From a virus (Duplodnaviria > Caudoviricetes): 64,000 bases of DNA. Below are positions 1-64,000 of this stretch, piece after piece. The notes beneath the pieces were generated by a model. The model was given only the letters and a program-made list of their open reading frames with translations. It searched no databases and was not told the DNA's origin. A program made the position numbers and the translations under genes. Within the stretch, counting starts at the first letter, position 1. Each line of letters begins with the position of its first letter. The stretch is taken from IMG/VR virus record IMGVR_UViG_2209111019_000003, positions 9,039-73,038 of that record; one strand, given 5' to 3'.

Positions 1-349
1 GATCCAGGCCACCGGCATCTCGGACGCAGGCAAGGCCATGAAGGTCCAGACCGGGACCGGCCGCAACAGCGCAGCGGTCCAGGCACTGGCTACTGAGGCG
101 AAGGCTGCGCTCGGCGGGTACTTCCGCGAATACACGATGGCTCCCCGCGTGACCACTGGCTGGACCGACTGCGACCACGGGGCGTGGCGTCCTGGGCGCG
201 TGCTGGACCCGTTCTCCGGGACCGGCACCACCGGCGTTGCGGCCACCGAGCACGGCGCCGACTACATCGGCATCGACCTCGACCCCGCCTGTCACGCCCA
301 CGCCCGGAGCAGACGCCCCGCGCAACTCGATCTCACCCCCGCCGCCTGA
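1..349 (+). CDS. DNA methyltransferase (N4/N6 type), C-terminal part, truncated by window edge
   Basis: SAM-binding motif [17 protein letters not shown] followed by YIGIDL. Confidence 0.85.
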
Positions 350-414
350 CCCCCACCCCACCCGCGTGCCCGTGTTCCCGGTTGCCCGGGGACACGGGCC
401 AGAAAGGACCCGCC

Positions 415-897
415 ATGAGCACGCCCGAGACCGTCACCGACCTGCGGCGCGAACTGGAGAAGGCCCGCGACGCTCTGACCGCCGCCGAACTGCACCTAGC
501 CCGGCACGCCGAGATGAACGCAGCCCTGCACGTATCCGACCGCGTCATGCACTCGCCACTCCACGCCAAGGTCCAAGCGGCCATCGTCGGCATCGACCAC
601 GCGCTCGCCCGGACTGACCAGCCGAACGTCCCGACACTCGACAGCCGGTCGCCGGACGGCCCGTGGGCCGCGCTCGTCGCCGACCTCGACCGGTGCCAGC
701 ACGGCCGCCACCAAGGCGACGACTGCGCCGACTGCGGCGGCCGGTCCATCGGCAATGCGCGCTTCGAACCCGGCCAGCCCATCGGCTACGACAGGCACGG
801 CCGCGACATCGTCGTACCCAACCGCGCCGACAAGCACGACCCCGCCGCGTGGCGCACCCGGACCGCCCCGGCCGTCGGGGAGCAGCCCCATGCCTGA
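415..897 (+). CDS. hypothetical phage protein
   Basis: AAGGA RBS, ATG at 415, N-terminal coiled coil, Cys/His cluster; overlaps next gene. Confidence 0.7.
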   Translation: MSTPETVTDLRRELEKARDALTAAELHLARHAEMNAALHVSDRVMHSPLHAKVQAAIVGIDHALARTDQPNVPTLDSRSPDGPWAALVADLDRCQHGRHQGDDCADCGGRSIGNARFEPGQPIGYDRHGRDIVVPNRADKHDPAAWRTRTAPAVGEQPHA

Positions 898-1033
898 CAC
901 GTGGGCGGAGGCAGCGGCCCGGATCGCAGCCCGGTGGGCCCACGGTCACGACCAGCTCACCGACGGCTGCGCCCTCTGCCAAGCCGAATACGACGAAGCC
1001 CGCACCTGGACGACCGGAGCCCCCGATGCCTGA
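890..1033 (+). CDS. small hypothetical protein with CxxC
   Basis: MPDTWAEAAARIAARW; overlaps upstream gene end. Confidence 0.5.
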   Translation: MPDTWAEAAARIAARWAHGHDQLTDGCALCQAEYDEARTWTTGAPDA

Positions 1034-1093
1034 CGACACCACGACCACCGAGGCAGTGAGTAATGCCAGCTATCCCAGAGAGGGAGACCACCA

Positions 1094-1255
1094 GTGATCT
1101 GCACCCCCTGCGCCACCGCAGCCGACCACCAGCTCAACCGCGACGCCCACTGCCACAACGCAGGCTGCACCTGCGGCCACCGCACCGAACGCTACGGAAC
1201 CGTCACCGAACAGAACACGGCCACAACGCCCCCGAACGGCAGACGCGATGGCTAG
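1094..1255 (+). CDS. small Cys/His-rich hypothetical protein
   Basis: GGGAG RBS, GTG start, MICTPCATAADH...CHNAGCTCGH; not in ORF track. Confidence 0.55.
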   Translation: MICTPCATAADHQLNRDAHCHNAGCTCGHRTERYGTVTEQNTATTPPNGRRDG

Positions 1256-1481
1256 CCCCGGCGACCAGCGGCCCGCGATCTGGCTGCCCGTCCGCGAACA
1301 ACTCGCCTACAGCCGGATCGTGCAGCACGAGACCAACGCGCCCGGCCGGCGACTCCTCGACATCTGGGCCCGGCCCGAAGACCTCGGGCCGAACGCGGAG
1401 CGGATGCTGACGGAAACGTTCAAACTGATGTGGCGCACGCCCGCCGACCCGCACCCCGAAGGAGACAACCCGTGTCCGTGA
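1248..1481 (+). CDS. hypothetical protein
   Basis: overlap-coupled ORF in operon. Confidence 0.55.
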   Translation: MASPGDQRPAIWLPVREQLAYSRIVQHETNAPGRRLLDIWARPEDLGPNAERMLTETFKLMWRTPADPHPEGDNPCP

Positions 1482-1780
1482 AGACCGTCGAACACAAGGC
1501 CGCCAAGGGCAGCACGCTCACCCTCGACGAGCTGGCAGCATTCGTGGACGACGCCCGCCGCTCCGGTGCGACCGGCGGCGAGATCGTCTCCGTCACTGCT
1601 TCCTGGGGCGGGAAGATCCAGAAGCTCGCGGTCGAAGTGCAGGCGGGCGCAGAACCAGTGGCCCCTGAAGGGCGGATCGAGACGACGAAGGACGGAACCT
1701 TGGAAGTCGTTCCGTGGACGAAGCAGCAAGTCGAAGAGTGGAACCGCACCGGCCGGACCCCGCGCCCCGACAAGGCGTGA
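1472..1780 (+). CDS. hypothetical protein
   Basis: AAGGAG RBS, GTG start, good codon bias. Confidence 0.65.
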   Translation: MSVKTVEHKAAKGSTLTLDELAAFVDDARRSGATGGEIVSVTASWGGKIQKLAVEVQAGAEPVAPEGRIETTKDGTLEVVPWTKQQVEEWNRTGRTPRPDKA

Positions 1781-1989
1781 CCGCCGACGACGCCCCGCTG
1801 CCCGGCCTCGATGACGAGGGGCTGGCGGCGGGGCGCAGTCTTGTCCGCTGCGGAATGTGCGGGCATCCGCTCACCGGCCGAGAGGCGAGGCTCAGGGGAC
1901 TCGGGGACGACTGCGCCGCGAAGCTCGGGTGGCGAGGCGTCCGCGGGCCCGGCAGGTTCGAGATGGAGCAGGACGGGCTGTTCGGCTAG
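1777..1989 (+). CDS. DUF6011-like small zinc-binding protein
   Basis: CGMCGHPLT...RGLGDDCAAK pattern; GTGA overlap with upstream stop. Confidence 0.65.
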   Translation: MTADDAPLPGLDDEGLAAGRSLVRCGMCGHPLTGREARLRGLGDDCAAKLGWRGVRGPGRFEMEQDGLFG

Positions 1990-1990
1990 A

Positions 1991-3019
1991 TCACAGTCCG
2001 ATGTCCTCCGATGCGGCGTCGGTCCACTTGTCGGCTTCGCGGATGTAGCCCCAGAAGGCGGGGCTGTTCTCGGCGTGCCCGGACTGCTCGCGGATCTTCT
2101 CCTCGCGCTTCCCGGCCCGGCGGGAGGTGGTGATGAACCCGGCTCGCATGCTGTGTCCGGTCAGTCGGACTGCGACGCCTGCGCGTTCGGCGTTGCGGGC
2201 GATGATCTCGCGGACGGCTTCGGCGGTCAGGTGGCGTTCGGGGATGTTGCCCCACTTGTCGATCGCGCGGAAGGCCGGTCCGGTAGTGATGCCGGCTGCT
2301 GCCTTCCAGGTGGACCATGCTCGGACGGGGCAGGTGTCGGGGTTCTTGCCGTACATGACGACGACTTCGCGGGCGGGCCGTCCCTTGACGCCGGGGACGC
2401 GGACTTTGAGGCCTTCGCTGTGGAGGGTGATGCCGTCGGTGCGGAGGGCGGCGACTTCGGCGGAGCGGCCTGCGATGAAGAAGGCCATGAGCCAGAGGGC
2501 GCGGTCTCGGAGGCCGGTGAGTCCGTCGGGGATGGCGGCGGCCATCTGCTTGAGTTGTTCGGGGGTGGCTGCTTTGGCTTGGCCTCGGCCGCGGGCGATT
2601 CGGTCCTCGTCGGCCTTGAGCGGCTTGAGGGCTTGGCGGGCGGCGACGGTGGCTTCCTTGGGGACTTCGATGCCGTGTTCGCGGCGGGCCGTGACGGTGA
2701 CGCCGGTGATCCTGCGGTCGATGCTGTTGGGTGCGGCTAGCTTGATGGTGTCGAGCCAGACGACGAACCCGACGAGAGTGCCCTTGGTGACGGCGGTGGA
2801 CGGCATGCGGTGGCCGGTGCGGTCGGCGAGCCAGTCGTGGAACTGCTCCCACAACGCCCAGTCGTTGGCGTAACCGCGCTTCGTGTTGTGGGGACGGATC
2901 GCGTCGAGGTGCTCGTCTGCAGCCTTCTCCATGGCGGCGAGGACGGCGAGCGTCGCAGCGTCGTAGACGGCGGGAGTAGCCTCCGGCTGATGCGGGACGA
3001 GAGCGGCGGAGTCGGTCAC
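1991..3019 (-). CDS. Cre-like tyrosine recombinase/resolvase
   Basis: N-terminal NTKRGYANDW helix; catalytic residues GRSAEV, VKG, GHSMRAG, SGH, GY. Confidence 0.9.
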   Translation of the reverse strand: MTDSAALVPHQPEATPAVYDAATLAVLAAMEKAADEHLDAIRPHNTKRGYANDWALWEQFHDWLADRTGHRMPSTAVTKGTLVGFVVWLDTIKLAAPNSIDRRITGVTVTARREHGIEVPKEATVAARQALKPLKADEDRIARGRGQAKAATPEQLKQMAAAIPDGLTGLRDRALWLMAFFIAGRSAEVAALRTDGITLHSEGLKVRVPGVKGRPAREVVVMYGKNPDTCPVRAWSTWKAAAGITTGPAFRAIDKWGNIPERHLTAEAVREIIARNAERAGVAVRLTGHSMRAGFITTSRRAGKREEKIREQSGHAENSPAFWGYIREADKWTDAASEDIGL

Positions 3020-3255
3020 GACGCCTCGATCCGGAATCGATGGCCGCACGGCTCGATGTTGACGAGCACATCGCCGTTGAGGTTCCTGCTGTCGGCGATC
3101 TCGGTGGCCGCGGCGCTGCACTCGGGGCATGCGGGAAGCGGCGGGTAGTCCGGCTGTTGGAGCAGTCCGGCCAGAATGGTCGCCTGTCGCTCCTGAAGTT
3201 GAAATTCAAGGAGCGCGCCCCACTCGCGGCTGATGTTGATGCGGTCGTTTGCCAT
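3016..3255 (-). CDS. small zinc-finger hypothetical protein coupled to recombinase
   Basis: CPEC...PCGH; stop overlaps recombinase GTG. Confidence 0.6.
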   Translation of the reverse strand: MANDRINISREWGALLEFQLQERQATILAGLLQQPDYPPLPACPECSAAATEIADSRNLNGDVLVNIEPCGHRFRIEAS

Positions 3256-3273
3256 GCCTGATTGTACCGGTTT

Positions 3274-3307
3274 TTCGCCCGTGATATGGCATGTTATCGC
3301 GAGTGGC
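3274..3307. other. candidate lox-like recombination site
   Basis: CGTGATA-TGGCATGT-TATCGCG imperfect inverted repeat around an 8-bp asymmetric spacer, just upstream of the Cre-like operon. Confidence 0.4.
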
Positions 3308-3429
3308 ATCGTCCATGTGGGGGAGTCGACGGCACCCCTTTCGTGTCACAGCTCCGTCACTGCCGCCGCCCCCCGAGCCGTCGACTGTCACGCTCATCCC
3401 CGCCACAACCACCCAGAGGGGGACTGATC

Positions 3430-4059
3430 GTGCACACCCGCACAACACTCGCCGCCAGCCTGCTCGCCGCCGGCGCTCTCACGCTCACCGCATGCTCCAG
3501 CACCAGCAGCGGCACTGACGCCGCAACCCAGCCGGCCAGCACCAAGAAACCCACGGCGACCAAGTCGGTCGACTGCTCGGACCCGAACCTCAGCCAGGCC
3601 CAATGGACCGCGCACTGCGACACCAGCGCCAAACCCAGGAGCCTGCACCTGCAGTTCGGGCAGACATACACCTGGCCTGACGGGGTGAAGGCCACCGTCA
3701 CCGAGGCGAAGGTCTTCACGGCCTACGACAAGAGCATCGACGAGAAGCCCACCCCGGGCGCCGTCGACTACCAGGTCATGGTGAAGGTGACGAACGGCAG
3801 CCACGTCCCCCTCGACCTCGGCAACCTGTCCGTCATCACCGAAGGCGCCACGAACGGCGGCGAAGCGTCCATCACCGGCTGGACCAACGCCGCACCCGGC
3901 TTCGAAGGCCGTCTCGCCCCCGGTGTGACCGTGACGAAGGCTGACCAGGAGACCCTGCAGAACAAGTTCGGCCGGAAGATCGTCGTCACCGTGCAGCGCA
4001 CAAGCGCCGACAGCACCGTCATGGACTTCCCCGAGTTCACAGGCTCGATCACCAGCTGA
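3430..4059 (+). CDS. lipoprotein with Ig-like (DUF4352-like) domain
   Basis: signal peptide with lipobox LTAC, S/T-rich linker, beta-rich C-terminal domain. Confidence 0.8.
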   Translation: MHTRTTLAASLLAAGALTLTACSSTSSGTDAATQPASTKKPTATKSVDCSDPNLSQAQWTAHCDTSAKPRSLHLQFGQTYTWPDGVKATVTEAKVFTAYDKSIDEKPTPGAVDYQVMVKVTNGSHVPLDLGNLSVITEGATNGGEASITGWTNAAPGFEGRLAPGVTVTKADQETLQNKFGRKIVVTVQRTSADSTVMDFPEFTGSITS

Positions 4060-4072
4060 GGCCAGACGTGCC

Positions 4073-4108
4073 GCGGCCCCCGGGGACCCTCCAGGCCCCG
4101 GGGGCCGC
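4073..4108. terminator. bidirectional terminator hairpin
   Basis: perfect 13-bp stem GCGGCCCCCGGGG/CCCCGGGGGCCGC between convergent genes. Confidence 0.75.
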
Positions 4109-4129
4109 TCACCCAGCCCCGCCGGGTGG

Positions 4130-4321
4130 TCAGTGGCCGCCCCGCCGCCTACGGGTCCTCGCCGCCTTGCGGGCCATCACGGACCGCTGCACGCGCGTCC
4201 GGCCCGCGTTGCTGATGCGAGCCGCCTTCGACTTGGACGCTCCCTGCCGGCGCAGCGCCTTGTACACGCGCTGACGATTGAGGTAGACGAAGCCCCAGCG
4301 TCCGCCACGGTCAGAGACCAT
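4130..4321 (-). CDS. small basic protein
   Basis: GGAG RBS; YKALRRQGASKSKAARISNA, very Arg/Lys-rich. Confidence 0.65.
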   Translation of the reverse strand: MVSDRGGRWGFVYLNRQRVYKALRRQGASKSKAARISNAGRTRVQRSVMARKAARTRRRRGGH

Positions 4322-4401
4322 CACATGTCTCCGCGATTCCTCGTCATCGTTCCCATCTCCGCCCATCAGGTATCAGAATCGAAGACGTAAGGCCAAAATG
4401 G

Positions 4402-4416
4402 CCTACGATTCAAAGG
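4402..4416. promoter_or_regulatory. 15-bp palindromic late-gene operator, copy 1
   Basis: CCTACGATTCAAAGG; related copies at 7372, 7435, 33437, 33469. Confidence 0.6.
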
Positions 4417-4444
4417 TACCCGCACGGTAGGCCGGAGGCACCCG

Positions 4445-5047
4445 ATGAGCGACACCACCGAGTGGGAGCACGACGACATCCCGCCGCCGCCCCCCAGGCT
4501 GGAACAGCCCCGCAACGCCGGCAACCACATGTTCATGTCGCCCCGCAATCAGCGCGAACGCGACGTATGGGCAGCCGAACGGTGGACCAAGAACGGCTGG
4601 ACGTTCGAGCAGATCGCAGAGGCCCTAGAAGTCGCCGGCAGGAGCCGCGCATACCTCTACGTGAAGCGCGGCCTCGCCATCACCGGCGCCCCCGTGGAAG
4701 CAGCCGCCGCCGAAGCCCGCGCTATCCACCGCGCCCGCTTGGAGATGGCCACCGAAGCGGCCCTGCAAGTCCTGGAGAACCCACACGTCACTGTCTCCAA
4801 CGGGCAGATCATCCGCGTCGATGGGAAGCCGCTGCCTGACGACGGGCCGGTCCTCGCCGCGATTGACCGCATCGTGAAGATCTCCGAGAGCCTGCGAAAG
4901 CTCGACGGAATCGACGCGGCCACGAAGGTCGACGCCAACATCACGGTCAACCCGCAGGACATCGAACTAGCCCAGATCATCCGGCAGACCGAGGAGGCGA
5001 ACGAGGCCCAAGTCGCCCTGATCAAGGGCGAAAACGCCGATGACTAG
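4445..5047 (+). CDS. terminase small subunit
   Basis: HTH-like WTFEQIAEALEV; C-terminal AIDRIVKISESLRKLDGID; lies before TerL. Confidence 0.8.
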   Translation: MSDTTEWEHDDIPPPPPRLEQPRNAGNHMFMSPRNQRERDVWAAERWTKNGWTFEQIAEALEVAGRSRAYLYVKRGLAITGAPVEAAAAEARAIHRARLEMATEAALQVLENPHVTVSNGQIIRVDGKPLPDDGPVLAAIDRIVKISESLRKLDGIDAATKVDANITVNPQDIELAQIIRQTEEANEAQVALIKGENADD

Positions 5048-5090
5048 CCCTCTGATCTGCGACAATAGAAGGACAGTTGAACACGGAGGA

Positions 5091-5120
5091 CCCCGGCGAG
5101 TGCTACCAACACTCCCGGGG
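5091..5120 (+). promoter_or_regulatory. hairpin upstream of endonuclease RBS
   Basis: CCCCGG(C)GAGTG-CTACCAA-CACTCCCGGGG. Confidence 0.5.
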
Positions 5121-5147
5121 CATGGCCGATCTACAAAGGAGATCGAC

Positions 5148-5816
5148 ATGGTCGAGGCTACATGCGTCGTGCGCGATTGCGTGAGGGGCGTCTACGTCAA
5201 GAAGTACGGGTGGTGCAACGCGCACTACCAGCGGTGGCGAAAGTACGGGGACCCAGAAGGCCGAGCCGTCGTCACTGGAGGACTGCCCTGCACGTTCACG
5301 GACTGCCCTCACCCCAGACGGTACGACCGCCTTTGCATGGGCCACTACAACCAGCAGCGCCAGGGCCGGCCGCTCGCCCCGCTGCGGAGGACCACGGACC
5401 CGACGGCGAGGGATGCCCACGGACGTAAGCAGTGCCGTCGCTGCGAAGCATGGCTGGCGACCGAGTCCTTCTGCACCAACAAGGCGAGGCCGGATGGGCT
5501 CGCTGCGTACTGCCGGCGCTGCGAGCGGGACAAGGCTCTGATCCACAACTACGGCATCACGTTGGCGCAGTGGGAAGTGATGTTCGAGGCGCAGGGCGGG
5601 GGTTGCGCCATATGCGGGCGACTCAGCAAGGGCGGCAAGCCCTTGTTCGTTGATCACGATCACGCGTGCTGTGCTGGTCAGAGAACCTGTGGGCGCTGCG
5701 TGAGGGCCCTGCTGTGCGGCGACTGCAACCTCGGCATCGGCTACTTCACTGACAGCATTGACCGACTGGAAGAGGCCGTCGCATACCTCGCCCGGCATGC
5801 TCGGAGGCGCAGTTGA
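5148..5816 (+). CDS. endonuclease VII-family (His-Me finger) homing endonuclease
   Basis: YGIT...QGGGCAICG...VDHDH...VRALLCGDCNLGIG plus N-terminal zinc fingers; AAGGAG RBS. Confidence 0.9.
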   Translation: MVEATCVVRDCVRGVYVKKYGWCNAHYQRWRKYGDPEGRAVVTGGLPCTFTDCPHPRRYDRLCMGHYNQQRQGRPLAPLRRTTDPTARDAHGRKQCRRCEAWLATESFCTNKARPDGLAAYCRRCERDKALIHNYGITLAQWEVMFEAQGGGCAICGRLSKGGKPLFVDHDHACCAGQRTCGRCVRALLCGDCNLGIGYFTDSIDRLEEAVAYLARHARRRS

Positions 5817-7369
5817 CCAGCTACCTCTGCGATCCCGACGGAGCTCCCTACGATGCCGGTACGTTCGACCTTGGCGACTATGCCGCCAGGATCGACCCGC
5901 GCCTCCTGGAGAGCTCTGCTGGCCGGCGGGCCCTGACGCGGCTTGATCCCCTGCTCTGGGCCGTGCTCTACGTACCGCACCTGCTGAAGGACCAGGAGGG
6001 CCGCATCACCTTCGGGGACGTCCACCTCGGCATCTACCGCGACGCCCTCAACCTGGTGCGCGACCCGGGCCCGAAGGAAGCACGCGACGCCTACGTCGCG
6101 CCCCGAGGCTCCGGCAAGAGCACCACTCTCTTCCTGATCGTCCCCCTGTGGGCTGCCTGCCACGGCTGGGTGCGCTTCGTGGCTGCCTTCAGCAGCTCCG
6201 CAACACAGGCGCAGGACCACCTCGCTGGACTGCGAAGGGAGATGCAGGTCAATAAGCTGCTCCGCGAGGACTATGCGGAGGTCGTAGAGCCCGCGCGCAA
6301 GGCCAACGGCACCCCCGTTGCGGACAGTCAGTCGATGCTCCACACCCGCTCAGGGTTTTCCTTCGCTGCTCGCGGCATCGACACGGAAGTCCTCGGCCTG
6401 GTCGACCCCGAGAACCGACGCCCCGACATGCTGCTTCTCGACGACATCGAGGGCGAGGAAGGGGCCGGCTACTCCGTCTATCAGGCGAAGAAGCGCCGTA
6501 CCACGCTGATCGACGGCATCCTCCCGATGAACGACAGGGCCCACGTGAAACTCGTCGGCACCGTGAACCTGCCGGGAGGACTCCTCGACCAGTTGACCAA
6601 GAGCGTCACGTCTCCCGCCCCGCCCGAGCAGTGGATCGTCGATGAGCGGTTCCGCGTCACCTACTTCCCGCCGCTCGTCGACCTGCCAGACGGCACGCAG
6701 CGGTCCCTGTGGCCCGGCCGCTGGAGCACCGAGTACCTGCAGTCCATCGCTGCGACGCGGAGCTATCAGAAGAACTTCGCGAACAAGCCCGTCCCGGAGG
6801 ACGCCGAGTACTGGTCGCCGTCGGACTTCACCTACGAGGACTTCGCGTCCGTCCGGGAACTGCTGTCGGTGGACGGCGCAGTCACGACGAAGAAGGGCTC
6901 GGACTACACCGGCCTGTCGGTGATCGGCTGGGCTCCGCAGTCTCAAGAGGCCCCAGCGCGCTGCGTGGTCAGGCATGCCGAGCGCGTCAAGTTGCAAGGT
7001 GCCGCGCTCAGGGAGCGGGTGCTTGCGCTTCTCGACTCGTTCCCGAACATCGCAGCCGTGCTGGTGGAGACGAACCAGGGCGGCGACATGTGGCGTGAGG
7101 TGCTGCGTGGTCTGCCCGTGAAGCTGATCACCGTGCACAACACGGAGCCGAAGACGGTCCGGGCAGGTCGGCTGCTGAACCTGTACCAGATGATCCCGAC
7201 CCGCGTTGTGCACGCCAAGCCGTTGCCAGCGTTGGAAGAAGAGATGACGGCGTTCCCGAACGTGCTGCACGACGACCTCACGGACAGCGTGGGGAACGGA
7301 GTGTTGCGGTTCCTGCGGCCGCAGAAGAGGCAGGCTCCGTCTTCGGCTTCAAGCGCCTCATACGTCTAG
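5813..7369 (+). CDS. terminase large subunit
   Basis: Walker A APRGSGKST, Walker B LLLDDIE, nuclease motifs SVDGA and HDDLTDS. Confidence 0.92.
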   Translation: MTSYLCDPDGAPYDAGTFDLGDYAARIDPRLLESSAGRRALTRLDPLLWAVLYVPHLLKDQEGRITFGDVHLGIYRDALNLVRDPGPKEARDAYVAPRGSGKSTTLFLIVPLWAACHGWVRFVAAFSSSATQAQDHLAGLRREMQVNKLLREDYAEVVEPARKANGTPVADSQSMLHTRSGFSFAARGIDTEVLGLVDPENRRPDMLLLDDIEGEEGAGYSVYQAKKRRTTLIDGILPMNDRAHVKLVGTVNLPGGLLDQLTKSVTSPAPPEQWIVDERFRVTYFPPLVDLPDGTQRSLWPGRWSTEYLQSIAATRSYQKNFANKPVPEDAEYWSPSDFTYEDFASVRELLSVDGAVTTKKGSDYTGLSVIGWAPQSQEAPARCVVRHAERVKLQGAALRERVLALLDSFPNIAAVLVETNQGGDMWREVLRGLPVKLITVHNTEPKTVRAGRLLNLYQMIPTRVVHAKPLPALEEEMTAFPNVLHDDLTDSVGNGVLRFLRPQKRQAPSSASSASYV

Positions 7370-7371
7370 GT

Positions 7372-7449
7372 CCTGTGATTCGCAGGCGCACGTCCTTTCG
7401 GACGCGCCTACCTGCATCCTGACATGCCCGCTATCCTTCGATTCAAAGG
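7372..7449. promoter_or_regulatory. two 15-bp palindromic late-gene operators upstream of portal
   Basis: CCTGTGATTCGCAGG (7372-7386) and CCTTCGATTCAAAGG (7435-7449). Confidence 0.6.
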
Positions 7450-7468
7450 GTCTAGTGGGAGGTTCGCC

Positions 7469-9010
7469 TTGGATGACGCGGCACGCGGCGACCTCATGTA
7501 CGGAATCCATGAGCTGAAGGAATCTCGCCACGACTACGACAAGGCCGGCGCCTACTACGAGGGCCGTGTCTCCGAGGTGTTCTCCAGCCTGCGGCTGCGC
7601 CGCGCCCTGGCCATCCACGATCTGGACTTCGGCCTGAACTTCGCGAAGACGCCTGTCAACGCTGTGGTTGACCGGCTGGAGATCGCCGCGATCACCGGCA
7701 ACGACGAGGCGACCGACGCCCTGATCTCCCAGCTGTGGCAGGACAACGCCCTCGACCTGGAGATGCCCGACCTGCACCGGCGGGCCTGCGAGTTCGGCGA
7801 CGCCTACCTGATCGTGCTGCCCGTCGAAGACGAGGCGGGCAACACGCTGCGGGTCGAGATGTACTACAACTCCCCGCAGACCGTGCGGATCATCTACTCC
7901 GAAGAGAACCCGCGCCTCAAAGAGTTCGCGATCAAGAAGTGGTCGGAGGCCGGCTGCAACCGCGCCGAGCTCTACTACGCGGACCGCATCGAACGCTGGA
8001 CCACCAACAAGGACCAGTCCGGCGACAAGCCCACCGAGTGGATGCACTGGCTCGCTGACCCCGAAGGCGACGACGCCTACGACTCCGAGTCGTGGCTGAT
8101 CCCCCACGACTACGGCGAGATCCCCGTGTTCCACTACCGCACCGACCGGCCGTATGGGGTGCCGGAGCACTTCGGCGCCTACGGCCCGCAGAACGCCATC
8201 ACCAAACTGCAGGCCACCCACATGGGCACCGTCGACTACCAGGGGTTCCCGCAGCGCTGGGGCCTCACCGACGCGGCGAACACCGACACGTCCGACCTTG
8301 ACCCGGGCGACTGGGACGATGCCGAGTTCCCCCCGGACGCCAACGCCCTCGGCGTGAAGGACATCGGCGACGACAGCTCCCTGAAGGCCGGGCCCGGCGA
8401 GATGTGGCTGCTCCGCGGCTACAAAGCTGTGGGCGAGTTCAATGCGGCGCAGCCGCAGGTGTTCTGGGACCCGATTGGCGCGAACATTCGGGCGATGGCG
8501 CAGATCACGACGACGCCGACCCGCATGTTCGAGCACCAGACGATGATCCCCAGGTCGGGCGAGTCGTACAAAGCGGAGGACGATCCGTTCACCCGCAAGG
8601 TCCGCAACCGGCAGGTGTCGTTCGGTGCGACGCACCGGGAAGCGTTCGTGTTCGCCCTGCGCCGGCTCGGCGTGGAAGACCCCGTGGTCACGGTGCGGTG
8701 GACGCCGGCCGCGACGGTGGACGATCAGAGCGGCTGGCTGACCATCACCGAGAAGATCAAGAACGGTGTGCCGCGGCGCCAAGCCCTCATCGAGGCCGGG
8801 TACCGGGCCGAGCAGGTCGACCTGTGGTTCTCCGGCACCGACGATGCCGAACTGGAACGGCGCGTGGAAATCCTCGCGAAGCTGGCTGCGGCTGCTCAGC
8901 AGCTAGGCACCGCTGCGACCCTCGGCGTGATCGACCAGGCGCAGGCATCCACGCTCCTCGCCGAGGTTCTAGCCGGGATCGACGCGCCCGAGCCTGCGGA
9001 TGGCAGTTGA
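7469..9010 (+). CDS. portal protein (SPP1 gp6-like)
   Basis: YYEG, NFAKTPVNAVVDRL, FGDAY, FPQRW motifs; GGGAGG RBS before TTG. Confidence 0.9.
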   Translation: MDDAARGDLMYGIHELKESRHDYDKAGAYYEGRVSEVFSSLRLRRALAIHDLDFGLNFAKTPVNAVVDRLEIAAITGNDEATDALISQLWQDNALDLEMPDLHRRACEFGDAYLIVLPVEDEAGNTLRVEMYYNSPQTVRIIYSEENPRLKEFAIKKWSEAGCNRAELYYADRIERWTTNKDQSGDKPTEWMHWLADPEGDDAYDSESWLIPHDYGEIPVFHYRTDRPYGVPEHFGAYGPQNAITKLQATHMGTVDYQGFPQRWGLTDAANTDTSDLDPGDWDDAEFPPDANALGVKDIGDDSSLKAGPGEMWLLRGYKAVGEFNAAQPQVFWDPIGANIRAMAQITTTPTRMFEHQTMIPRSGESYKAEDDPFTRKVRNRQVSFGATHREAFVFALRRLGVEDPVVTVRWTPAATVDDQSGWLTITEKIKNGVPRRQALIEAGYRAEQVDLWFSGTDDAELERRVEILAKLAAAAQQLGTAATLGVIDQAQASTLLAEVLAGIDAPEPADGS

Positions 9011-10023
9011 TGGCGTACAACTCCGGCGACCTGATGCGCCTGGTGCAGGAGGACCACACCGGCCAGGTGCGCGCCCTCGAAGACCGCACGAATCAGCAGG
9101 CTGCGGGTGATCTGGACGGGCAGTTCGACACGCTGGCCCGGAGCACCCTGACGGCGTGGGTGAAACTGTTCGGCGCCGCGACGGCCGTCGCCGCGGCAGG
9201 AGTAGCCCTCGACGGGATCGTTGCGGCTGTCCGGTCGGCTGTGCACCGCCTCTTGGACCAGCTTGGCCCGAGCGCCCGTCGCGCCATTCGCGACGCCCTA
9301 CCTGCGGCCCTTGGTCTCGGCGCCACGCAGGGTGTGGAGTTCGTGCGGGCCGCTACCGGCCGGCGCCGTACCGCCCCTCAGTTGCGCGTGTTGACGGCTC
9401 TGGCGGATGAGGCGACACGGGTCGCGGACCTGGTGGCCGACCGTAGGGACCGGGCTCTGGCGCTCCTCACCCGCGGGCGGGTGACCCGCTGGTCGGATCT
9501 CCTGCACGCCATCGGCACGGCACGTTCAGCGGGGGCTGTGGTTCGTGCGCACACCGCGTGGACGGTCGGGCAGGCTGTCAACGCGGGGCTGGATGCGGTC
9601 TCCGACGTGGTGGGCGCGGCCCGGCTGTGGGTAGCGGAGGCCGACGCGTGCGTGCGCTGCCTGGCGTACACCGGGCGTCTCGCGATCGTCGGGCACCCGT
9701 TCCCTGGGGGCCTTTCGTGGGATCCTCGCTCGCGGATCATCGGCGCCGAGGCGATCGACGGGCCGCCGCTGCATGCTCACTGCCGCTGCCGCACTGTCGC
9801 CTGGAACACCCGCTGGAAGCCTGACGGGGTGCCGTTCCCGGAGGCGTTGCAGCGCGAGGCGCACCGCTCCATCGCCTACGGGGCGGGCCGGCCCACCGAG
9901 TCCCGTGCCGCACGGTTGCGTGCGGTGCGGGAGCTGCTGAGGACCGAACCGGACCTGCTGCCCGCTGTTGAGGCCCGCGCCCGGCAGGCGCTGGCCGCCA
10001 ACCGCTTCCAGGCGGCGGCATGA
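9010..10023 (+). CDS. MuF-like minor head protein
   Basis: ACVRC...PPLHAHCRC; follows portal. Confidence 0.8.
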   Translation: MAYNSGDLMRLVQEDHTGQVRALEDRTNQQAAGDLDGQFDTLARSTLTAWVKLFGAATAVAAAGVALDGIVAAVRSAVHRLLDQLGPSARRAIRDALPAALGLGATQGVEFVRAATGRRRTAPQLRVLTALADEATRVADLVADRRDRALALLTRGRVTRWSDLLHAIGTARSAGAVVRAHTAWTVGQAVNAGLDAVSDVVGAARLWVAEADACVRCLAYTGRLAIVGHPFPGGLSWDPRSRIIGAEAIDGPPLHAHCRCRTVAWNTRWKPDGVPFPEALQREAHRSIAYGAGRPTESRAARLRAVRELLRTEPDLLPAVEARARQALAANRFQAAA

Positions 10024-10085
10024 CCCTTCAGACCCCGGCGCCCGTGACGGGCCGCCGTGACACCAACCCCGTGATGGGAGACACC

Positions 10086-10784
10086 ATGGGCATCCACCCG
10101 AGCACGATCAGCGTCCCGCCGTGGCAGGTCCTCGGCTACCGCAAGGACGGCCGGCCGATCCACCCGATAGCAGGCGGCGCCGAAGACGACATCGACGAGC
10201 TGGACGACGACGTGGAGCCGGAGCCGCAGGACGAGCCCGAGCCTGAGCCGGCGGAGAAGCCGAAGCCGAAGCCGCCCGCGGCGAAGGACGACCCGAAGCC
10301 GGGCGACGACGACTACAAGGCCCCGTCGAAGGCCGAGTGGGAGCGCACGCAGGCCGCGCTGAAGAAGGCGAACGACGACGCGAAGCGGCACCGGCTCCGC
10401 AACAAGGAGTTGGAGGACCAGGGCCGCGCCAACGAGACGGAGCACGAGAAGGCGCTGCGGTTGGCCCGTGAGGAGGGCGAGGCGCGGTTCCGGGAGCCGA
10501 TGAAGCGCTCCGGGGTGAAGGCGGCTCTGATCGAGGCTGGGTTCGCGAGCCCGGACCGGCTGATGAAGCTCGTCGACTGGGACGCGCTCACGGTGGACGA
10601 CGATGGGGATCTGATCGGCGTGGAGGCCGAGACGGCCCGCTTGCGGTCGGAGTACCCGGAGTTCGTTCAGGTGGACAAGCCGAAGCCCAAGGCGAAGCCC
10701 ACGGCGGCCCCGCGTTCGCCCAGCACTGACAAGCCGAAGACCACGGCGGAGATCCACGCCGATCGGATCTTGCGCAGGGCTTGA
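10086..10784 (+). CDS. capsid scaffolding protein
   Basis: acidic/Pro-rich N-terminus, coiled coil AKRHRLRNKELE; precedes capsid gene. Confidence 0.85.
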   Translation: MGIHPSTISVPPWQVLGYRKDGRPIHPIAGGAEDDIDELDDDVEPEPQDEPEPEPAEKPKPKPPAAKDDPKPGDDDYKAPSKAEWERTQAALKKANDDAKRHRLRNKELEDQGRANETEHEKALRLAREEGEARFREPMKRSGVKAALIEAGFASPDRLMKLVDWDALTVDDDGDLIGVEAETARLRSEYPEFVQVDKPKPKAKPTAAPRSPSTDKPKTTAEIHADRILRRA

Positions 10785-10918
10785 CCCGGCGCGGTATATT
10801 CAGCATCAGGTGAATTGCTCCGTGACGGAGCAGCCCACCGCCCTGCTTTGCGAAGGCGCCCGTGATGGGGCCCGAGCCCAACATCTCGCCCCATCACGCC
10901 GCCCGCAGGAGGGCCCCC

Positions 10919-11833
10919 GTGGCACGCAACACACTCGAAGCCTGGATCCCAGAAGAGTGGGACTCCTCCCTCGTCGTCCAGAGCATCCAGCAGATCAGCG
11001 CCGTCGAGGCCCTCGCCTCCCACATCCCCATGGGATCCGACACCAAGCACGTCCCCCGCACCGCCGGCATGGGAGTCGACGTCGTCGCCAAGGGCGGCGC
11101 CTACGGCGAGGACACCTCGCTGAACGACGAGGTGCTGCTGTCCGTCGCGAAGCTGGGCAAGGCCGCCCGCATCGCCGAAGAGGACATCGACGACTCCGTC
11201 GCGAACATCATCCAGGCGAAGATGATGGGCTGGTCCAAGAGCTACGCGAAGTTCCTCGACAACGCGACCCTCGCCGTCACCGCCGCCGCATCCCCGCCCA
11301 GCGTGCCGTTCACCAGCCTGTACGCGCTGCTGAACACCACCGACGCCACGCTCAGCTACACCGGCGGCACGAACATCACCACCGCCGCGACGGCCGGCTC
11401 GCCGACCTACGGCGAGTTCTCCACCGCGATCGGCAGCGTCGAGACCGGCGACTACTTCGACCCGAACTCGATGGTCGCCATCGCGCACCCGGCGTTCCGC
11501 AAGAGCCTGCGCGGTGTCCTCGACCTGCAGCAGCGCCCGATCTTCGTCGAAGGCGGCGCCGGCACCCCCGACACGATCTTCAACGTGAACATCCGGTGGT
11601 CGCTCGGCGCGAAGACGTCCGCGGTCGCCACCAGCTCCCCGACCGGCCGCCCGATCATGGCGTTCGTGTCGCCGGAGCTGATGCTCCTCGGCATCCGGTC
11701 CGGCCCCGAGTCGGTGTTCATCGACGGCCGCGACGGACTGTCGGCCCTGACCGACGAGTCGATCCTGAAGATGAGGGCGCGCCGCGGCTGGGCCTACGGC
11801 CACCCCAACGGCGCGGCGATCCTCGTCGGCTGA
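10919..11833 (+). CDS. major capsid protein (HK97 fold)
   Basis: WIPEEW, LRGVLDLQQRPIF, LKMRARRG motifs; AGGAGG RBS. Confidence 0.9.
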   Translation: MARNTLEAWIPEEWDSSLVVQSIQQISAVEALASHIPMGSDTKHVPRTAGMGVDVVAKGGAYGEDTSLNDEVLLSVAKLGKAARIAEEDIDDSVANIIQAKMMGWSKSYAKFLDNATLAVTAAASPPSVPFTSLYALLNTTDATLSYTGGTNITTAATAGSPTYGEFSTAIGSVETGDYFDPNSMVAIAHPAFRKSLRGVLDLQQRPIFVEGGAGTPDTIFNVNIRWSLGAKTSAVATSSPTGRPIMAFVSPELMLLGIRSGPESVFIDGRDGLSALTDESILKMRARRGWAYGHPNGAAILVG

Positions 11834-11847
11834 CCTCTCCTTCTGCA

Positions 11848-11879
11848 CCCGTACCGCCCACGGCTCCGGGCGGTACGGG
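11848..11879 (+). terminator. hairpin after capsid gene
   Basis: 12-bp stem CCCGTACCGCCC/GGGCGGTACGGG. Confidence 0.7.
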
Positions 11880-11900
11880 CCACCCGTTGGGAGGTGAGCC

Positions 11901-12278
11901 ATGGCAACCAGCAAGAACGCCACCAGCACGCGGGCCAAGCAGTTCCCCGCGAAGGCCGGCGAGCCCGAAGTCGAGGTCGACGAGCGGTCCGCGGACGGCT
12001 CGGAAGGCGTCCGGCACGTCAAGGAATTCGTGGTCCTGGCCCGCGAATGGGCTGACAGCGACGACGCGCACGAGGCGAACAAGGCCGCGGTCGCCAACGA
12101 GGCGATCCAGCGTGGCCTGCACCCCCGCGGAGGCGTGTCGTTCGACGGGGCGGAGGACCAGCCGGACGGCCAGTCTCTGACCCTCACCTACTCCGTGGAG
12201 ACAGTGCCGGCGTCGGTCGACCACCGCCCGCAGGACACCACCACTCCCCGCAAGATCCTCACCGAGGTCGACGACTGA
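11901..12278 (+). CDS. hypothetical virion-associated protein
   Basis: GGAGG RBS; position after capsid gene. Confidence 0.7.
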   Translation: MATSKNATSTRAKQFPAKAGEPEVEVDERSADGSEGVRHVKEFVVLAREWADSDDAHEANKAAVANEAIQRGLHPRGGVSFDGAEDQPDGQSLTLTYSVETVPASVDHRPQDTTTPRKILTEVDD

Positions 12279-12279
12279 C

Positions 12280-12720
12280 ATGGCCGCGGCCTGGGCTAAC
12301 GCGAGCGACGTCATCAACGCCACGGGCGTGAATGTGACGGAGCAGCAGCTTGCCCAGGCCCAGGACGACATCGAGATCGCGTCCGGCCGGATCTACCCGG
12401 ACACGCCGCGGCTCCGGCCCCGGGATGTCTATTGGCTGGGCAAGGCCGTCGGGCGTCAGGCGGCGTGGATCGCCGGGCAGTTCGGCTTGGAAACGCGGTT
12501 GGATGCCACGCAGACCCAGCAGGACGGCGTGTCGAACACGTTGACGACCGACGGCCTTGTCCTCGCACCCATGGCGGCCCGGGCTTTGAAGCGGGTGTCG
12601 TGGATGCGGTCCCGGACTGTGCATGTCCGCGCACCGATCGAGGGATTCGGGCTGGTCGGGAACATCCTCTCCGAGGGCAACGACGAACTGGAGCCCTGGT
12701 CTCCGATGGGCGGTGGCTGA
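12280..12720 (+). CDS. head-to-tail adaptor
   Basis: size and synteny in head-tail connector block. Confidence 0.65.
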   Translation: MAAAWANASDVINATGVNVTEQQLAQAQDDIEIASGRIYPDTPRLRPRDVYWLGKAVGRQAAWIAGQFGLETRLDATQTQQDGVSNTLTTDGLVLAPMAARALKRVSWMRSRTVHVRAPIEGFGLVGNILSEGNDELEPWSPMGGG

Positions 12721-13049
12721 TGCAGGCCATCGCCACCACCCAACTGACCGTGCTCCGTGGCACCAGCAAGGACGCCTACGGCGACGAGCAGGACACCGAC
12801 ACGCCCGTCGCCGTCAACATCCCCGCCAGCCTGACGGAGCAGTCCCGCCGGGTCACGACCCGCGACGATCCGACACCACGGATCATCCGCACCGCGATCG
12901 CCCGGGTGCCGGCCGGAACAGACATCCGCGACCAGGACCGGGTGCGGGACCAGCGCACCGGGGCCGTGTACATCGTCGATGCCCCGTCGTCGATGACCAA
13001 CCCTGCCCTCGCCGTCGATCTGCGACTGGATCTGCGGCGCACCACCTAA
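12720..13049 (+). CDS. head-to-tail stopper
   Basis: DAYGDE...DIRDQDRV pattern, synteny. Confidence 0.7.
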   Translation: MQAIATTQLTVLRGTSKDAYGDEQDTDTPVAVNIPASLTEQSRRVTTRDDPTPRIIRTAIARVPAGTDIRDQDRVRDQRTGAVYIVDAPSSMTNPALAVDLRLDLRRTT

Positions 13050-13126
13050 CCGAACACAGCTAGGGGCCATCAGCTTGGGGAGACCAGGCGGCCCGCACAA
13101 CGACCGGACCCGGAGAGGGGGCGGCC

Positions 13127-13498
13127 ATGGCAGCACGCGGTGCACGCATTGACCCGTCCGCTTCCGCGCATGTGGATGAGGCGATCGGGGACTGGCTCGG
13201 TGACGTCATCGGGCCGGCGATCCGCGATGACGCCAAGGCCATCGTCCACAAGAAGTCCGGCCGCCTCGCGAACTCCCTGGTCTCCGAGGTACAGGGCAAG
13301 GTGCTGCGCGTCGGGTCCACCGATGTGGACTACTCGGTGCCCCTGGAGATGGGCGCGATGCCCCACGTCATCCTGCCGGTGAACAAGAAGGCGCTCTCCT
13401 GGCCCGGCGCGGCGCACCCGGTGGCCTACGTCAATCACCCGGGCAACCGGCCCTTCCCGTACCTCCGCCCGGCCCTGTTCCAGCGGAGGACGCCGTGA
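13127..13498 (+). CDS. HK97 gp10-like neck protein
   Basis: SGRLANS...YSVPLEMG...HPG...PYLRPAL. Confidence 0.75.
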   Translation: MAARGARIDPSASAHVDEAIGDWLGDVIGPAIRDDAKAIVHKKSGRLANSLVSEVQGKVLRVGSTDVDYSVPLEMGAMPHVILPVNKKALSWPGAAHPVAYVNHPGNRPFPYLRPALFQRRTP

Positions 13499-13947
13499 CG
13501 ACGCCCGTGCTGCGCCCCAACAACGAGCTCGTCACCACGGCGTTCCTCGTGAGCATCGTCGGGGACCGGGTGGCGACGACCCTCCCCAAGGACATCGCGG
13601 GCTGGGCAGAGGACGGCTTCGTCACCGTCGACACGGTCGGCGGCACCCCGAACATCTACCTGCCGATCCGCGAGCCCGTCATGGGCGTGCAGTGCTGGGC
13701 CGTCAACCCGAACAGCCAGAAGCCCCCGTGGAACAAGGCCGCGTCCCTCGCAGGCGCCATCCAGGACGCCTGCTGGGACCACCCCGCCGTGCCGCGGAAT
13801 CTGGTGCTGCTTGGCGGCTACCCGATGGTGCAGGTCAAGAGTGCGTATCTGACGGGCGAGCCCCGCAGGGTCCCGGACGACCCGTCGAGCTATGCCCGGT
13901 ACTCCATCCCGGGTCTGGTCGTGGTGTGGACGGTGATGCAGCCGTGA
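13495..13947 (+). CDS. tail terminator
   Basis: synteny before major tail protein. Confidence 0.65.
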   Translation: MTTPVLRPNNELVTTAFLVSIVGDRVATTLPKDIAGWAEDGFVTVDTVGGTPNIYLPIREPVMGVQCWAVNPNSQKPPWNKAASLAGAIQDACWDHPAVPRNLVLLGGYPMVQVKSAYLTGEPRRVPDDPSSYARYSIPGLVVVWTVMQP

Positions 13948-14174
13948 GCCGCCGCTACGCAGTCGAATCGCTGCTCCCCCCGCGCGACCTCCTCACCTGG
14001 CGCGGCCGGGTCCTGATCCACGACTCCCGGCCCGAGCTGGAGTTCCTCCTCGCCGGGGACGTCCGGGTGATCGAACTGCCCCGGGATGTCCCACCGGAGC
14101 AGTGCATGGAGATCCGCTACCACCCTCAGCTCGCGTCCATGCGCTGGCCCCTTGACCGGAAGGACTTCCGCTGA
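13944..14174 (+). CDS. hypothetical protein
   Basis: GTGA-coupled ORF. Confidence 0.6.
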   Translation: MSRRYAVESLLPPRDLLTWRGRVLIHDSRPELEFLLAGDVRVIELPRDVPPEQCMEIRYHPQLASMRWPLDRKDFR

Positions 14175-14356
14175 TGCACACCGTCCGCACCACGATGCGG
14201 CCCGACGTGGAGGTCGAAGTCGACGACGCCGACTACCTCGACCTGAAGCGGCAGGGCCTCCTCGTCGAGACCACCGAAGCGCAGCCGGATCCCACCCCCG
14301 GGCCGGCCGCACCCAAGAAGGCCGCCCCGTCGGCCACCACCAGCAAGGAGGGCTGA
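14174..14356 (+). CDS. small hypothetical protein
   Basis: TGATG-coupled ORF. Confidence 0.6.
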   Translation: MHTVRTTMRPDVEVEVDDADYLDLKRQGLLVETTEAQPDPTPGPAAPKKAAPSATTSKEG

Positions 14357-14359
14357 CCC

Positions 14360-14935
14360 ATGGCGGTCACCACCACCAACCTCATCCAGGGTCCGGCGAC
14401 CCTCTACTCCGGTGCGTTCGGGGCGACCGAGCCGGCCGACACTGCCGTCAACACGACCCCGCAGGCGTCCGCGTGGACGGACTGTGGCGGCACCCAGGAC
14501 GGCGTGAAGCTGTCCATCGACCAGACCTATGGCGAGCTGGAGGTCGACCAGATCACGCTGCGCGTCGGCTCCCGCCTCACCAAGGCCGACTACATGATCG
14601 AGACGACGTTCGCGGAAGTCACCCTCAACAACCTCGCCTACGTCCTCAACGGCGGCACGCAGGCCACGGGTGCGGGATTCGCGTCCTACGACCCGAACGT
14701 GGCCTCCTCCGCGACGCAGCCCGCCTACAGCGCGATGCTCTTCGACGGCTGGGCGCCGCTGCTCGCCTCCGGTGGTGCGGCGCGCCGCCGGGTCATCGCC
14801 CGCAAGGTGCTGTCCACCGACTCCATCGAGGTCGCGTACACGAAGGACAAGCAGACCGTCCTCGCCGCGAAGTTCGCCGCGCACTACGTCTCCGGCGCGA
14901 TCACCCCCATCCACATCGTTGACCAGACCACCTGA
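14360..14935 (+). CDS. major tail (tube) protein
   Basis: GPATLY...GGTQDGV...ETTFAEVTLNNL; AAGGAGG RBS. Confidence 0.85.
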   Translation: MAVTTTNLIQGPATLYSGAFGATEPADTAVNTTPQASAWTDCGGTQDGVKLSIDQTYGELEVDQITLRVGSRLTKADYMIETTFAEVTLNNLAYVLNGGTQATGAGFASYDPNVASSATQPAYSAMLFDGWAPLLASGGAARRRVIARKVLSTDSIEVAYTKDKQTVLAAKFAAHYVSGAITPIHIVDQTT

Positions 14936-14973
14936 TCGACGACCGAGCTCTGCCCGCACGAGGAGATCCACCC

Positions 14974-15387
14974 ATGGCATCCACCACCACCACCACCCGT
15001 CAGTCCACGGCCCGTAAGCGGACCGCTGCCCGAGCTGCTGTCCGCCCGCCCGCCTCCGTGGCGGCGGACGGCTTCGAGCCCATCCGGATCCTCGCCGACG
15101 AGGACGTCCCCGAAGACCGGACCACGCTCTTCTACATCGGCACCACCGAGTACACCGTCCCCACGAAACTCCCTGCCGGCCTGGCCCTGGAGTACCTGCG
15201 GGTCGCCAAGCAGTTCGGGCAGGAAGTCGGCGCCGGCGCGCTGCTGTCGCGGGCGCTCGGCGAGGAGGCGTACACGGCCCTGGAGCAGTCGCGGGGCCTG
15301 ACCGACGAGCAGCTCGACCAGATCATCAGTCTCGTCCTGGACCTGGCGCTCGGCCGGGCGGAGAAGGGGGGAAAAGCCGGGAGCTAG
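14974..15387 (+). CDS. tail assembly chaperone (gpG-like)
   Basis: between tail tube and tape measure genes; ends with slippery G GGA AAA. Confidence 0.85.
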   Translation: MASTTTTTRQSTARKRTAARAAVRPPASVAADGFEPIRILADEDVPEDRTTLFYIGTTEYTVPTKLPAGLALEYLRVAKQFGQEVGAGALLSRALGEEAYTALEQSRGLTDEQLDQIISLVLDLALGRAEKGGKAGS

Positions 15388-15770
15388 TCGCCTGGGCTGG
15401 CAGGCCGCTGCGGCGGATCGGGGGCATGGGCTGCCTGGTCGCGGCGGGTGAGCGTGTGGAGCAGGTGCTGTGGGTGCTGGATCACGAAGCTGATCTGGAT
15501 GCGGACTTCCTGGCGATCTACGGGATTGACCTGGACGTCTACGACATGGATGGCCCCCGCTACCTGGCTCTCGCGCACCGGCTTCCGGCCTACCAGGGGG
15601 TGATGGCGGCCCGTGTCGATGAGGAACGCGACGACGCACCGGCGAGCAGCAGTGCGGCGCCAGCAGTACAGGACTACCAACCGCCGCAGGCCAGCGGCGA
15701 CAGGCGAGAAGTGAGTTTGACGGCGTTCCGGATGCAGTTCCCGGGGCTCGTGTCGATAGCGAACGGTTAG
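14974..15770 (+). CDS. tail assembly chaperone, -1 frameshift product (gpGT-like)
   Basis: in-frame heptamer GGGAAAA at 15369-15375; the -1 frame is open through 15770. Confidence 0.8.
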
Positions 15771-15785
15771 CGAGGGGAGGCAGGC

Positions 15786-18700
15786 ATGGCGGGTGCGTTC
15801 CGCATCGCGGAGGGATACGTCGAGGTCACCGCCGACCGCGAGGCTTACGACCGGACGATCGAGCGGCTGAAGTCGGAGCGGAACACTGTCAAGGTCGGCG
15901 TTCAGGTCGATGACCGTGACGCCATGGCCCGCCTGGACCGTCTCGCCCGGGACCGGCTCGCCACCGTCAAGATCCGGGTCGACGACGCGGCGCTGTCGCG
16001 GCTGAAACTCAACAACCTCGACGTCAAGGTCAACCCGACGATCCCCGAAGCCGCGCTGCGCCGGGTGCAGGGCCAGCTCGACAAGCTCACCGCTGACCGG
16101 GTCGTTCGGATCCGCGCCGACGTCGACACGCGGGTGGGTGCGGCGGAGATCCGCAACCTGATCCAGCGGCGCACGGCCCGTATTGGCGTGGACGTCGATA
16201 CGCGCGTCGCCGCGGCTGATCTGGCGAACCTGACGCGGACCCGCACCGTCAACATCAACGCGAACGCCCGTACCGCAGACGCTCGCCTGCAGCTCGACCG
16301 CCTTGCTCGTGACCGGCACGTCAATCTCGATGTTGGCCTGGGCGGCGCCGGTGGCGCCAGCGGCGGCATCGGGGCGCTGTCGTCCAGCATGTCCAAGCTC
16401 GTCGCCGCCGCCGTCGGCGCGGCGCCCACCCTGGCCAGCCTCGGCGAGTCCCTGATCCAGATGGGGCCTGCTGCGGCCGTTGCTGTGCCGGCCGTCCTCG
16501 GCCTGGCGACGGCATTCGCCGCCATCAAGATCGGCACGGCCGGGATCAGCGACGCGTTCAAAGCCGCGTTCCAGCCGGCGGTCAAGGGTGCGGCTGGCGC
16601 ACTGTCCGGCGCCAAGGCCGTGGAGAGCGCGGAGCGGTCCCTGGCGAAGGCTGTGCAGGCGGAGAAGGACGCGGAAGTCAACGCCGCAGCCGCCCGGGTG
16701 CAGGCCGCGCGCGCTGTCGGCGATGCGCAGCAGAACTTGAAGAACACCTACCGGGACGTCGCGGACGCCAACCACCAGGCCGCCGAGTCCCTGGCCGCAG
16801 CCGAACGCGACCTGACGAACGCGCAGCGAGCCGCGAAGCAGGCGCAACAGGATCTCACTCAGGCCCGCAAAGACGCGGCGATGAGTCTGGAGGACCTGAA
16901 CAACAGCCTCACCGACTCCCAGCTCTCCCAGAAGCAGGACACCCTCAACCTGCAGGACGCCGAGGCCAAGCTGGCTGCGGACCGTGCGGCCGGCCTCGAC
17001 ACGAGCAGCGAGCAGTACCAGAAGGACGAGCTGGCCCGCGATCAGGCCGCGCAGGCGTTGAAGGAGCAGACCACCCAGACGCAGCGGCTGTCGGATCAGG
17101 CTGCGGACGCCAACAAGAAGGGCGTCGAGGGGAGCGATCAGGTTGCGGCGGCGAAGCAGGGCGTTGCCGACGCCAACCAGACGGTCTTGGACTCTGAGCA
17201 GAACCTGGCCGACGCCCAGGCCGCAGCGACCAAGGCGCAGACGGATGGGTTGCAGCAGATCGCGAAGGCGCAGCGGGACCTTGCCGACGCGCAGGCAGCC
17301 CAGGTCAAGGCTGCGACCGACGGGGCGCGGCAGATTGCGGACGCGCAGCAGGCTGTTGTCGATGCGGCGAATGCGGTGGGGGAAGCGCAGCAGTCCGCGG
17401 CGTTGAAGACCGGCGGTCTCGCCGACGCCATGGCGAAGCTGTCACCGAACGCCCGGTCGTTCGTGGCCGCTGTTGTGGCGTTGCGGGGGGCGTGGACGGC
17501 CCTGCGCCTCGATGTGCAGGACCGGCTGTTCCAGGGGCTGGCGGGGACGCTGACGGGCATGGCGTCGGCTGCTCTGCCGTCCCTGCGGGTCGGGCTCGTC
17601 GGTACTGCCGGGGTCTTGAACACGATGGCGAAGAACGCGGCCAGTGCGGTCACGAACCTCGCGAAGACGGGGATGCTGCGCCGGCTGTTTGACGGGATCA
17701 CCGCGGGTCTCAAGCCCCTGTCGCGGATCCCGGGTCAGTTCATCACTGCTCTGACGCAGATCGGTGTCGCTGCGGCGCCCGCTTTCAAGCGGTTGACGAC
17801 TGCGGTGGGGGGCGAGGCGGACAAGATTGCGAAGAGGTTGAGTGACGCGTTCAAGTCGGGCGCCCTCACCGACAAGATCAACGGTGCGATCACCATCGCC
17901 AAGCAGTTCGGTCACCTGCTTGCGGACATCTTCGGCACCGTCGGCAACGTCATGAAAGCCGCCTCGGCCGGCGGTGGCGACGCTCTCGGCTTGCTGGGGC
18001 AGCTGTTTGCGATGCTCCGCAAGGTCACCGCCATGCCTGCGGTACAGAAGGCCCTCACCTCGATCTTCAGCGCCATCAACATGATCGCGAAGCTGCTTGC
18101 GGGCACCCTCGGGAAGGCCCTCGGACAGCTCATCATCGGGCTCGCCCCGGTCGCCGATGCGATCACGGCGGTGCTGGCGCACCTCGGGAATGTGGGGCCG
18201 CTGATCGGCGGGATCATCGCCGCGTTCAACCCGTTCCTGGGGATCCTCGTTCTGATCGCCCCACTGATCGGGCAGTTGGCGAAGCCCCTCGTCGGGCTGG
18301 TGAAGTCCGTGGCCCCGCTGCTGAACATCCTGTCGTCGTTCGCATCGGGCCTGTTCACGGCCCTCGCCCCGATCATCGGCGCGCTGATCGACGTCCTGTC
18401 GGGGGTGCTGCAGGCTGTCGCGCCGGTGCTGGCGAAGATCGCGCCGGTGATCCTCAACGTGGTGAAGGCGATGGCTGGCCCGTTGGCTCAGGTCATCCGG
18501 GCGTTGATCCCGGCGATCGGGCCGCTGCTGGGCATCCTCACGGCGATGGACTTGGCGATGCTGCCGCTGGCCCCGCAGTTGATGAAGCTGATCCCGCCGA
18601 TCGCCCAGTTGACGGTGGCGTTGCTGAACCTGACGGTGCAGGTGCTGACGCCGCTGCTGCCGCTGATCACAGGTCTGGCGTTTCTGCTGTCGACGGTCCT

Positions 18701-20435
18701 GTCGGGGGCGCTGTCGATCCTCGTACCGGTGATCAACACGGTGGTGGGGTGGATCACGGTGTTCACCAACGCGATCACCGCGTCGGTCAAGTGGATCGTC
18801 GACAAGTTCACCGAGCTGTACGACATCCTCGTCGGCCACTCGATCATCCCCGACCTCGTCAAGGCGATCATCAGTTGGTTCACGTTCCTGTGGACCGAGA
18901 GCAAGCGGATCTTCACGACGATGATGAACGGCATCGTCGCGATCTGGAAGGCGATCTGGACTGCGCTGCGCACCGCGTGGAACGGCTTCTGGTCCGGGTT
19001 GCAGGGCGCCTGGAACGCGGCCTGGTCGTGGGCGCGGAACTCCTTCAACACTCTGCGTTCGGGCCTGTCGAGCACCTGGTCTGGGTTGTGGAATGGCATC
19101 AAGTCCACGTTCACGTCGATCATCGGCACGGTCAGTTCGAAGATCAACGACTTTGCGTCCGGCACGAAGAAAGCCTTCTCCAGCCTCCGCGACAGCCTCG
19201 GCACCATCTGGAACGGCATCAAGGAAAAATTTGCCGCGCCCGTCCGCTTCACCGTCGGCACCGTCTACAACAACGGCATCCGCAAGATGTGGGACACCAT
19301 CGCGTCCAAGGTCGGGCTGCCCCAGCTCCCCTCCATCAAGTTGGGGTTCAACGCCGGTGGTGTCGTCCCTGGGGATGGCCGGCGCGACACGGTACCGGCG
19401 ATGCTCACCCCCGGCGAGCGGATTTTGTCCCTGTCGCAGGTCGCCCAGTTGGGCGGGCATCGGGCGATCGACGCGATGGTCGGCCGCTCCGACAAGCACG
19501 GCAACCACTACGGCATCGGCGGCATCGTCTCCGGCATCGGGGGCGCCGCATCCGGCGTGGTCAGCGGCGTCACCGGGGCACTGGGATCGGCCGCGGACTG
19601 GGCGAAGAACCTCGCCGTGGGCGGCCTCCAGGCTGCCGCGAAGAAGGCCATCAGCTCGGTCGTCAACCCGCTGATCAACCAGATCCCTGGGCAGGGCCCC
19701 GTCGGCGACCTGATGAAGGGCGTCCCGAAGACCATCCTCAGCGGGATCCTCGGGGTCCTCGGGAAGAAAGACAAGGACGCCACATCGTCCGGGCAGATCT
19801 CGTACAAGCCCGGCGCGGGCGTCGCCCAGTGGGCCGGCACGATCCTCAAGGCCCTATCGCTGCTCGGGCAGTCCCCGTCGTGGCTGGGCACCGTCGAACG
19901 CCGCATGAACCAGGAGAGTGGCGGCAACCCGACGGTCGTCAACCGGTGGGACTCCAACTGGACCGCCGGCACCCCGTCCGTCGGCCTCATGCAGGTCATC
20001 GGCCCCACGTTCCGCTCCCACGCCGGCCCGTTCGGGAAGACCGGGCCGTTCATGTACGGCACCAGCGTCAACCCGCTCGCCAACACGTTCGCCGGCCTCC
20101 ACTACGCCCTCGGCCGCTACCACTCGCTGTCCGCCCTCAACCGTCCCGGCGGCTACGACTCCGGCGGCCTCCTCCAGCCCGGCGCCACCATGGCCGTCAA
20201 CCGCACCGGGCGCCCGGAGCGGGTGTTGAACGCTGACCACACGGCGAAGCTCGACGCGCTCCTCACCAACAGCGGAGGCGCGGGCGTCACCATCCAGGCC
20301 GTCAACATTGGCGGGACGTTCGACTTCTCCAGCCCGGCAGACCGGCGCCGGGCGGCCAACGAACTCGTCGAGGAGATGAAGGAAGCGTTGCGGAACCTCG
20401 ACAACAGCAGGCAGAGGGGCGGGCGGCGACGGTGA
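15786..20435 (+). CDS. tape measure protein with C-terminal lytic transglycosylase domain
   Basis: 1549 aa, Ala/Gln coiled coils, Trp-periodic repeats, QESGGNP...GLMQV motif. Confidence 0.95.
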   Translation: MAGAFRIAEGYVEVTADREAYDRTIERLKSERNTVKVGVQVDDRDAMARLDRLARDRLATVKIRVDDAALSRLKLNNLDVKVNPTIPEAALRRVQGQLDKLTADRVVRIRADVDTRVGAAEIRNLIQRRTARIGVDVDTRVAAADLANLTRTRTVNINANARTADARLQLDRLARDRHVNLDVGLGGAGGASGGIGALSSSMSKLVAAAVGAAPTLASLGESLIQMGPAAAVAVPAVLGLATAFAAIKIGTAGISDAFKAAFQPAVKGAAGALSGAKAVESAERSLAKAVQAEKDAEVNAAAARVQAARAVGDAQQNLKNTYRDVADANHQAAESLAAAERDLTNAQRAAKQAQQDLTQARKDAAMSLEDLNNSLTDSQLSQKQDTLNLQDAEAKLAADRAAGLDTSSEQYQKDELARDQAAQALKEQTTQTQRLSDQAADANKKGVEGSDQVAAAKQGVADANQTVLDSEQNLADAQAAATKAQTDGLQQIAKAQRDLADAQAAQVKAATDGARQIADAQQAVVDAANAVGEAQQSAALKTGGLADAMAKLSPNARSFVAAVVALRGAWTALRLDVQDRLFQGLAGTLTGMASAALPSLRVGLVGTAGVLNTMAKNAASAVTNLAKTGMLRRLFDGITAGLKPLSRIPGQFITALTQIGVAAAPAFKRLTTAVGGEADKIAKRLSDAFKSGALTDKINGAITIAKQFGHLLADIFGTVGNVMKAASAGGGDALGLLGQLFAMLRKVTAMPAVQKALTSIFSAINMIAKLLAGTLGKALGQLIIGLAPVADAITAVLAHLGNVGPLIGGIIAAFNPFLGILVLIAPLIGQLAKPLVGLVKSVAPLLNILSSFASGLFTALAPIIGALIDVLSGVLQAVAPVLAKIAPVILNVVKAMAGPLAQVIRALIPAIGPLLGILTAMDLAMLPLAPQLMKLIPPIAQLTVALLNLTVQVLTPLLPLITGLAFLLSTVLSGALSILVPVINTVVGWITVFTNAITASVKWIVDKFTELYDILVGHSIIPDLVKAIISWFTFLWTESKRIFTTMMNGIVAIWKAIWTALRTAWNGFWSGLQGAWNAAWSWARNSFNTLRSGLSSTWSGLWNGIKSTFTSIIGTVSSKINDFASGTKKAFSSLRDSLGTIWNGIKEKFAAPVRFTVGTVYNNGIRKMWDTIASKVGLPQLPSIKLGFNAGGVVPGDGRRDTVPAMLTPGERILSLSQVAQLGGHRAIDAMVGRSDKHGNHYGIGGIVSGIGGAASGVVSGVTGALGSAADWAKNLAVGGLQAAAKKAISSVVNPLINQIPGQGPVGDLMKGVPKTILSGILGVLGKKDKDATSSGQISYKPGAGVAQWAGTILKALSLLGQSPSWLGTVERRMNQESGGNPTVVNRWDSNWTAGTPSVGLMQVIGPTFRSHAGPFGKTGPFMYGTSVNPLANTFAGLHYALGRYHSLSALNRPGGYDSGGLLQPGATMAVNRTGRPERVLNADHTAKLDALLTNSGGAGVTIQAVNIGGTFDFSSPADRRRAANELVEEMKEALRNLDNSRQRGGRRR

Positions 20436-21634
20436 GCTTCAACTGGGGCAGTGTCCAACTCGGCCGGAACCTCCTGCGAGAGACGTTCGACGTCAACGAG
20501 CAGGGCGGGGACCGCACCCTCGACTTCGACGGGCAGGAGTCGAACCCGCCGCTGACCCGGGCCGTGCTGACGGCGACTCACGACAACATCAACGCCATGG
20601 AGGCCGACAGTCCTGTCGCGGTCACGTGGACGGACAAGCCGGAGCGGAACGGCTTCTACCAGGTCAAGGCGAACTCCTCGACGCTGACGGAGTACAAGAA
20701 CGACACCGTCACCGCGGACTGGAAGGTCACCTTGTCGCGGCTGGGGGCGGTCGGCGAGGTCGACATCCAGTCCCGCCTGACGGGCGTGGTTCGCCTGAAC
20801 GACTTCTCCCTCACGGGGGAGCGCTGGCATGCCCCGGCGATCGGGCACTTCGGCTACTACACCGGGGCGACGAGCCCGTCCACGATGACGCGGGCCACCA
20901 GCGACGGCACGATCACCGTGTACCGCAGCGTGCCGGCCGGAGCGTCCCCGCGGTGGGGCTGTGATCCGCTGACCTACCTCAAGGGCCGCGTGCGGGTCGC
21001 GGACACCGTGGCGGGTCTGGAGGTCGATGGGACGGAGCGGTCCCTGCCTGCGGCTGGTTGGGCGCTGTCGAACGGTCTGGTCAACGTCGTCCCGACGGCA
21101 TCTGGTGGCGTCATCGACGTGCAGGCGTACACCGGCGGGGCGTGGCACTCGAAGCTGTGGAACGTCACGGTCGCCGGGTCGGGTGTCGCCGCCTGGGACT
21201 CCGCGTCGATTCTCCGTAACGACCTGGAGCACGCCATCCTGCGCCTGTCCGCGTCCCGCTCGCCGGGTCGGGTGACGCTGGATCTGGCGCTGCGGCGCGG
21301 GGCGCGCACGGTGGAGGGCTACCTGCAGTCCGGATCGAGTGCGACGTTGGCCGTGTACCTGCGGACCCTGGAGACCAACACGAGCGCCGCGGCCTCCGGG
21401 TACGTGACCGCTACCGGCAACGACGCGGACGGCAACCGGTTCGCCGCCGGATCCGCCCGATCCTTTACGGCGCACACCAACGGCGGGGTGAGCAAGGCAT
21501 CGGCGACGGCCCTGGACTTCTGGCTGGGCGTTGTGGCCGGCGGAGGCAGCCCAGCATCGGGGGACGCGGCCACTGACCTGCGCAACATGTATATCGGCAG
21601 TCTGGCCGAAGCGACGTATGCGGTGAGGCGATGA
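20432..21634 (+). CDS. minor tail protein (distal tail-like)
   Basis: directly follows tape measure gene, GTGA overlap. Confidence 0.75.
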   Translation: MSFNWGSVQLGRNLLRETFDVNEQGGDRTLDFDGQESNPPLTRAVLTATHDNINAMEADSPVAVTWTDKPERNGFYQVKANSSTLTEYKNDTVTADWKVTLSRLGAVGEVDIQSRLTGVVRLNDFSLTGERWHAPAIGHFGYYTGATSPSTMTRATSDGTITVYRSVPAGASPRWGCDPLTYLKGRVRVADTVAGLEVDGTERSLPAAGWALSNGLVNVVPTASGGVIDVQAYTGGAWHSKLWNVTVAGSGVAAWDSASILRNDLEHAILRLSASRSPGRVTLDLALRRGARTVEGYLQSGSSATLAVYLRTLETNTSAAASGYVTATGNDADGNRFAAGSARSFTAHTNGGVSKASATALDFWLGVVAGGGSPASGDAATDLRNMYIGSLAEATYAVRR

Positions 21635-24435
21635 CGGTTCAGGAGACCCTCAACGCGCTCGGCCAGTGGGAGATCGACCTGCTGCCGACGATCCCCCGCG
21701 AGAAGCTCGACGCCCTCCAGTTCTTCGGGCACGTGGCGATCGTCCACGGCCGTGTTGACCCGGCCGTGTACGGCGACAGCCTCCTCGCCCCGGGCGTGGC
21801 CCGCTACGTCGGTGTCCTGCGCACGAACTCCCTGTCGGACGACGCCCGCACGAAGATCCCCAACGACAACGTCAAAATCGGCGGCGTCGGCATGGCGATG
21901 TGGCTCGGCGACCAGGACAACAAGGGCTCGATCATCGAGAACGCCACGACGTTCGCGACGGGCAGCCTCTTCCCCAACGTCATTCGCGGCCTGCTGCCCG
22001 CCTCCGGGGCGGTCACCGAGGGCACCTTCTATTCGGTGCCGGGCACGTACTCGGGCACGCACCAGTGGCAGTCGCCGCTGCAGGCCATCCAGTACGTGTG
22101 CGACACGATGTCCACCCCATCGGCCCCGGTGGGGTGGCGCGTCAACAACAACGGCACCCTCGACGCCGGCCCCGAGGCGAACCTGTACGTCACGACGCCG
22201 CAGGCCACGATCGTCGCCCGGGGCGACGGCCAGGACATGTCGATGCTCGGCATCCCGGGCAATATGGATCTCGATGCGGATGTGGAGGACTACACGACAC
22301 GGGTGGTGCTCCTCGCGCAGGGCGACGGGGCGTCGATCGCCACCGGATCCGCGGATCTCGCGCCGGGCTCCAACCCGTACAAGGATCTGCACGGCAACGC
22401 CGTGAAGCTCACCCGCCTCGTCAGCGAGTCGGACACCACGGCGCCCAATGCGCCGGCCCGGGCGGCTCTGGCTCTGGGCCAGTACACGACGCCGAAGCAG
22501 GATCTGCGACTCAGCATCCAGGACTACGACGTCGAGGGCACGTTCAGCGTCGGGGACTACATCTACGCCTACGACCCGGACAAGGATCTCGTCGACACCA
22601 GCGTGGAGCTGGTCTTCCGCGGTCAGCGCCTGAATCCGATCAAACTGCAGGTCACGGAGATTCAGTGGGCGGTCACCGCGGACTACACGGTCGCGTACCG
22701 GGCCGCGGACGGCACGTGGACGGACATCACCGACCACATTGAGATTAACGACGCCGGGACCTACGTCACCGTCGGCGGTTTCGCCCGTCCCCTCGTCGGG
22801 GGCGGCGAGCCAGTCGGGTCCCGCCCGAACCAGGACACGTCGGTGCCTGGCGTGCCGCATCTGGTGACGCCGTTCCTGGGCGCCGCCTACCTGGACAGCC
22901 GGGGCTTCACGCGGGCGCGGGTTGCGGTGACGTGGAACGCCCCGCTGAACGTGGACGGCAGCACGATCCGCGACGGCGATCACTACGAGATCCGGTACGC
23001 AGTCGACACGGATCTGATCTACCCGGCGACCTGGAGCCAGGTCTCCCAGATCCGCTGGGAGGACATGCAGATCTGGGCACAGCCCTTCGCCGCGCCGACG
23101 GGGCAGTGGCAGACGATGGTCGTCGGCTGGGACCAGACGTCCGCCCAGCTGCAGGACTTGTCGCCGGGCATCGGCTATGACGTGCAGATCCGGGCCGTCG
23201 ACTCGGTGGGGAACACGGGGGCGTGGAGCGCGACGACGACGTTCGTGGCGACGTCCGACAACATTCCGCCCTCCACGCCGGCCGCGCCCACTGTGGCCGC
23301 CAGCCGGATTGCGGTGCAGGTCACGCACACGCTGGGCGTGGCCAGCGGCGGCACGTTCAACCTGGAATCCGATCTGGATCATCTGGAGATTCACGCCCAG
23401 TACGAGCCGTCGTTCACCCCCACGGACGCGACGCTGCTGGGGAAGCTGAAGGCCAACGCTGGCATGATCCAGGCGGAGATCCCCGCGGTCGGCACCTACC
23501 AGGTGGACTCGACGGTCGCCGTGTACGTGCGGGTTGTGGCGGTGGACATCTCCGGGAACCGCTCCGGCCCTAGCGATGCGGCGTCGGCGACGGCGCTGCT
23601 GATCGACGACGCGCACATCTCCGACCTGACCGTCTCCAAGGTCACCGCCGGCACCATCCAGGCCAGTTGGGTGATGGCCGGGGAGATCAAGACCGCCGAC
23701 ACCGGGGCCCGAGCCCGCCTGTCCTCCGCAGGCATCGAACTCTACGACGCAGCAGGCACCAGGACTCTCTACGGGAACGCCGCCGACGGCTCGGTCACCA
23801 TGGTGGGAGAGCTCCGCAGCACCCTCTCAAGCGGCTCCGCGATGGTCGTCAATCCGGCTGGCGCACCAAATCCCGAGATGCGCTTCTACTCTGCCGATGG
23901 CTCTGCCTACGCACGCATTTTCAGCAACGACCAGGCGATCACTCCAGGCCCAGACGCGGCGATCGTCATAAGGTCCAGCCCCGACGGATCGAACGTTGCC
24001 GGAATGATGTACACCCGAACTGTTGGCGTGCGCGTTGGCATGACGAAGTTTTCCAACGGCTACTACAACGCTGGCGGATACCTCGATACGAGCAGTACGC
24101 ACGGTGAGGTCGGCTGCCAGGACGAACTTGGCGGCACTCTCTATTCGAAGTTTGAGGCGACAACGTCCGGGGCGAGAATCGCAGGCACGATGCGCGGCCC
24201 GTCGGGCAGCGACGACGCGATCGTGATGGGCGAGTCGGGATCGAACTCGGCGACGGTGTTCATCACGAGCTACGGGGTGACTCTTCCGTCGAATCCTCAC
24301 ATCGTGGCGACTATCAATTCGGTGTCGAGTTCGGGTGGCAGTTGGATCTCTGCTAGGGCCACCAGCAATTTTACGATGACGCGCGAACTGAACACGGGTT
24401 CGTGCACGGTCTCCTTCTGGGCGTGGATGCAATGA
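21631..24435 (+). CDS. minor tail / central fibre protein with FnIII-like domains
   Basis: LSPGIGYDVQIRAVD and YVRVVAVDISGNRS FnIII signatures. Confidence 0.8.
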   Translation: MTVQETLNALGQWEIDLLPTIPREKLDALQFFGHVAIVHGRVDPAVYGDSLLAPGVARYVGVLRTNSLSDDARTKIPNDNVKIGGVGMAMWLGDQDNKGSIIENATTFATGSLFPNVIRGLLPASGAVTEGTFYSVPGTYSGTHQWQSPLQAIQYVCDTMSTPSAPVGWRVNNNGTLDAGPEANLYVTTPQATIVARGDGQDMSMLGIPGNMDLDADVEDYTTRVVLLAQGDGASIATGSADLAPGSNPYKDLHGNAVKLTRLVSESDTTAPNAPARAALALGQYTTPKQDLRLSIQDYDVEGTFSVGDYIYAYDPDKDLVDTSVELVFRGQRLNPIKLQVTEIQWAVTADYTVAYRAADGTWTDITDHIEINDAGTYVTVGGFARPLVGGGEPVGSRPNQDTSVPGVPHLVTPFLGAAYLDSRGFTRARVAVTWNAPLNVDGSTIRDGDHYEIRYAVDTDLIYPATWSQVSQIRWEDMQIWAQPFAAPTGQWQTMVVGWDQTSAQLQDLSPGIGYDVQIRAVDSVGNTGAWSATTTFVATSDNIPPSTPAAPTVAASRIAVQVTHTLGVASGGTFNLESDLDHLEIHAQYEPSFTPTDATLLGKLKANAGMIQAEIPAVGTYQVDSTVAVYVRVVAVDISGNRSGPSDAASATALLIDDAHISDLTVSKVTAGTIQASWVMAGEIKTADTGARARLSSAGIELYDAAGTRTLYGNAADGSVTMVGELRSTLSSGSAMVVNPAGAPNPEMRFYSADGSAYARIFSNDQAITPGPDAAIVIRSSPDGSNVAGMMYTRTVGVRVGMTKFSNGYYNAGGYLDTSSTHGEVGCQDELGGTLYSKFEATTSGARIAGTMRGPSGSDDAIVMGESGSNSATVFITSYGVTLPSNPHIVATINSVSSSGGSWISARATSNFTMTRELNTGSCTVSFWAWMQ

Positions 24436-24986
24436 ACGAATACGTGATCAAGTCGGTTGGGTTCGACGGCCGCAACTGGGTCGTCAACTACGACGCGCCT
24501 GACGGAACCCCGTGGGCCCACAGTTTCCCCGTGGGGAATCTGGAAACCCTGATGGCCGAGTATGGGCTCGATGACCCGGCGGAGGCCCTGGACGTGCTCC
24601 TCCACGACCCGCACGCCTGGGCGTGGATCGGCACCCTTGACCCGCGCGACGACCCTGCGGCAGTCGCCGGCTGGGTCACCACGGACCTGCCAGATGCGGA
24701 GCCCGTCACCCTGTTCAACGCCCGCTCCACCACCGATGCGAGGGGCGCGCATCGGGCGCGCATTGCGGCCGTGAAGGAAGCCGGGGCGACTGCCGTAGTC
24801 GACCCCGACGGGCTCCTCGCCGAGGTGCTGTCCATGCCGCTTGACGACGCCAAGCAGCGCGACCACGCCGAGCAGGTCGACGTCTACCGCTGGCAGCTGG
24901 TGTACGGGGGGCTGCCCGACCAGACCCCGCCGCTACCCCTCGACGCCGACCCCGGTATCCCGCTGATTTCGACCTTGAGAGGCTGA
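24432..24986 (+). CDS. hypothetical tail-region protein
   Basis: ATGA-coupled ORF. Confidence 0.65.
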   Translation: MNEYVIKSVGFDGRNWVVNYDAPDGTPWAHSFPVGNLETLMAEYGLDDPAEALDVLLHDPHAWAWIGTLDPRDDPAAVAGWVTTDLPDAEPVTLFNARSTTDARGAHRARIAAVKEAGATAVVDPDGLLAEVLSMPLDDAKQRDHAEQVDVYRWQLVYGGLPDQTPPLPLDADPGIPLISTLRG

Positions 24987-24988
24987 CC

Positions 24989-25960
24989 ATGCCCGATCCG
25001 TCTACCACGCGCCTTGCGCTGTACAAGTCCAAGTCGGACGGCTCCGAGCTGGTCTCTTACACGCAGGACATCGGCCAGAACTGGGACAAGGTCGACACGG
25101 CTGTCGGCTTCCAGGTCGTGACGTCGTCGACACGGCCATCGGCCCCGTACCCGGGCAAGCCGATCATGCAGTCCGACACGGCCTACTCCACCTACGTGTC
25201 CAACGGCACCAGCCCGGCGTCCGGATCCTGGGTGGAGATCCCCAACAGCTCGGCCGTGTATGGCGGCCGGTTCATCAGCCTGTTCCAGGGCTCCACTGTC
25301 GCGTCGTCCCTGATGCGCCTCGCCCAGACCGGCAGCGCATCCGGGTCCCGGGCCTTCGCCACCCGCGGCGCCACAGACACTTCCGACCACTTCTTCTTCG
25401 ACTTCGATGGCCGCATGCAATGGTCCGGCGGCGGCGCATCAGCTGGCGACACCAACCTCTACCGGGCGAGTGCGAACGTCCTCAAGACCGACGACGCCTT
25501 CCAGGCGGCATCGGTCGCGGGCAACAACGTTCCGTCGACCATCTTCAAGTCCGCGCTCACCGCCAGGGCCAGCAGCACAACCATCTCGAACGACCCCGAC
25601 TTCATCACCACGCTAGGCGTCGGCACGTACACCTTCGAAGCCCTCTGCAAGATCACCGGTAGCGGCAACTTCAAGGCCCAGTTCGCCTACTCGGGCACCT
25701 TCGGCACCGGCGTCTACCAGGGCATCGGCTCCGACGTCTCCGGCGCGGCCGTGCTCTACAACAACGGAGGAACGATCAGTGCAGGCTCGCCCCCAGTTTG
25801 GATGACCAACGGGGGCATCTTCCAGGCCGTCATGTTCGCGGGTTCCATCGTCACCACGGCCGGCGGCAGCTTGTCGCTCCAGTGGGCACAAGGCACGTCC
25901 AACGCCACGGCAGCCAACCTCCGGGAAGGCTCCTGGTTCCGGGTAACGCAGATCGCATAG
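24989..25960 (+). CDS. minor tail / fibre protein
   Basis: Ser/Thr/Gly-rich; GDTNLYRASANVLKTDD motif; beta-rich C-terminus. Confidence 0.75.
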   Translation: MPDPSTTRLALYKSKSDGSELVSYTQDIGQNWDKVDTAVGFQVVTSSTRPSAPYPGKPIMQSDTAYSTYVSNGTSPASGSWVEIPNSSAVYGGRFISLFQGSTVASSLMRLAQTGSASGSRAFATRGATDTSDHFFFDFDGRMQWSGGGASAGDTNLYRASANVLKTDDAFQAASVAGNNVPSTIFKSALTARASSTTISNDPDFITTLGVGTYTFEALCKITGSGNFKAQFAYSGTFGTGVYQGIGSDVSGAAVLYNNGGTISAGSPPVWMTNGGIFQAVMFAGSIVTTAGGSLSLQWAQGTSNATAANLREGSWFRVTQIA

Positions 25961-25967
25961 GAGACCA

Positions 25968-26204
25968 ATGATCTACAAGATTGCCGTCCACAACGTCGAA
26001 GACCCCAACGTGTCCTCCTTCACCGTGGCCACGGTGGAGATCTCAGACGGTGGCAGCGGATCGTCCCAGCTCCCGTTCCCGACCCCGGAGCAGGTCTACG
26101 CGATCGCCGACTCGGCGGCGTCGATCCTGCAGACGGAGCAGTGGCCCCTCGCGGTGACAGTCACGCAGACCAATGCGGACACTGAGGTTCCGCGCCCCGC
26201 CTAG
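25968..26204 (+). CDS. small hypothetical protein
   Basis: AGGAG RBS; last gene of tail operon. Confidence 0.6.
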   Translation: MIYKIAVHNVEDPNVSSFTVATVEISDGGSGSSQLPFPTPEQVYAIADSAASILQTEQWPLAVTVTQTNADTEVPRPA

Positions 26205-26437
26205 CCCTTGATGGGCGGCGGCTCGTCCCCGGCCGGCGCCATCGGCCGGGGGCGCGGCGGCGCCCCTTCGAGTTCGCGGACTCTGGCTTCCAGGTGCTCG
26301 ATGTACCGCTGCTGCTCCTGGATCTTCGCGTCACGCATCAGGACGTCCTCGAACAGCCCCGTGGCGCGGGACCGTGCGACGAGCGCGACCGCTTCGTGGC
26401 TGACGGTGTTCGGGTCGGGCGTGGCGGGCGTGGTCAT
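26201..26437 (-). CDS. hypothetical coiled-coil protein
   Basis: AGGAG RBS, coupled to upstream glycosyltransferase. Confidence 0.6.
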   Translation of the reverse strand: MTTPATPDPNTVSHEAVALVARSRATGLFEDVLMRDAKIQEQQRYIEHLEARVRELEGAPPRPRPMAPAGDEPPPIKG

Positions 26438-27072
26438 GTGGTGACTCCTGTCGGGAGGGCGGCATCACCCCGGCCGGGGATGCCGCTGCTATTCAAACCG
26501 TGGTGGCTCCACGACCAGGTGCGCCTCGGAATGTGCATGATGCGGGCCCCGGCCTGGGCGCAACCGACGGTGAACTGAAAGTCCTCGCCGAAGTGCTGCC
26601 CATCGATGAGCGCCCTGTCAGGGACGTCCTGGAAGCCCACAGCCTTGGCGAGGTCGGTGCGGACGAGCGTGGTGATCGTCGTCTGGTGCGGGGCCGCGTT
26701 GTTGAAGGGCTTCCCGAAGTGCCCGAGGGGGTCGTTGCCGGGCCACGGGCGGCCTGCCGCGTCGTGGACCATGTAGTAGGAGTAGACGTACTGGGCCCGG
26801 TAGATGTGCGCTCCGGCGGCGAGGACCCGCAGGTGCTCGGGGTAGAACCAGTCGTCGCTGTCGAGGAACGCCACCCATTCGGTGCGCACGGCGTCCAGGG
26901 CGCGCTGCCGGGTGACGGCGGCGCCGGCCCCGGCGTAGTCCACGGCGACGCTGATGTCCGCCGCAGGGTGCAGCTGGGCTTCCACGCTGGCCGCGGCCCG
27001 GTCAAGCATGCCGTTCGCCACCCGCGCCGGATGAGCGGGAATGCAGACGGTGATGTCGAGGTGCTGGGTCAT
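26434..27072 (-). CDS. glycosyltransferase family 2
   Basis: ITVCIPAH, WVAFLDSDD (DxD), GEDFQF. Confidence 0.9.
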   Translation of the reverse strand: MTQHLDITVCIPAHPARVANGMLDRAAASVEAQLHPAADISVAVDYAGAGAAVTRQRALDAVRTEWVAFLDSDDWFYPEHLRVLAAGAHIYRAQYVYSYYMVHDAAGRPWPGNDPLGHFGKPFNNAAPHQTTITTLVRTDLAKAVGFQDVPDRALIDGQHFGEDFQFTVGCAQAGARIMHIPRRTWSWSHHGLNSSGIPGRGDAALPTGVTT

Positions 27073-27260
27073 CTGTCAGCCGCCTCCTGCCAGGAGGTGT
27101 AGTCGTGGAGCTTGGCGGTCGCTTCCAGGCAGACCATCGCCGCTGCAAAGTGGGCCTGGGCCACGGCGACGCGCGCCATGGCCTTGCTGTCGTAGTTGAC
27201 GTTCACGTCCACGCAGGCCAGTTCCCGCTTGCCCGCCTTCAGGTGCTCCGGGCCGGTCAT
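27069..27260 (-). CDS. small hypothetical protein
   Basis: overlaps both neighbours by 4 nt. Confidence 0.6.
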   Translation of the reverse strand: MTGPEHLKAGKRELACVDVNVNYDSKAMARVAVAQAHFAAAMVCLEATAKLHDYTSWQEAADR

Positions 27261-28150
27261 TCCGCCACCGCCTTGAGGGCCCGCTGGATGCCCTCGTCGA
27301 GGCCGACGCGGGGTTCGTAGAAGCCGAGCATCCGCTGGTTGTCGCACACCCGGTGGTGGACGCCCTGTGGGGCCGCCGGCAGGTGCTTGATCTGCGGCGA
27401 GTACCCGGCGGCATCGGTCACGTAGGACGCGAGGTCGTTGAACGTCGTGGCCCGCCCCCAGCCGAGGTTGACCGGGCCCGTGACGCCCTGCTCCAGCCCG
27501 GCGAAGACGGCGCCGACCAGGTCGTCGATGTGGATCCAGTCGCGGGTGGACCGTCCGTCGCCCCAGATCTCGAACGGATCCTCCCTGCGGGCGGCCCGGC
27601 CGATGAACGCCGGGAACGGGTAGCAGTCGTCCTGGTCCTCGCCGTAGCCACTGAAGGGGCGCGGGATCAGTAGGCGGCAGCCCTCCGCGTCCGCATACCG
27701 GGCCAACTGCTCCCCGGTGAGCTTCGCCAGCCCGTAGGTGGCGTCCGCGGGCCGCAGGTTGTCGAGGTCGATGTCCGACTCGCGGAGCCGGCGGATCGGC
27801 CCGGGCTGCTGGAGCTCCACCGGGTAGGCGGCGCTGCTGGAGAAGTAGACGGCGCGCGGGGTTTTCGACTTGACGAGCCACCGCATGTACCAGGCGTCCA
27901 ACGCCAGGTTCGTGGCCACGGCAAGGGGGCTGCCGTCGATGGCGGCCCGGCCGCCGATGTTCGCCGCACAGTGGATCGCCAGGTCGTTGCGCTGCTCCGC
28001 GTACTGGAAGAACGTCAACGCGTCCATGCGCTTGACGCCGGGGGCTTCGCGCAGGTCGATGGCGATCACGTCGTCGCCCCGGTCCAGGAGCGCCCGGTGC
28101 AGGTGGCGGCCCACGAACCCGGCAGCGCCGCTCAGGAGGACTTTCATCAC
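27257..28150 (-). CDS. NAD-dependent sugar epimerase/dehydratase
   Basis: SGAAGFVG Rossmann motif, SSSAAY, YGLAK, RDWIHIDD. Confidence 0.93.
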   Translation of the reverse strand: MMKVLLSGAAGFVGRHLHRALLDRGDDVIAIDLREAPGVKRMDALTFFQYAEQRNDLAIHCAANIGGRAAIDGSPLAVATNLALDAWYMRWLVKSKTPRAVYFSSSAAYPVELQQPGPIRRLRESDIDLDNLRPADATYGLAKLTGEQLARYADAEGCRLLIPRPFSGYGEDQDDCYPFPAFIGRAARREDPFEIWGDGRSTRDWIHIDDLVGAVFAGLEQGVTGPVNLGWGRATTFNDLASYVTDAAGYSPQIKHLPAAPQGVHHRVCDNQRMLGFYEPRVGLDEGIQRALKAVAE

Positions 28151-28347
28151 TGCCCCCAGTAGGCGTTGAAGTCGACCACGTAGAGGCCGCCGTTCTCCTC
28201 GGACCAGCAGACTGTCAGGTCAGCCCCAAGGGAGGTCGTCAGCTTCATCGGCTCCCAGCGGAAGCCCGTCCTGCGGGCCTGCTCGGTGAGGACTTCGAGC
28301 ACGTGCGACAGTTCCGCCGCCTCGTCGTCGGTCATGTAGGCGGTCAT
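28147..28347 (-). CDS. small hypothetical protein
   Basis: 4-nt overlaps with both neighbours. Confidence 0.6.
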   Translation of the reverse strand: MTAYMTDDEAAELSHVLEVLTEQARRTGFRWEPMKLTTSLGADLTVCWSEENGGLYVVDFNAYWGQ

Positions 28348-28958
28348 CGCTGCTCCCCGAGTACGACTTGGAACTGCCCGACGGTCTCGTGCCGGACGAC
28401 GGTGAACCCGCCCTGCTCGATCAGCGCTCGGTATCCGTCCTGGTCGAAACCCCAGGCGTGACACTCGTCGTGCGACTCCGGGGTCTCGTTCCACGGGGAG
28501 GAGGCGATCAGGTAGTCAGATCGGGTGCCGATCCACCGGACGACCTCGTGGGGGTCGGCCAGGTGTTCCAAGACCTCCGTGGTCACGCTGATGTCTCCGA
28601 GGGCAACGTTCGGCCTGTCCGCCCCGAATACGTCGGCTCGGTAAGCCCGAACCCCTCGCTCTCGCCAGCCAGCCTCGTTTGACGGCTGGAAGTCGTAGCC
28701 CCACGAGTAGAGGCCCGAGACGCTGTTGAGCAGGGACAGGAGGCCTCCGTCGCCGCAGCCCAGATCGGAGAGCCTCACGATGTCGTCCCGTGACGACACG
28801 CATTTCTGCAACGCCTGGATCGCGAACTCGGCAGCTTTCTCCAGCCGGCCGCGGTGGATGGGCTGTTCGAGGTGCGGGGCCCGCTCCCGGTGCCGGTGGA
28901 ACTCCGGGGTGCTGACGTGCGGGGTCTCGCCGTCGGGGAAGAACCGGTACTCAGCCAT
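28344..28958 (-). CDS. class I SAM-dependent methyltransferase
   Basis: LSDLGCGDGGLL and TEVLEHL motifs. Confidence 0.9.
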   Translation of the reverse strand: MAEYRFFPDGETPHVSTPEFHRHRERAPHLEQPIHRGRLEKAAEFAIQALQKCVSSRDDIVRLSDLGCGDGGLLSLLNSVSGLYSWGYDFQPSNEAGWRERGVRAYRADVFGADRPNVALGDISVTTEVLEHLADPHEVVRWIGTRSDYLIASSPWNETPESHDECHAWGFDQDGYRALIEQGGFTVVRHETVGQFQVVLGEQR

Positions 28959-28961
28959 GGG

Positions 28962-29165
28962 TCAGTCCCCGTTCCGGTCGTTGATCAGGTACGACTGCGT
29001 GTCCTGGTCCCAACCGAGGGCGAGCACGTTGCCGTCGATGCCGAGTTGGCCGTTGCCGTAGGGCATCAGGTCCACACCGGTTTCCTTGGTCATCTCGCTC
29101 ATTGCGTCGAGCGCGGCTGCGACCTTGCGCATCTGCTCGGAGGTCAGGTTCAGGGGAGCGCTCAC
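28962..29165 (-). CDS. small hypothetical protein
   Basis: AAGGAGG RBS, coupled. Confidence 0.6.
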   Translation of the reverse strand: MSAPLNLTSEQMRKVAAALDAMSEMTKETGVDLMPYGNGQLGIDGNVLALGWDQDTQSYLINDRNGD

Positions 29166-29368
29166 GAGGTCGCCTCCTTGTGCTCGTCGGCGATGTGGCG
29201 GTCCATCTCGCGGTTGGCGGCCTCCTGGCTGTGCAGGTCGCGTCCCACCCAGCCTTCACAGTTCAGGTCGCCCCAGCAGCGCCAGCCCCACATCTGCTTG
29301 CCGTGATCGTCGATGTGCGTGAAGAGCTGGGGCGGCTCGTAGGCGTCCGGTCGCGTCTGCTCAGCCAC
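29162..29368 (-). CDS. small hypothetical protein
   Basis: AAGGAG RBS, GTG start, Cys/His pattern. Confidence 0.55.
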   Translation of the reverse strand: MAEQTRPDAYEPPQLFTHIDDHGKQMWGWRCWGDLNCEGWVGRDLHSQEAANREMDRHIADEHKEATS

Positions 29369-30053
29369 GGCGGTACTCCTTGATCTGCCGGACCCAGTCG
29401 GGGAGCGTCTCGGCCTGCCACTGCTCGAACACGGCGCGGTCGGCGTCCATGAGCGCGTCGGTGTTGCACTCGGCGTAGCCCGCGTCCCAGGCGGCCTTTC
29501 CGGCGATGGGGTGCTGGTGTTCGACGACAACGTCCGGCAGGTACGTGATCGCACCGAGCGCGTTGCCGATGGCGAGCCACGCGTTGTCGATCCACAGGTG
29601 GACGATGCCCGGCGGCACCATGTGCCCGGTCGCCAGGACGATGTCCGACGTCATCGCCACCTGCGTGGGGAGCGCCTGCCCCTGGATCAGGTCATTGCCG
29701 TACACGAGACCCGTGCCGAGGCGGCCCAGCTCCTGCATGTAGGCCGTGTCCCAGCCGCGGGTACGGGGCCGGTGATCGTCCCCCATGAACGCGACAGCCT
29801 CGCCGCGGGCCGCCCACTTGGGCCCGGCGACGTTCAGGGTGCCGCCGAGACGCAGCCGGGGCCCGGTCTCCAGCCGGAAGAACGGCTCGTCGAACAGCCG
29901 GTCGGCCAGCGTCTGGTAGCCGGGGAGCTCCGGGTCGTCGAGGTCGACACAGGCGACGAGCCGAGTGTCCCCGTCGCACGTCTCCTCAAAGGACGACCAC
30001 AGTTCGGCGAGGTTCTGGGGCCGGCCACGAGTCGGCACGATCACGGTCAGCAT
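29361..30053 (-). CDS. glycosyltransferase family 2 (GT-A fold)
   Basis: LTVIVPTRGRP, AFMGDDH, HLWIDN, VVEHQH. Confidence 0.85.
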   Translation of the reverse strand: MLTVIVPTRGRPQNLAELWSSFEETCDGDTRLVACVDLDDPELPGYQTLADRLFDEPFFRLETGPRLRLGGTLNVAGPKWAARGEAVAFMGDDHRPRTRGWDTAYMQELGRLGTGLVYGNDLIQGQALPTQVAMTSDIVLATGHMVPPGIVHLWIDNAWLAIGNALGAITYLPDVVVEHQHPIAGKAAWDAGYAECNTDALMDADRAVFEQWQAETLPDWVRQIKEYRRG

Positions 30054-30418
30054 GGCGGCTCCCGGTCGGTCGGGGTGGTAGCGGCGGCCAGCAAGTCGTT
30101 GAGGCGCTGGACCTCACGCATCCACTCCAGGACGGAATGGGTTGAGACGTGTGCTTCGATGCGAGCTTCGACTCGGGTCGCGCGCTGAAGCATCGCCCGT
30201 CCTACGAGGGGCGCAACGAGGTCAGCGAAACCGGTGAAGCGCGGCGGCTCGGCTGCGAGTTCGGGCGCGGTTCGGTAGCCCATGACGGGGTGGTAGGCGG
30301 GATCGTCGGCCGCCGGGTTGCGGACGATCTGGAGCGCTTCGTCTGCCGTCGGATCGGGTTCATCGTGATGCCAGCCGCAGTCGGGGAGCGGGCACAGGTA
30401 GCGGGTGGTGGGCGTCAC
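30047..30418 (-). CDS. hypothetical protein
   Basis: CPLPDCGW...HVSTH; coupled to neighbours. Confidence 0.6.
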   Translation of the reverse strand: MTPTTRYLCPLPDCGWHHDEPDPTADEALQIVRNPAADDPAYHPVMGYRTAPELAAEPPRFTGFADLVAPLVGRAMLQRATRVEARIEAHVSTHSVLEWMREVQRLNDLLAAATTPTDREPPC

Positions 30419-31488
30419 GTGAGGGCCTTCTTCCAGTCGTCGCCGTGCTGTTCGATCGTCCAGTCGGCTGCGCGCTCGCGGGCGTTGGCGCCCATTTCGG
30501 CCCGCATGTCGGGGTCCTCGACGAGGGCCCGCAGGTGCTTGCCCCACTCGTGGTCCGAACGGACCAGGAACCCCGTGACGCCGTGCTGCACGAACTCCGC
30601 GTAGGGCCCGTAGTCGGACGCGACGACAGGGATGCCAAGGAACGCAGCCTCGACGACGCGGAGGGGGCTCTTGCTGGCGTTGAAGCGGTGGGCCCGCAAC
30701 GGCGCGAGCATGATGTCGTAGTCGATGGCCCGCCAGTAGTCCGGGACGGACTCGGTCCAGCCGGTGACGCGGACCCGCTGCCGGGGCAGCCGGAACTCCT
30801 GGCTGTAGTCGGCGCCCATGACGTGGAACTCCACCCAGTCCGGGGCCCGGTCGAGGTAGCGGCGTACTTGCTGGCCGCATTCCTGCCAGTCCATGCGGTG
30901 CGTGGACGAGCCGCCCCAGCCGATGACGACACGGCCGGCGCGATGGGGCCGCTGGTGGTCCAACAGCCAGCGCGGCAGGTAGTTGGGCAGGACGTGGACG
31001 TTCGCGTTGAGGGGGCGGATCAGGTCGGCCAACGGCTCGGTGGTGACGGTGACAGCGTCGGCGACCCGGATGTTCGCGTCGAGGTTGGCGCGGACCTGGG
31101 GGTCGCCGAAGAACGCGTGGGCGCGCTCGGACTGGTGCTCGATGTCCCACAGGTTGTCGTCGATCTCGAACACGAGCCGGGGCCGGTGCTTGCGGCGGGC
31201 GAGGGTCTGCCACATCTCGGTCGGTCCGGCCAGGCAGATCCGCTGACCGATGAGGGTGCGCGGGAGCCGGTTCGTGTCCAGCCGTTCGGACCAGCCGGTG
31301 CGCAGCCCGTGCTCCCGCAACTCGGTGAGCGGCGTCATGATCCGGATATGGCCGCAACCGGTACGGTCCGCCAGCCAGCCGTACACGTCCAGGGGGGGCA
31401 AGTTGGCCTGAAGCTCTGCCGCCATGACGCGAGCGGCTCTCCGGCGGTCGGTCGGATCGCTGAAGTCGAACTCCTGGACGGCACTCAC
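30415..31488 (-). CDS. glycosyltransferase (GT-B, family 4-like)
   Basis: FEIDDNLW, IGWGGSSTH, FNASKSPLRVVEAAFLGIPVVASD. Confidence 0.9.
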   Translation of the reverse strand: MSAVQEFDFSDPTDRRRAARVMAAELQANLPPLDVYGWLADRTGCGHIRIMTPLTELREHGLRTGWSERLDTNRLPRTLIGQRICLAGPTEMWQTLARRKHRPRLVFEIDDNLWDIEHQSERAHAFFGDPQVRANLDANIRVADAVTVTTEPLADLIRPLNANVHVLPNYLPRWLLDHQRPHRAGRVVIGWGGSSTHRMDWQECGQQVRRYLDRAPDWVEFHVMGADYSQEFRLPRQRVRVTGWTESVPDYWRAIDYDIMLAPLRAHRFNASKSPLRVVEAAFLGIPVVASDYGPYAEFVQHGVTGFLVRSDHEWGKHLRALVEDPDMRAEMGANARERAADWTIEQHGDDWKKALT

Positions 31489-32042
31489 GAGGGCCGCCCT
31501 TCCTGGTTGATGATCGAGTTCCCGTGGCTGCTTGCCGGCGCTACTCCTTCGCGCCGGGCGCGGGTCAACCAGCCGCGCACTGTGCCCGAGGCGACGCTGT
31601 GCTTTTCCGCCATGGCCTGCGCGGGGTTTCTGTTGCCCGTCACCTGAAGCTGCACGTACTCGCGCGCGACGCTCGCCAGAAAGACGAGGCTCCGACGCCG
31701 ACGGAGGGCATTGCCTCTGAGCGCTCCGTCAAGCTCGGGGAAGAGCCGACTGACCAACGCTTCCGGCTCAAGGTCGCTCGTTCCGTCCAGGTATGAAGTC
31801 AGTGCCTGTGCGGCGAGATCCTCTAGCCGGGCGAAGGGGGTGCTGTTCAACTGGAAGGCCCAGTTGCGGGGGCCTCCCATGTCGGTGGGGTTGCGGCGGA
31901 CTTCGACTCCGTCCAAGCGTGCTCGCGGATCTAGGTCGTAGGTGAAGGTGACCGTGTCCTTGCCGTCATTGGCGAGGAGCGTGACGTGAGCTTGTTCGCC
32001 GTCGTCGCTGATCACGACGGCGGTGGTCAGCGGGGCAGTCAT
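31485..32042 (-). CDS. hypothetical protein with C-terminal HTH
   Basis: PAQAMAEKHSVASGTVRGWLTRARREG. Confidence 0.6.
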   Translation of the reverse strand: MTAPLTTAVVISDDGEQAHVTLLANDGKDTVTFTYDLDPRARLDGVEVRRNPTDMGGPRNWAFQLNSTPFARLEDLAAQALTSYLDGTSDLEPEALVSRLFPELDGALRGNALRRRRSLVFLASVAREYVQLQVTGNRNPAQAMAEKHSVASGTVRGWLTRARREGVAPASSHGNSIINQEGRPS

Positions 32043-32587
32043 GCGGCACTCCGAAACTCGGTGTGCGCGTCGCGGGCATGCTTCAAGCCAGCGATAAAGC
32101 TCTCTAGCTCGTCAGTGAGCAGGAACCACTCGCCGCCTACGCGGAGATGATCGAACCGGTGGTGTAGCCATTGCTCGTTGCTCTCGCCGGCGCCGGGGAT
32201 TGTGGCCAGCAGTCGCACGGGACCCACGGTCATTCCCTCGATCATGCATGATCCGGCGCTGATGGCTTTGATGCGCTTCTCAAGATCGCACGAGTATCCG
32301 ATCTTGACGAATCCGTCCCGTTCGACGAAGTAGACGAGCGACCTTGCCTGACGTTCCGCCCTGCGCTTCAAGCTGTTGGCATACGCGACGCCCTTAAGGG
32401 CGGACTCCGCCACTTCCTTCACGGCCTCGTCGTGGCGATCCCGGGGAAGGCGGATGGCATTCTCAATCGAGTCGAGGAGCATGTTCTTGTGCTGCCAGCA
32501 GACTGTGAGGTAGGCGAGGAACGGAGTGCCCTCTCGGCGGCAGCGCTGGCCATCGCTCACTGGCCAGTTGCAACGCTGGGCGCTCAC
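32039..32587 (-). CDS. GIY-YIG superfamily (T5orf172-like) protein
   Basis: VYFV...VKIGYS...EQWLHHRF...GEWF. Confidence 0.8.
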   Translation of the reverse strand: MSAQRCNWPVSDGQRCRREGTPFLAYLTVCWQHKNMLLDSIENAIRLPRDRHDEAVKEVAESALKGVAYANSLKRRAERQARSLVYFVERDGFVKIGYSCDLEKRIKAISAGSCMIEGMTVGPVRLLATIPGAGESNEQWLHHRFDHLRVGGEWFLLTDELESFIAGLKHARDAHTEFRSAA

Positions 32588-33321
32588 CGCCCTTCCTCGT
32601 TCCGCGTGTGCTGCTCGTTCAGTTGGGCCGCACGCCGGTCCGGTTCCCGGTCGTCTTCCTTGGGCGAGTTCACCCGCGCCGCCCGCTTGGCGTCGCCGAT
32701 GGCAACCTTGTACCCGTGCAGGTAGCCGGACGGGTCCGGGTGTTGTGCGTCCATCACCTCGGGATGCGTGGGCAGGCTCCGGACCTTGGTGAGCGCGCTG
32801 TCGTACTCGCTGGCCTGCTGCGCGTGTTCGCAGGAGTCGATGTGCGGCGGCCAGCCTTCGGTGAGCCATGCGGGTGCAACCCCGTGATCCGTCCAGCCGC
32901 AGTGCTTCTGCCCGATCTCGTAGCCGTGCCGCGCCCAGTTCCGGGCCTCGTCCAGTAGACCCTGCGCCGAGCCGACGACGTCGATGGACTCGTCGTCCGG
33001 GATCCCGAACGCTTCACACAGGGCTGTGCGCATCCAGCCGATGAGCTCCTTCAGTCTGCCGATCTCGTTGCGGAGGAGCTCTGCCTCTCTGCCGTCGGAC
33101 GCCGCTGCCGGCTGGTCCGTGCCGACGGCTTCGCGGACGCGCTCGATGATGCGCTCCAGGTCGCGGACCTGTTCGGCTACGGTCTGCGGCGGCGCGGGCT
33201 CCGTGATGCCCTCTTCCGGCTCGCTGTAACCGGGGCACCAGCCGGTGCCATCGGAGCGATCGTGGGCGTCATGCGGCGAGCCCATTCCCGGGAAGTAGCA
33301 AGGCTTGCTCTGGTCTTTCAT
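32584..33321 (-). CDS. hypothetical protein
   Basis: GGAGG RBS; first gene of leftward operon. Confidence 0.65.
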   Translation of the reverse strand: MKDQSKPCYFPGMGSPHDAHDRSDGTGWCPGYSEPEEGITEPAPPQTVAEQVRDLERIIERVREAVGTDQPAAASDGREAELLRNEIGRLKELIGWMRTALCEAFGIPDDESIDVVGSAQGLLDEARNWARHGYEIGQKHCGWTDHGVAPAWLTEGWPPHIDSCEHAQQASEYDSALTKVRSLPTHPEVMDAQHPDPSGYLHGYKVAIGDAKRAARVNSPKEDDREPDRRAAQLNEQHTRNEEGR

Positions 33322-33436
33322 GGTGCCTCCGCGTGCGGGCGGGGTGTGCGGGTTAGGGGCGGCGGACCGGGACCCGCACGGCCGGGTCCGCCGCCGGGTC
33401 GGAGTCCGGACGACCCAAGGCACAGCGTAGCCGTTA

Positions 33437-33483
33437 CCTTTGAATTGTGGGCAGAACCCCTACGGAAAGCTACGATTCGTAGG
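33437..33483. promoter_or_regulatory. two 15-bp palindromic operators in divergent glycan/lysis intergenic region
   Basis: CCTTTGAATTGTGGG (33437-33451) and GCTACGATTCGTAGG (33469-33483). Confidence 0.55.
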
Positions 33484-33513
33484 AGTAGCACCCCGAATGC
33501 AGGGAGAACCCGC

Positions 33514-34437
33514 ATGACCGCCGCCCACCCCCGCCGCTACGGCCGCAAGCCCCCCAAGCGGGCCCGAGCGCTACAGCTCTCCCACTTCCTCACCGGTGTC
33601 GTCCCCGCCCACCCGGCCGCAGCGGACTACCTCGCCCGCCTGGGCGGCGGCTGGCAGATGCTCGGCAACGACGCCGCCGGGGACTGCGTCGCCGTCACCT
33701 GGGCGAACTTCCGCCGCCTCATGACAGCCCTCGTCACAGGCCGCGAGGTCTACCCGACGCAGGACCAGGTCTGGGCGGTCTACAAGACGCAGAACCCCGG
33801 GTTCGACCCGGCCGGCTCCGCCGACACGAACGGGCCGGGCTCCAGCCACGACCAGGGCATGGACATCCAGACCCTGTGTGAGTACCTCGTCAAGCACGGC
33901 GGCCCCGACGGCGTGAAGGCCCTCGGGTTCGCGCAGGTCAACGCCCACAACACCGAAGAGGTCAAGGCTGGCATCGCCCTCTTCGGCGGGGTGTGGGTCG
34001 GCATCACCGTCCAGGAGATCAACCAGCAGCAGTTCTCCGAGGGCAAGCCGTGGGACTACTCCCGGACGTCTCCGGACGAGGGCGGCCACTCCGTCCTCGG
34101 CGGCGGCTACGGGTCGGGGGGTGCCGGGCCGCTCGGTGGAGACGAGAAGTTCATCACCTGGGCCGAGGAGACCTCGTTCACCGACGCCTTCTGGACGCAC
34201 GAGACGGGCGAGGTGTGGGTCGTCATCTGGCCCGAGCACCTGAAGGACGCCGCGTTCCTGGCCGGCGTCGACATGCACGCCTTCGCCGCTGCCTACACGG
34301 TCATCACCAACGGCAAGCCGTTCCCGGTCGTCATTCCGCCGACTCCGGCGCCGACTCCGGCCCCGACGCCGGGCGACGTCGACAAGGCCATGGCCGCAGC
34401 GGCGAAGACCTGGCTCACCGCGAAGGGACTGTCGTGA
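33514..34437 (+). CDS. papain-like cysteine peptidase, putative lysis enzyme
   Basis: MLGNDAAGDCV (Cys), GGHSV (His), ITW; PTPA linker. Confidence 0.65.
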   Translation: MTAAHPRRYGRKPPKRARALQLSHFLTGVVPAHPAAADYLARLGGGWQMLGNDAAGDCVAVTWANFRRLMTALVTGREVYPTQDQVWAVYKTQNPGFDPAGSADTNGPGSSHDQGMDIQTLCEYLVKHGGPDGVKALGFAQVNAHNTEEVKAGIALFGGVWVGITVQEINQQQFSEGKPWDYSRTSPDEGGHSVLGGGYGSGGAGPLGGDEKFITWAEETSFTDAFWTHETGEVWVVIWPEHLKDAAFLAGVDMHAFAAAYTVITNGKPFPVVIPPTPAPTPAPTPGDVDKAMAAAAKTWLTAKGLS

Positions 34438-35318
34438 CTGTCTACGGCATAGACATCGCCTCCTACCAGGCGACGACGTTCAACACGACGAACCTCGGCT
34501 TCGTCATGGTGAAGGCCACGGAGGGCACCGGGTACGTCAACCCGCATCACGACGCGCAGATCGCCTACGGCCGCAGCCACAACCTGATCCCCGGGCACTA
34601 CCACTTCCAGCGGCCCGGGTCCCCGACGGCGCAGGCCGCGTTCTTCCTGCAGCACGCCCGCCCCCAGGCGGGCGACATCCTGGCCTGCGACTGGGAAGAC
34701 CAGGGCGTCTCCGACGACGCGAAGGACGCGTTCATCCGTGCCGTTCGTGCCGCACATCCGCATCTGCGGACGCTCCTGTACTGCGACCTGTCGTTCTGGC
34801 TCGACCGGGACCGGACCGGGTTCTACGGGGACGGGCTGTGGATTGCCGACCCCGAGGCCGCCATCGGCCACCCCCGCGTCACCGCGCCGTGGACCATGCA
34901 CCAGTACGGCATCCAGGGCACCGACCGGGACGTCGCCAACTTCCCGGACCTCGCGGCGATGCGCGCCTGGGCCAACGGCACGAAGCCGCCGGCACCGAAG
35001 CCGAACCCCAAGCCGCTCGTCGCGGCCAAGAGCGTGCGGCTGCACGTCGCCGTGTGGGCGGCCACCCACTCCGCTGTCGACGAGCGGCGCTACCCGCAGA
35101 ACGAGCCCGAGACCTACGCCATCCAGCGGGCCCTCGTCGCCAACAAGCACCTCACCGCAGGCCACTTCATTCCGGGGATCTTCGACACCCCCACCCTGCT
35201 CGGCTACAAGGCCGAGCAGGAGGCGCAGGGCTACCGCGGCAAGGCCGCCGACGGCATCCCCGGCCTCAAGTCCCTCACCCACCTCGGCAGGCAGCACGGC
35301 TTCACCGTCGCCGCCTAA
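34434..35318 (+). CDS. GH25 muramidase endolysin with C-terminal peptidoglycan-binding domain
   Basis: GIDIASYQ, KATEG, GHYHF, CDWE; ADGIPG at C-terminus. Confidence 0.92.
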   Translation: MTVYGIDIASYQATTFNTTNLGFVMVKATEGTGYVNPHHDAQIAYGRSHNLIPGHYHFQRPGSPTAQAAFFLQHARPQAGDILACDWEDQGVSDDAKDAFIRAVRAAHPHLRTLLYCDLSFWLDRDRTGFYGDGLWIADPEAAIGHPRVTAPWTMHQYGIQGTDRDVANFPDLAAMRAWANGTKPPAPKPNPKPLVAAKSVRLHVAVWAATHSAVDERRYPQNEPETYAIQRALVANKHLTAGHFIPGIFDTPTLLGYKAEQEAQGYRGKAADGIPGLKSLTHLGRQHGFTVAA

Positions 35319-35345
35319 CCCTCACCCACAGAAACGGAACCCGCC

Positions 35346-35723
35346 ATGAAGATCCTCGGAAGAGAACCGGTGTACTGGCTCACCGCCGTCGCGGTCCTCC
35401 TCAAGCTCGTCGCGGCCTACGGCATCGACGTCTCCGACAACCAGCAGGCCACGATCAACGCCGTCCTGGCCGCGGCCGTCGGTATCGCCTCCGCCGTCGT
35501 CCTCAAGAGCGGGGCCCTCGCAGCGGCGATCCTGAACTTCGGGCAGGCAGGCATCGCCTTGTTCGTCGCGTTCGGTCTCAACATGGACGCCCACCAGCAG
35601 GGCCTCATCATGTCCGGCATCGCCACCGTCCTGGCGCTCGTCCTGCACGAGCAGGTCACCGCGCCGGTGCCGACGGTGCCGCTGGAACAGAGGTCTGCGG
35701 TCAAGTCTGTGCAGGGCGTCTGA
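35346..35723 (+). CDS. holin
   Basis: MKILGREP, multiple hydrophobic helices, ends QVTAPVP; follows endolysin. Confidence 0.8.
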   Translation: MKILGREPVYWLTAVAVLLKLVAAYGIDVSDNQQATINAVLAAAVGIASAVVLKSGALAAAILNFGQAGIALFVAFGLNMDAHQQGLIMSGIATVLALVLHEQVTAPVPTVPLEQRSAVKSVQGV

Positions 35724-35724
35724 G

Positions 35725-36168
35725 GTGCGGGCGGTGGTCCGCACGGTCGCCCGCCGGGTGGGCCACCGCGGCGCGCTCCTCATCCTCCTCGGCACCATCG
35801 CCCTGCTGTACGGGATCAGCCTCATCACCACCCCGCCACTGCCCCATCCGCTCGGCCTGCACCTGCTCCTCGGCGTGATGGGACTCCACGGGTGGGGCGG
35901 CACCCTCGCCGCTGCCGGTGTCGTCGCGATCCTCTGCGCCCCGCTGAAGCAGGGACGGGACTGGCCCGGCTTCGCCGTCCTCGTCCTCGTCTGGCTCCCG
36001 TGGTCGCTGAGTTTTCTCGTGTCGTGGTGGCCCGCTCACGAGAACCCCCGCGGCTGGGTCTCCGCGCTGGTGTTCGCCGCACTAGCCGGAGTCCCAGCTG
36101 TCGGGGCCGGATGGGAAGAGCCCGAACCACGAGCGCGAGCGACCGATCAGCTACGGAGCACGAGATGA
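35725..36168 (+). CDS. membrane protein (lysis cassette)
   Basis: about four hydrophobic segments. Confidence 0.7.
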   Translation: MRAVVRTVARRVGHRGALLILLGTIALLYGISLITTPPLPHPLGLHLLLGVMGLHGWGGTLAAAGVVAILCAPLKQGRDWPGFAVLVLVWLPWSLSFLVSWWPAHENPRGWVSALVFAALAGVPAVGAGWEEPEPRARATDQLRSTR

Positions 36169-36488
36169 ACTGGACGACGATCATCGTCTCCGCAATGGCC
36201 GCTTTCGGGAGCACGATGGTCGGTCGCGCCGCCAAGCGCACCCCCCGCCAGGAGAAGCGCGACGATTTCGAGAAGGTCACGCAGCGCCTCGACAAGGACA
36301 TCGAACGCCTGGAAGGGCGCATCAGCAGGCAGGACATGCAGATCTCCGGGCAGACCTCAGCGATCGGCTACCTGTCGGGGTGGGTGCGGACGCTGGTGCT
36401 GTTCACGCGGGCTCAGGGCCTGGAGCCGCCGGCGCCGCCGTTTGTCCCGGACGACGCCAAGCCCTACCTCCACAACATCGGAGTGTGA
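36165..36488 (+). CDS. single-TM coiled-coil protein (lysis cassette)
   Basis: N-terminal hydrophobic helix, coiled coil, PPAPP tail. Confidence 0.7.
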   Translation: MNWTTIIVSAMAAFGSTMVGRAAKRTPRQEKRDDFEKVTQRLDKDIERLEGRISRQDMQISGQTSAIGYLSGWVRTLVLFTRAQGLEPPAPPFVPDDAKPYLHNIGV

Positions 36489-36491
36489 GTC

Positions 36492-37864
36492 ATGCCGCTT
36501 CCCGGGGATGTGCCGACGTTCACGCTGGTCGCCGACTTTCCGCCGTTGTCGCCGGATGGGGCGGAGCGGCAGGGGTCGTTGACGTTCACGCCGGTGCCGC
36601 CGATCCTCGCCGACGCGGATGCCGTGTTCCTGGGGGTGGAGAACGCGACGCTCAACGCGTCCGGGTCCATGTCCAAGGAACTGGCCGCGAACGACGCGTT
36701 CGATGAGCCGTTCGTGTGGCGGGTCGACGGGAACATCGACGGGCAGCCGCCGTTCTCCGTGAACATCTCCGTCCCGGCGTCGGCTGGCACCGTGAACCTG
36801 GGGGCCGCAGCGGAGTTCGAGGCGCTCCCCCCGACTACGTGGTGATCCTCGGCCCGCAGGGACCGGAGGGACCAGCCGGGTCAGGCGGTGGCGCCGGTAC
36901 CCCGTCGCCGACCGTCGTGGCCGGCACGTCGTTCGGAGCGTCCTCAACGGCTGGCGTCGCCACGGCCTATTCGCGCGGCGACCACTCTCACGGGACGCCA
37001 GCCGCGCCGACGAAGAGCAGCGTCGGCTTGGGCAACGTCGACAACACGAGCGATGTCAGCAAGCCCGTCTCGACCGCGACTGGCGTAGCGATCGGAACGG
37101 TCTCCAGCGCCGTTTCCACGCACACCGCAGCGTCCACGTCGGTGCACGGCATCGCCGACACGTCGGCGCTCGTCACCACCACGGACCCGCGCCTGACGGA
37201 CAACCGCACCCCGTCCGGTACGGCCGGCGGGGACCTCGGCGGCACGTTCCCGAACCCGTCCGTTGCCAAGGTCGCCGGGGCCACGGTCAGCGGCACCCCG
37301 GCCACCGGGAAAGTCCTGACGGCGACCTCGGGCAGCGCCGCGTCGTGGCAGTCCCCGTCGGGTGGCGGGGGTGGCGTGTCGATCGTGTCGCAGGGTGATG
37401 ACCGGATCGACCTGGAGATCGTGACGCTGGTCAACTCGGGGACGTGGACCGTGGTCCGCACCTCGGGAGGCGTCGCGATCGGGAAGTCCGTGAAGGCCGC
37501 GGCCGGGGACCGCATCCTCGTCGCCCCGTCGTTCATGTACGCGGGGACGCAGTACGAGCTGGATCTCGCGGTGATGGGCTCGGACGGGACGAGCATCACC
37601 CGGTACGCGGGTTCGTCCGGATCGGGCACGACGCCCGGTGCGGAGGGGTACGCGCCGCTGTACACGCAGGCCACGAGCTTCCCGCACATCACCGGTCCGA
37701 TCATGTTCACGGTCGCCCCGGGCGAGGTCGACGGGTCGGGCCTGTTCACCGTGAACCTCGCCTACCACGCGCCGAGCCTGTCGGGCACGGACCAGCACAT
37801 CTACGCCGGCGCCGGATACATCGCCCGCTGGCTCATGCTCAACATCGGCCCCGAACCCGCCTGA
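36492..37864 (+). CDS. Ser/Thr-rich fibre-like protein split by a frameshift at C6 tract 36827-36832
   Basis: first frame ends FEALPPTTW; the -1 frame continues PDYVVILGPQGPEGP, VGLGNVDNTSD, GGDLGGTFPNP. Confidence 0.7.
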
Positions 37865-37877
37865 CCCCGAACACGCG

Positions 37878-37915
37878 ACCGCCCCTGTCTGGCCATCGGG
37901 CCGGACAGGGGCGGT
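37878..37915. terminator. bidirectional terminator between late operon and transfer module
   Basis: 17-bp stem (one G-U pair) with ATCG loop between convergent genes. Confidence 0.8.
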
Positions 37916-37932
37916 TCGCTGCGTTGCGGGGG

Positions 37933-38403
37933 TTAGCGCTGGTGGACGTTGGTGGTGGATTTGCCGAACCACCGGTTCTCCTGGTGGACGTGCGTCTCGT
38001 TGTGGATGCGGGGCCGGCGGGCGACGAGGCCCGGCAGGGTGCGGGCGGCGACGACGAAGCAGGCGAGCCACAGCATGGTGCCGGTGCCGACCGCGGCGAA
38101 CTCGCCGACGACCTGGGCGGCTCCCCAGCCGGCCCCCGCCGCGAGGGTTCCCCCTCCGATGCCGGCGCCGAGCATGCGCTGCGCGACGGGGTCCAACAGG
38201 GGCTGGGGGGTGAGGTCGCGGGGCTGGTAGACGGCGGGGGCCTGCGCGTATTGGGCGGGGATGGCCACGGACCGGTTGGGGTCGTAGGGGTCGGGCACGA
38301 ACACGATCGGGCCGGGGCGGTACATCTCGATGGGCTGGTGGATGGGGATGGGCTGGTAGGTGGGCTGCCCGGTCGTGGCGGGCCGCCGGTCGGGCAGCGA
38401 CAT
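37933..38403 (-). CDS. Pro-rich membrane protein, Spd-like
   Basis: AGGAG RBS; Pro-rich N-terminus, two hydrophobic segments; downstream of traB. Confidence 0.6.
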   Translation of the reverse strand: MSLPDRRPATTGQPTYQPIPIHQPIEMYRPGPIVFVPDPYDPNRSVAIPAQYAQAPAVYQPRDLTPQPLLDPVAQRMLGAGIGGGTLAAGAGWGAAQVVGEFAAVGTGTMLWLACFVVAARTLPGLVARRPRIHNETHVHQENRWFGKSTTNVHQR

Positions 38404-38412
38404 GGTGTTCTC

Positions 38413-38985
38413 CTAGATGGTGGCGGGGGTCTTGCTCGTGGCGGTCTTCGCGGTTTCGGGGAGTTGCATGTACCAGGCGCCGCCGATCGTGGCGCCGCCG
38501 TGGATCTTCCGTTCGTGGGCCTTGAGAGCAGCCGACGCGGTCTTCGCGTCGCGATACCTCGGCTTCTCGCCCTTGCCGCACGGGCACTTCCAGCCCATGA
38601 GCCCGGACCGTTTGTCGGGGCCGAAGCGGGCCTGACGGGCGACCACGGCCCGGCTGACCTTCACCTGGGACGGCTTCGCGTCGCACGACTTGGAGCCGGT
38701 GAGGAGTCCCTTCTTGTCGTGGGTGGCGATGGTGCCGGTGCCGTGGCATTTGGCGCATCCGGCGTGGGTGGTGCGGAGGATTGCCGCGTCCTTGCGGGTG
38801 CGGACCGTGGCGCGGTGTCCTTCGGCCTGGCGGGCGATGAACAGGGCCAGCCACACGGCCATCCGCTCAGGGAACGTCCTGCCGTGGGGGCGGACGGCGA
38901 GCCGCTTGCCTGCGGACGGCTTGCGCCGGGCGGGGGTGCGCTTGACGGGCTTCCGGCGGGGCGTCGGCCGCTTCTTGGCTGGCAT
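38413..38985 (-). CDS. basic protein with CxxCxGxG zinc motif
   Basis: CAKCHGTG, CPCG...HERKIH. Confidence 0.65.
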   Translation of the reverse strand: MPAKKRPTPRRKPVKRTPARRKPSAGKRLAVRPHGRTFPERMAVWLALFIARQAEGHRATVRTRKDAAILRTTHAGCAKCHGTGTIATHDKKGLLTGSKSCDAKPSQVKVSRAVVARQARFGPDKRSGLMGWKCPCGKGEKPRYRDAKTASAALKAHERKIHGGATIGGAWYMQLPETAKTATSKTPATI

Positions 38986-39027
38986 GATCGGTGACCTTCC
39001 TCTCTACGTCACATATTCGGATCAATT

Positions 39028-39155
39028 GGGCGTCTCAGGGGCGTCTTGTGGCCGTCTTGAGGGCGTCTCACCTGCGACTTCATGACTGTGGCGAGACGGC
39101 CTCAAGACGGCCCCCGGACGGGGTGAAGACGCCCCCGAGACGGGGGTCAAGACGG
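39028..39155. repeat. clt-like array of putative TraB recognition sequences
   Basis: CGTCT at 39031/39042/39053/39064, then inverted (A/G)GACG at 39094/39105/39116/39127/39138/39150; directly downstream of traB. Confidence 0.75.
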
Positions 39156-41234
39156 GGCAAACAGGGCGGCGGCGGCCTGGTCGACGAACCGCCGCTCCCA
39201 CCCGCGGGCCTGCTTCCCGTCCACGTACTCCTTGCTGGACTTCGCTGCCGGCACCAGCTCCGCGAGCAGGGCCTGCAGGCGGGCGCTGTCCTCCTCGGCC
39301 CCGGCCGCGACGATCACGGCGGTCGGCAGCCAGGCTGCCTGCCGGTCATCGAACAGCCGCAGCAGGACTGCGATCTTCGGGGCGCGCGGGTCGTCCAGTC
39401 GGTCCAGCCGATCGGCGACACTCTCCGCCGCGCGACCGTCCCGGGTGATGACGTGCAGCAGATCAGCCGCGGCCAACGAGTCGTAGTCGAACCACGGCCG
39501 GCCCGCCGCTTTGCGGTCCTTGACGGCCTGCCGGATCTGGTCGCGGTCGAAACGGTTCCAACGCCATTGGATGGGGCGCAGGAACCCGGGGCCCTGGATG
39601 TAGAACTTGCCCGCGTCGTACACCCGCTCGTCGTCCACGGCGGGCCGCAGCCGGTCCGGCCGGTAGCCGGATGCGGACGCGCCCTTCCCGAAAACCAGAA
39701 GGATGTCCTCGCTGCGGGACGCCAGCAGAACGCGGTAGGTGACGGCGCTGGCGATGGCATCACCGAGGGCGTCCTTGGTGGCCTCCTGCGCGGCGAAGAT
39801 CAGGTGGACACCGGTTTCGCGGCCAATCCGCAGCAGCTGGATGGCCAGCTCCTTGGCCTCGTCGGGCAGGAAGATGAACTCGTCGACTATGCCGTAGATC
39901 GTGGGGTCCTCCGGGGAGGGCTCCCACAGGTCGCCCATCTCCTTCCGCGTCTTGATCTTGTTGCGGGCGGAGGCGATGTCCACCAACTGCTGCAGCCGCT
40001 CCGTGCACGCCTTGCCACCCCGGATCGGCGGCAGCGCCATCGCGTCCGCGAACTCGGTCAGACCGTCCTTGACGGGGTCCATCTCGATGGCGATGGCGTC
40101 CCGGCACGCGGTGATGGCCTCAGCGATGCAGCGCAGCGCACCCTTCGTCTTCGCGGCCCCGGATGAGCCGATGACGAGCATCGACATGCCGCGCAGCCGG
40201 AACTCCAGCGGCGCCCCGTCCATGCCCCGCCCGTAGACGGCGACGTCCCGGACGGACAGGGAGTTCGGGGCGTGCACGGTCGGGCGGGGCATGTCGTCGA
40301 ACGGGTCGGAGGTGACCAGGCGCAGCACGACGTGCGCGGCCTTGCCCGGGTCGGGTTCGATGAGAGTGCCGCCCTGCTGAATGTCGAAGTGCGAGTCAAG
40401 CTGTTCGGCGGCAGCGTTGACACGGCCCGGGGTGGAGCCCTTGAGCTGCAGGTCGATCTCCCAGCCCCAGCCGCGGTTCCCAAGGACGGTGATGGAACGA
40501 GTGTCGATGCCCTCGGCTTCCAGCGCCCGCCGCACACAGTCCTGGACCTGCTGCCCGTCCTTGCACCAGGCGAGGGGGAACGGCTCCTCACCGTCGTCAA
40601 TGTCCTCCGCCGCGACGATCTCGGTCGGGCCCAGTTTGGCGTTCAACCGGTACCGCCCGTACAGGGTCAGGGCGGCGCCCGCGGCGATCGCCTCGACGGT
40701 GGGGGCGGTGGCCAGCGCCTCCAGAGTGCCGAAGCCGGCGCCCTGGTCGAGACCCCACCACGCCAGGAGGTCGGCGACCGTGAGGCCGCCGGCGAGCTTG
40801 CCGAGGAAGCCCCACCGCTGGTGCCGTGTCTGGTGGACCTTCGCCCACTTGGGGCCGTCCATGCCGCCGAGACTCTCGATGTGGTCGTGGGCGCGGACGT
40901 ACCGCCAGCCGAGGATCGTGGACGCGGCGAGGCCGTGGCACAGCCACCGGGTGACGGCCCAGCCGCCGCGCCCGGTCGCACCGGCCGCGACGATCGCGGC
41001 AGAGCCGGTCCGGGTGAGGACGGGCCGCCGGTACGGCACGTACTCGATCATGCCGGGGGCGAGGTCGTCCTCGTCGGCCGCCGGCTTGGGAGCGTCCTTG
41101 GTGAGGTCGATCGTCGGCTGCTCGATGACCTCGCCACGGATCGTCTGCGGGGGCTTCGTCGTGTCGTCGAGGGGCTTCATCCACTCGGGCACGTCGAGGT
41201 CGCCGTCGTGGTGTGCATATCCGTTGATAGTCAT
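39147..41234 (-). CDS. traB: TraB-like FtsK/SpoIIIE conjugative DNA translocase
   Basis: N-terminal TM helices, Walker A-like GSSGAAKT, Walker B YGIVDE, GRETGVHLIFAAQ, C-terminal wHTH-sized domain. Confidence 0.85.
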   Translation of the reverse strand: MTINGYAHHDGDLDVPEWMKPLDDTTKPPQTIRGEVIEQPTIDLTKDAPKPAADEDDLAPGMIEYVPYRRPVLTRTGSAAIVAAGATGRGGWAVTRWLCHGLAASTILGWRYVRAHDHIESLGGMDGPKWAKVHQTRHQRWGFLGKLAGGLTVADLLAWWGLDQGAGFGTLEALATAPTVEAIAAGAALTLYGRYRLNAKLGPTEIVAAEDIDDGEEPFPLAWCKDGQQVQDCVRRALEAEGIDTRSITVLGNRGWGWEIDLQLKGSTPGRVNAAAEQLDSHFDIQQGGTLIEPDPGKAAHVVLRLVTSDPFDDMPRPTVHAPNSLSVRDVAVYGRGMDGAPLEFRLRGMSMLVIGSSGAAKTKGALRCIAEAITACRDAIAIEMDPVKDGLTEFADAMALPPIRGGKACTERLQQLVDIASARNKIKTRKEMGDLWEPSPEDPTIYGIVDEFIFLPDEAKELAIQLLRIGRETGVHLIFAAQEATKDALGDAIASAVTYRVLLASRSEDILLVFGKGASASGYRPDRLRPAVDDERVYDAGKFYIQGPGFLRPIQWRWNRFDRDQIRQAVKDRKAAGRPWFDYDSLAAADLLHVITRDGRAAESVADRLDRLDDPRAPKIAVLLRLFDDRQAAWLPTAVIVAAGAEEDSARLQALLAELVPAAKSSKEYVDGKQARGWERRFVDQAAAALFAPS

Positions 41235-41237
41235 GGG

Positions 41238-42632
41238 TCAGGCGTCCTTCTGCGCGGTGTTCTGGCGGGCGGTTTCGGCTGCCGCGACCTTCGCGGCGGG
41301 GTGGTAGGGGGCGGTGTCGCCGGGGGTTCGGCGGGGCGGCGTGCCGCCGTTGAAGCGCCGTCCGTCGGGGGCGTTCGGGTCCCGCTTCTCACGCGGTGAC
41401 ATTTGGGAATCGACCAGTGACTTTCCGTCGTCCGCGACCGCCTCCCGGCGGGCCTGCGCAGCCCGGCTCAGCTCGTCGATTTCGGCCCGCATCCCGACGA
41501 GCTTGTAGCCCGTGACGTAGTACCAGGCGTCACCCCACAGCTGGTCGGAGACGACCGGCAGGCCACGCGCGGAACGCATGCCCTCGGCGACCTTCCAGAC
41601 GTCCTCGTGGCCGCTCTGGCGGTCGGCGTCCTTCCGCTGCTGCTCGGCCTCGGCCGCCTTCCGCTGCGCCTCCCGATCGTCCGCGGCCTTCTTCGCGGAC
41701 TGCTCCCGCTCGGTCTTCGCCGCGTCCTTCGCAGCCTGCTCCGCGGCGGCCTTCCCCTTAGCCGCGCGGGTCTCCCGCCACGACGGAATCCCGTCGGCCT
41801 TCTGCGCAATGCCGTGCTCGTAGGCCATCAGCACGATCGGCCCGCCGAGCGAGGCGATGGCACCGATGAGACCGGCGTTGAACCCGATCCGCGGGTCGTG
41901 GCTGCCGTACATGTTGATCGCGGCGGCGATGAGCGCGCCGAGCATGATGCCGATCCGGTAGGGAGCGACGTCCCGGCGGTGCGCGACGGCCCAGGCAGCA
42001 CCGAACGCCAGCACCAGCGCCAGACCTTCGAGCAGGGCCGGGGCGGCGATCAGGAAGGGCCGCTGCCGGTCCCAGAAGTGCAGGAACTGCACCGGCGCGG
42101 CGATGATCAGCCCGACGGCGTAGATGCCGCGGGCGCCCCACTTCCAGTACCGCTCGGTGCGCTGCTGCTCGGCGGTGCGGTCGGCCTTCTGCTGGGCTTC
42201 GGCCGCAGCGTCTTCTTCGGCCTTCTTCGCGGCTGCCTGTGCGGCCTTCTTCTTCGCCTCGGCCTCGGCGATCTTCGCCTCTTCAACGGCGCGCAGCCGT
42301 GCGGTGCGCAGCGCGGCCTGTTCGTTGGCGATCTCCTTGGCCTTCGCCTCCTGCACGGCGAGGATCTCAGCGGCGCGGGCGGCTGCTTCGGCCTCGACGA
42401 TCTTGGCTTTGGCTTCGGCCTCGCCGATGGCCCGCATGCGGTCGGCTTCGGCGTGCTTGATGGGGTCGTAGGCCGGCTCGGCGGCCACGGTGGGCTCCTC
42501 GATCGGTGCGGCGGGGGTCTCGTTGGTGGCGGCGGCTGGGATGCCGCCGAGGTTTATGGGCTGCCAGCCGTCCCACTTGGGTGCGGCGTGCAGCTTGCCG
42601 TTCGCGGTCCCGTTGAGGGTCTGGCTGGTCAC
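41238..42632 (-). CDS. SpdB2-like membrane spreading protein
   Basis: long Ala/Glu/Lys coiled coil, four TM helices, second coiled coil; directly upstream of traB. Confidence 0.7.
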   Translation of the reverse strand: MTSQTLNGTANGKLHAAPKWDGWQPINLGGIPAAATNETPAAPIEEPTVAAEPAYDPIKHAEADRMRAIGEAEAKAKIVEAEAAARAAEILAVQEAKAKEIANEQAALRTARLRAVEEAKIAEAEAKKKAAQAAAKKAEEDAAAEAQQKADRTAEQQRTERYWKWGARGIYAVGLIIAAPVQFLHFWDRQRPFLIAAPALLEGLALVLAFGAAWAVAHRRDVAPYRIGIMLGALIAAAINMYGSHDPRIGFNAGLIGAIASLGGPIVLMAYEHGIAQKADGIPSWRETRAAKGKAAAEQAAKDAAKTEREQSAKKAADDREAQRKAAEAEQQRKDADRQSGHEDVWKVAEGMRSARGLPVVSDQLWGDAWYYVTGYKLVGMRAEIDELSRAAQARREAVADDGKSLVDSQMSPREKRDPNAPDGRRFNGGTPPRRTPGDTAPYHPAAKVAAAETARQNTAQKDA

Positions 42633-42961
42633 TGCGGGGCTCCTTCAGGCGTCGGGGTGGCGTATGCGTGGGCGTAGTGGGCCCGGGCGCGGGTGAACTC
42701 GTCGGCGAACGCCGCGGTGATGCCGGCGCCGGCGGTCTGGCCGAGCGGGGGCTTTCCGGTGCGGTCGGCGAGGTACAGCTCCAGCCACGACGCGAGGGTC
42801 GCGGCGATGGTGACGATGACGCGGGCTATGCGGAGGACGAGGACGGCCAGGCCGAGGGCCAGGTGCGCGGCGAGCACCGTCCCGGCGATCACGGCGCGGC
42901 GGATGGCGCGGGTGGTGCGCTGCCAGCGCGTCGGCTTGGCGACGACGTAGTACGGGTGCAC
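42629..42961 (-). CDS. small hydrophobic protein, Spd-like
   Basis: AGGAG RBS, long hydrophobic helix, coupled to SpdB2-like gene. Confidence 0.6.
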   Translation of the reverse strand: MHPYYVVAKPTRWQRTTRAIRRAVIAGTVLAAHLALGLAVLVLRIARVIVTIAATLASWLELYLADRTGKPPLGQTAGAGITAAFADEFTRARAHYAHAYATPTPEGAPQ

Positions 42962-43054
42962 GGCGGGCTCCTCTCGGTTCGTGGTGGTCTTGGGTGGCGC
43001 CCCGGGCCCGAGTCGATCGGGCGCCCTCGCGGCAGGTGGCCGGGGCTGGGTGGG

Positions 43055-43243
43055 TCAGCGGTTGCGGTCGACGGCGGCGAGGATCTGGGCGTCGGTGACG
43101 CCTGCGGCTCGGGCGTTCTCGATGGCGGTCTTGTCACGGAGGCTGGTGTGGGGCTTGCTCGTGCCGTCGCTCCCGACGTAGTTGCGGGTCTCGGCTGAGG
43201 CGACGACCGCGGCGAGCGCCTCGGCCTGCTTGCGTCCGAACAT
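43055..43243 (-). CDS. small protein beginning MFGRK (copy 1)
   Basis: AAGGA RBS, 62 aa. Confidence 0.65.
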   Translation of the reverse strand: MFGRKQAEALAAVVASAETRNYVGSDGTSKPHTSLRDKTAIENARAAGVTDAQILAAVDRNR

Positions 43244-43285
43244 GGGGGTCCTTCCGGGCTGGGTGGGTGGTCAGCGGCCGCGCTT

Positions 43286-43462
43286 CTACCGGCGGTGCCA
43301 GGGGACGTTCTTCTCGGTCTCCAGCACGCGGGCGTTGAGCTCCCGGTAGGTGTCGGTCTCCTCGGTGACGCCTGTGGCCTGCTCGCGCTGCTGGTTGGCG
43401 TGCAGGGCGTTCTTGGCGTCCTTGTGGGCGGCGACGGCGTCGTTGTCCTTGCGTCCGAACAT
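43286..43462 (-). CDS. small protein beginning MFGRK (copy 2)
   Basis: AGGAGGAGG RBS, 58 aa. Confidence 0.65.
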   Translation of the reverse strand: MFGRKDNDAVAAHKDAKNALHANQQREQATGVTEETDTYRELNARVLETEKNVPWHRR

Positions 43463-43741
43463 GGGGTCCTCCTCCTGGTCGATGGCGTGGTGCGGGAAGT
43501 AGTGCTGGTCGTGGATCGGGCAGAGCAGGTGCGGGTCGGTGCAGGCGCCGATCGGGTGGGGGTCGGTCACTCGTCGGTCTCTTCGCGGACCGGGGTGGGC
43601 ACGGGGGCGAGGGCGTTGCGCGCGTAGTCGCGGGCGGCCTGGGCGAATTCCTCGTCGGCGGTCATGTCGTGTAGTCGTCGTCGCAGGGCGGGATGGGGTC
43701 GCCGTGGCCCTGGCCGCACCAGTCGCAGGCCGTCGCGGCAC

Positions 43742-44011
43742 TCACCGGACACCGCCCGTCTTGGTCCAGCAGGCGGCGGCGTGGGCTTGGGCGATCTCCC
43801 GGACCGCCGGCAGCCATTCGTTGACCCTGGCCGTCTCCTGTTCGGGCGTGTCGGTGGTGAGCGCGCCGGTGTTCCGTCGCCCCCACCAGTCGCAGCCGAA
43901 GCAGTCCGCGATGAGGTCGCCGGTCTCGGTCAGGTAGGAGACGTTGACGGTTTCGCCGCCTGAGGTGGTCGCCTGGGCGAGGACCCCCGCCGCCACGGCT
44001 ACCGCGCTCAC
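43742..44011 (-). CDS. hypothetical protein
   Basis: CFGC...AQAHAAAC; coupled ORF chain. Confidence 0.55.
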   Translation of the reverse strand: MSAVAVAAGVLAQATTSGGETVNVSYLTETGDLIADCFGCDWWGRRNTGALTTDTPEQETARVNEWLPAVREIAQAHAAACWTKTGGVR

Positions 44012-44175
44012 TGGGCACCGCCCTTGCCGGGCTCGACGTCCAAGACGCGCTCCCCGTAGGCGTCGCAGGCGGCGTTGGCGGCGATGAGCTGCCCGTAGGC
44101 GCGGCGGGCATCGGCACGCTGCTTCGGGGTGAGGGCCGGGTTGGTCATGCGGGCCTGCAGCTCGGTGGCGGTCAT
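44008..44175 (-). CDS. small hypothetical protein
   Basis: MTATELQARMTNPAL; 4-nt overlaps on both sides; not in ORF track. Confidence 0.5.
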   Translation of the reverse strand: MTATELQARMTNPALTPKQRADARRAYGQLIAANAACDAYGERVLDVEPGKGGAQ

Positions 44176-44531
44176 GACTTGACCCCCGCTCCAGCGGCAG
44201 CGGCGTACCAGCCGGTGGCCGTCATGATGTCCTGTACCTCAAGGAAGGTGCGGCCCGCGACCCGCTCCCACGCCTCGAAGTCGGCCCACTGCGAGCCGGC
44301 ACGGTAGGCCACGATCGCGTCCAAGCAGCGTTCGGCTACCCGGCGCACGTCATCGTTTCCACCGATCGCCTGGTGGATCCCGAACGGCAGGGTCGGGTCC
44401 CAGCCGTCGCGTTCCAGTAGCGCCAGGCCGTTGGCCAGGACGTCCATGACCTGGGTCGGAGCGATCGCGGTGCCGGACGGACCGCGCCACATGGCGTCGG
44501 TGGGGGGCGGCGGACTCGGCGGGCGGCTCAT
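44172..44531 (-). CDS. hypothetical protein (DUF6197-like)
   Basis: LLERDGW...AWERVAGRTFLEV pattern. Confidence 0.55.
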   Translation of the reverse strand: MSRPPSPPPPTDAMWRGPSGTAIAPTQVMDVLANGLALLERDGWDPTLPFGIHQAIGGNDDVRRVAERCLDAIVAYRAGSQWADFEAWERVAGRTFLEVQDIMTATGWYAAAAGAGVKS

Positions 44532-44893
44532 TCGGCACCGTCCTGCATGCCGATGTGGCTGAGGCCGGCGTGAGCCCAGCCGATCGACTTGTAGAGGGCC
44601 TGCGCGTCGCCGACAGCCAACTGCAGCCCCTCGTAGACGAGGCCCAGTTCAGTGGCGAGCGCGTCACGGTCGGAGCGCAGGTTCCCGTCGCGGTCGAGCT
44701 TGTCGACGGCCTGCCGGGTCATCGTCAACGCCTGCGGGAGCATCGACGCGAGGTGCGCGAGGTGCCCGACCAGGACGTAGGCGTCACCCGGGGTGGGGAG
44801 CCCGGTGTACAGGGCGTGGTTGATGCTGCGGATACTCTCGGCCGCGGCCTCGGCTGCCACGACAGCCACCGGCGTGTCCGTCCCGGCGCTCAT
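44528..44893 (-). CDS. hypothetical protein
   Basis: ATGA-coupled helical ORF. Confidence 0.6.
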   Translation of the reverse strand: MSAGTDTPVAVVAAEAAAESIRSINHALYTGLPTPGDAYVLVGHLAHLASMLPQALTMTRQAVDKLDRDGNLRSDRDALATELGLVYEGLQLAVGDAQALYKSIGWAHAGLSHIGMQDGAE

Positions 44894-45141
44894 GCGGCGG
44901 CGCTGTCGGCGTAGGCGCGGGCGGCGGCGAGGCCCTCCAGGATCGCGTCCCGGTGGTCACGGACCCGGCGGTACGCCTCGTCCATGATCGGGTCGGAGTC
45001 GCCGGCCTGGGCAACGACCGGGCGGACGTAGGACACGGCAGCGTGCGCGGCCTTGTCGGCCGGTGACTGCGGGTACGACGGGGCGATGCGGGCGAGGTGA
45101 TCGGCGCGGGAGCGCACGCCGGTAGAGTTGGCGATAGCCAT
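44890..45141 (-). CDS. hypothetical protein, first gene of leftward transfer operon
   Basis: AAGGGA RBS. Confidence 0.6.
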   Translation of the reverse strand: MAIANSTGVRSRADHLARIAPSYPQSPADKAAHAAVSYVRPVVAQAGDSDPIMDEAYRRVRDHRDAILEGLAAARAYADSAAA

Positions 45142-45268
45142 CAGGGGTTCCCTTCAAGAAGCCTGGTGGTAGGGCCGGCCCGCGAGGTAGGAGTCGCGGT
45201 GTCCGGCCCGTCTTTTGTTGTGGGGGGCGCCCGCGGACTGGGTCCGGTAGGAGTGGGCTCCCGGCCGA

Positions 45269-45290
45269 TTCTCAAATTGGGATTTGAGAA
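45269..45290. promoter_or_regulatory. palindromic operator in divergent promoter region of transfer operon
   Basis: TTCTCAAAT-TGGG-ATTTGAGAA, perfect AT-rich 9-bp inverted repeat. Confidence 0.65.
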
Positions 45291-45396
45291 CCTGCTGATC
45301 CGAAGGTAGGTGCTCACGTGACGGCTCGTCAAGCTCCGGACGAGTGTTATCAAGCCACATCTTGAGACGGCGCCGGATTCGCCCTACCCTCAACCC

Positions 45397-45639
45397 ATGG
45401 CCAACTCCCTCGACACCGCGCTCGCACCCCTCGCCGACCACATCAGAGCCATCGGCGACCACCGCGAGCGCTACGAAGAGATCGAGGCAGCCGAACAACA
45501 CTTCCTCGCCCTCAAGCGCGCACTCCTGCAGGAGGTCGCCCTCGGACTGCGAGCCCAAGGCAAGAAGTGGAAAGAGATCGGCGACACCCTGGGCGGCGTC
45601 ACTTACCAGCGCGCCTTCCAGATGGGCCGTGGCCAGTGA
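45397..45639 (+). CDS. small HTH regulator (Kor-like)
   Basis: GKKWKEIGDTLGGVTYQRAFQM; divergent from transfer operon. Confidence 0.75.
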   Translation: MANSLDTALAPLADHIRAIGDHRERYEEIEAAEQHFLALKRALLQEVALGLRAQGKKWKEIGDTLGGVTYQRAFQMGRGQ

Positions 45640-45693
45640 ATCGGTCATGCCACCGAGTCAACTGCTGCCGCCCCAGGGACACGATGAGCCCGG

Positions 45694-45753
45694 AGTGCAC
45701 CGCCAGTGCAGTCCCGGTGCAGGCAGTGCAGCCGTAGTGCAGTAGCAGTGCAA
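45694..45753 (+). repeat. six phased GTGCA direct repeats
   Basis: GTGCA at 45695, 45706, 45717, 45726, 45737, 45748. Confidence 0.75.
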
Positions 45754-45785
45754 CTCCCCGCCACCAGGCGCCAAGGGGGCCCAGG

Positions 45786-46421
45786 ATGGACGTCATCAGC
45801 ACGTGGACCGGACGGTCAGCGTGCGCACTCCAGTCGGCCCTCCGCATGACCAACGAGGCATTCGCCGACCGCCTCGGCGTCCACGTCCGCACCGTCGCCA
45901 CATGGCACGCAGACCCCGAGAAGGAACCCCGGGCCGAAATCCAGGCGGCACTCGACACGGCATACGAGAAGGCAGGGGGCGCGGTGCAGCAGCGATTCGC
46001 AGCCCTGTCACGCCCGGCCGTGCCCGCCGCGGAGGTTCAGGCCCTGCGCGTCGCCATCGCCATCGTGGTGCGCGGCGACGACGTCCTCCTCGTCTGCCGG
46101 CGCGGCGACGATGCCCTGTCGTGGCAGTTCCCCGCCGGCATGGTCAAGCCCGGCCGCGCCCCCGAGGGTGTCGCCGTACAGGAGACCCTCGCCGAGACCG
46201 GCGTGCACTGCGCCGTCCGCGCCCACCTTGGCAGTCGCATCCACCCGGCCACTGGCGTCCTCGCCTCGTACCAGCTGTGCGACTACCTGACCGGCGACGC
46301 CGCGAACTTGGACGAGGTCGAGAACATGGCCGTCGCCTGGGTGTCCCGAGCTGATCTGCCGCGTTTCATTCCCGCCGACCGGATCTTTCCGCCAGTGCTC
46401 ACCGCCTTGGAGGCAGCATGA
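45786..46421 (+). CDS. XRE-HTH plus degenerate Nudix fusion protein
   Basis: MTNEAFADRLGVHVRTVATW; degenerate Nudix box AGMVKPG...VQETLAETGV. Confidence 0.85.
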   Translation: MDVISTWTGRSACALQSALRMTNEAFADRLGVHVRTVATWHADPEKEPRAEIQAALDTAYEKAGGAVQQRFAALSRPAVPAAEVQALRVAIAIVVRGDDVLLVCRRGDDALSWQFPAGMVKPGRAPEGVAVQETLAETGVHCAVRAHLGSRIHPATGVLASYQLCDYLTGDAANLDEVENMAVAWVSRADLPRFIPADRIFPPVLTALEAA

Positions 46422-46828
46422 CCACCGCCGACCAGCCCGTCGTCTCCATGGCGATCATCGCCCACGAGGGGGCCGTCCTGATGATCCGCCGGCGCCAGCG
46501 CGAGGGCGAGCTGCTGTGGGCGTTCCCGGGCGGCGCGGTCGAGGCGGGGGAGGCGCCGGAGCAGGCCGCGGTCCGCGAGGTCGCCGAGGAAGTCGGTCTG
46601 ACGGTCGCCGCCGTGCGGGTGCTGGGTGAGCGCGTCCACCCGAAAACCGGCCGGCCCATCAGCTACACCGCCTGCACCGTGGTCGACGGCGAGCCGACCG
46701 TCCTCGACGCGGAAGAGATCGCCGAGGTCGCCTGGGTCAAGCACAGCGAGATCCCCGCGCACGTGCCCTACGGCCTGTACGACCCGGTCCAGGCGTACCT
46801 CGACGAGGTACTCGCCCCCTCCGCCTGA
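46418..46828 (+). CDS. Nudix hydrolase (MutT/Pif-like)
   Basis: canonical box GGAVEAGEAPEQAAVREVAEEVGL. Confidence 0.92.
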   Translation: MTTADQPVVSMAIIAHEGAVLMIRRRQREGELLWAFPGGAVEAGEAPEQAAVREVAEEVGLTVAAVRVLGERVHPKTGRPISYTACTVVDGEPTVLDAEEIAEVAWVKHSEIPAHVPYGLYDPVQAYLDEVLAPSA

Positions 46829-46841
46829 CCCCGCACACGCC

Positions 46842-46871
46842 ACCGCCCCGACGCCGTAGCGCCGGGGCGGT
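46842..46871. terminator. terminator hairpin
   Basis: ACCGCCCCG...CGGGGCGGT between convergent genes. Confidence 0.65.
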
Positions 46872-46903
46872 TTGCTGCGTGTGCCGGGGTTCGGCGCGGC
46901 GGG

Positions 46904-47086
46904 TCACGCGGGGGTGTTGCGGCGGTCAGCAGCCCGGGTGGCCGGGGGCGCGTTGACGGCGGTGAGTGCGGCGACTTCGGCGGCCTCGGCGGCGCACAGC
47001 GTGCAGCCGGGGGTGAGCCCGTCGTGGCCGTGCTCCCAACGCTGGTGGATGCTGGCCATAGCCGCACGCAGTTCGGACACGAACAC
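46904..47086 (-). CDS. small hypothetical protein
   Basis: AGGAG RBS, HDGLTPGCTLC. Confidence 0.5.
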   Translation of the reverse strand: MFVSELRAAMASIHQRWEHGHDGLTPGCTLCAAEAAEVAALTAVNAPPATRAADRRNTPA

Positions 47087-47113
47087 GACAGGCTCCTCTC
47101 GGGCGGGCGGGAC

Positions 47114-47287
47114 TCAGGCGGGGCGGGTGATGGTGCGCTTCCACTGCTGACGCTCGCCCCGCTTGCGGGCACGGCGGGCGGTCTTGCGGTCGCGGCCGGG
47201 GGCCTGTCCGCAGCAGTGGCAGTCCCTGCCGCCGGGCCCGTCGGGGCAACGCCGGCCGATCATCGGGGCCTTCGCGTCACGCGTCAT
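47114..47287 (-). CDS. small basic Cys-rich protein
   Basis: AAGGA RBS; MTRDAKAPMIGRRCPDGPGGRDCHCC; not in ORF track. Confidence 0.5.
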   Translation of the reverse strand: MTRDAKAPMIGRRCPDGPGGRDCHCCGQAPGRDRKTARRARKRGERQQWKRTITRPA

Positions 47288-47306
47288 GGCGTGTGGTCCT
47301 TCCTGG

Positions 47307-47852
47307 TCAGGCGGCGAGGGTGGCGTCGCCGTTGATGACGGGTTCGCGTCCGGCGGCGGTGAGCATGAGCAGGTTGCGCCAGCCGCGCCCGTTGTCGGGC
47401 TGGGTGTTGTCGGTGATCAGGCCGCGCTGCTGGAGGGCGGCGATGGTCTGTTCGGTGGCGTTGATCGGGAGGTCGTTGGCGAGTCGGGCGAGTGCCCGCT
47501 TCATCGCGGGGGTGAGGTTGGGGCTGGCCATGGCGGGCTCCTGCGGGTCGATGGTCATGCGGTCGGTGCGGAATGTGGTGTCCTCGCCGTCGCGCCAGTC
47601 GTAGGCGCGGCAGGTGATGCGCCCGGCGTTGGTGGGGTCGAGGCGGCGGGGCGTGATGTTGCGGACGCTGACAGTTCCGGTGGTGTCGACGTACCTGATC
47701 CGCACGGTCGCGCCCGCGTCGATGGCCCGGTAGAGGGCGACGAGGAGTCGGTAGTGGGCCCCGCGGGCGGCGGTTACCAGGCTGGGGCCGGCGGTGAGTG
47801 CGGCACGGATCGTGCGGCGGATCAGGCGGGCGGTACGGGCACGAGCATTCAC
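47307..47852 (-). CDS. WYL-domain protein fused in frame to a small C-terminal ORF
   Basis: AIDAGATVRIRY...RNITP...RAYDWRDGEDTTFRTDRM; internal AGGAG plus ATG at 47531. Confidence 0.75.
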   Translation of the reverse strand: MNARARTARLIRRTIRAALTAGPSLVTAARGAHYRLLVALYRAIDAGATVRIRYVDTTGTVSVRNITPRRLDPTNAGRITCRAYDWRDGEDTTFRTDRMTIDPQEPAMASPNLTPAMKRALARLANDLPINATEQTIAALQQRGLITDNTQPDNGRGWRNLLMLTAAGREPVINGDATLAA

Positions 47853-47920
47853 GGGATCCCCCAGGCGGTGCGGTGCGGGTGGTTCGGGTGCCCGCCCCGG
47901 GAAGGGGCGGGCGGAGTGGG

Positions 47921-48220
47921 TCAGCGGAGGTAGGCCAGCGGATTGACGGGGGAGTCCGGGGTGCACTCCGCGACCAGCCAGCGGTCGAACCGGTTGGTGC
48001 GGGCGCCGAGGTAGGCCGGGCTCTTCTCTTCCTCGCGGTCCCGGTCGTTCATCCGGCTTTCCAGCTCGTCCATGAGCCAGCCGCGGGTGATCTCGACGGC
48101 TCGGCCGGACTGGCCGTTGGTGAGCATCCAGGTCTCGGCGAGCCGCTCGTTCGACAGGCGGCCGATGGAGGCGCGTGCGATGGCCTCGGACTGCTTGGCG
48201 TTGTCCTGAATGCTTCCCAT
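47921..48220 (-). CDS. hypothetical protein
   Basis: GGGAG RBS; RGWLMDELESR. Confidence 0.7.
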   Translation of the reverse strand: MGSIQDNAKQSEAIARASIGRLSNERLAETWMLTNGQSGRAVEITRGWLMDELESRMNDRDREEEKSPAYLGARTNRFDRWLVAECTPDSPVNPLAYLR

Positions 48221-48266
48221 GTCCGTCTCCCTGCTCGCCGCTTCCTTGCTGATGTCTCCACTTTAG

Positions 48267-48362
48267 CCAAGCGGCTTGGGCAATACAAGTAGGCCAAGCA
48301 ACTTGGTCAAGATTCTTTAGGGATGACCAAGCTTGCCCCATGGCTATGGCCAAGCGGCTTGT
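48267..48362. promoter_or_regulatory. array of CCAAG-N3-CTTGG operators in divergent promoter
   Basis: 48267-48279, 48294-48306, 48350-48362 and a shortened copy at 48327-48335. Confidence 0.75.
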
Positions 48363-48377
48363 GCAACCATGTGGGGT

Positions 48378-48677
48378 ATGACCGACTACAGCCCGAGCCC
48401 GCAGCTCGCCGCAGCGCTGGCCGAATACGAAAAGGCGCAGGCGGCAGAAGAATCAGCCCGGACCAACCTTCGGGCCTCAGTCGCCGACGACCTCAAGACC
48501 TACGACGTGACCAACGAGGTCATCGCGCCCCATCTGCCATGGTCCAGCGAGACCGTCCGGGGTATTGCCCGCGAGTACGGCGTGCCTCGCAAGAGGAAGC
48601 CCACCGTCAGGTCGATCAAGCCGAAGAAGCGCACCGGCACGCACACCCCCGCCCCGCCCGCCGCAGAGGAGAGTTGA
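48378..48677 (+). CDS. small HTH-like regulator
   Basis: TNEVIAPHLPWSSETVRGIARE; adjacent to operator array. Confidence 0.7.
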   Translation: MTDYSPSPQLAAALAEYEKAQAAEESARTNLRASVADDLKTYDVTNEVIAPHLPWSSETVRGIAREYGVPRKRKPTVRSIKPKKRTGTHTPAPPAAEES

Positions 48678-48680
48678 GCC

Positions 48681-48938
48681 ATGACCGAGACTTCCGAGGC
48701 CAGGCACTGGCTGTACGTGGCCATCCGCGCTAACGCCAAGGTCAACGCGGTCCGCGAGCTACACCGCCAGGTGATGGCTGGTGGCGTGGCCATGGGCATT
48801 TGCCAGGAGTGCGGCAGGCCGTCTCCGTGCCCGACTGCTCAAGTCGTTGCTCGCGAGCCTGACGGCCCGTGCGACTGCGGACCGGACTGCCCCAAGAACA
48901 TCCCCGTTGCCCCGTCCGACGCGAGGGGCGGCAAGTGA
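48681..48938 (+). CDS. Cys-rich hypothetical protein
   Basis: VRELH...CQECG..SPCPT. Confidence 0.6.
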   Translation: MTETSEARHWLYVAIRANAKVNAVRELHRQVMAGGVAMGICQECGRPSPCPTAQVVAREPDGPCDCGPDCPKNIPVAPSDARGGK

Positions 48939-49636
48939 GCGAGACGGACCGCGCCGAGATGGTGCGTTACGACCAGCTCGCCGCCCGCGTGTACGGGGAG
49001 CGCCGCATGCCGTCAGGCACGCGGGATCTGATCCTCGCCCTCGGCTGGGTGACGCTCCGGGACCCGCGACGCCACGACCCGACCGTCGGCATCTGGGCCC
49101 GGGCAAGGGATGTGATGAACGCCGACAACAAGACCATGTGGCAGCTCATCAAGGACGACGCTCCCCGGTACGAACACGACTGGCACGCCGACCCCCACGG
49201 TTGCCAAGCCCCCATGGTTCGCATCGAGCGGCTCTGCGAGCGCAATGCGGTCGACCACTTCACTGAGGCCGACACCGCGACGGGCCGATTCCGCACTTGG
49301 GGCTTCTGTTCCCGGCCCCGCTGCCAGGCCTACGGCAAGGGCATCTACGAGCGGGCGCAGCGCTCCAACGCTGCCGCCCCTGCGGCGATCCCCAACACGG
49401 GCGGCCTGCTGCCGCTGTTCTTCGAGTGGAACTGGGAGGCGAAGTACGCCAAGGCCGACCCGCTGTGGACGGCTCCGTCTTACGGCCTGTCTGCTGACGA
49501 GTGGCCGACTATCGCTGGCGAGGAGCCGGTGTACGCCTTCCCGAAACTGCGGCTGATCACCTCAGGTGGCGAGCTTGTCGGCTGGCCCTACCCGCGCCTC
49601 TTCCCCGCCCCGTCCGACCCGGGGAGCGGCACGTGA
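48935..49636 (+). CDS. hypothetical protein
   Basis: GTGA-coupled, good codon bias. Confidence 0.65.
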   Translation: MSETDRAEMVRYDQLAARVYGERRMPSGTRDLILALGWVTLRDPRRHDPTVGIWARARDVMNADNKTMWQLIKDDAPRYEHDWHADPHGCQAPMVRIERLCERNAVDHFTEADTATGRFRTWGFCSRPRCQAYGKGIYERAQRSNAAAPAAIPNTGGLLPLFFEWNWEAKYAKADPLWTAPSYGLSADEWPTIAGEEPVYAFPKLRLITSGGELVGWPYPRLFPAPSDPGSGT

Positions 49637-49827
49637 GCGCCCGGGAACCCGTGGTGGTCGAGTTGACCGTGGACGAGTTCCACGCAGCGGCCCGGCGCGC
49701 CCTGGCCACCGTGGGCCTCACCTACGCCGAACTAGCCGCCCAAGCAGCCCGCCACCAGTTCGCCTCGGACCAGGCACGGAAGGTCTGGTCGTGCATCGGC
49801 GACACCCTGCCGGTGGAGTTCACGTGA
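49633..49827 (+). CDS. small hypothetical protein
   Basis: GTGA-coupled. Confidence 0.55.
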   Translation: MSAREPVVVELTVDEFHAAARRALATVGLTYAELAAQAARHQFASDQARKVWSCIGDTLPVEFT

Positions 49828-49920
49828 GCAGCCGCAACGCAGGCAATGACGGCCCGGCCGAACATGGTCAACTCGCCCTGGTGGCCTGCGAGTACGCGTA
49901 AAATGGCCCCATAAAAGCAT

Positions 49921-49951
49921 CGGCCGGACGGGCACTAACACCGTCCGGCCG
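49921..49951. promoter_or_regulatory. hairpin upstream of Rep-like gene
   Basis: 11-bp stem CGGCCGGACGG/CCGTCCGGCCG. Confidence 0.55.
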
Positions 49952-50097
49952 CTTGCTTGGTGAGCGGGTTACCAGCCCGCTCGTGGCGCGCCCACCTCGA
50001 AGTAAGAAGCGCCCTACAACCGCCCCTGCAAGGAAGAGGTTGCCCTCTTGAAGATACAGACCATCCCGCGCCGTCGCCAGCAGACGGGTCGGCTGCG

Positions 50098-50892
50098 ATG
50101 AGGACGTTCCGCACCATGCCGCCGGAGGGCTGGGTCCCAGTAGCGAACGCGACCGCGCAGAACCGGCGACTGAGCTGGCGCGCCAAAGGTCTCCTACTGG
50201 ACATGCTCAGCTTCCCCGACGGCTACGAGATCACCTTCGACCGCCTGATGGCCATGGCCAAGGCCGCCGGCGACCCCGACGTTGAAGGCAGGGACGCGAT
50301 GCGCCGTGCGATGCAGGAGCTGGAGCGCAAGGGATACATCGTTCACGGCCGCCGGTCAGTGAAGGACGAGACGACAGAGCGCGTGCTCTGGCGAACGGAG
50401 ACCGCCGTATGTGACCTTCCCGGGCGCATCAATGTCCGGGGTACGGGTTTTCAGGAAGCCGGAGATTCAGGAGGCCGGTCGTCCAGTACGACGGAGGACC
50501 AGGAACTCTCTAACAACACGGATCTATACAAGAAGGATCAGCAAGACGAGCTGGGCAAATCTTCCTCCGCGCTCGCTTCCGCTCGCGCGGGGCAGAGGAC
50601 GAGCCTGCAAGATCGCCGCGATGTTCTCGCCGACCTCTACGCCGCCGCCGACAAGCTCGACGAGCAGCGGCTACGCAGGCACCTGCTGACGTTCGAACGC
50701 CGACGCCCCCGCATCTACCGCGAATGCAGGCAGGCAGCGTTGGGTCAGATCGGCGGGCAGGCGGGCGGCAAGCAGTTGATGGCCGGAGCGGACGGCGTGC
50801 GGATCATCGACCTACTGGCGTTCAAGTACGCGCTCCAGCACTACTCCGACAACCTGCCCGACTGGCTCGTGAAGCTGCCACGGGCCGCCTAA
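50098..50892 (+). CDS. replication initiator-like wHTH protein
   Basis: RRLSWRAKGLLLDMLSFPDGY...EGRDAMRRAMQELERKGY, typical N-terminus of phage/plasmid initiators. Confidence 0.65.
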   Translation: MRTFRTMPPEGWVPVANATAQNRRLSWRAKGLLLDMLSFPDGYEITFDRLMAMAKAAGDPDVEGRDAMRRAMQELERKGYIVHGRRSVKDETTERVLWRTETAVCDLPGRINVRGTGFQEAGDSGGRSSSTTEDQELSNNTDLYKKDQQDELGKSSSALASARAGQRTSLQDRRDVLADLYAAADKLDEQRLRRHLLTFERRRPRIYRECRQAALGQIGGQAGGKQLMAGADGVRIIDLLAFKYALQHYSDNLPDWLVKLPRAA

Positions 50893-50945
50893 CCCGCTCC
50901 TTCGCCCCGTCTGCCGCTTCGTGTGGTGGGCGGGGCGCTGTCGTG

Positions 50946-51344
50946 TCAGGGGGTCGGGTTGCAGACGGTGCAGGGCCCGGTGCCGTCGAAGGCGAGTTGC
51001 CCGCGGGCTTGGTCGGCGTCGAGCGGCATCAGGCGCGCCCAGTCGGCGGGCTCGTCGAGGGTCCAGCAGTCCGCGTCGTGGATGGTCGACCCGCCGTTGG
51101 GCCGGCGTTCGTCGACTTCCATCACGTACCGGGGCCCGGCCGCCTGCGCGGGTTCGCGGGGCACGGCGCTGTAGTCCTCGCCGGCCACCTTGCCGATCGC
51201 ATCCGCGGGGATCTGGATGACGGCCTGCGCCCACCAGCTGCCGTCCGGGCCTTGCCGCCAGGCGAGGAGCCGGCCTGGGGTGGTGCGGCCGTTGGGCAGG
51301 CGCACCTCGACCCGGGGCGGGGGAGCATCGGGACGGTCGGACAT
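50946..51344 (-). CDS. DUF6233-like protein
   Basis: IHDADCW...PCTVCNP; probably leaderless (TAAGCT -10 just upstream). Confidence 0.7.
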   Translation of the reverse strand: MSDRPDAPPPRVEVRLPNGRTTPGRLLAWRQGPDGSWWAQAVIQIPADAIGKVAGEDYSAVPREPAQAAGPRYVMEVDERRPNGGSTIHDADCWTLDEPADWARLMPLDADQARGQLAFDGTGPCTVCNPTP

Positions 51345-51352
51345 GTGTTCGA
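51337..51352. promoter_or_regulatory. LexA (SOS) box
   Basis: TCGAAC-ACAT-GTCCGA on minus strand, one mismatch to actinobacterial TCGAAC-N4-GTTCGA; overlaps start codon. Confidence 0.7.
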
Positions 51353-51388
51353 GCTTAGTGCAGGGCGGCGCCCCCGCCAGTGCAGCTC

Positions 51389-51613
51389 CTACGCCTCCGC
51401 CGCGGCCCGCAGCGCCTTCTGCCCGGTCACGGTGTCCCACGGGGTGCCGGACCGCGCCGCCCGCAACACGCGCATCGCATCCAGCTCCGCCTGCCGTAGC
51501 TCCCGCCGGCGCTCCACGGACACGGCCTCGGTCTCGGCCATCAACGTCGCAGTCGCGGCGTCGAAGGCGCGTTGCGCGGCGAGCAGGTCTGCGGGGATCG
51601 GGGTATCAGCCAT
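51389..51613 (-). CDS. small hypothetical protein
   Basis: helical ORF IPADLLAAQRAF. Confidence 0.6.
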   Translation of the reverse strand: MADTPIPADLLAAQRAFDAATATLMAETEAVSVERRRELRQAELDAMRVLRAARSGTPWDTVTGQKALRAAAEA

Positions 51614-51648
51614 GCCGCGACCCTACGGGCCGGGTACGACAACCCCAC

Positions 51649-51825
51649 CTATGCCGCGAGCGCCGCTTCCTCGCGTGCTTTCGCGGCCTGCTCCTCGGCG
51701 ACCAGCCGCACATACTCGGCGAGCTCCGTCGGCGTCCAGCGGGCCCGCTTCGCCAACGCCCGGATCTCCGCGTTCACCAGCGCAGCAGAGCGCACGGGAC
51801 CACCAGCGGCACGGTTATCGGGCAT
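51649..51825 (-). CDS. small hypothetical protein
   Basis: VRSAALVNAEIRAL...EYVRLVAE; not in ORF track. Confidence 0.55.
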   Translation of the reverse strand: MPDNRAAGGPVRSAALVNAEIRALAKRARWTPTELAEYVRLVAEEQAAKAREEAALAA

Positions 51826-51888
51826 GCGATCACTTTACGGGCCCCATGTGACAGACGAGCACACGCGAGACTGGACGGCATATGCCCG

Positions 51889-52155
51889 TCAACGCGCAGC
51901 CGGCGGGACGTCAGCAACGAACGTGCCCCGCTGCGGCACCACCGTCACGATCCCGTCCTCAACCAGCACAGCAATCGCCCGGCGGACCGTCGTCCTCGCC
52001 AGCCCGTACTGCTGCACCAGATCGTTCTCGCTGGCGATCCGCCGGCCCGGCGCCCAATCCCCGCGCCCGATCCGCGCCTGGAGGATCCCGGCGAGCTGCC
52101 GATAGGGCGTCACGGGCCCCTCGTGATCGATTGCCGCGTCCGGATCCCAGGTCAT
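51889..52155 (-). CDS. GntR-family wHTH regulator (DNA-binding domain only)
   Basis: PYRQLA...IASENDLVQQYGLARTTVRRAIAVL...RGTFV. Confidence 0.9.
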   Translation of the reverse strand: MTWDPDAAIDHEGPVTPYRQLAGILQARIGRGDWAPGRRIASENDLVQQYGLARTTVRRAIAVLVEDGIVTVVPQRGTFVADVPPAAR

Positions 52156-52489
52156 GTGATCGACGCTAAGCGTCACCCTACGAAGCGGCATTTCCAGCTA
52201 CGTCGCTGAACGTAGCGATACAAGGCGCTACATTTGGAGCACAAGAAACCCCCGCGACCGCGCGAACGGCCCGGGGGCACGGCCACCCGAGGTGAGGCGG
52301 GCGACATATGGATGCTAACGGCGCAGACGCAGGACCGACGAGGCCACGGCCAGTCATCATGCAGTCCACGCGCGTCCAGCCCGCACGCGGCACCCGCCCC
52401 GCGTACATCGTCCACGCCCCCGGCGCCGACGTACCCGCCGAAGCGCCGGCCTGCCCCGCGGACTGCCCGACGTGCGGGGGGCGAGCCTG

Positions 52490-52684
52490 ATGGTCCCCTG
52501 CATCAAACACGGCGGGTTCGTGCCCGAGCGGGACGCGCACCTCATCGGCTGGGACGACACCGGCTCCGGGCCCGGCGTGGCCCGCTACGCGTGCACCGAC
52601 TGCGTCCGCGAACACGGCCTCGTACCCCTCGCGTTCACCGGCCGCCGGGACGCCGCACCCGTACCCCCGGGGGATGCCGCATGA
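52490..52684 (+). CDS. small Cys-rich protein
   Basis: GSGPGVARYACTDC; one of three coupled mini-ORFs divergent from GntR. Confidence 0.5.
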   Translation: MVPCIKHGGFVPERDAHLIGWDDTGSGPGVARYACTDCVREHGLVPLAFTGRRDAAPVPPGDAA

Positions 52685-52817
52685 GCCCGCTGCCCATCCG
52701 TTGCGCCCGCTGCCAGCAGCCCCTCACCCGGGACCAGGCCGTCGAGGTCGACGAGGCACAGGCCACCGCCTCGTCCCTCGTCTACATCCACCGCGGCCCG
52801 TGCCCACCCCGGTGACC

Positions 52818-52860
52818 GCCTGCCGTCGCCCCGCCCACCCCCGTCAGGGCGACGGCAGGC
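52818..52860. terminator. terminator hairpin
   Basis: 14-bp stem GCCTGCCGTCGCCC/GGGCGACGGCAGGC. Confidence 0.65.
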
Positions 52861-52996
52861 ACCTCTACCCCTGTTCGGGGGTGACAGCAGGTCAAGGCAT
52901 ATGCGCAGCCGAAAGATTCACCCGTGTGGGTTACAGATGCACCGTTGCCCCCAGTGCTGGAAGTGCGGGACGGTGAAGGCGGTTCTTACTCCAGGG

Positions 52997-53233
52997 TCAG
53001 TCGCGCACCAGGTGACTCAGGGGTACACCGAGCGCGTCAGCGATCAGATAGAGGTGGTCCAATCGTGCGGACTGCAGTCCCAGCTCGGTGCGCACGATGG
53101 TCACGCGGCCTAGCCCGGAGAGTTCGGCGAGCTTCTCCTGGCTTAGCTCTCGAGCTTCTCTGGCGTGGCGGATCCGGGCTCCGACCGTCCGGCGCCGCCG
53201 CAGCAGGTGCTCGGGGACTTGATCGGAAACCAC
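52997..53233 (-). CDS. XRE-family HTH regulator
   Basis: IRHAREARELSQEKLAELSGLGRVTIVRTE...IADALGV. Confidence 0.88.
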   Translation of the reverse strand: MVSDQVPEHLLRRRRTVGARIRHAREARELSQEKLAELSGLGRVTIVRTELGLQSARLDHLYLIADALGVPLSHLVRD

Positions 53234-53459
53234 TCGTCAACGCTGGGCCGTTCATGATCCAAAGTCTGTATCGTAAACGATCCAATATAGGTGCCCGCTA
53301 CATTTAGGCACCGCGGCCTCGAGCCGCCCCCCGACGGCCGTCGGCGGTGTCCTGCCCCCCAGGCGGTGCCGCCGGCGGTCCCTTTTTGTGTCCATCCGCG
53401 GTTGAGGCGCTTTGCACTCACGGCCCTCATCTGCTGGGGGATCCCGCCGTCCCGGTGTT

Positions 53460-53686
53460 CCCACGGGAACCCCGCGCATCCAGGACCGTCAACCAACGAC
53501 GCTCAGCGTCAACGAGCGTCAACCAAACGGGTTAATTTGCCCTACCCTGCGGCATCGCCGCAGGTCACAATGGTGCAAAGGATTGGGTTCAAGTCCCGTC
53601 ACTCACCCCACGCGATCAAGGCCCGACCTGCGAAAACAGGCCGGGCCTTCTTCGTGCCCCAAAATTGGGAACCCCACGGGAACCCC
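53460..53686. other. attP site: core (53585-53610) is the 3' end of tRNA-His, with flanking arm-type repeats
   Basis: GGGTTCAAGTCCCGTCACTCACCCCA (T-loop, acceptor strand, C discriminator, CCA); GGGAACCCC at 53465, 53667, 53678; CGTCAAC at 53487, 53507, 53517; adjacent to integrase. Confidence 0.85.
53618..53649 (+). terminator. terminator for reconstituted tRNA
   Basis: AAGGCCCG...CGGGCCTT hairpin right after att core. Confidence 0.7.
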
Positions 53687-53727
53687 AACCCCTCCCCGAC
53701 CAGCACAAACGGGTCTACCGTCCACTC

Positions 53728-54981
53728 ATGGCAAGCATCGTGGAACGCCCCAAAACGGACGGCTCGGTGACCTATCAGGTCAAGTGGCGGGAAGGCGGCG
53801 GCCGAACTGGCGCCGGCCAGACCGAGCGCTTCGCCGACCGCCCCTCCGCCGAGCAGTTCAAGCGCCTGGTCGACGCACACGACCAGCACTGGCCGCCCGG
53901 CTGGATCCGCGGCAAGGGCTTCGTCGAACCCGACACCAACCCCGACGACGTGCCGCTGCTCGAGTGGGCGCACCGCTACGCCGACAAGCTCACCGGCATC
54001 GACGGCCGCACCCGCAAGGACTACAAGCGGGACATCGACCGGCACTTCGCCCCGATCGTCCACACCCGCAGCGACGGCGAGACCATCCCCGCGACCGTCT
54101 GCAACGTCACCCAGGACGACATCACCGACTGGGTCCGCACCCAGGAAGACGGCCTCGAGGACCCCGAGCGGCCCGGTACGTGGCTACGGCGCAAGGCCAG
54201 CCCCAAGTCCATCGCCAACCGGCACGGGCTGCTGTGGTGCCTCTTCCAGGCCGCCGTGGACGCCACCCCGCAGCTACGGCCGGCCAACCCCTGCGCGAAG
54301 ACGAAGCTGCCGCGGACCGACGACGGGATCGTCGAGGAGATGGTGTTCCTCGAGCAAGACGAATGGCAGCGGATCCGCGCGGAGTTCACCGACCCCGACG
54401 CCCGGGACCTCGCGGAGTTCCTCGTCGGCACCGGCCTGCGCTGGGGTGAGGCGACCGCGCTGCAGGTTCAGGACGTGAACCTGCGGCAGTCGACGATCAG
54501 CGTCCAGCGGGCGTGGAAGCGGCAGGACGACAACACGTTCGCGCTCGGTCCGCCCAAGACCCGCAAGGCGCGGCGCACGCTCGCCCTGTCGCCCGATCAG
54601 ATGGCCATGGTCCGCGGCCACATGGCGGGCCGCGCCCCGGAGTCGTTCATCTTCCGCGGCGGGATGGGGTCGGCGTGGCGGCACTCCAACTTCTTCCACC
54701 GCAAGTGGCAGCCGGCGGTGGCGGCGGCGATGGCCAAGGGGTTGCCGAAGAAGCCGCGGCTGCATGATCTGCGGCACACGCATGTGGCGTGGCTGGTGGC
54801 TGCGAACATTCCGCTTCCGGCGATCCAGGCCCGCGTGGGTCACGAGTCGATCACGACGACGATCGACCGGTACGGGCATCTGGTGCGGGCGATGGACGGT
54901 GAGATCAGTGCGGCTGTACAGGCCGCCCTCGCGGGTGCCGCCGCTTCCCCAGGGCGGCACCTTGAGGTGGCGGCTGGCTAG
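53728..54981 (+). CDS. int: tyrosine integrase
   Basis: arm-binding N-terminus YQVKWR; GLRWGE, PKT, HDLRH, VGH, RYGH. Confidence 0.95.
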   Translation: MASIVERPKTDGSVTYQVKWREGGGRTGAGQTERFADRPSAEQFKRLVDAHDQHWPPGWIRGKGFVEPDTNPDDVPLLEWAHRYADKLTGIDGRTRKDYKRDIDRHFAPIVHTRSDGETIPATVCNVTQDDITDWVRTQEDGLEDPERPGTWLRRKASPKSIANRHGLLWCLFQAAVDATPQLRPANPCAKTKLPRTDDGIVEEMVFLEQDEWQRIRAEFTDPDARDLAEFLVGTGLRWGEATALQVQDVNLRQSTISVQRAWKRQDDNTFALGPPKTRKARRTLALSPDQMAMVRGHMAGRAPESFIFRGGMGSAWRHSNFFHRKWQPAVAAAMAKGLPKKPRLHDLRHTHVAWLVAANIPLPAIQARVGHESITTTIDRYGHLVRAMDGEISAAVQAALAGAAASPGRHLEVAAG

Positions 54982-55217
54982 CTGGCGCGGCGCATGCGGG
55001 GCGGCTGCTGGCCCCGCTCTCGGTGCTGTTCCCACAGGCCGTGGCGGATGAGGTGGGTGGCGATCTGGTTGAGCTCGGCTACGAGTTCGTTGCTCACCTC
55101 TCCCTCGCTGATGAGCCAGCGGGGCTGGTCGCCGAGCTCGATGAACACCGCCTTCTGACCAGGGGGCATGTCCGCTGCTGGCACCCTGATGAAGATGCTG
55201 TCCGCCGTCGGATCCAT
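54978..55217 (-). CDS. small hypothetical protein in immunity region
   Basis: GAGGGGG RBS; between int and repressor. Confidence 0.65.
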   Translation of the reverse strand: MDPTADSIFIRVPAADMPPGQKAVFIELGDQPRWLISEGEVSNELVAELNQIATHLIRHGLWEQHRERGQQPPRMRRAS

Positions 55218-55382
55218 CGAACCCCCTCGCGCTGACGTCGCACCTCACCGTATCCGCTCATACGTTCGCATGCGTGAGTCGGGCGGTGCGCTTGTGCGAC
55301 GTTCCGGATTTGCGCCCCCCAGGCGGATCACAAAGAATGCCACCTCGGTCACGTTCCGACTACCCCATGTCGGAAAGTCGTA

Positions 55383-55796
55383 CTACTTGGAACTATCTGG
55401 TGAACCGCTGCCCTTGATCGGGAACGTCTCAGCGATCGCCAGCAGCCGCTCGAGATCCTCCGGCGACATGCTGGTAGCCCGGTTCATCAGGAGCCTGACC
55501 TGACCCGACGTGTCGAGCGTCGTCGTGATCACGCCGAGGAACTGCTCGCCGGCCGCGTCCTGAACTTCACGGAGCGGTAGCTCGAGGCCGGCCGCGAGGG
55601 CACGGATCTTCTCGGCAGTGGGGGGCTGCACGGGCTGGCGCCGCTCGAGGCGGTGCAGCTGCCCGATCTTCCACTCTTGGACGCCTGTGCTGGGGTCGAC
55701 GCACCGCTCAGCGAGCGTGGCGAAGCTCAGCTTGAGCCGTGCCCGCCTCTCTGCAACGAGGTCGGACAGGCGCGTCCGCGTTTCCTGCTCGGCCAT
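55383..55796 (-). CDS. immunity repressor (XRE-like HTH)
   Basis: LSDLVAERRARLKLSFATLAER...IRALAAGLELP; divergent from Cro-like gene. Confidence 0.8.
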   Translation of the reverse strand: MAEQETRTRLSDLVAERRARLKLSFATLAERCVDPSTGVQEWKIGQLHRLERRQPVQPPTAEKIRALAAGLELPLREVQDAAGEQFLGVITTTLDTSGQVRLLMNRATSMSPEDLERLLAIAETFPIKGSGSPDSSK

Positions 55797-55895
55797 GACG
55801 TTCATCCTGCCACTCCTGTGCGCGGTATGGGCCGTGGGGTGTCCATCCAGTGAGCGCCGTTCCGGGTGTATTTGCCCAGCTCTCAGGCCACTCAC

Positions 55896-56042
55896 GTTTC
55901 GCGTGTTGAACGCAGTGTCCAACAAGAGGGACGGCGCGCGCTAGGGCACGCGGGGGTGATGTCTGGTTTTGGTAACAGACATTCATCACGATGGACATGG
56001 CGTTCATCTCGTGCAATGCTCATCTCATTCAACTCGATGAAC
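55896..56042. promoter_or_regulatory. repressor/Cro operator array RTYCA-N6-TGRAC
   Basis: imperfect copies at 55896-55911, 55917-55932, 55981-55996, 56027-56042. Confidence 0.6.
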
Positions 56043-56063
56043 GAGTCATTCGACGAGGTGAAC

Positions 56064-56363
56064 GTGAGCTACGACCCGATGTACCGCCTGGTGGACGCTG
56101 AGCTGTTCAAACGGCTCATGGAGCGCAGTGGAACCGGCGCCCGCGTCACCTACCGAGACCTCGCCGCTACGGCTGGCGTCTCCCTGGGCACGATCAGCAA
56201 CATTCTCAATGGCACGTGCAAGGACGTTCCCTTCCAGACAGCCGCAGCCATGACCCAGCGCGTCGGAGTCGACCTCCTCGTCGCCTTCGAGCCGGTCAGC
56301 CGCAGCAACACCACCCCCGCCGAGTACGCCGCCCTCACCGCTGCTGAGGAGATGACGGCATGA
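56064..56363 (+). CDS. Cro-like XRE regulator
   Basis: TYRDLAATAGVSLGTISNILNG; start codon uncertain. Confidence 0.82.
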   Translation: MSYDPMYRLVDAELFKRLMERSGTGARVTYRDLAATAGVSLGTISNILNGTCKDVPFQTAAAMTQRVGVDLLVAFEPVSRSNTTPAEYAALTAAEEMTA

Positions 56364-56629
56364 AGCGCCGGCTGGGCTACGCAGAGGCCGCCGCCGAGCT
56401 GGGCGTCGAAAAGACGTGGCTCCAGCGGCACCGCAAGGAACTCCCGCACAGCAAGCTCGGCCGATTCGTGTACTTCACGGACGCCGACCTCGAGCGGATC
56501 GACGAGCTCTTCCACAACGAGCCGACCTCCGGGCCCCTGGCCTCGCCGGTCCCGATCCAGACGAAGCGCACGGGCGAACACCCCCTCGCGGCCCTCAAGC
56601 CGCTGCCGGCCCGCCGCCGCGCTTCCTGA
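56360..56629 (+). CDS. xis: excisionase-like HTH protein
   Basis: LGYAEAAAELGV...LPHSKLGRFVYFTDADLE. Confidence 0.75.
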   Translation: MKRRLGYAEAAAELGVEKTWLQRHRKELPHSKLGRFVYFTDADLERIDELFHNEPTSGPLASPVPIQTKRTGEHPLAALKPLPARRRAS

Positions 56630-56728
56630 ACCACTCCCCCGCGTGGCGCGGGAACGACCAGCCCTAGCCGACTGGCCGCCCCCTAGGCGCCGCGCCCCTT
56701 CCCAACAGAGAAGAGAGAGGCGAGAGCC

Positions 56729-57226
56729 ATGAGCACATCATCCATCATCCCGCCGGCTGTAGAGCAGGCGACCACCCCGCTGAGCCCGGAGCGGCTCGCC
56801 GAGATCCGAGCCCGGGTCGAGGGCCTCGACCACGACCGGACCTTCAACGGCAGCGCGTGGAAGTCGACCCCGGTGGACTCGAAGAGCGTGCTTCCTCCGC
56901 AGCAGAACTTCGTGGTGGAGGACGTGTTGAAGACCAGCGACTGCGTCATCCGCGCCTCGGTCGCGGTGTTCGCAGACGAGTCGCTGGCCGACTTCACCGC
57001 CCACGCTCGCCAGGACGTGCCCGCGCTGCTGGCCGAGGTCGAACGGCTGAAGGCGGAGGTGGCCTCGGTCGAGCGTGATGTCCGCTGGAGCATCGCCGAG
57101 GACTTCAGCACCTTCGGCCGGAAGCACGAGTCGTTCAACTGGGGCGAGGCGCACCTGATCGCCCGCGAGGGCCTGTGCCAGTGCCGCGGCGGCAGCAAGC
57201 CGTGCACCGACGGCGGTGCGGCATGA
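56729..57226 (+). CDS. hypothetical early protein
   Basis: LAEIRAR...FTAHARQDVPALLAEVERL. Confidence 0.7.
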   Translation: MSTSSIIPPAVEQATTPLSPERLAEIRARVEGLDHDRTFNGSAWKSTPVDSKSVLPPQQNFVVEDVLKTSDCVIRASVAVFADESLADFTAHARQDVPALLAEVERLKAEVASVERDVRWSIAEDFSTFGRKHESFNWGEAHLIAREGLCQCRGGSKPCTDGGAA

Positions 57227-57786
57227 CGACCCCTACGGCCCAGACGCTGGGCGTCCTGGCGGAGTCGGAGCAGGCGGAACGCGACCGGCAGGACAGGCAG
57301 CGCAGCGTCCTGGAGGACGAGCTCACTGAGTTGCGCGAGGAGTACGCCAACACGGTCGCCCGCGTCGCCGAACTGCAGGTGGCGTTGGACGACGTCTCCA
57401 AGCTGACCAGCACCTGGTTCCACCGCGCCGAAGCCGCAGAGGCCCGTGTCGCCGAGCTGGAGGCGGAGCGCCACACCACGAACGAGGCGCTCGACGACGC
57501 TGTGAAGGCGATCCGGGACGCGAACACCGCAGCCGGCCTGGTCGCCGAGTACCACCTCCCGGCGGCCGACGGCGGGTGGCTGGCAGTGCGACGCGAGCCG
57601 AAAGGCGACCGCTGGGCGATCTACACTGCCGGCCGCGTCCTCGGCGATCGGAAGACATGGACGGGCGAGCTGTGGATCTCCATCGCCCTGGCCACTGACA
57701 GCGAACTGTGGAACTACACCTCCGCAGACGCCGCGCTGGCGGAGGCCACGCGCCTCGCCGAGACCACAGAGGCGGTGGCCCGATGA
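57223..57786 (+). CDS. hypothetical coiled-coil protein
   Basis: ATGA-coupled. Confidence 0.65.
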   Translation: MTTPTAQTLGVLAESEQAERDRQDRQRSVLEDELTELREEYANTVARVAELQVALDDVSKLTSTWFHRAEAAEARVAELEAERHTTNEALDDAVKAIRDANTAAGLVAEYHLPAADGGWLAVRREPKGDRWAIYTAGRVLGDRKTWTGELWISIALATDSELWNYTSADAALAEATRLAETTEAVAR

Positions 57787-58043
57787 GCGCCTTCTTCATG
57801 GACGTGTCCGGTGACGTGTGGCGGTCGACGGGTCGCGGTACCGGGGGTGATGCGGTGCTGGTGTGTGACGAGCCGCAGGACCCGGACGACCGCGGTGAGG
57901 GCGAGCCGGACGAGCCGTGGACGGTCGCGTCGGTCACCGAGTGGTTCGGGCCGCTGACCGAGGTCGGGGCGGTCCTCAGCATCCGCGACCAGGTGTCCCT
58001 GGAGGACACGGGGCACCGCTACCCGAGCAGGCGGTCCGCGTGA
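57783..58043 (+). CDS. hypothetical protein
   Basis: DVSGDVW...WFGPLTEV. Confidence 0.6.
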   Translation: MSAFFMDVSGDVWRSTGRGTGGDAVLVCDEPQDPDDRGEGEPDEPWTVASVTEWFGPLTEVGAVLSIRDQVSLEDTGHRYPSRRSA

Positions 58044-58297
58044 TGTTCACCGCCTCACTGATCGTCCTCGCTGTCGCCGGCATAGCCGCGGTGGTGGCGC
58101 TGAATGCCATCCACATCCCGTACCTGCGGGAGTGGACGGGCGCCGCACCGCTACAGGCCGAGGAGCCGGACACCGCAGCGGACTTCGCCCGCAGTGTCGC
58201 CGACGGCCACCAGGAGTCCGCCGACGAGTGGGCGGCCCGTACCGGCAACACCGCCCCGGCCCGCACCATCACCCGCCTGCCCGAGGAGGCGTCATGA
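58043..58297 (+). CDS. small membrane protein
   Basis: N-terminal hydrophobic helix. Confidence 0.55.
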   Translation: MFTASLIVLAVAGIAAVVALNAIHIPYLREWTGAAPLQAEEPDTAADFARSVADGHQESADEWAARTGNTAPARTITRLPEEAS

Positions 58298-58413
58298 CCG
58301 GCCTGATCATCGCGGCGATTGTCGCCGCCCCGTGTCTGCTGGTCGCCCTGTTCGTCGTGGGCGTGGTCATCGGATCGACCCGGAACACCCAGCGCTACGG
58401 GGGCCGTCGATGA
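58294..58413 (+). CDS. small membrane peptide
   Basis: AGGAGG RBS, single hydrophobic helix. Confidence 0.5.
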   Translation: MTGLIIAAIVAAPCLLVALFVVGVVIGSTRNTQRYGGRR

Positions 58414-58673
58414 GCGCCGCCGCGAACAACGCCCTTCCGATGCGTGTCGTGCTGCTGCGGGCGCTGGTGGCCCGTCAGGGCGGGGAGTGGACGCCGGCCC
58501 GCGTCAAGCGCGCGTACATCGCCGCCGGGGTCGCCGCACCGTCCCGCAGCACCCACCGCCGTGACCTGGGCGTCCTGCACCGCCTGGGCGACCTGGACCT
58601 GCGTGAATCCACCGGCCGCCGCTGGTACACCCCCAGCCGCCGCCACACCGACAGGGGGAACCGCAATGCCTGA
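58410..58673 (+). CDS. small wHTH-like protein
   Basis: GGEWTPARV...HRRDLGVLHRLGDL. Confidence 0.55.
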   Translation: MSAAANNALPMRVVLLRALVARQGGEWTPARVKRAYIAAGVAAPSRSTHRRDLGVLHRLGDLDLRESTGRRWYTPSRRHTDRGNRNA

Positions 58674-59061
58674 GAAGCGCTGGGACGACCCGTCCAAGCC
58701 TGATGTCGAACTGTCCGACCTGATGGGCACCGTCCGCCGCCACCCCGACGGAACCGTGCTGGCCGTGCTGTGGCCGTCGCCCCCGCACCCGGCCCGGTGG
58801 ATGGTCACCGACGAGTGGGGATCCCTCGGCTACGAGCGGAACCGCGCGGTCGCCACGTGGCCGATCGTCGGCGCCGTCCCGTTCAGTCCGGCCGCCGGGA
58901 TGAGCCTGACGCCCACCCGGTCGCTCGACGCCGTTCCCGCCCCGTGCCCGTGTGGCCAGCCGATCCCCGCCGGCGAGAAGCACGTCGCGTACTGCTCCGA
59001 CGAGTGCAAGCGCCTCGAAGACGACCACGGCCCGGAGATCGACGGCGGTGACGAGTCGTGA
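58666..59061 (+). CDS. hypothetical protein with C-terminal zinc finger
   Basis: CPCG...YCSDEC. Confidence 0.6.
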   Translation: MPEKRWDDPSKPDVELSDLMGTVRRHPDGTVLAVLWPSPPHPARWMVTDEWGSLGYERNRAVATWPIVGAVPFSPAAGMSLTPTRSLDAVPAPCPCGQPIPAGEKHVAYCSDECKRLEDDHGPEIDGGDES

Positions 59062-59507
59062 GCGCGATCGCCGCCGTGCCGCGGTGCCGGTTCGCGTTCA
59101 CCCGCCGGCAGTGGCGGGACCGGGCCAAGGACATCGCCGCCGCTCGCGAGGAAGAGGCCGCAGTCGCGCAGAGCCGCGAGGCCAACCTCCGCGAGGAGAT
59201 AGCCGGGTCCCGCCGCGAGACGGCCGCGTTGCGCGCCCGCCTCGCCCACGCCGACGCGCTCGTCGCCACCCAGCAGCAGCTGATCCGCGCCAACGAGGTC
59301 GACATGGGCGTGCTCCGCAAGGAGCGGGATGCGGCCCGCGTGATGAGCAGGCAGCTCTCCTCGGAACTGACCGCGACCCGGGCCGGCCTGGAGAACGCCA
59401 CCCGGGTGACCGTCCCGCCGATGCACCGCGACACCGACGGCCTCGACCAGCCCACCGTGCCCACGCCGGTCATCACCCTGCAGCAGGCACACGGCGGTGC
59501 CCTGTGA
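59058..59507 (+). CDS. hypothetical coiled-coil protein
   Basis: GTGA-coupled. Confidence 0.6.
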   Translation: MSAIAAVPRCRFAFTRRQWRDRAKDIAAAREEEAAVAQSREANLREEIAGSRRETAALRARLAHADALVATQQQLIRANEVDMGVLRKERDAARVMSRQLSSELTATRAGLENATRVTVPPMHRDTDGLDQPTVPTPVITLQQAHGGAL

Positions 59508-59775
59508 CCCGCGGCGGCCTCCTGTTCAACCCGGCCGTGCCGGACCCCGCGGTTCTCGACATCGACGGCCCCGACTACCTCGCCACCGGCTGGGCCGCCG
59601 ACCTGGACCCGATGCCGGCCCGCGGCCACCAGCCCCACTGCCACTTCGCGGCCCTCGGCGTCGACCGCGCCTACTGCCCCTGCCAGCCCGCCCTCTGACC
59701 GGCGGCCGGGCCGTGACCACCACCGGCCCGACCGCCCACCAACCACCTACCCGCACCACACACCCGGAGACCCCC

Positions 59776-60429
59776 ATGCCTGACACCGACCACCGCAGCG
59801 CCGCAGAGAAGGGCGCCGCCGAACGCTTCCCCCGCGAAACGGCGGGCTTCCAGATGACCGCCATGCACGAGCAGGGCCTGTATCGGCACCTCCGGTTCGC
59901 CCGCCCCGGCGGATCCGAGTACTGGTTCGACCTGATCACCGCCCCCCACACCCTGATCTTCAAGGGCGACTGCGAGAGCTTCGTCTTCTCCCTGAGCCCC
60001 ATGGCGGACCTGTTCGACATGTTCCGTCGCACCGCGCAGCCCGACGTGATCAACCCCGGCTACTGGTCGCAGAAGCTCACCTCGAAGCGGGAAGCCGCCC
60101 ACGACTTCTCCGCGGAGCTGTTCGACAAGCGGATCGCCAAGGAACTCGCCGCGGCGGAGAAGGAGTGGCCCGGCGTCACCGAGGCCTGGAACGAGCACGC
60201 CAGCGAGTGGTCCGAGTACGACCTCACGGAGGAGGGCAGCGCCCAGCGGGCGGTCAACGACTTCTGGTACGTGCCCGACGGATCGGCCTGCCCGTTCGAA
60301 TTCGACGCGTGGGACGACTGGTACCTCCTGCGCGACTACGCGTGGTGGTTCCTGTTCGCCTGCCACGGCATCCGCTGGGGCATCGCCCAGTACGACGCCG
60401 CCAAGACCACGCCGGCAGTCGCGGCATGA
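59776..60429 (+). CDS. hypothetical phage protein
   Basis: GLYRHLRF...YWFDLIT...INPGYWSQKL. Confidence 0.7.
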   Translation: MPDTDHRSAAEKGAAERFPRETAGFQMTAMHEQGLYRHLRFARPGGSEYWFDLITAPHTLIFKGDCESFVFSLSPMADLFDMFRRTAQPDVINPGYWSQKLTSKREAAHDFSAELFDKRIAKELAAAEKEWPGVTEAWNEHASEWSEYDLTEEGSAQRAVNDFWYVPDGSACPFEFDAWDDWYLLRDYAWWFLFACHGIRWGIAQYDAAKTTPAVAA

Positions 60430-60869
60430 ACGCGCGCACCTTCACCCCGGACGTGGTCACCGTCGGCGAGGACGGCCGCAAGACCACCACCATGCACCTC
60501 AAGCGGTGCTGCAACGGCTGCGGCATCGAGCTCGGCGACGTCGACAGCCGGGACGTCGACCGCCGCGGGAACCTCACCGACGTCCGCGGCGAATGCGCCA
60601 ACTGCAAGCCGCTCGTCGAAGCCGAAGCCGCCGGCTGCCGCACCTGGCAGCTGTACCCGCGGGACTTCAACCGCATCGCCGACGAGATCGACCGGCTCCG
60701 CCCCGAGGTTTCCACCAAGCCCTTCTGGCGGCCAGCCGACGGCAAGTTGTGCCTCCGCATCGGCCAGTACCCCAACCACGTCGTCGCGTCCTTCGGCGAC
60801 TGGATCATCCGCCACCCCGACGGCCGCTTCACCATCCACGCCGCACCCAAGACCGGAGACCACGCATGA
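60426..60869 (+). CDS. hypothetical zinc-binding protein
   Basis: CNGCG...ECANC; GDWIIR. Confidence 0.6.
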   Translation: MNARTFTPDVVTVGEDGRKTTTMHLKRCCNGCGIELGDVDSRDVDRRGNLTDVRGECANCKPLVEAEAAGCRTWQLYPRDFNRIADEIDRLRPEVSTKPFWRPADGKLCLRIGQYPNHVVASFGDWIIRHPDGRFTIHAAPKTGDHA

Positions 60870-61954
60870 CCACCGAACTCGTCCGCAGCGGAGGCTCCCT
60901 CGCCATCCGATCCGACCAGCTCGCCTGGACGGAACAACAGGAAGCCGTCCTCCGCCAGTCCGGCATCAACAACGACGTCACCAGCGCGGAACTCTCCGCA
61001 TTCCTCCACCTGTGCCAGCGCACCAAGCTCGACCCGTTCTCCCGGCAGATCTACCTGATCGGCCGCTACGACCGGCGAGCAAACCGCCAGGTCTACACCC
61101 CACAGACCAGCATTGACGGCTACCGCGTCATCGCCAGCCGCGTCATCGCAGAACAGGGCGCAAACCTCGGCTACGAGGACACCCAGTGGTGCGACAAGGA
61201 CGGCCGCTGGATGGACGTGTGGCTGCAGGACGGGCCGCCGGCCGCCGCGAGGGTCACGGTCCTCCGCAACGGCCAGCGGTTCCCCGCCATCGCGCTGTAC
61301 CGGGAGTACGTCCAGACCGGCAAGGAGAACAAGCCGATCGGCCTGTGGGGCAAGATGCCCGCCGGGCAGCTCGCCAAGTGCGCGGAGGCTCTCGCTCTGC
61401 GGAAGGCGTTCCCGCACGACCTCGCGGGCGTGTACACGGCCGAGGAGATGGCCCAGGCCGACAACCCGCAGCCGGAGCGTCACCTGCGCACGGTCCAGCC
61501 TGGCGACGCCGACCAGTGGGCCACGCCCGCAGACGGCGTCAAGGGTCGCTCACAGCCCGCACAGGACTTCGCCGACCAGGCCGCCAAGGCAACCGACCCG
61601 GCAGTCCTGAAGGACGTCTACAAGCAGGCAAACGCTGTCGGACTCCTCAGCGCGACCGTGAAGACCGCTGACCGCGAACTGGTGGAACTCGGTGCGTACC
61701 TGATCGCCCGGGGCCAGCAGCTCGCCACCCCGGCTCCCGAGAAGGGCGACGACGGCGTCATCGAGGGCGAGATCGTGCCGTCCACCGAAGAGCAGGGCCA
61801 GGCCGCCGAAGAAGAACTCCGGCAGTTCGCCCAGCAGGTCGGACTCCCCGGCATCGACGCCGACTTCGAAGCCGCCAAGGGCCTCCCGCTCACCGAGGCC
61901 ACCGCCGACCAGATCCGCGGCTTCCTCAACGAACTCCGCGGCACCGCCGCCTAA
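60866..61954 (+). CDS. bet: single-strand annealing recombinase Bet/RecT
   Basis: FLHLCQRTKLDPFSRQIY, SIDGYR, WGKMP..QLAKCAEALALRKAFP..LAGVYTAEEM. Confidence 0.92.
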   Translation: MTTELVRSGGSLAIRSDQLAWTEQQEAVLRQSGINNDVTSAELSAFLHLCQRTKLDPFSRQIYLIGRYDRRANRQVYTPQTSIDGYRVIASRVIAEQGANLGYEDTQWCDKDGRWMDVWLQDGPPAAARVTVLRNGQRFPAIALYREYVQTGKENKPIGLWGKMPAGQLAKCAEALALRKAFPHDLAGVYTAEEMAQADNPQPERHLRTVQPGDADQWATPADGVKGRSQPAQDFADQAAKATDPAVLKDVYKQANAVGLLSATVKTADRELVELGAYLIARGQQLATPAPEKGDDGVIEGEIVPSTEEQGQAAEEELRQFAQQVGLPGIDADFEAAKGLPLTEATADQIRGFLNELRGTAA

Positions 61955-61969
61955 CCCACCCGCACGCAA

Positions 61970-62000
61970 GGGACGCCGCCGCGGGAATCGGCGGCGTCCC
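61970..62000 (+). terminator. hairpin after bet
   Basis: 12-bp stem GGGACGCCGCCG/CGGCGGCGTCCC. Confidence 0.65.
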
Positions 62001-62020
62001 GCCCCAAGGAGACCACACCC

Positions 62021-62548
62021 ATGGGACTGCTCGAAGCAGCCGAGAACGAAGCCGTACTCAAAGCCCTCTACGACCAGGTCAAAGACCTCTACGACGCGGC
62101 CCGCGAGGAAACCCAGCGCGAGTTCGACGAGGCCAAGAAGACCACCGGCACCACCCGGCTCACTGTCGAACTCGACGGAGCCCCGATCGCCACCACCAGC
62201 CGCACCGACCCCAAGCCGGAGGCCCGTGTCACCGACCTCGACCTCTTCACGAAGTGGGTCCGCGACAACTACCCCACCGAGATCCACAGCCGCGTCGTCA
62301 CCGAGATCCGCACCGCTTTCACCGCGCGCCTCATGAAGGAGATGACGGCCGCCGGCGTACCGCGCTGGGTGGACTCCGACACGGGCGAGATCCACGAGGT
62401 GCCGGGCGTCGAAGTGAGGGCGACACGAAAGGCGTCGCACTCGGTACGGCTGGCCGAGGGCGCCGTGGAGGCCATCTCCGCCGCATGGCAGGCGGGACGT
62501 CTCGGACACCTGACGCTCCCGCAGATCACCGCCGGGGGTGCGCAGTGA
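62021..62548 (+). CDS. hypothetical recombination-region protein
   Basis: AAGGAG RBS; DTGEIHEVPGV motif. Confidence 0.7.
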   Translation: MGLLEAAENEAVLKALYDQVKDLYDAAREETQREFDEAKKTTGTTRLTVELDGAPIATTSRTDPKPEARVTDLDLFTKWVRDNYPTEIHSRVVTEIRTAFTARLMKEMTAAGVPRWVDSDTGEIHEVPGVEVRATRKASHSVRLAEGAVEAISAAWQAGRLGHLTLPQITAGGAQ

Positions 62549-63255
62549 CCGCCTCCTGGCACGACAGGCCGCTCGCCAGCTTCGACATCGAGAGCACCGG
62601 GCTGGACGTCCACAACGACCGCATCGTCACCGCCGCGCTCGTCCGCACCAACGGGCAGACCCTCACCTGGATGGCCGACCCCGGCATCGAGATCCCCACC
62701 GCCGCGTCCGACATCCACCACGTCACGACCGCCTACGCCCGCAAGCACGGACAGCGCGCCGGCCTCGTCGTCGAGGAGATCGCCGACGCCATCGCAGGCG
62801 AACTGTCCGCCGGTGACGCCGCGCTGGTCGTGATGAACGCCCCGTTCGACCTGCCGATGCTCGACGCCGAATGCGCCCGCCACGGCGTGCCCACCGTCGC
62901 CGACCGCGTCGGCCGCGTCGGCCCCGTCGTCGACCCGCTGGTGCTGGACCGGACCGTGGACAAGTACCGCAAGGGCGGCCGGAAGCTTGAAGCCCTCGCC
63001 GCGCACTACGGCGTCGAACTGACCGCCGCCCACAGCGCGGACGCCGACGCCCAGGCCGCCCTCGGAGTGGCCCGCGCAATCGCCGACAAGTTCCCCCAAC
63101 TGCAGGTGCCCGCCGACGTGCTGCACGCCTGGCAGGTCACCTGGTACGCCCGCTGGGCCGACGGCAACGAGACGTACCGGCGGAAGACGGACCCCGCCTT
63201 CACGCAGTCCCGGCACTGGCCGCTCACGCCCGCCGCGATCGAGGCGACCACATGA
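62545..63255 (+). CDS. DnaQ-like DEDDh 3'-5' exonuclease
   Basis: FDIESTG, NAPFD, AHSADADA. Confidence 0.9.
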   Translation: MTASWHDRPLASFDIESTGLDVHNDRIVTAALVRTNGQTLTWMADPGIEIPTAASDIHHVTTAYARKHGQRAGLVVEEIADAIAGELSAGDAALVVMNAPFDLPMLDAECARHGVPTVADRVGRVGPVVDPLVLDRTVDKYRKGGRKLEALAAHYGVELTAAHSADADAQAALGVARAIADKFPQLQVPADVLHAWQVTWYARWADGNETYRRKTDPAFTQSRHWPLTPAAIEATT

Positions 63256-63364
63256 ACCCCGAGGCGCGCCTGTTCTGGCTGGCGCTCGCCCTCTCTGGCA
63301 GCGGCATTGCCCTCATAGCCGCCGCCGTCCTCACCGCAGGCCACGAACACCGCAAGGGGGACCA

Positions 63365-63703
63365 GTGACCACCATCAACCCTGCCGCCGGCCACGCCGCG
63401 AAAACCGTCGGCATGTCCGAAGCCGACGGCGCCACCGTGCAGGACTGGCGTGACGCCTGCGACGACGCGATAGCCGAGATGGCCGCCCGCGGCGTCGAGT
63501 TCCAGGCCGCCGACCTCGTCGAGGAGGGCCTCGTCGGCGAGCCGGCGCACCCCAACCAGTGGGGGCCCCGCTTCTCCACCGCGGCCCGCCACGGCGTCAT
63601 CGAGGCCGTCAGCGCCGTCCCGTCCAAACGCGCCACCGTCCACGCCTCCCTATGCCGCACCTGGCGCGGAACGGCCGCCAGCACCACGGGGAGGGCCGCG
63701 TGA
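63365..63703 (+). CDS. hypothetical protein
   Basis: FQAADL...HPNQWGPRF. Confidence 0.65.
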   Translation: MTTINPAAGHAAKTVGMSEADGATVQDWRDACDDAIAEMAARGVEFQAADLVEEGLVGEPAHPNQWGPRFSTAARHGVIEAVSAVPSKRATVHASLCRTWRGTAASTTGRAA

Positions 63704-63930
63704 GCGCCGAAGACGAACTGCGCGCGCTGGTGAACGACGCACTCCGCGCTGCCGGAATGTCGCAGGCCGAAGCCTGCCGCCGCCTCAACGTGTCCACCAA
63801 GCACCTCAACCAGATGCTAAAAGGCCGCGCCCCGCTCAGCCTCGCCTGGGCCGAACGCATCCTCGCCGCTGCTGGCCGCGACCTGCGCATCGCAACCGTC
63901 CGCAGACGCCGCACGGCAGGCGCCGCGTGA
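63700..63930 (+). CDS. XRE-family HTH protein
   Basis: MSQAEACRRLNVSTKHLNQMLKG. Confidence 0.8.
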   Translation: MSAEDELRALVNDALRAAGMSQAEACRRLNVSTKHLNQMLKGRAPLSLAWAERILAAAGRDLRIATVRRRRTAGAA

Positions 63931-64000
63931 TCTCCGACGCCCCGTACTGGGCCGCGACCATCGCCCTCCTCGCTCTCGGCACCGCCGCCATCCGCTGGGC

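Follow-up and report, generated by a model that had tools for sequence, protein, structure and literature searches.

A putative plasmid-type DNA-transfer cassette in a temperate Streptomyces siphovirus and its distribution among actinomycete prophages

Among the closest described counterparts of the locus reported here are the transfer genes of Streptomyces plasmids and of AICEs. TraB of pSVH1 and pSAM2 is described as an FtsK-like translocase whose C-terminal domain recognises repeated 8-bp motifs, and the single TraB of pSVH1 serves both primary transfer and spreading. The clt sites of plasmids are described as spanning a stop codon (PMC3583192). SpdB2 is depicted in PMC4447253 as an N-terminal coiled coil followed by four TM helices and a C-terminal domain; in pSVH1 and the AICEs it belongs to a translationally coupled spd operon, and pSAM2 is credited with Nudix-based exclusion. 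Transfer genes have also been found in a tailed-phage genome, that of phage ZL12 (pZL12, GQ919031, 90,435 bp), an extrachromosomal plasmid prophage with ParA/ParB and an FtsK/SpoIIIE-like Tra gene, pZL12.71c, with adjoining membrane genes. Its conjugal transfer is stated to need a tra gene and two neighbours (PMC3583192), and this statement upholds the precedent invoked in an earlier note on this DNA, a Streptomyces plasmid-phage with tra genes. In the 39-kb plasmid pFP1 (NC_006912.1), which has no virion genes, a DUF2637 membrane protein is encoded directly upstream of an FtsK-like gene. FtsK-like genes are also present in Samisti12-type phages, where papers offer no more than speculation about their role; in Samisti12, the sole such phage examined, the gene is isolated within a group of tRNA genes and no SpdB2-like neighbour is annotated.

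Here, we report a cassette that, by analogy, is built like the transfer and spread operons of Streptomyces plasmids. It lies in the window (the whole stretch of DNA that was analysed, 64,000 nucleotides), which we read, with moderate confidence and jointly with the DNA-transfer reading of the cassette, as most of a 73-kb temperate Streptomyces siphovirus genome integrating at tRNA-His (Table 1). The record is a circular virus genome of 73,038 bp, of which the window covers 64 kb; a single ORF is continuous from one end of the contig into the other, and there is an overlap between its TGA and the GTG of the next gene. A full siphovirus had been claimed before, and its components were recovered: TerL (5813-7369, 47% identical to annotated terminases), portal and major capsid genes matching annotated phage genes, an ORF of 1549 aa, the size of a tape measure, and a GH25 lysin gene at 34434-35318. 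The predicted tRNA-integrating, repressor/Cro-type lifestyle likewise agrees with the tyrosine integrase, a divergent pair of HTH genes at 55383-56363, and an attP core occurring once in the genome, whose 23 nt exactly match the 3' terminus of the tRNA-His(GTG) of Streptomyces genomes. The window holds this attP fragment only and no tRNA gene.

Table 1. Features of the window relevant to the cassette and to lysogeny.
Feature	Position	Strand	Basis or remarks
Left hairpin repeat	37857-37935		Between convergent genes; predicted fold -63.8 kcal/mol
156-aa membrane protein	37933-38403	-	3' side of array; hydropathy
190-aa basic Cys-rich protein	38413-38985	-	3' side of array; DUF6251 match under cut-off
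clt-like array	39028-39155		About ten 8-mers (SCGTCTY / RAGACGS), 11-bp spacing
TraB-like FtsK-family ATPase, 695 aa	39147-41234	-	phrog_12531, E 2.2e-74
SpdB2-like protein, 464 aa	41238-42632	-	Coiled coil and four hydrophobic segments
110-aa membrane protein	42629-42961	-	Hydropathy; upstream part of operon
Divergent unit	45397-46828	+	80-aa protein, 11-bp tandem repeat, 211-aa protein, 136-aa Nudix hydrolase
Right hairpin repeat	46821-46900		Predicted fold -58.9 kcal/mol
WYL-domain protein	47307-48353	-	Pfam WYL E 4.8e-6 and 1.4e-5; PADLOC WYL; start codon uncertain
Candidate DNA-binding or replication-initiator-like protein	50098-50892	+	PHROG matches only, E 9e-11 to 9e-9
attP core, 23 nt	53586-53608	+	Identical to 3' end of host tRNA-His(GTG)
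Tyrosine integrase	53728-54981	+	Pfam Phage_integrase E 2.6e-19

Of the 15.3-kb block delimited in the earlier note, only about 9 kb (37.9-46.8 kb) constitute a conserved module, and the remainder falls outside it. This module is bracketed by a pair of hairpin repeats of about 80 nt each, which share 27 of 29 core nucleotides and have no further copy elsewhere in the 73 kb; the cassette is indeed without an integrase of its own, as had been noted, but for this core the repeat pair runs counter to the statement that no flanking direct repeat was seen. A coupled operon occupies the minus strand from 37933 to 45141. Its upstream part (42629-45141) comprises the 110-aa gene and about nine small ORFs, most of them overlapping by 4 nt in the GC3 gene calls, with only weak sub-threshold matches to SLATT_1, which belongs to the 110-aa protein, and to DUF6197. 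Hydropathy bears out the small membrane genes expected here. Facing the operon, the divergent unit contains the tandem repeat (45704-45752) and, as proposed, Nudix hydrolase genes, two of them at 45786-46828 (Pfam NUDIX E 1e-13 and 9.5e-24), the domain being C-terminal in the 211-aa protein. All ORFs of the cassette are intact and have high GC3.

The ATPase consists of weakly hydrophobic N-terminal helices (hydropathy maxima 1.0-1.4), an FtsK alpha/beta motor and a C-terminal winged-helix-like domain. When its AF2 model was searched with Foldseek, the FtsK motor structures 6t8b and 2iut came first (E about 1e-11), followed by the conjugation coupling protein TcpA and by EccC. The C-terminal 100 aa are modelled with a pLDDT of 91 in the order H-b-H-H-b-b, and their top fold matches, at E values of at least 0.03, are all winged-helix. 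Walker B is VDEF, while Walker A has the variant form GSSGAAKT, in which Ala replaces the canonical Gly before Lys; G359, K362, D451 and E452 are invariant across 31 family sequences. The best NCBIfam model is plasmid_TraB (E 2.1e-7), and homologues at 34% identity reside on 45 Streptomyces/Kitasatospora plasmids, pFP1 among them. The assignment to TraB is thereby sustained for the fold and the best-fitting model and fails at family level, in that the protein falls below the TraB cut-off and has no match in Pfam, FtsK_SpoIIIE included.

The stop of the SpdB2-like gene is separated from the ATPase start by 3 nt. Its product shares the layout reported for SpdB2, with an N-terminal Ala/Glu/Lys coiled coil, hydrophobic segments at residues 169-271 and a C-terminal domain, and the family is remotely similar to the pFP1 DUF2637 protein (hhalign 93.8%, E 1.8e-7), although the Pfam DUF2637 model matched none of its 28 members. 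The four-TM coiled-coil protein anticipated from the sequence is present.

Directly 3' of the ATPase gene, where a clt-like array had been claimed, the 8-mers fall in two opposed blocks, the final copy overlapping the ATPase stop codon. Strict copies of the motif number 23 in the 73-kb genome, seven of which fall in a stretch of about 110 bp in the array. Phased two-block arrays were found 3' of all 22 ATPase homologues examined, a phased array being counted in all 23 sources, and their core motif varies by lineage. Motif class tracks the ATPase C-terminus, for which identity was 60.0% within classes (n = 59 pairs) against 25.1% between them (n = 194), and not the 190-aa gene downstream (54.7% vs 53.6%) or the SpdB2-like gene (42.3% vs 44.2%). 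Physical linkage alone could account for this co-variation, given that the array extends into the ATPase gene at its 3' end.

The window cassette is similar to those of pSVH1 and the AICEs in its translocase and repeats, its SpdB2-like partner in a coupled operon and its Nudix genes, and differs from them in missing the plasmid_TraB equivalog cut-off, Pfam FtsK_SpoIIIE and Pfam DUF2637, in lacking GntR, RepSA, RepAM and Prim-Pol genes, and in residing in a 73-kb element with a full virion module. The pSAM2-type AICE signature is said to be tra, spd, a GntR-type kor and a Nudix pif; the assignment of the block to that gene set is not upheld given the missing GntR and replication genes and an ATPase score of 29.8 bits against a threshold of 800. 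With pZL12 the window shares a Cre-like recombinase, lysis genes and methylases at 33-58% identity, and the pZL12 tra region includes a GntR gene as well as a Nudix-like one, the latter 29.5% identical to that of the window. However, pZL12.71c and the window ATPase had no similarity detectable by tblastn (1e-4), and the window has an integrase and attP in place of plasmid maintenance, with no ParAB among the ORFs scanned. The FtsK-like protein of pFP1 aligns with 60% of the window ATPase at 34% identity and the membrane protein-ATPase pair has the same order, whereas the divergent GntR regulator of pFP1 is absent from the window. Samisti12-type translocases match phrog_12531 as well and are 31-37% identical over the motor domain.

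The cassette recurs in five IMG/VR contigs, which measure 75-90 kb and of which one has terminal repeats, and at 18 loci in actinomycete genomes, 16 of them Streptomyces. Terminase, portal or capsid genes lie 4-8 kb away at seven of these 23 loci. In the complete chromosome NZ_CP109330.1 the cassette is placed midway in a prophage of about 58 kb. The 190-aa family was found at 21, the 110-aa family at 17 and the Nudix family at 10 of the 23 loci. It is a widespread phage cassette, common to many Streptomyces prophages; a single phage having caught an AICE was rejected as its origin, the cassette being widespread and adjoining head genes of three types or more. When 50,697 records of isolated phages were searched, the ATPase matched only the 120-135-kb Samisti12-type (Stanwilliamsviridae), at no more than 37% identity, and the SpdB2-like protein matched none, so the virion-proven phages of this set include no close relative with the cassette.

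From the observed parts, folds, order, conservation and motif/ATPase co-variation, we infer that the cassette is probably a TraB/clt/Spd-like system by which the phage carrying it passes its dsDNA through the membranes of hyphae. The winged-helix domain of the ATPase would dock on the array as a clt analogue, the ATPase would assemble into a membrane-associated ring with the SpdB2-like protein as its partner, and it would pump the double-stranded phage DNA, whether excised or replicating, through hyphal membranes or cross-walls. With a plasmid-style pump and a matching docking site, phage DNA may therefore move between hyphae without virus particles; if true, the phage would have a route independent of virions inside a mycelium and possibly from one mycelium to another. 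The earlier proposal of a temperate siphovirus that integrates at a tRNA gene and carries tra/spd/clt genes of the Streptomyces plasmid type agrees with this anatomy and is partly supported; the idea of a transfer module is strengthened by the recurrence of the cassette in prophages and by the change of motif with the ATPase C-terminus.

The action of the cassette could be confined to moving phage DNA across vegetative cross-walls within infected or lysogenised mycelium, during infection or after induction and with no donor-to-recipient conjugation. Thoma et al. is cited in support, and the Samisti12-type phages, which are not presented as conjugative elements in the sources consulted, keep a related FtsK-like gene. 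We regard this restriction as unlikely, given the full plasmid-like set with clt-like array and Nudix genes and the dual role stated for pSVH1 TraB; the sequence itself offers nothing to separate transfer from spreading. It is doubtful that the membrane ATPase, its membrane partners and the Nudix enzymes instead serve to block incoming phage or plasmid DNA. Both Nudix proteins match the PADLOC candidate defence family PDC-S07 (E 1.8e-19 and 9.8e-8), there is a weak match between the ATPase and mad8 (E 6.5e-6), and the sub-threshold SLATT_1 similarity and the nearby WYL protein point the same way, but the defence models left the SpdB2-like protein and the rest of the operon unmatched, and arrays that are phased, differ by lineage and lie 3' in the ATPase locus of all 23 sources are what one would expect of a site acting in cis on the element itself rather than of an ATPase with a defence role.

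An idle, merely inherited cassette, with an ATPase whose deviant Walker A precludes ATP hydrolysis, would be in line with the low AF2 confidence at residues 356-361. Such inactivity is improbable in view of the family-wide conservation of the P-loop pattern, the intact high-GC3 frames and the retention of the cassette by diverged phages. The apparently metagenomic origin of the record and the bracketing hairpins could speak for an assembly chimera, or for a prophage and a separate AICE in tandem that co-excised as one circle; we consider either very improbable, because an ORF continues across the contig ends into an overlapping start codon, only one attP core is present, the cassette has no integrase, and isolate chromosomes place the homologous cassette between phage early genes and terminase.

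The reported GntR regulator was not recovered, as Pfam and NCBIfam gave no GntR match in any ORF of the block; the WYL-domain protein found there instead is a possible regulator. The gene previously called Rep-like retains that label weakly, through PHROG matches covering its N-terminal part, while Pfam, NCBIfam and PDB sequence searches returned nothing for it. Homologues of this gene are found near the cassette at two further loci, L019 and L031.

The cassette is best read as a widespread, phage-borne, putative DNA-translocation system of TraB/clt/Spd-like composition. Its genes are laid out in an operon in which every gene lies on the minus strand, mostly with 4-nt overlaps, and which is faced by a pair of Nudix genes, in agreement with the Nudix hydrolase that the earlier note had placed in this block (see the table of features).

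Features of the phage genome and its cassette (window coordinates unless marked genome)
Feature	Position	Strand	Remark
DNA methyltransferase region (L017)	genome 5559-9387		partly window 1-349
Second tyrosine recombinase	1991-3019	minus	far from attP
TerL	5813-7369		47% identity to annotated terminases of Streptomyces phages KimJongPhill and Yara
Portal	7469-9010		37% identity to annotated portal genes of KimJongPhill and Yara
Major capsid protein	10862-11833		52% identity to annotated capsid genes of KimJongPhill and Yara
Glycosylation cassette	26201-32869	minus	between tail and lysis genes
GH25 lysin	34434-35318		
Tail-fibre-like gene	37028-37864		
Border repeat	37857-37935		
Operon	45141 down to 37933	minus	
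190-aa Cys-rich protein	38413-38985	minus	
clt-like array	39028-39155		
TraB-like ATPase, 695 aa	39147-41234	minus	
SpdB2-like protein, 464 aa	41238-42632	minus	
110-aa membrane protein	42629-42961	minus	
11-bp tandem repeat	45704-45752		4.6 copies
Two Nudix genes	45786-46828		facing operon
Border repeat	46821-46900		
'Rep-like' gene	50098-50892		
attP core	53586-53608		23 nt
Tyrosine integrase	53728-54981		
Divergent HTH genes	55383-56363		

The central protein had been called a TraB/FtsK translocase and was put to HMM and structure searches. The ATPase matched phrog_12531 ('FtsK/SpoIIIE-like') at E 2.2e-74, and in Foldseek searches its AlphaFold model (31 homologues; residues 215-480 and 555-695 confident) found the FtsK motor on top (E 3.7e-12, target-normalised TM 0.53-0.63), then the conjugation coupling protein TcpA and then EccC. 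Its Walker B motif VDEF is canonical, with the DE invariant in 31 sequences, and its Walker A motif GSSGAAKT is a non-canonical variant that is yet kept throughout the family. On the other side, no Pfam family, FtsK_SpoIIIE (PF01580) included, was matched at E ≤ 0.01, and the best NCBIfam model, plasmid_TraB (NF041214, E 2.1e-7), gave 29.8 bits where its curated cut-off is 800. The C-terminal 100 residues, modelled on 12 homologues at a pLDDT of 91, have an H-b-H-H-b-b topology whose nearest folds are all winged helices (Cdt1, TubR, ORC, MarR), weakly matched at E 0.03-0.3, which makes this part a candidate reader of the clt repeats, and three weakly hydrophobic helices (Kyte-Doolittle maxima 1.0-1.4), a possible N-terminal membrane anchor, are predicted at residues 92-198. 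Among 8000 scored candidates, 343 proteins belonged to the ATPase family at E ≤ 1e-3, many of them full-length, 50-93% identical and from Streptomyces. The IMG/VR provirus G005 encodes, besides its cassette ATPase, a second and distant FtsK-like protein of 799 aa (G005:C1:4237-6636; 26% identity over 186 aa).

Immediately next to the ATPase gene, the SpdB2-like gene has its stop codon 3 nt from the ATPase start. The N-terminal part of its product is rich in Ala, Glu and Lys and is followed by four hydrophobic segments at residues 169-271 and a C-terminal domain. The part of the SpdB2 literature available describes an N-terminal coiled coil, four TM helices and a C-terminal domain (PMC4447253), and in both this architecture and the traB-adjacent position the window's protein is alike. 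Pfam DUF2637 was matched by none of 28 family members at E ≤ 1; one homologue carries the UniRef name DUF2637, and the family profile aligns with the DUF2637 protein of the Streptomyces plasmid pFP1 (hhalign probability 93.8%, E 1.8e-7). In pFP1 the DUF2637 gene lies directly upstream of an FtsK-like gene whose product is 34% identical to the window's ATPase. The first of the two Nudix proteins has an additional 85-residue N-terminal part without a family match. An 11-bp tandem repeat (consensus CAGTGCAGTCG) occupies the divergent control region directly upstream of its gene.

Plasmid clt sites consist of repeats positioned within the 3′ end of tra or right at it, according to the portion of the source available (PMC3583192), and the clt-like array noted beside the ATPase gene occupies the same position. 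About ten 8-mers in two opposed blocks with 11-bp spacing lie in the interval from the ATPase stop codon to the next gene, the last copy overlapping the stop codon itself. The strict 8-mer motif occurs 23 times in the 73-kb genome, seven copies of which fall within the array's ~110 bp, and simulated sequences held 14–26 copies genome-wide. The array is no peculiarity of this genome, since two-block arrays with spacings mostly in multiples of ~11 bp were found in 22 of 22 homologous loci. The core motif differs between loci, being GTCT, GTCC, GATCAG, TGCTCG, TGCTCA, CGGTC or CCGGCG. When pairwise identities were computed within and between motif classes, which were assigned by eye, the ATPase C-terminal 100 aa were 60.0% identical in pairs of the same class (59 pairs) and 25.1% in pairs of different classes (194 pairs). 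The corresponding values were 77.4% and 55.6% for the ATPase motor domain, 54.7% and 53.6% for the 190-aa downstream protein, and 42.3% and 44.2% for the SpdB2-like protein. Such co-variation of array motif and ATPase C-terminus is what would be predicted for a cognate pair of protein and site. Since the array and the 3′ end of the gene overlap, linkage alone could also yield it. Many of the loci whose array is of the GTCT type (among L001-L035) have a conserved stretch, CCTATTGATCCAyATATGTGA...GAGAGGA, which separates the array from the 190-aa gene and looks like the promoter and ribosome-binding site of the latter.

Searches of genome contigs with a single protein as query returned no relative, whereas an alignment-based query returned 18 loci. 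These 18 loci (16 Streptomyces, one Catenulispora and one Streptantibioticus) contain the module made up of the 110-aa protein, the SpdB2-like protein, the ATPase and the 190-aa protein, and so do five viral contigs from IMG/VR that measure 75-90 kb, one of which has terminal repeats. The module is often accompanied by the Nudix pair. Family clustering over the 23 loci recovered the ATPase in 22, the SpdB2-like and 190-aa proteins in 21 each, the 110-aa protein in 17 and the Nudix proteins in 10. As to whether related phages keep the tra genes linked to head genes, seven of the 23 loci (L005, L020, L021, L026, L029, L030 and L035) have portal, capsid and terminase-sized genes at a distance of 4-8 kb downstream, and three of the 16 loci without them are contigs of 4.7–10.9 kb, too short to show neighbours. 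Pfam identified SPP1_portal in L026 and L021, and Phage_portal and Phage_capsid in L035. In the complete chromosome NZ_CP109330.1, moreover, the cassette sits mid-way in a prophage of ~58 kb whose synteny with provirus G005 begins at the repressor and extends over the tail and lysis genes (44 tblastn matches). The window's TerL was found in none of the five IMG/VR cassette records and its capsid, by a weak match, in one; the head genes of the relatives differ from those of the window, so at least three head-gene types accompany the cassette.

Among 50,697 records of isolated phages the ATPase matched only 89, all large (120-135 kb) and at most 37% identical, and the SpdB2-like protein matched none, so that there is no virion-proven close relative with the cassette in this collection. 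In Samisti12, the one such large phage record examined, the FtsK-like gene stands alone. Among the public sequencing runs listed, 14 entries contained parts of the sequence (best share 0.20), all of them soil or rhizosphere metagenomes and none an RNA run. In the four runs examined the pieces listed were up to ~2.2 kb long and 90-99% alike, none bridging the cassette borders.

The extent of the cassette had been put at 15.3 kb. A pair of repeats, matching at 27 of 29 nt in its core within ~80 alignable nt, brackets the conserved core, and the conserved cassette is thus ~9 kb. Each repeat lies where two genes converge and is predicted to fold into a long hairpin (−64 and −59 kcal/mol); only these two copies occur in the 73-kb genome, and related loci have none. 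A past recombination may have left them, or they may be no more than related terminators. It had also been said that the block has no integrase or flanking direct repeat of its own; no integrase and no second attP core lie inside it, but the hairpin pair does flank the core. Rfam returned only sub-threshold, chance-level matches between 36 and 57 kb.

The cassette resides in a phage. The record is a single virus sequence of 73,038 bp and 69% G+C, of which the window comprises bases 9039-73038. Its genes, called by third-position G+C, make up a complete temperate Caudoviricetes set of terminase, portal, major capsid, tail, lysis, integrase/attP and repressor. A tape-measure-sized ORF of 1549 aa and tail genes follow the capsid gene; RecT, an exonuclease and three DNA methylases are encoded to the right of the integrase and HTH genes; and ARAGORN detected no tRNA gene in the window. 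The ends of the record are arbitrary. One ORF spans the end-to-start junction, its TGA overlapping the GTG of the first gene, which makes the molecule circular or circularly permuted; its attP is intact. The record looks metagenome-derived and, going by its sequence, is no prophage cut from a chromosome. The attP core, which is single-copy in the window, agrees at all 23 nt with the 3′ end of tRNA-His(GTG) in Streptomyces genomes. Four of five genomes searched contained a match to the core, at five places in all, of which four overlap the tRNA gene. This identity therefore supports the integrative, tRNA-targeting temperate siphovirus described before. One Streptomyces genome has a second attP-like site, including the phage-side arm, ~4 kb downstream of tRNA-His (locus L042, G010:C47:330107-330197); it probably represents the far junction of a related integrated element or what is left of one.

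The observation that started this analysis was largely right, but its comparison to pSAM2-type integrative conjugative elements (AICEs) was not. In the portion of the source available, AICEs are defined by Int, Rep (RepSA, RepAM or Prim-Pol) and Tra (PF01580) within ~9–24 kb, without virion genes (PMC3218068). The window's element shares Int. No Rep family and no PF01580 were detected, the element measures 73 kb and it has terminase, portal and capsid genes, and the AICE label was rejected on these grounds. The expected GntR-type Kor/TraR regulator was absent from every ORF between 37 and 56 kb, a WYL protein being present instead, and what remains of the proposed Rep-like gene is a set of PHROG matches. 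A phage-plasmid of the pZL12 type would be expected to carry extrachromosomal maintenance genes; neither ParA/ParB nor a plasmid Rep was found among the ORFs scanned with Pfam (for ParA/ParB, 60 ORFs of window and genome, small ORFs being partly covered). A defence role for the cassette is possible: PADLOC assigns both Nudix products to its candidate defence family PDC-S07 and gives the ATPase a weak match to mad8.

DNA translocation nevertheless remains the best reading of the cassette, and it may be carried further. Tentatively, and with more doubt than confidence, we suggest that a large and as yet unnamed class of Streptomyces temperate phages is dual-mode, producing virions and also moving dsDNA by a TraB-like pump whose recognition site on the phage genome is a lineage-specific phased array. 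The classes of motif and winged helix, numbering at least seven, would then be specificity groups that keep co-resident elements from mobilising one another, and the Nudix pair would confer transfer immunity. Should the cassette do what its anatomy suggests, particle-free spread through and between mycelia would be open to many Streptomyces prophages, which would so escape receptor-based resistance, and the boundary between phage and conjugative element would be blurred in the main antibiotic-producing genus. A phage with transfer genes is not unprecedented, as the tailed plasmid-phage pZL12 reportedly has a working tra locus; its Tra (pZL12.71c) has no detectable similarity to the window's ATPase. 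Published work has pointed to SpdB2 homologues on actinophages and suggested that they spread phage DNA, and Streptomyces phage papers, in the portions available, mention FtsK-like genes in passing with guessed roles in replication or development. No description of integrated temperate phages with a TraB-like gene and a clt-like array was found in the limited collection of literature searched. The Samy prophage, as far as the available part of its report goes, is a different phage of 61 kb with a serine integrase (PMC11302927).

Elsewhere in the genome, the glycosylation cassette encodes GT2 and GT1 glycosyltransferases, an NAD-dependent epimerase/dehydratase, a SAM methyltransferase and a GIY-YIG-like (T5orf172/MUG113) protein. 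Pfam Phage_integrase matched the second tyrosine recombinase at E 3.9e-7; the protein shares 39% identity with pZL12.36c, has homologues in comparison genome G004 and in the G006 prophage, and may be a Cre/Xer-like dimer resolvase. The early region contains three DNA methyltransferase genes, two of the N6/N4 type and one C5, one of which shows 71% identity to a gene in the G006 prophage.
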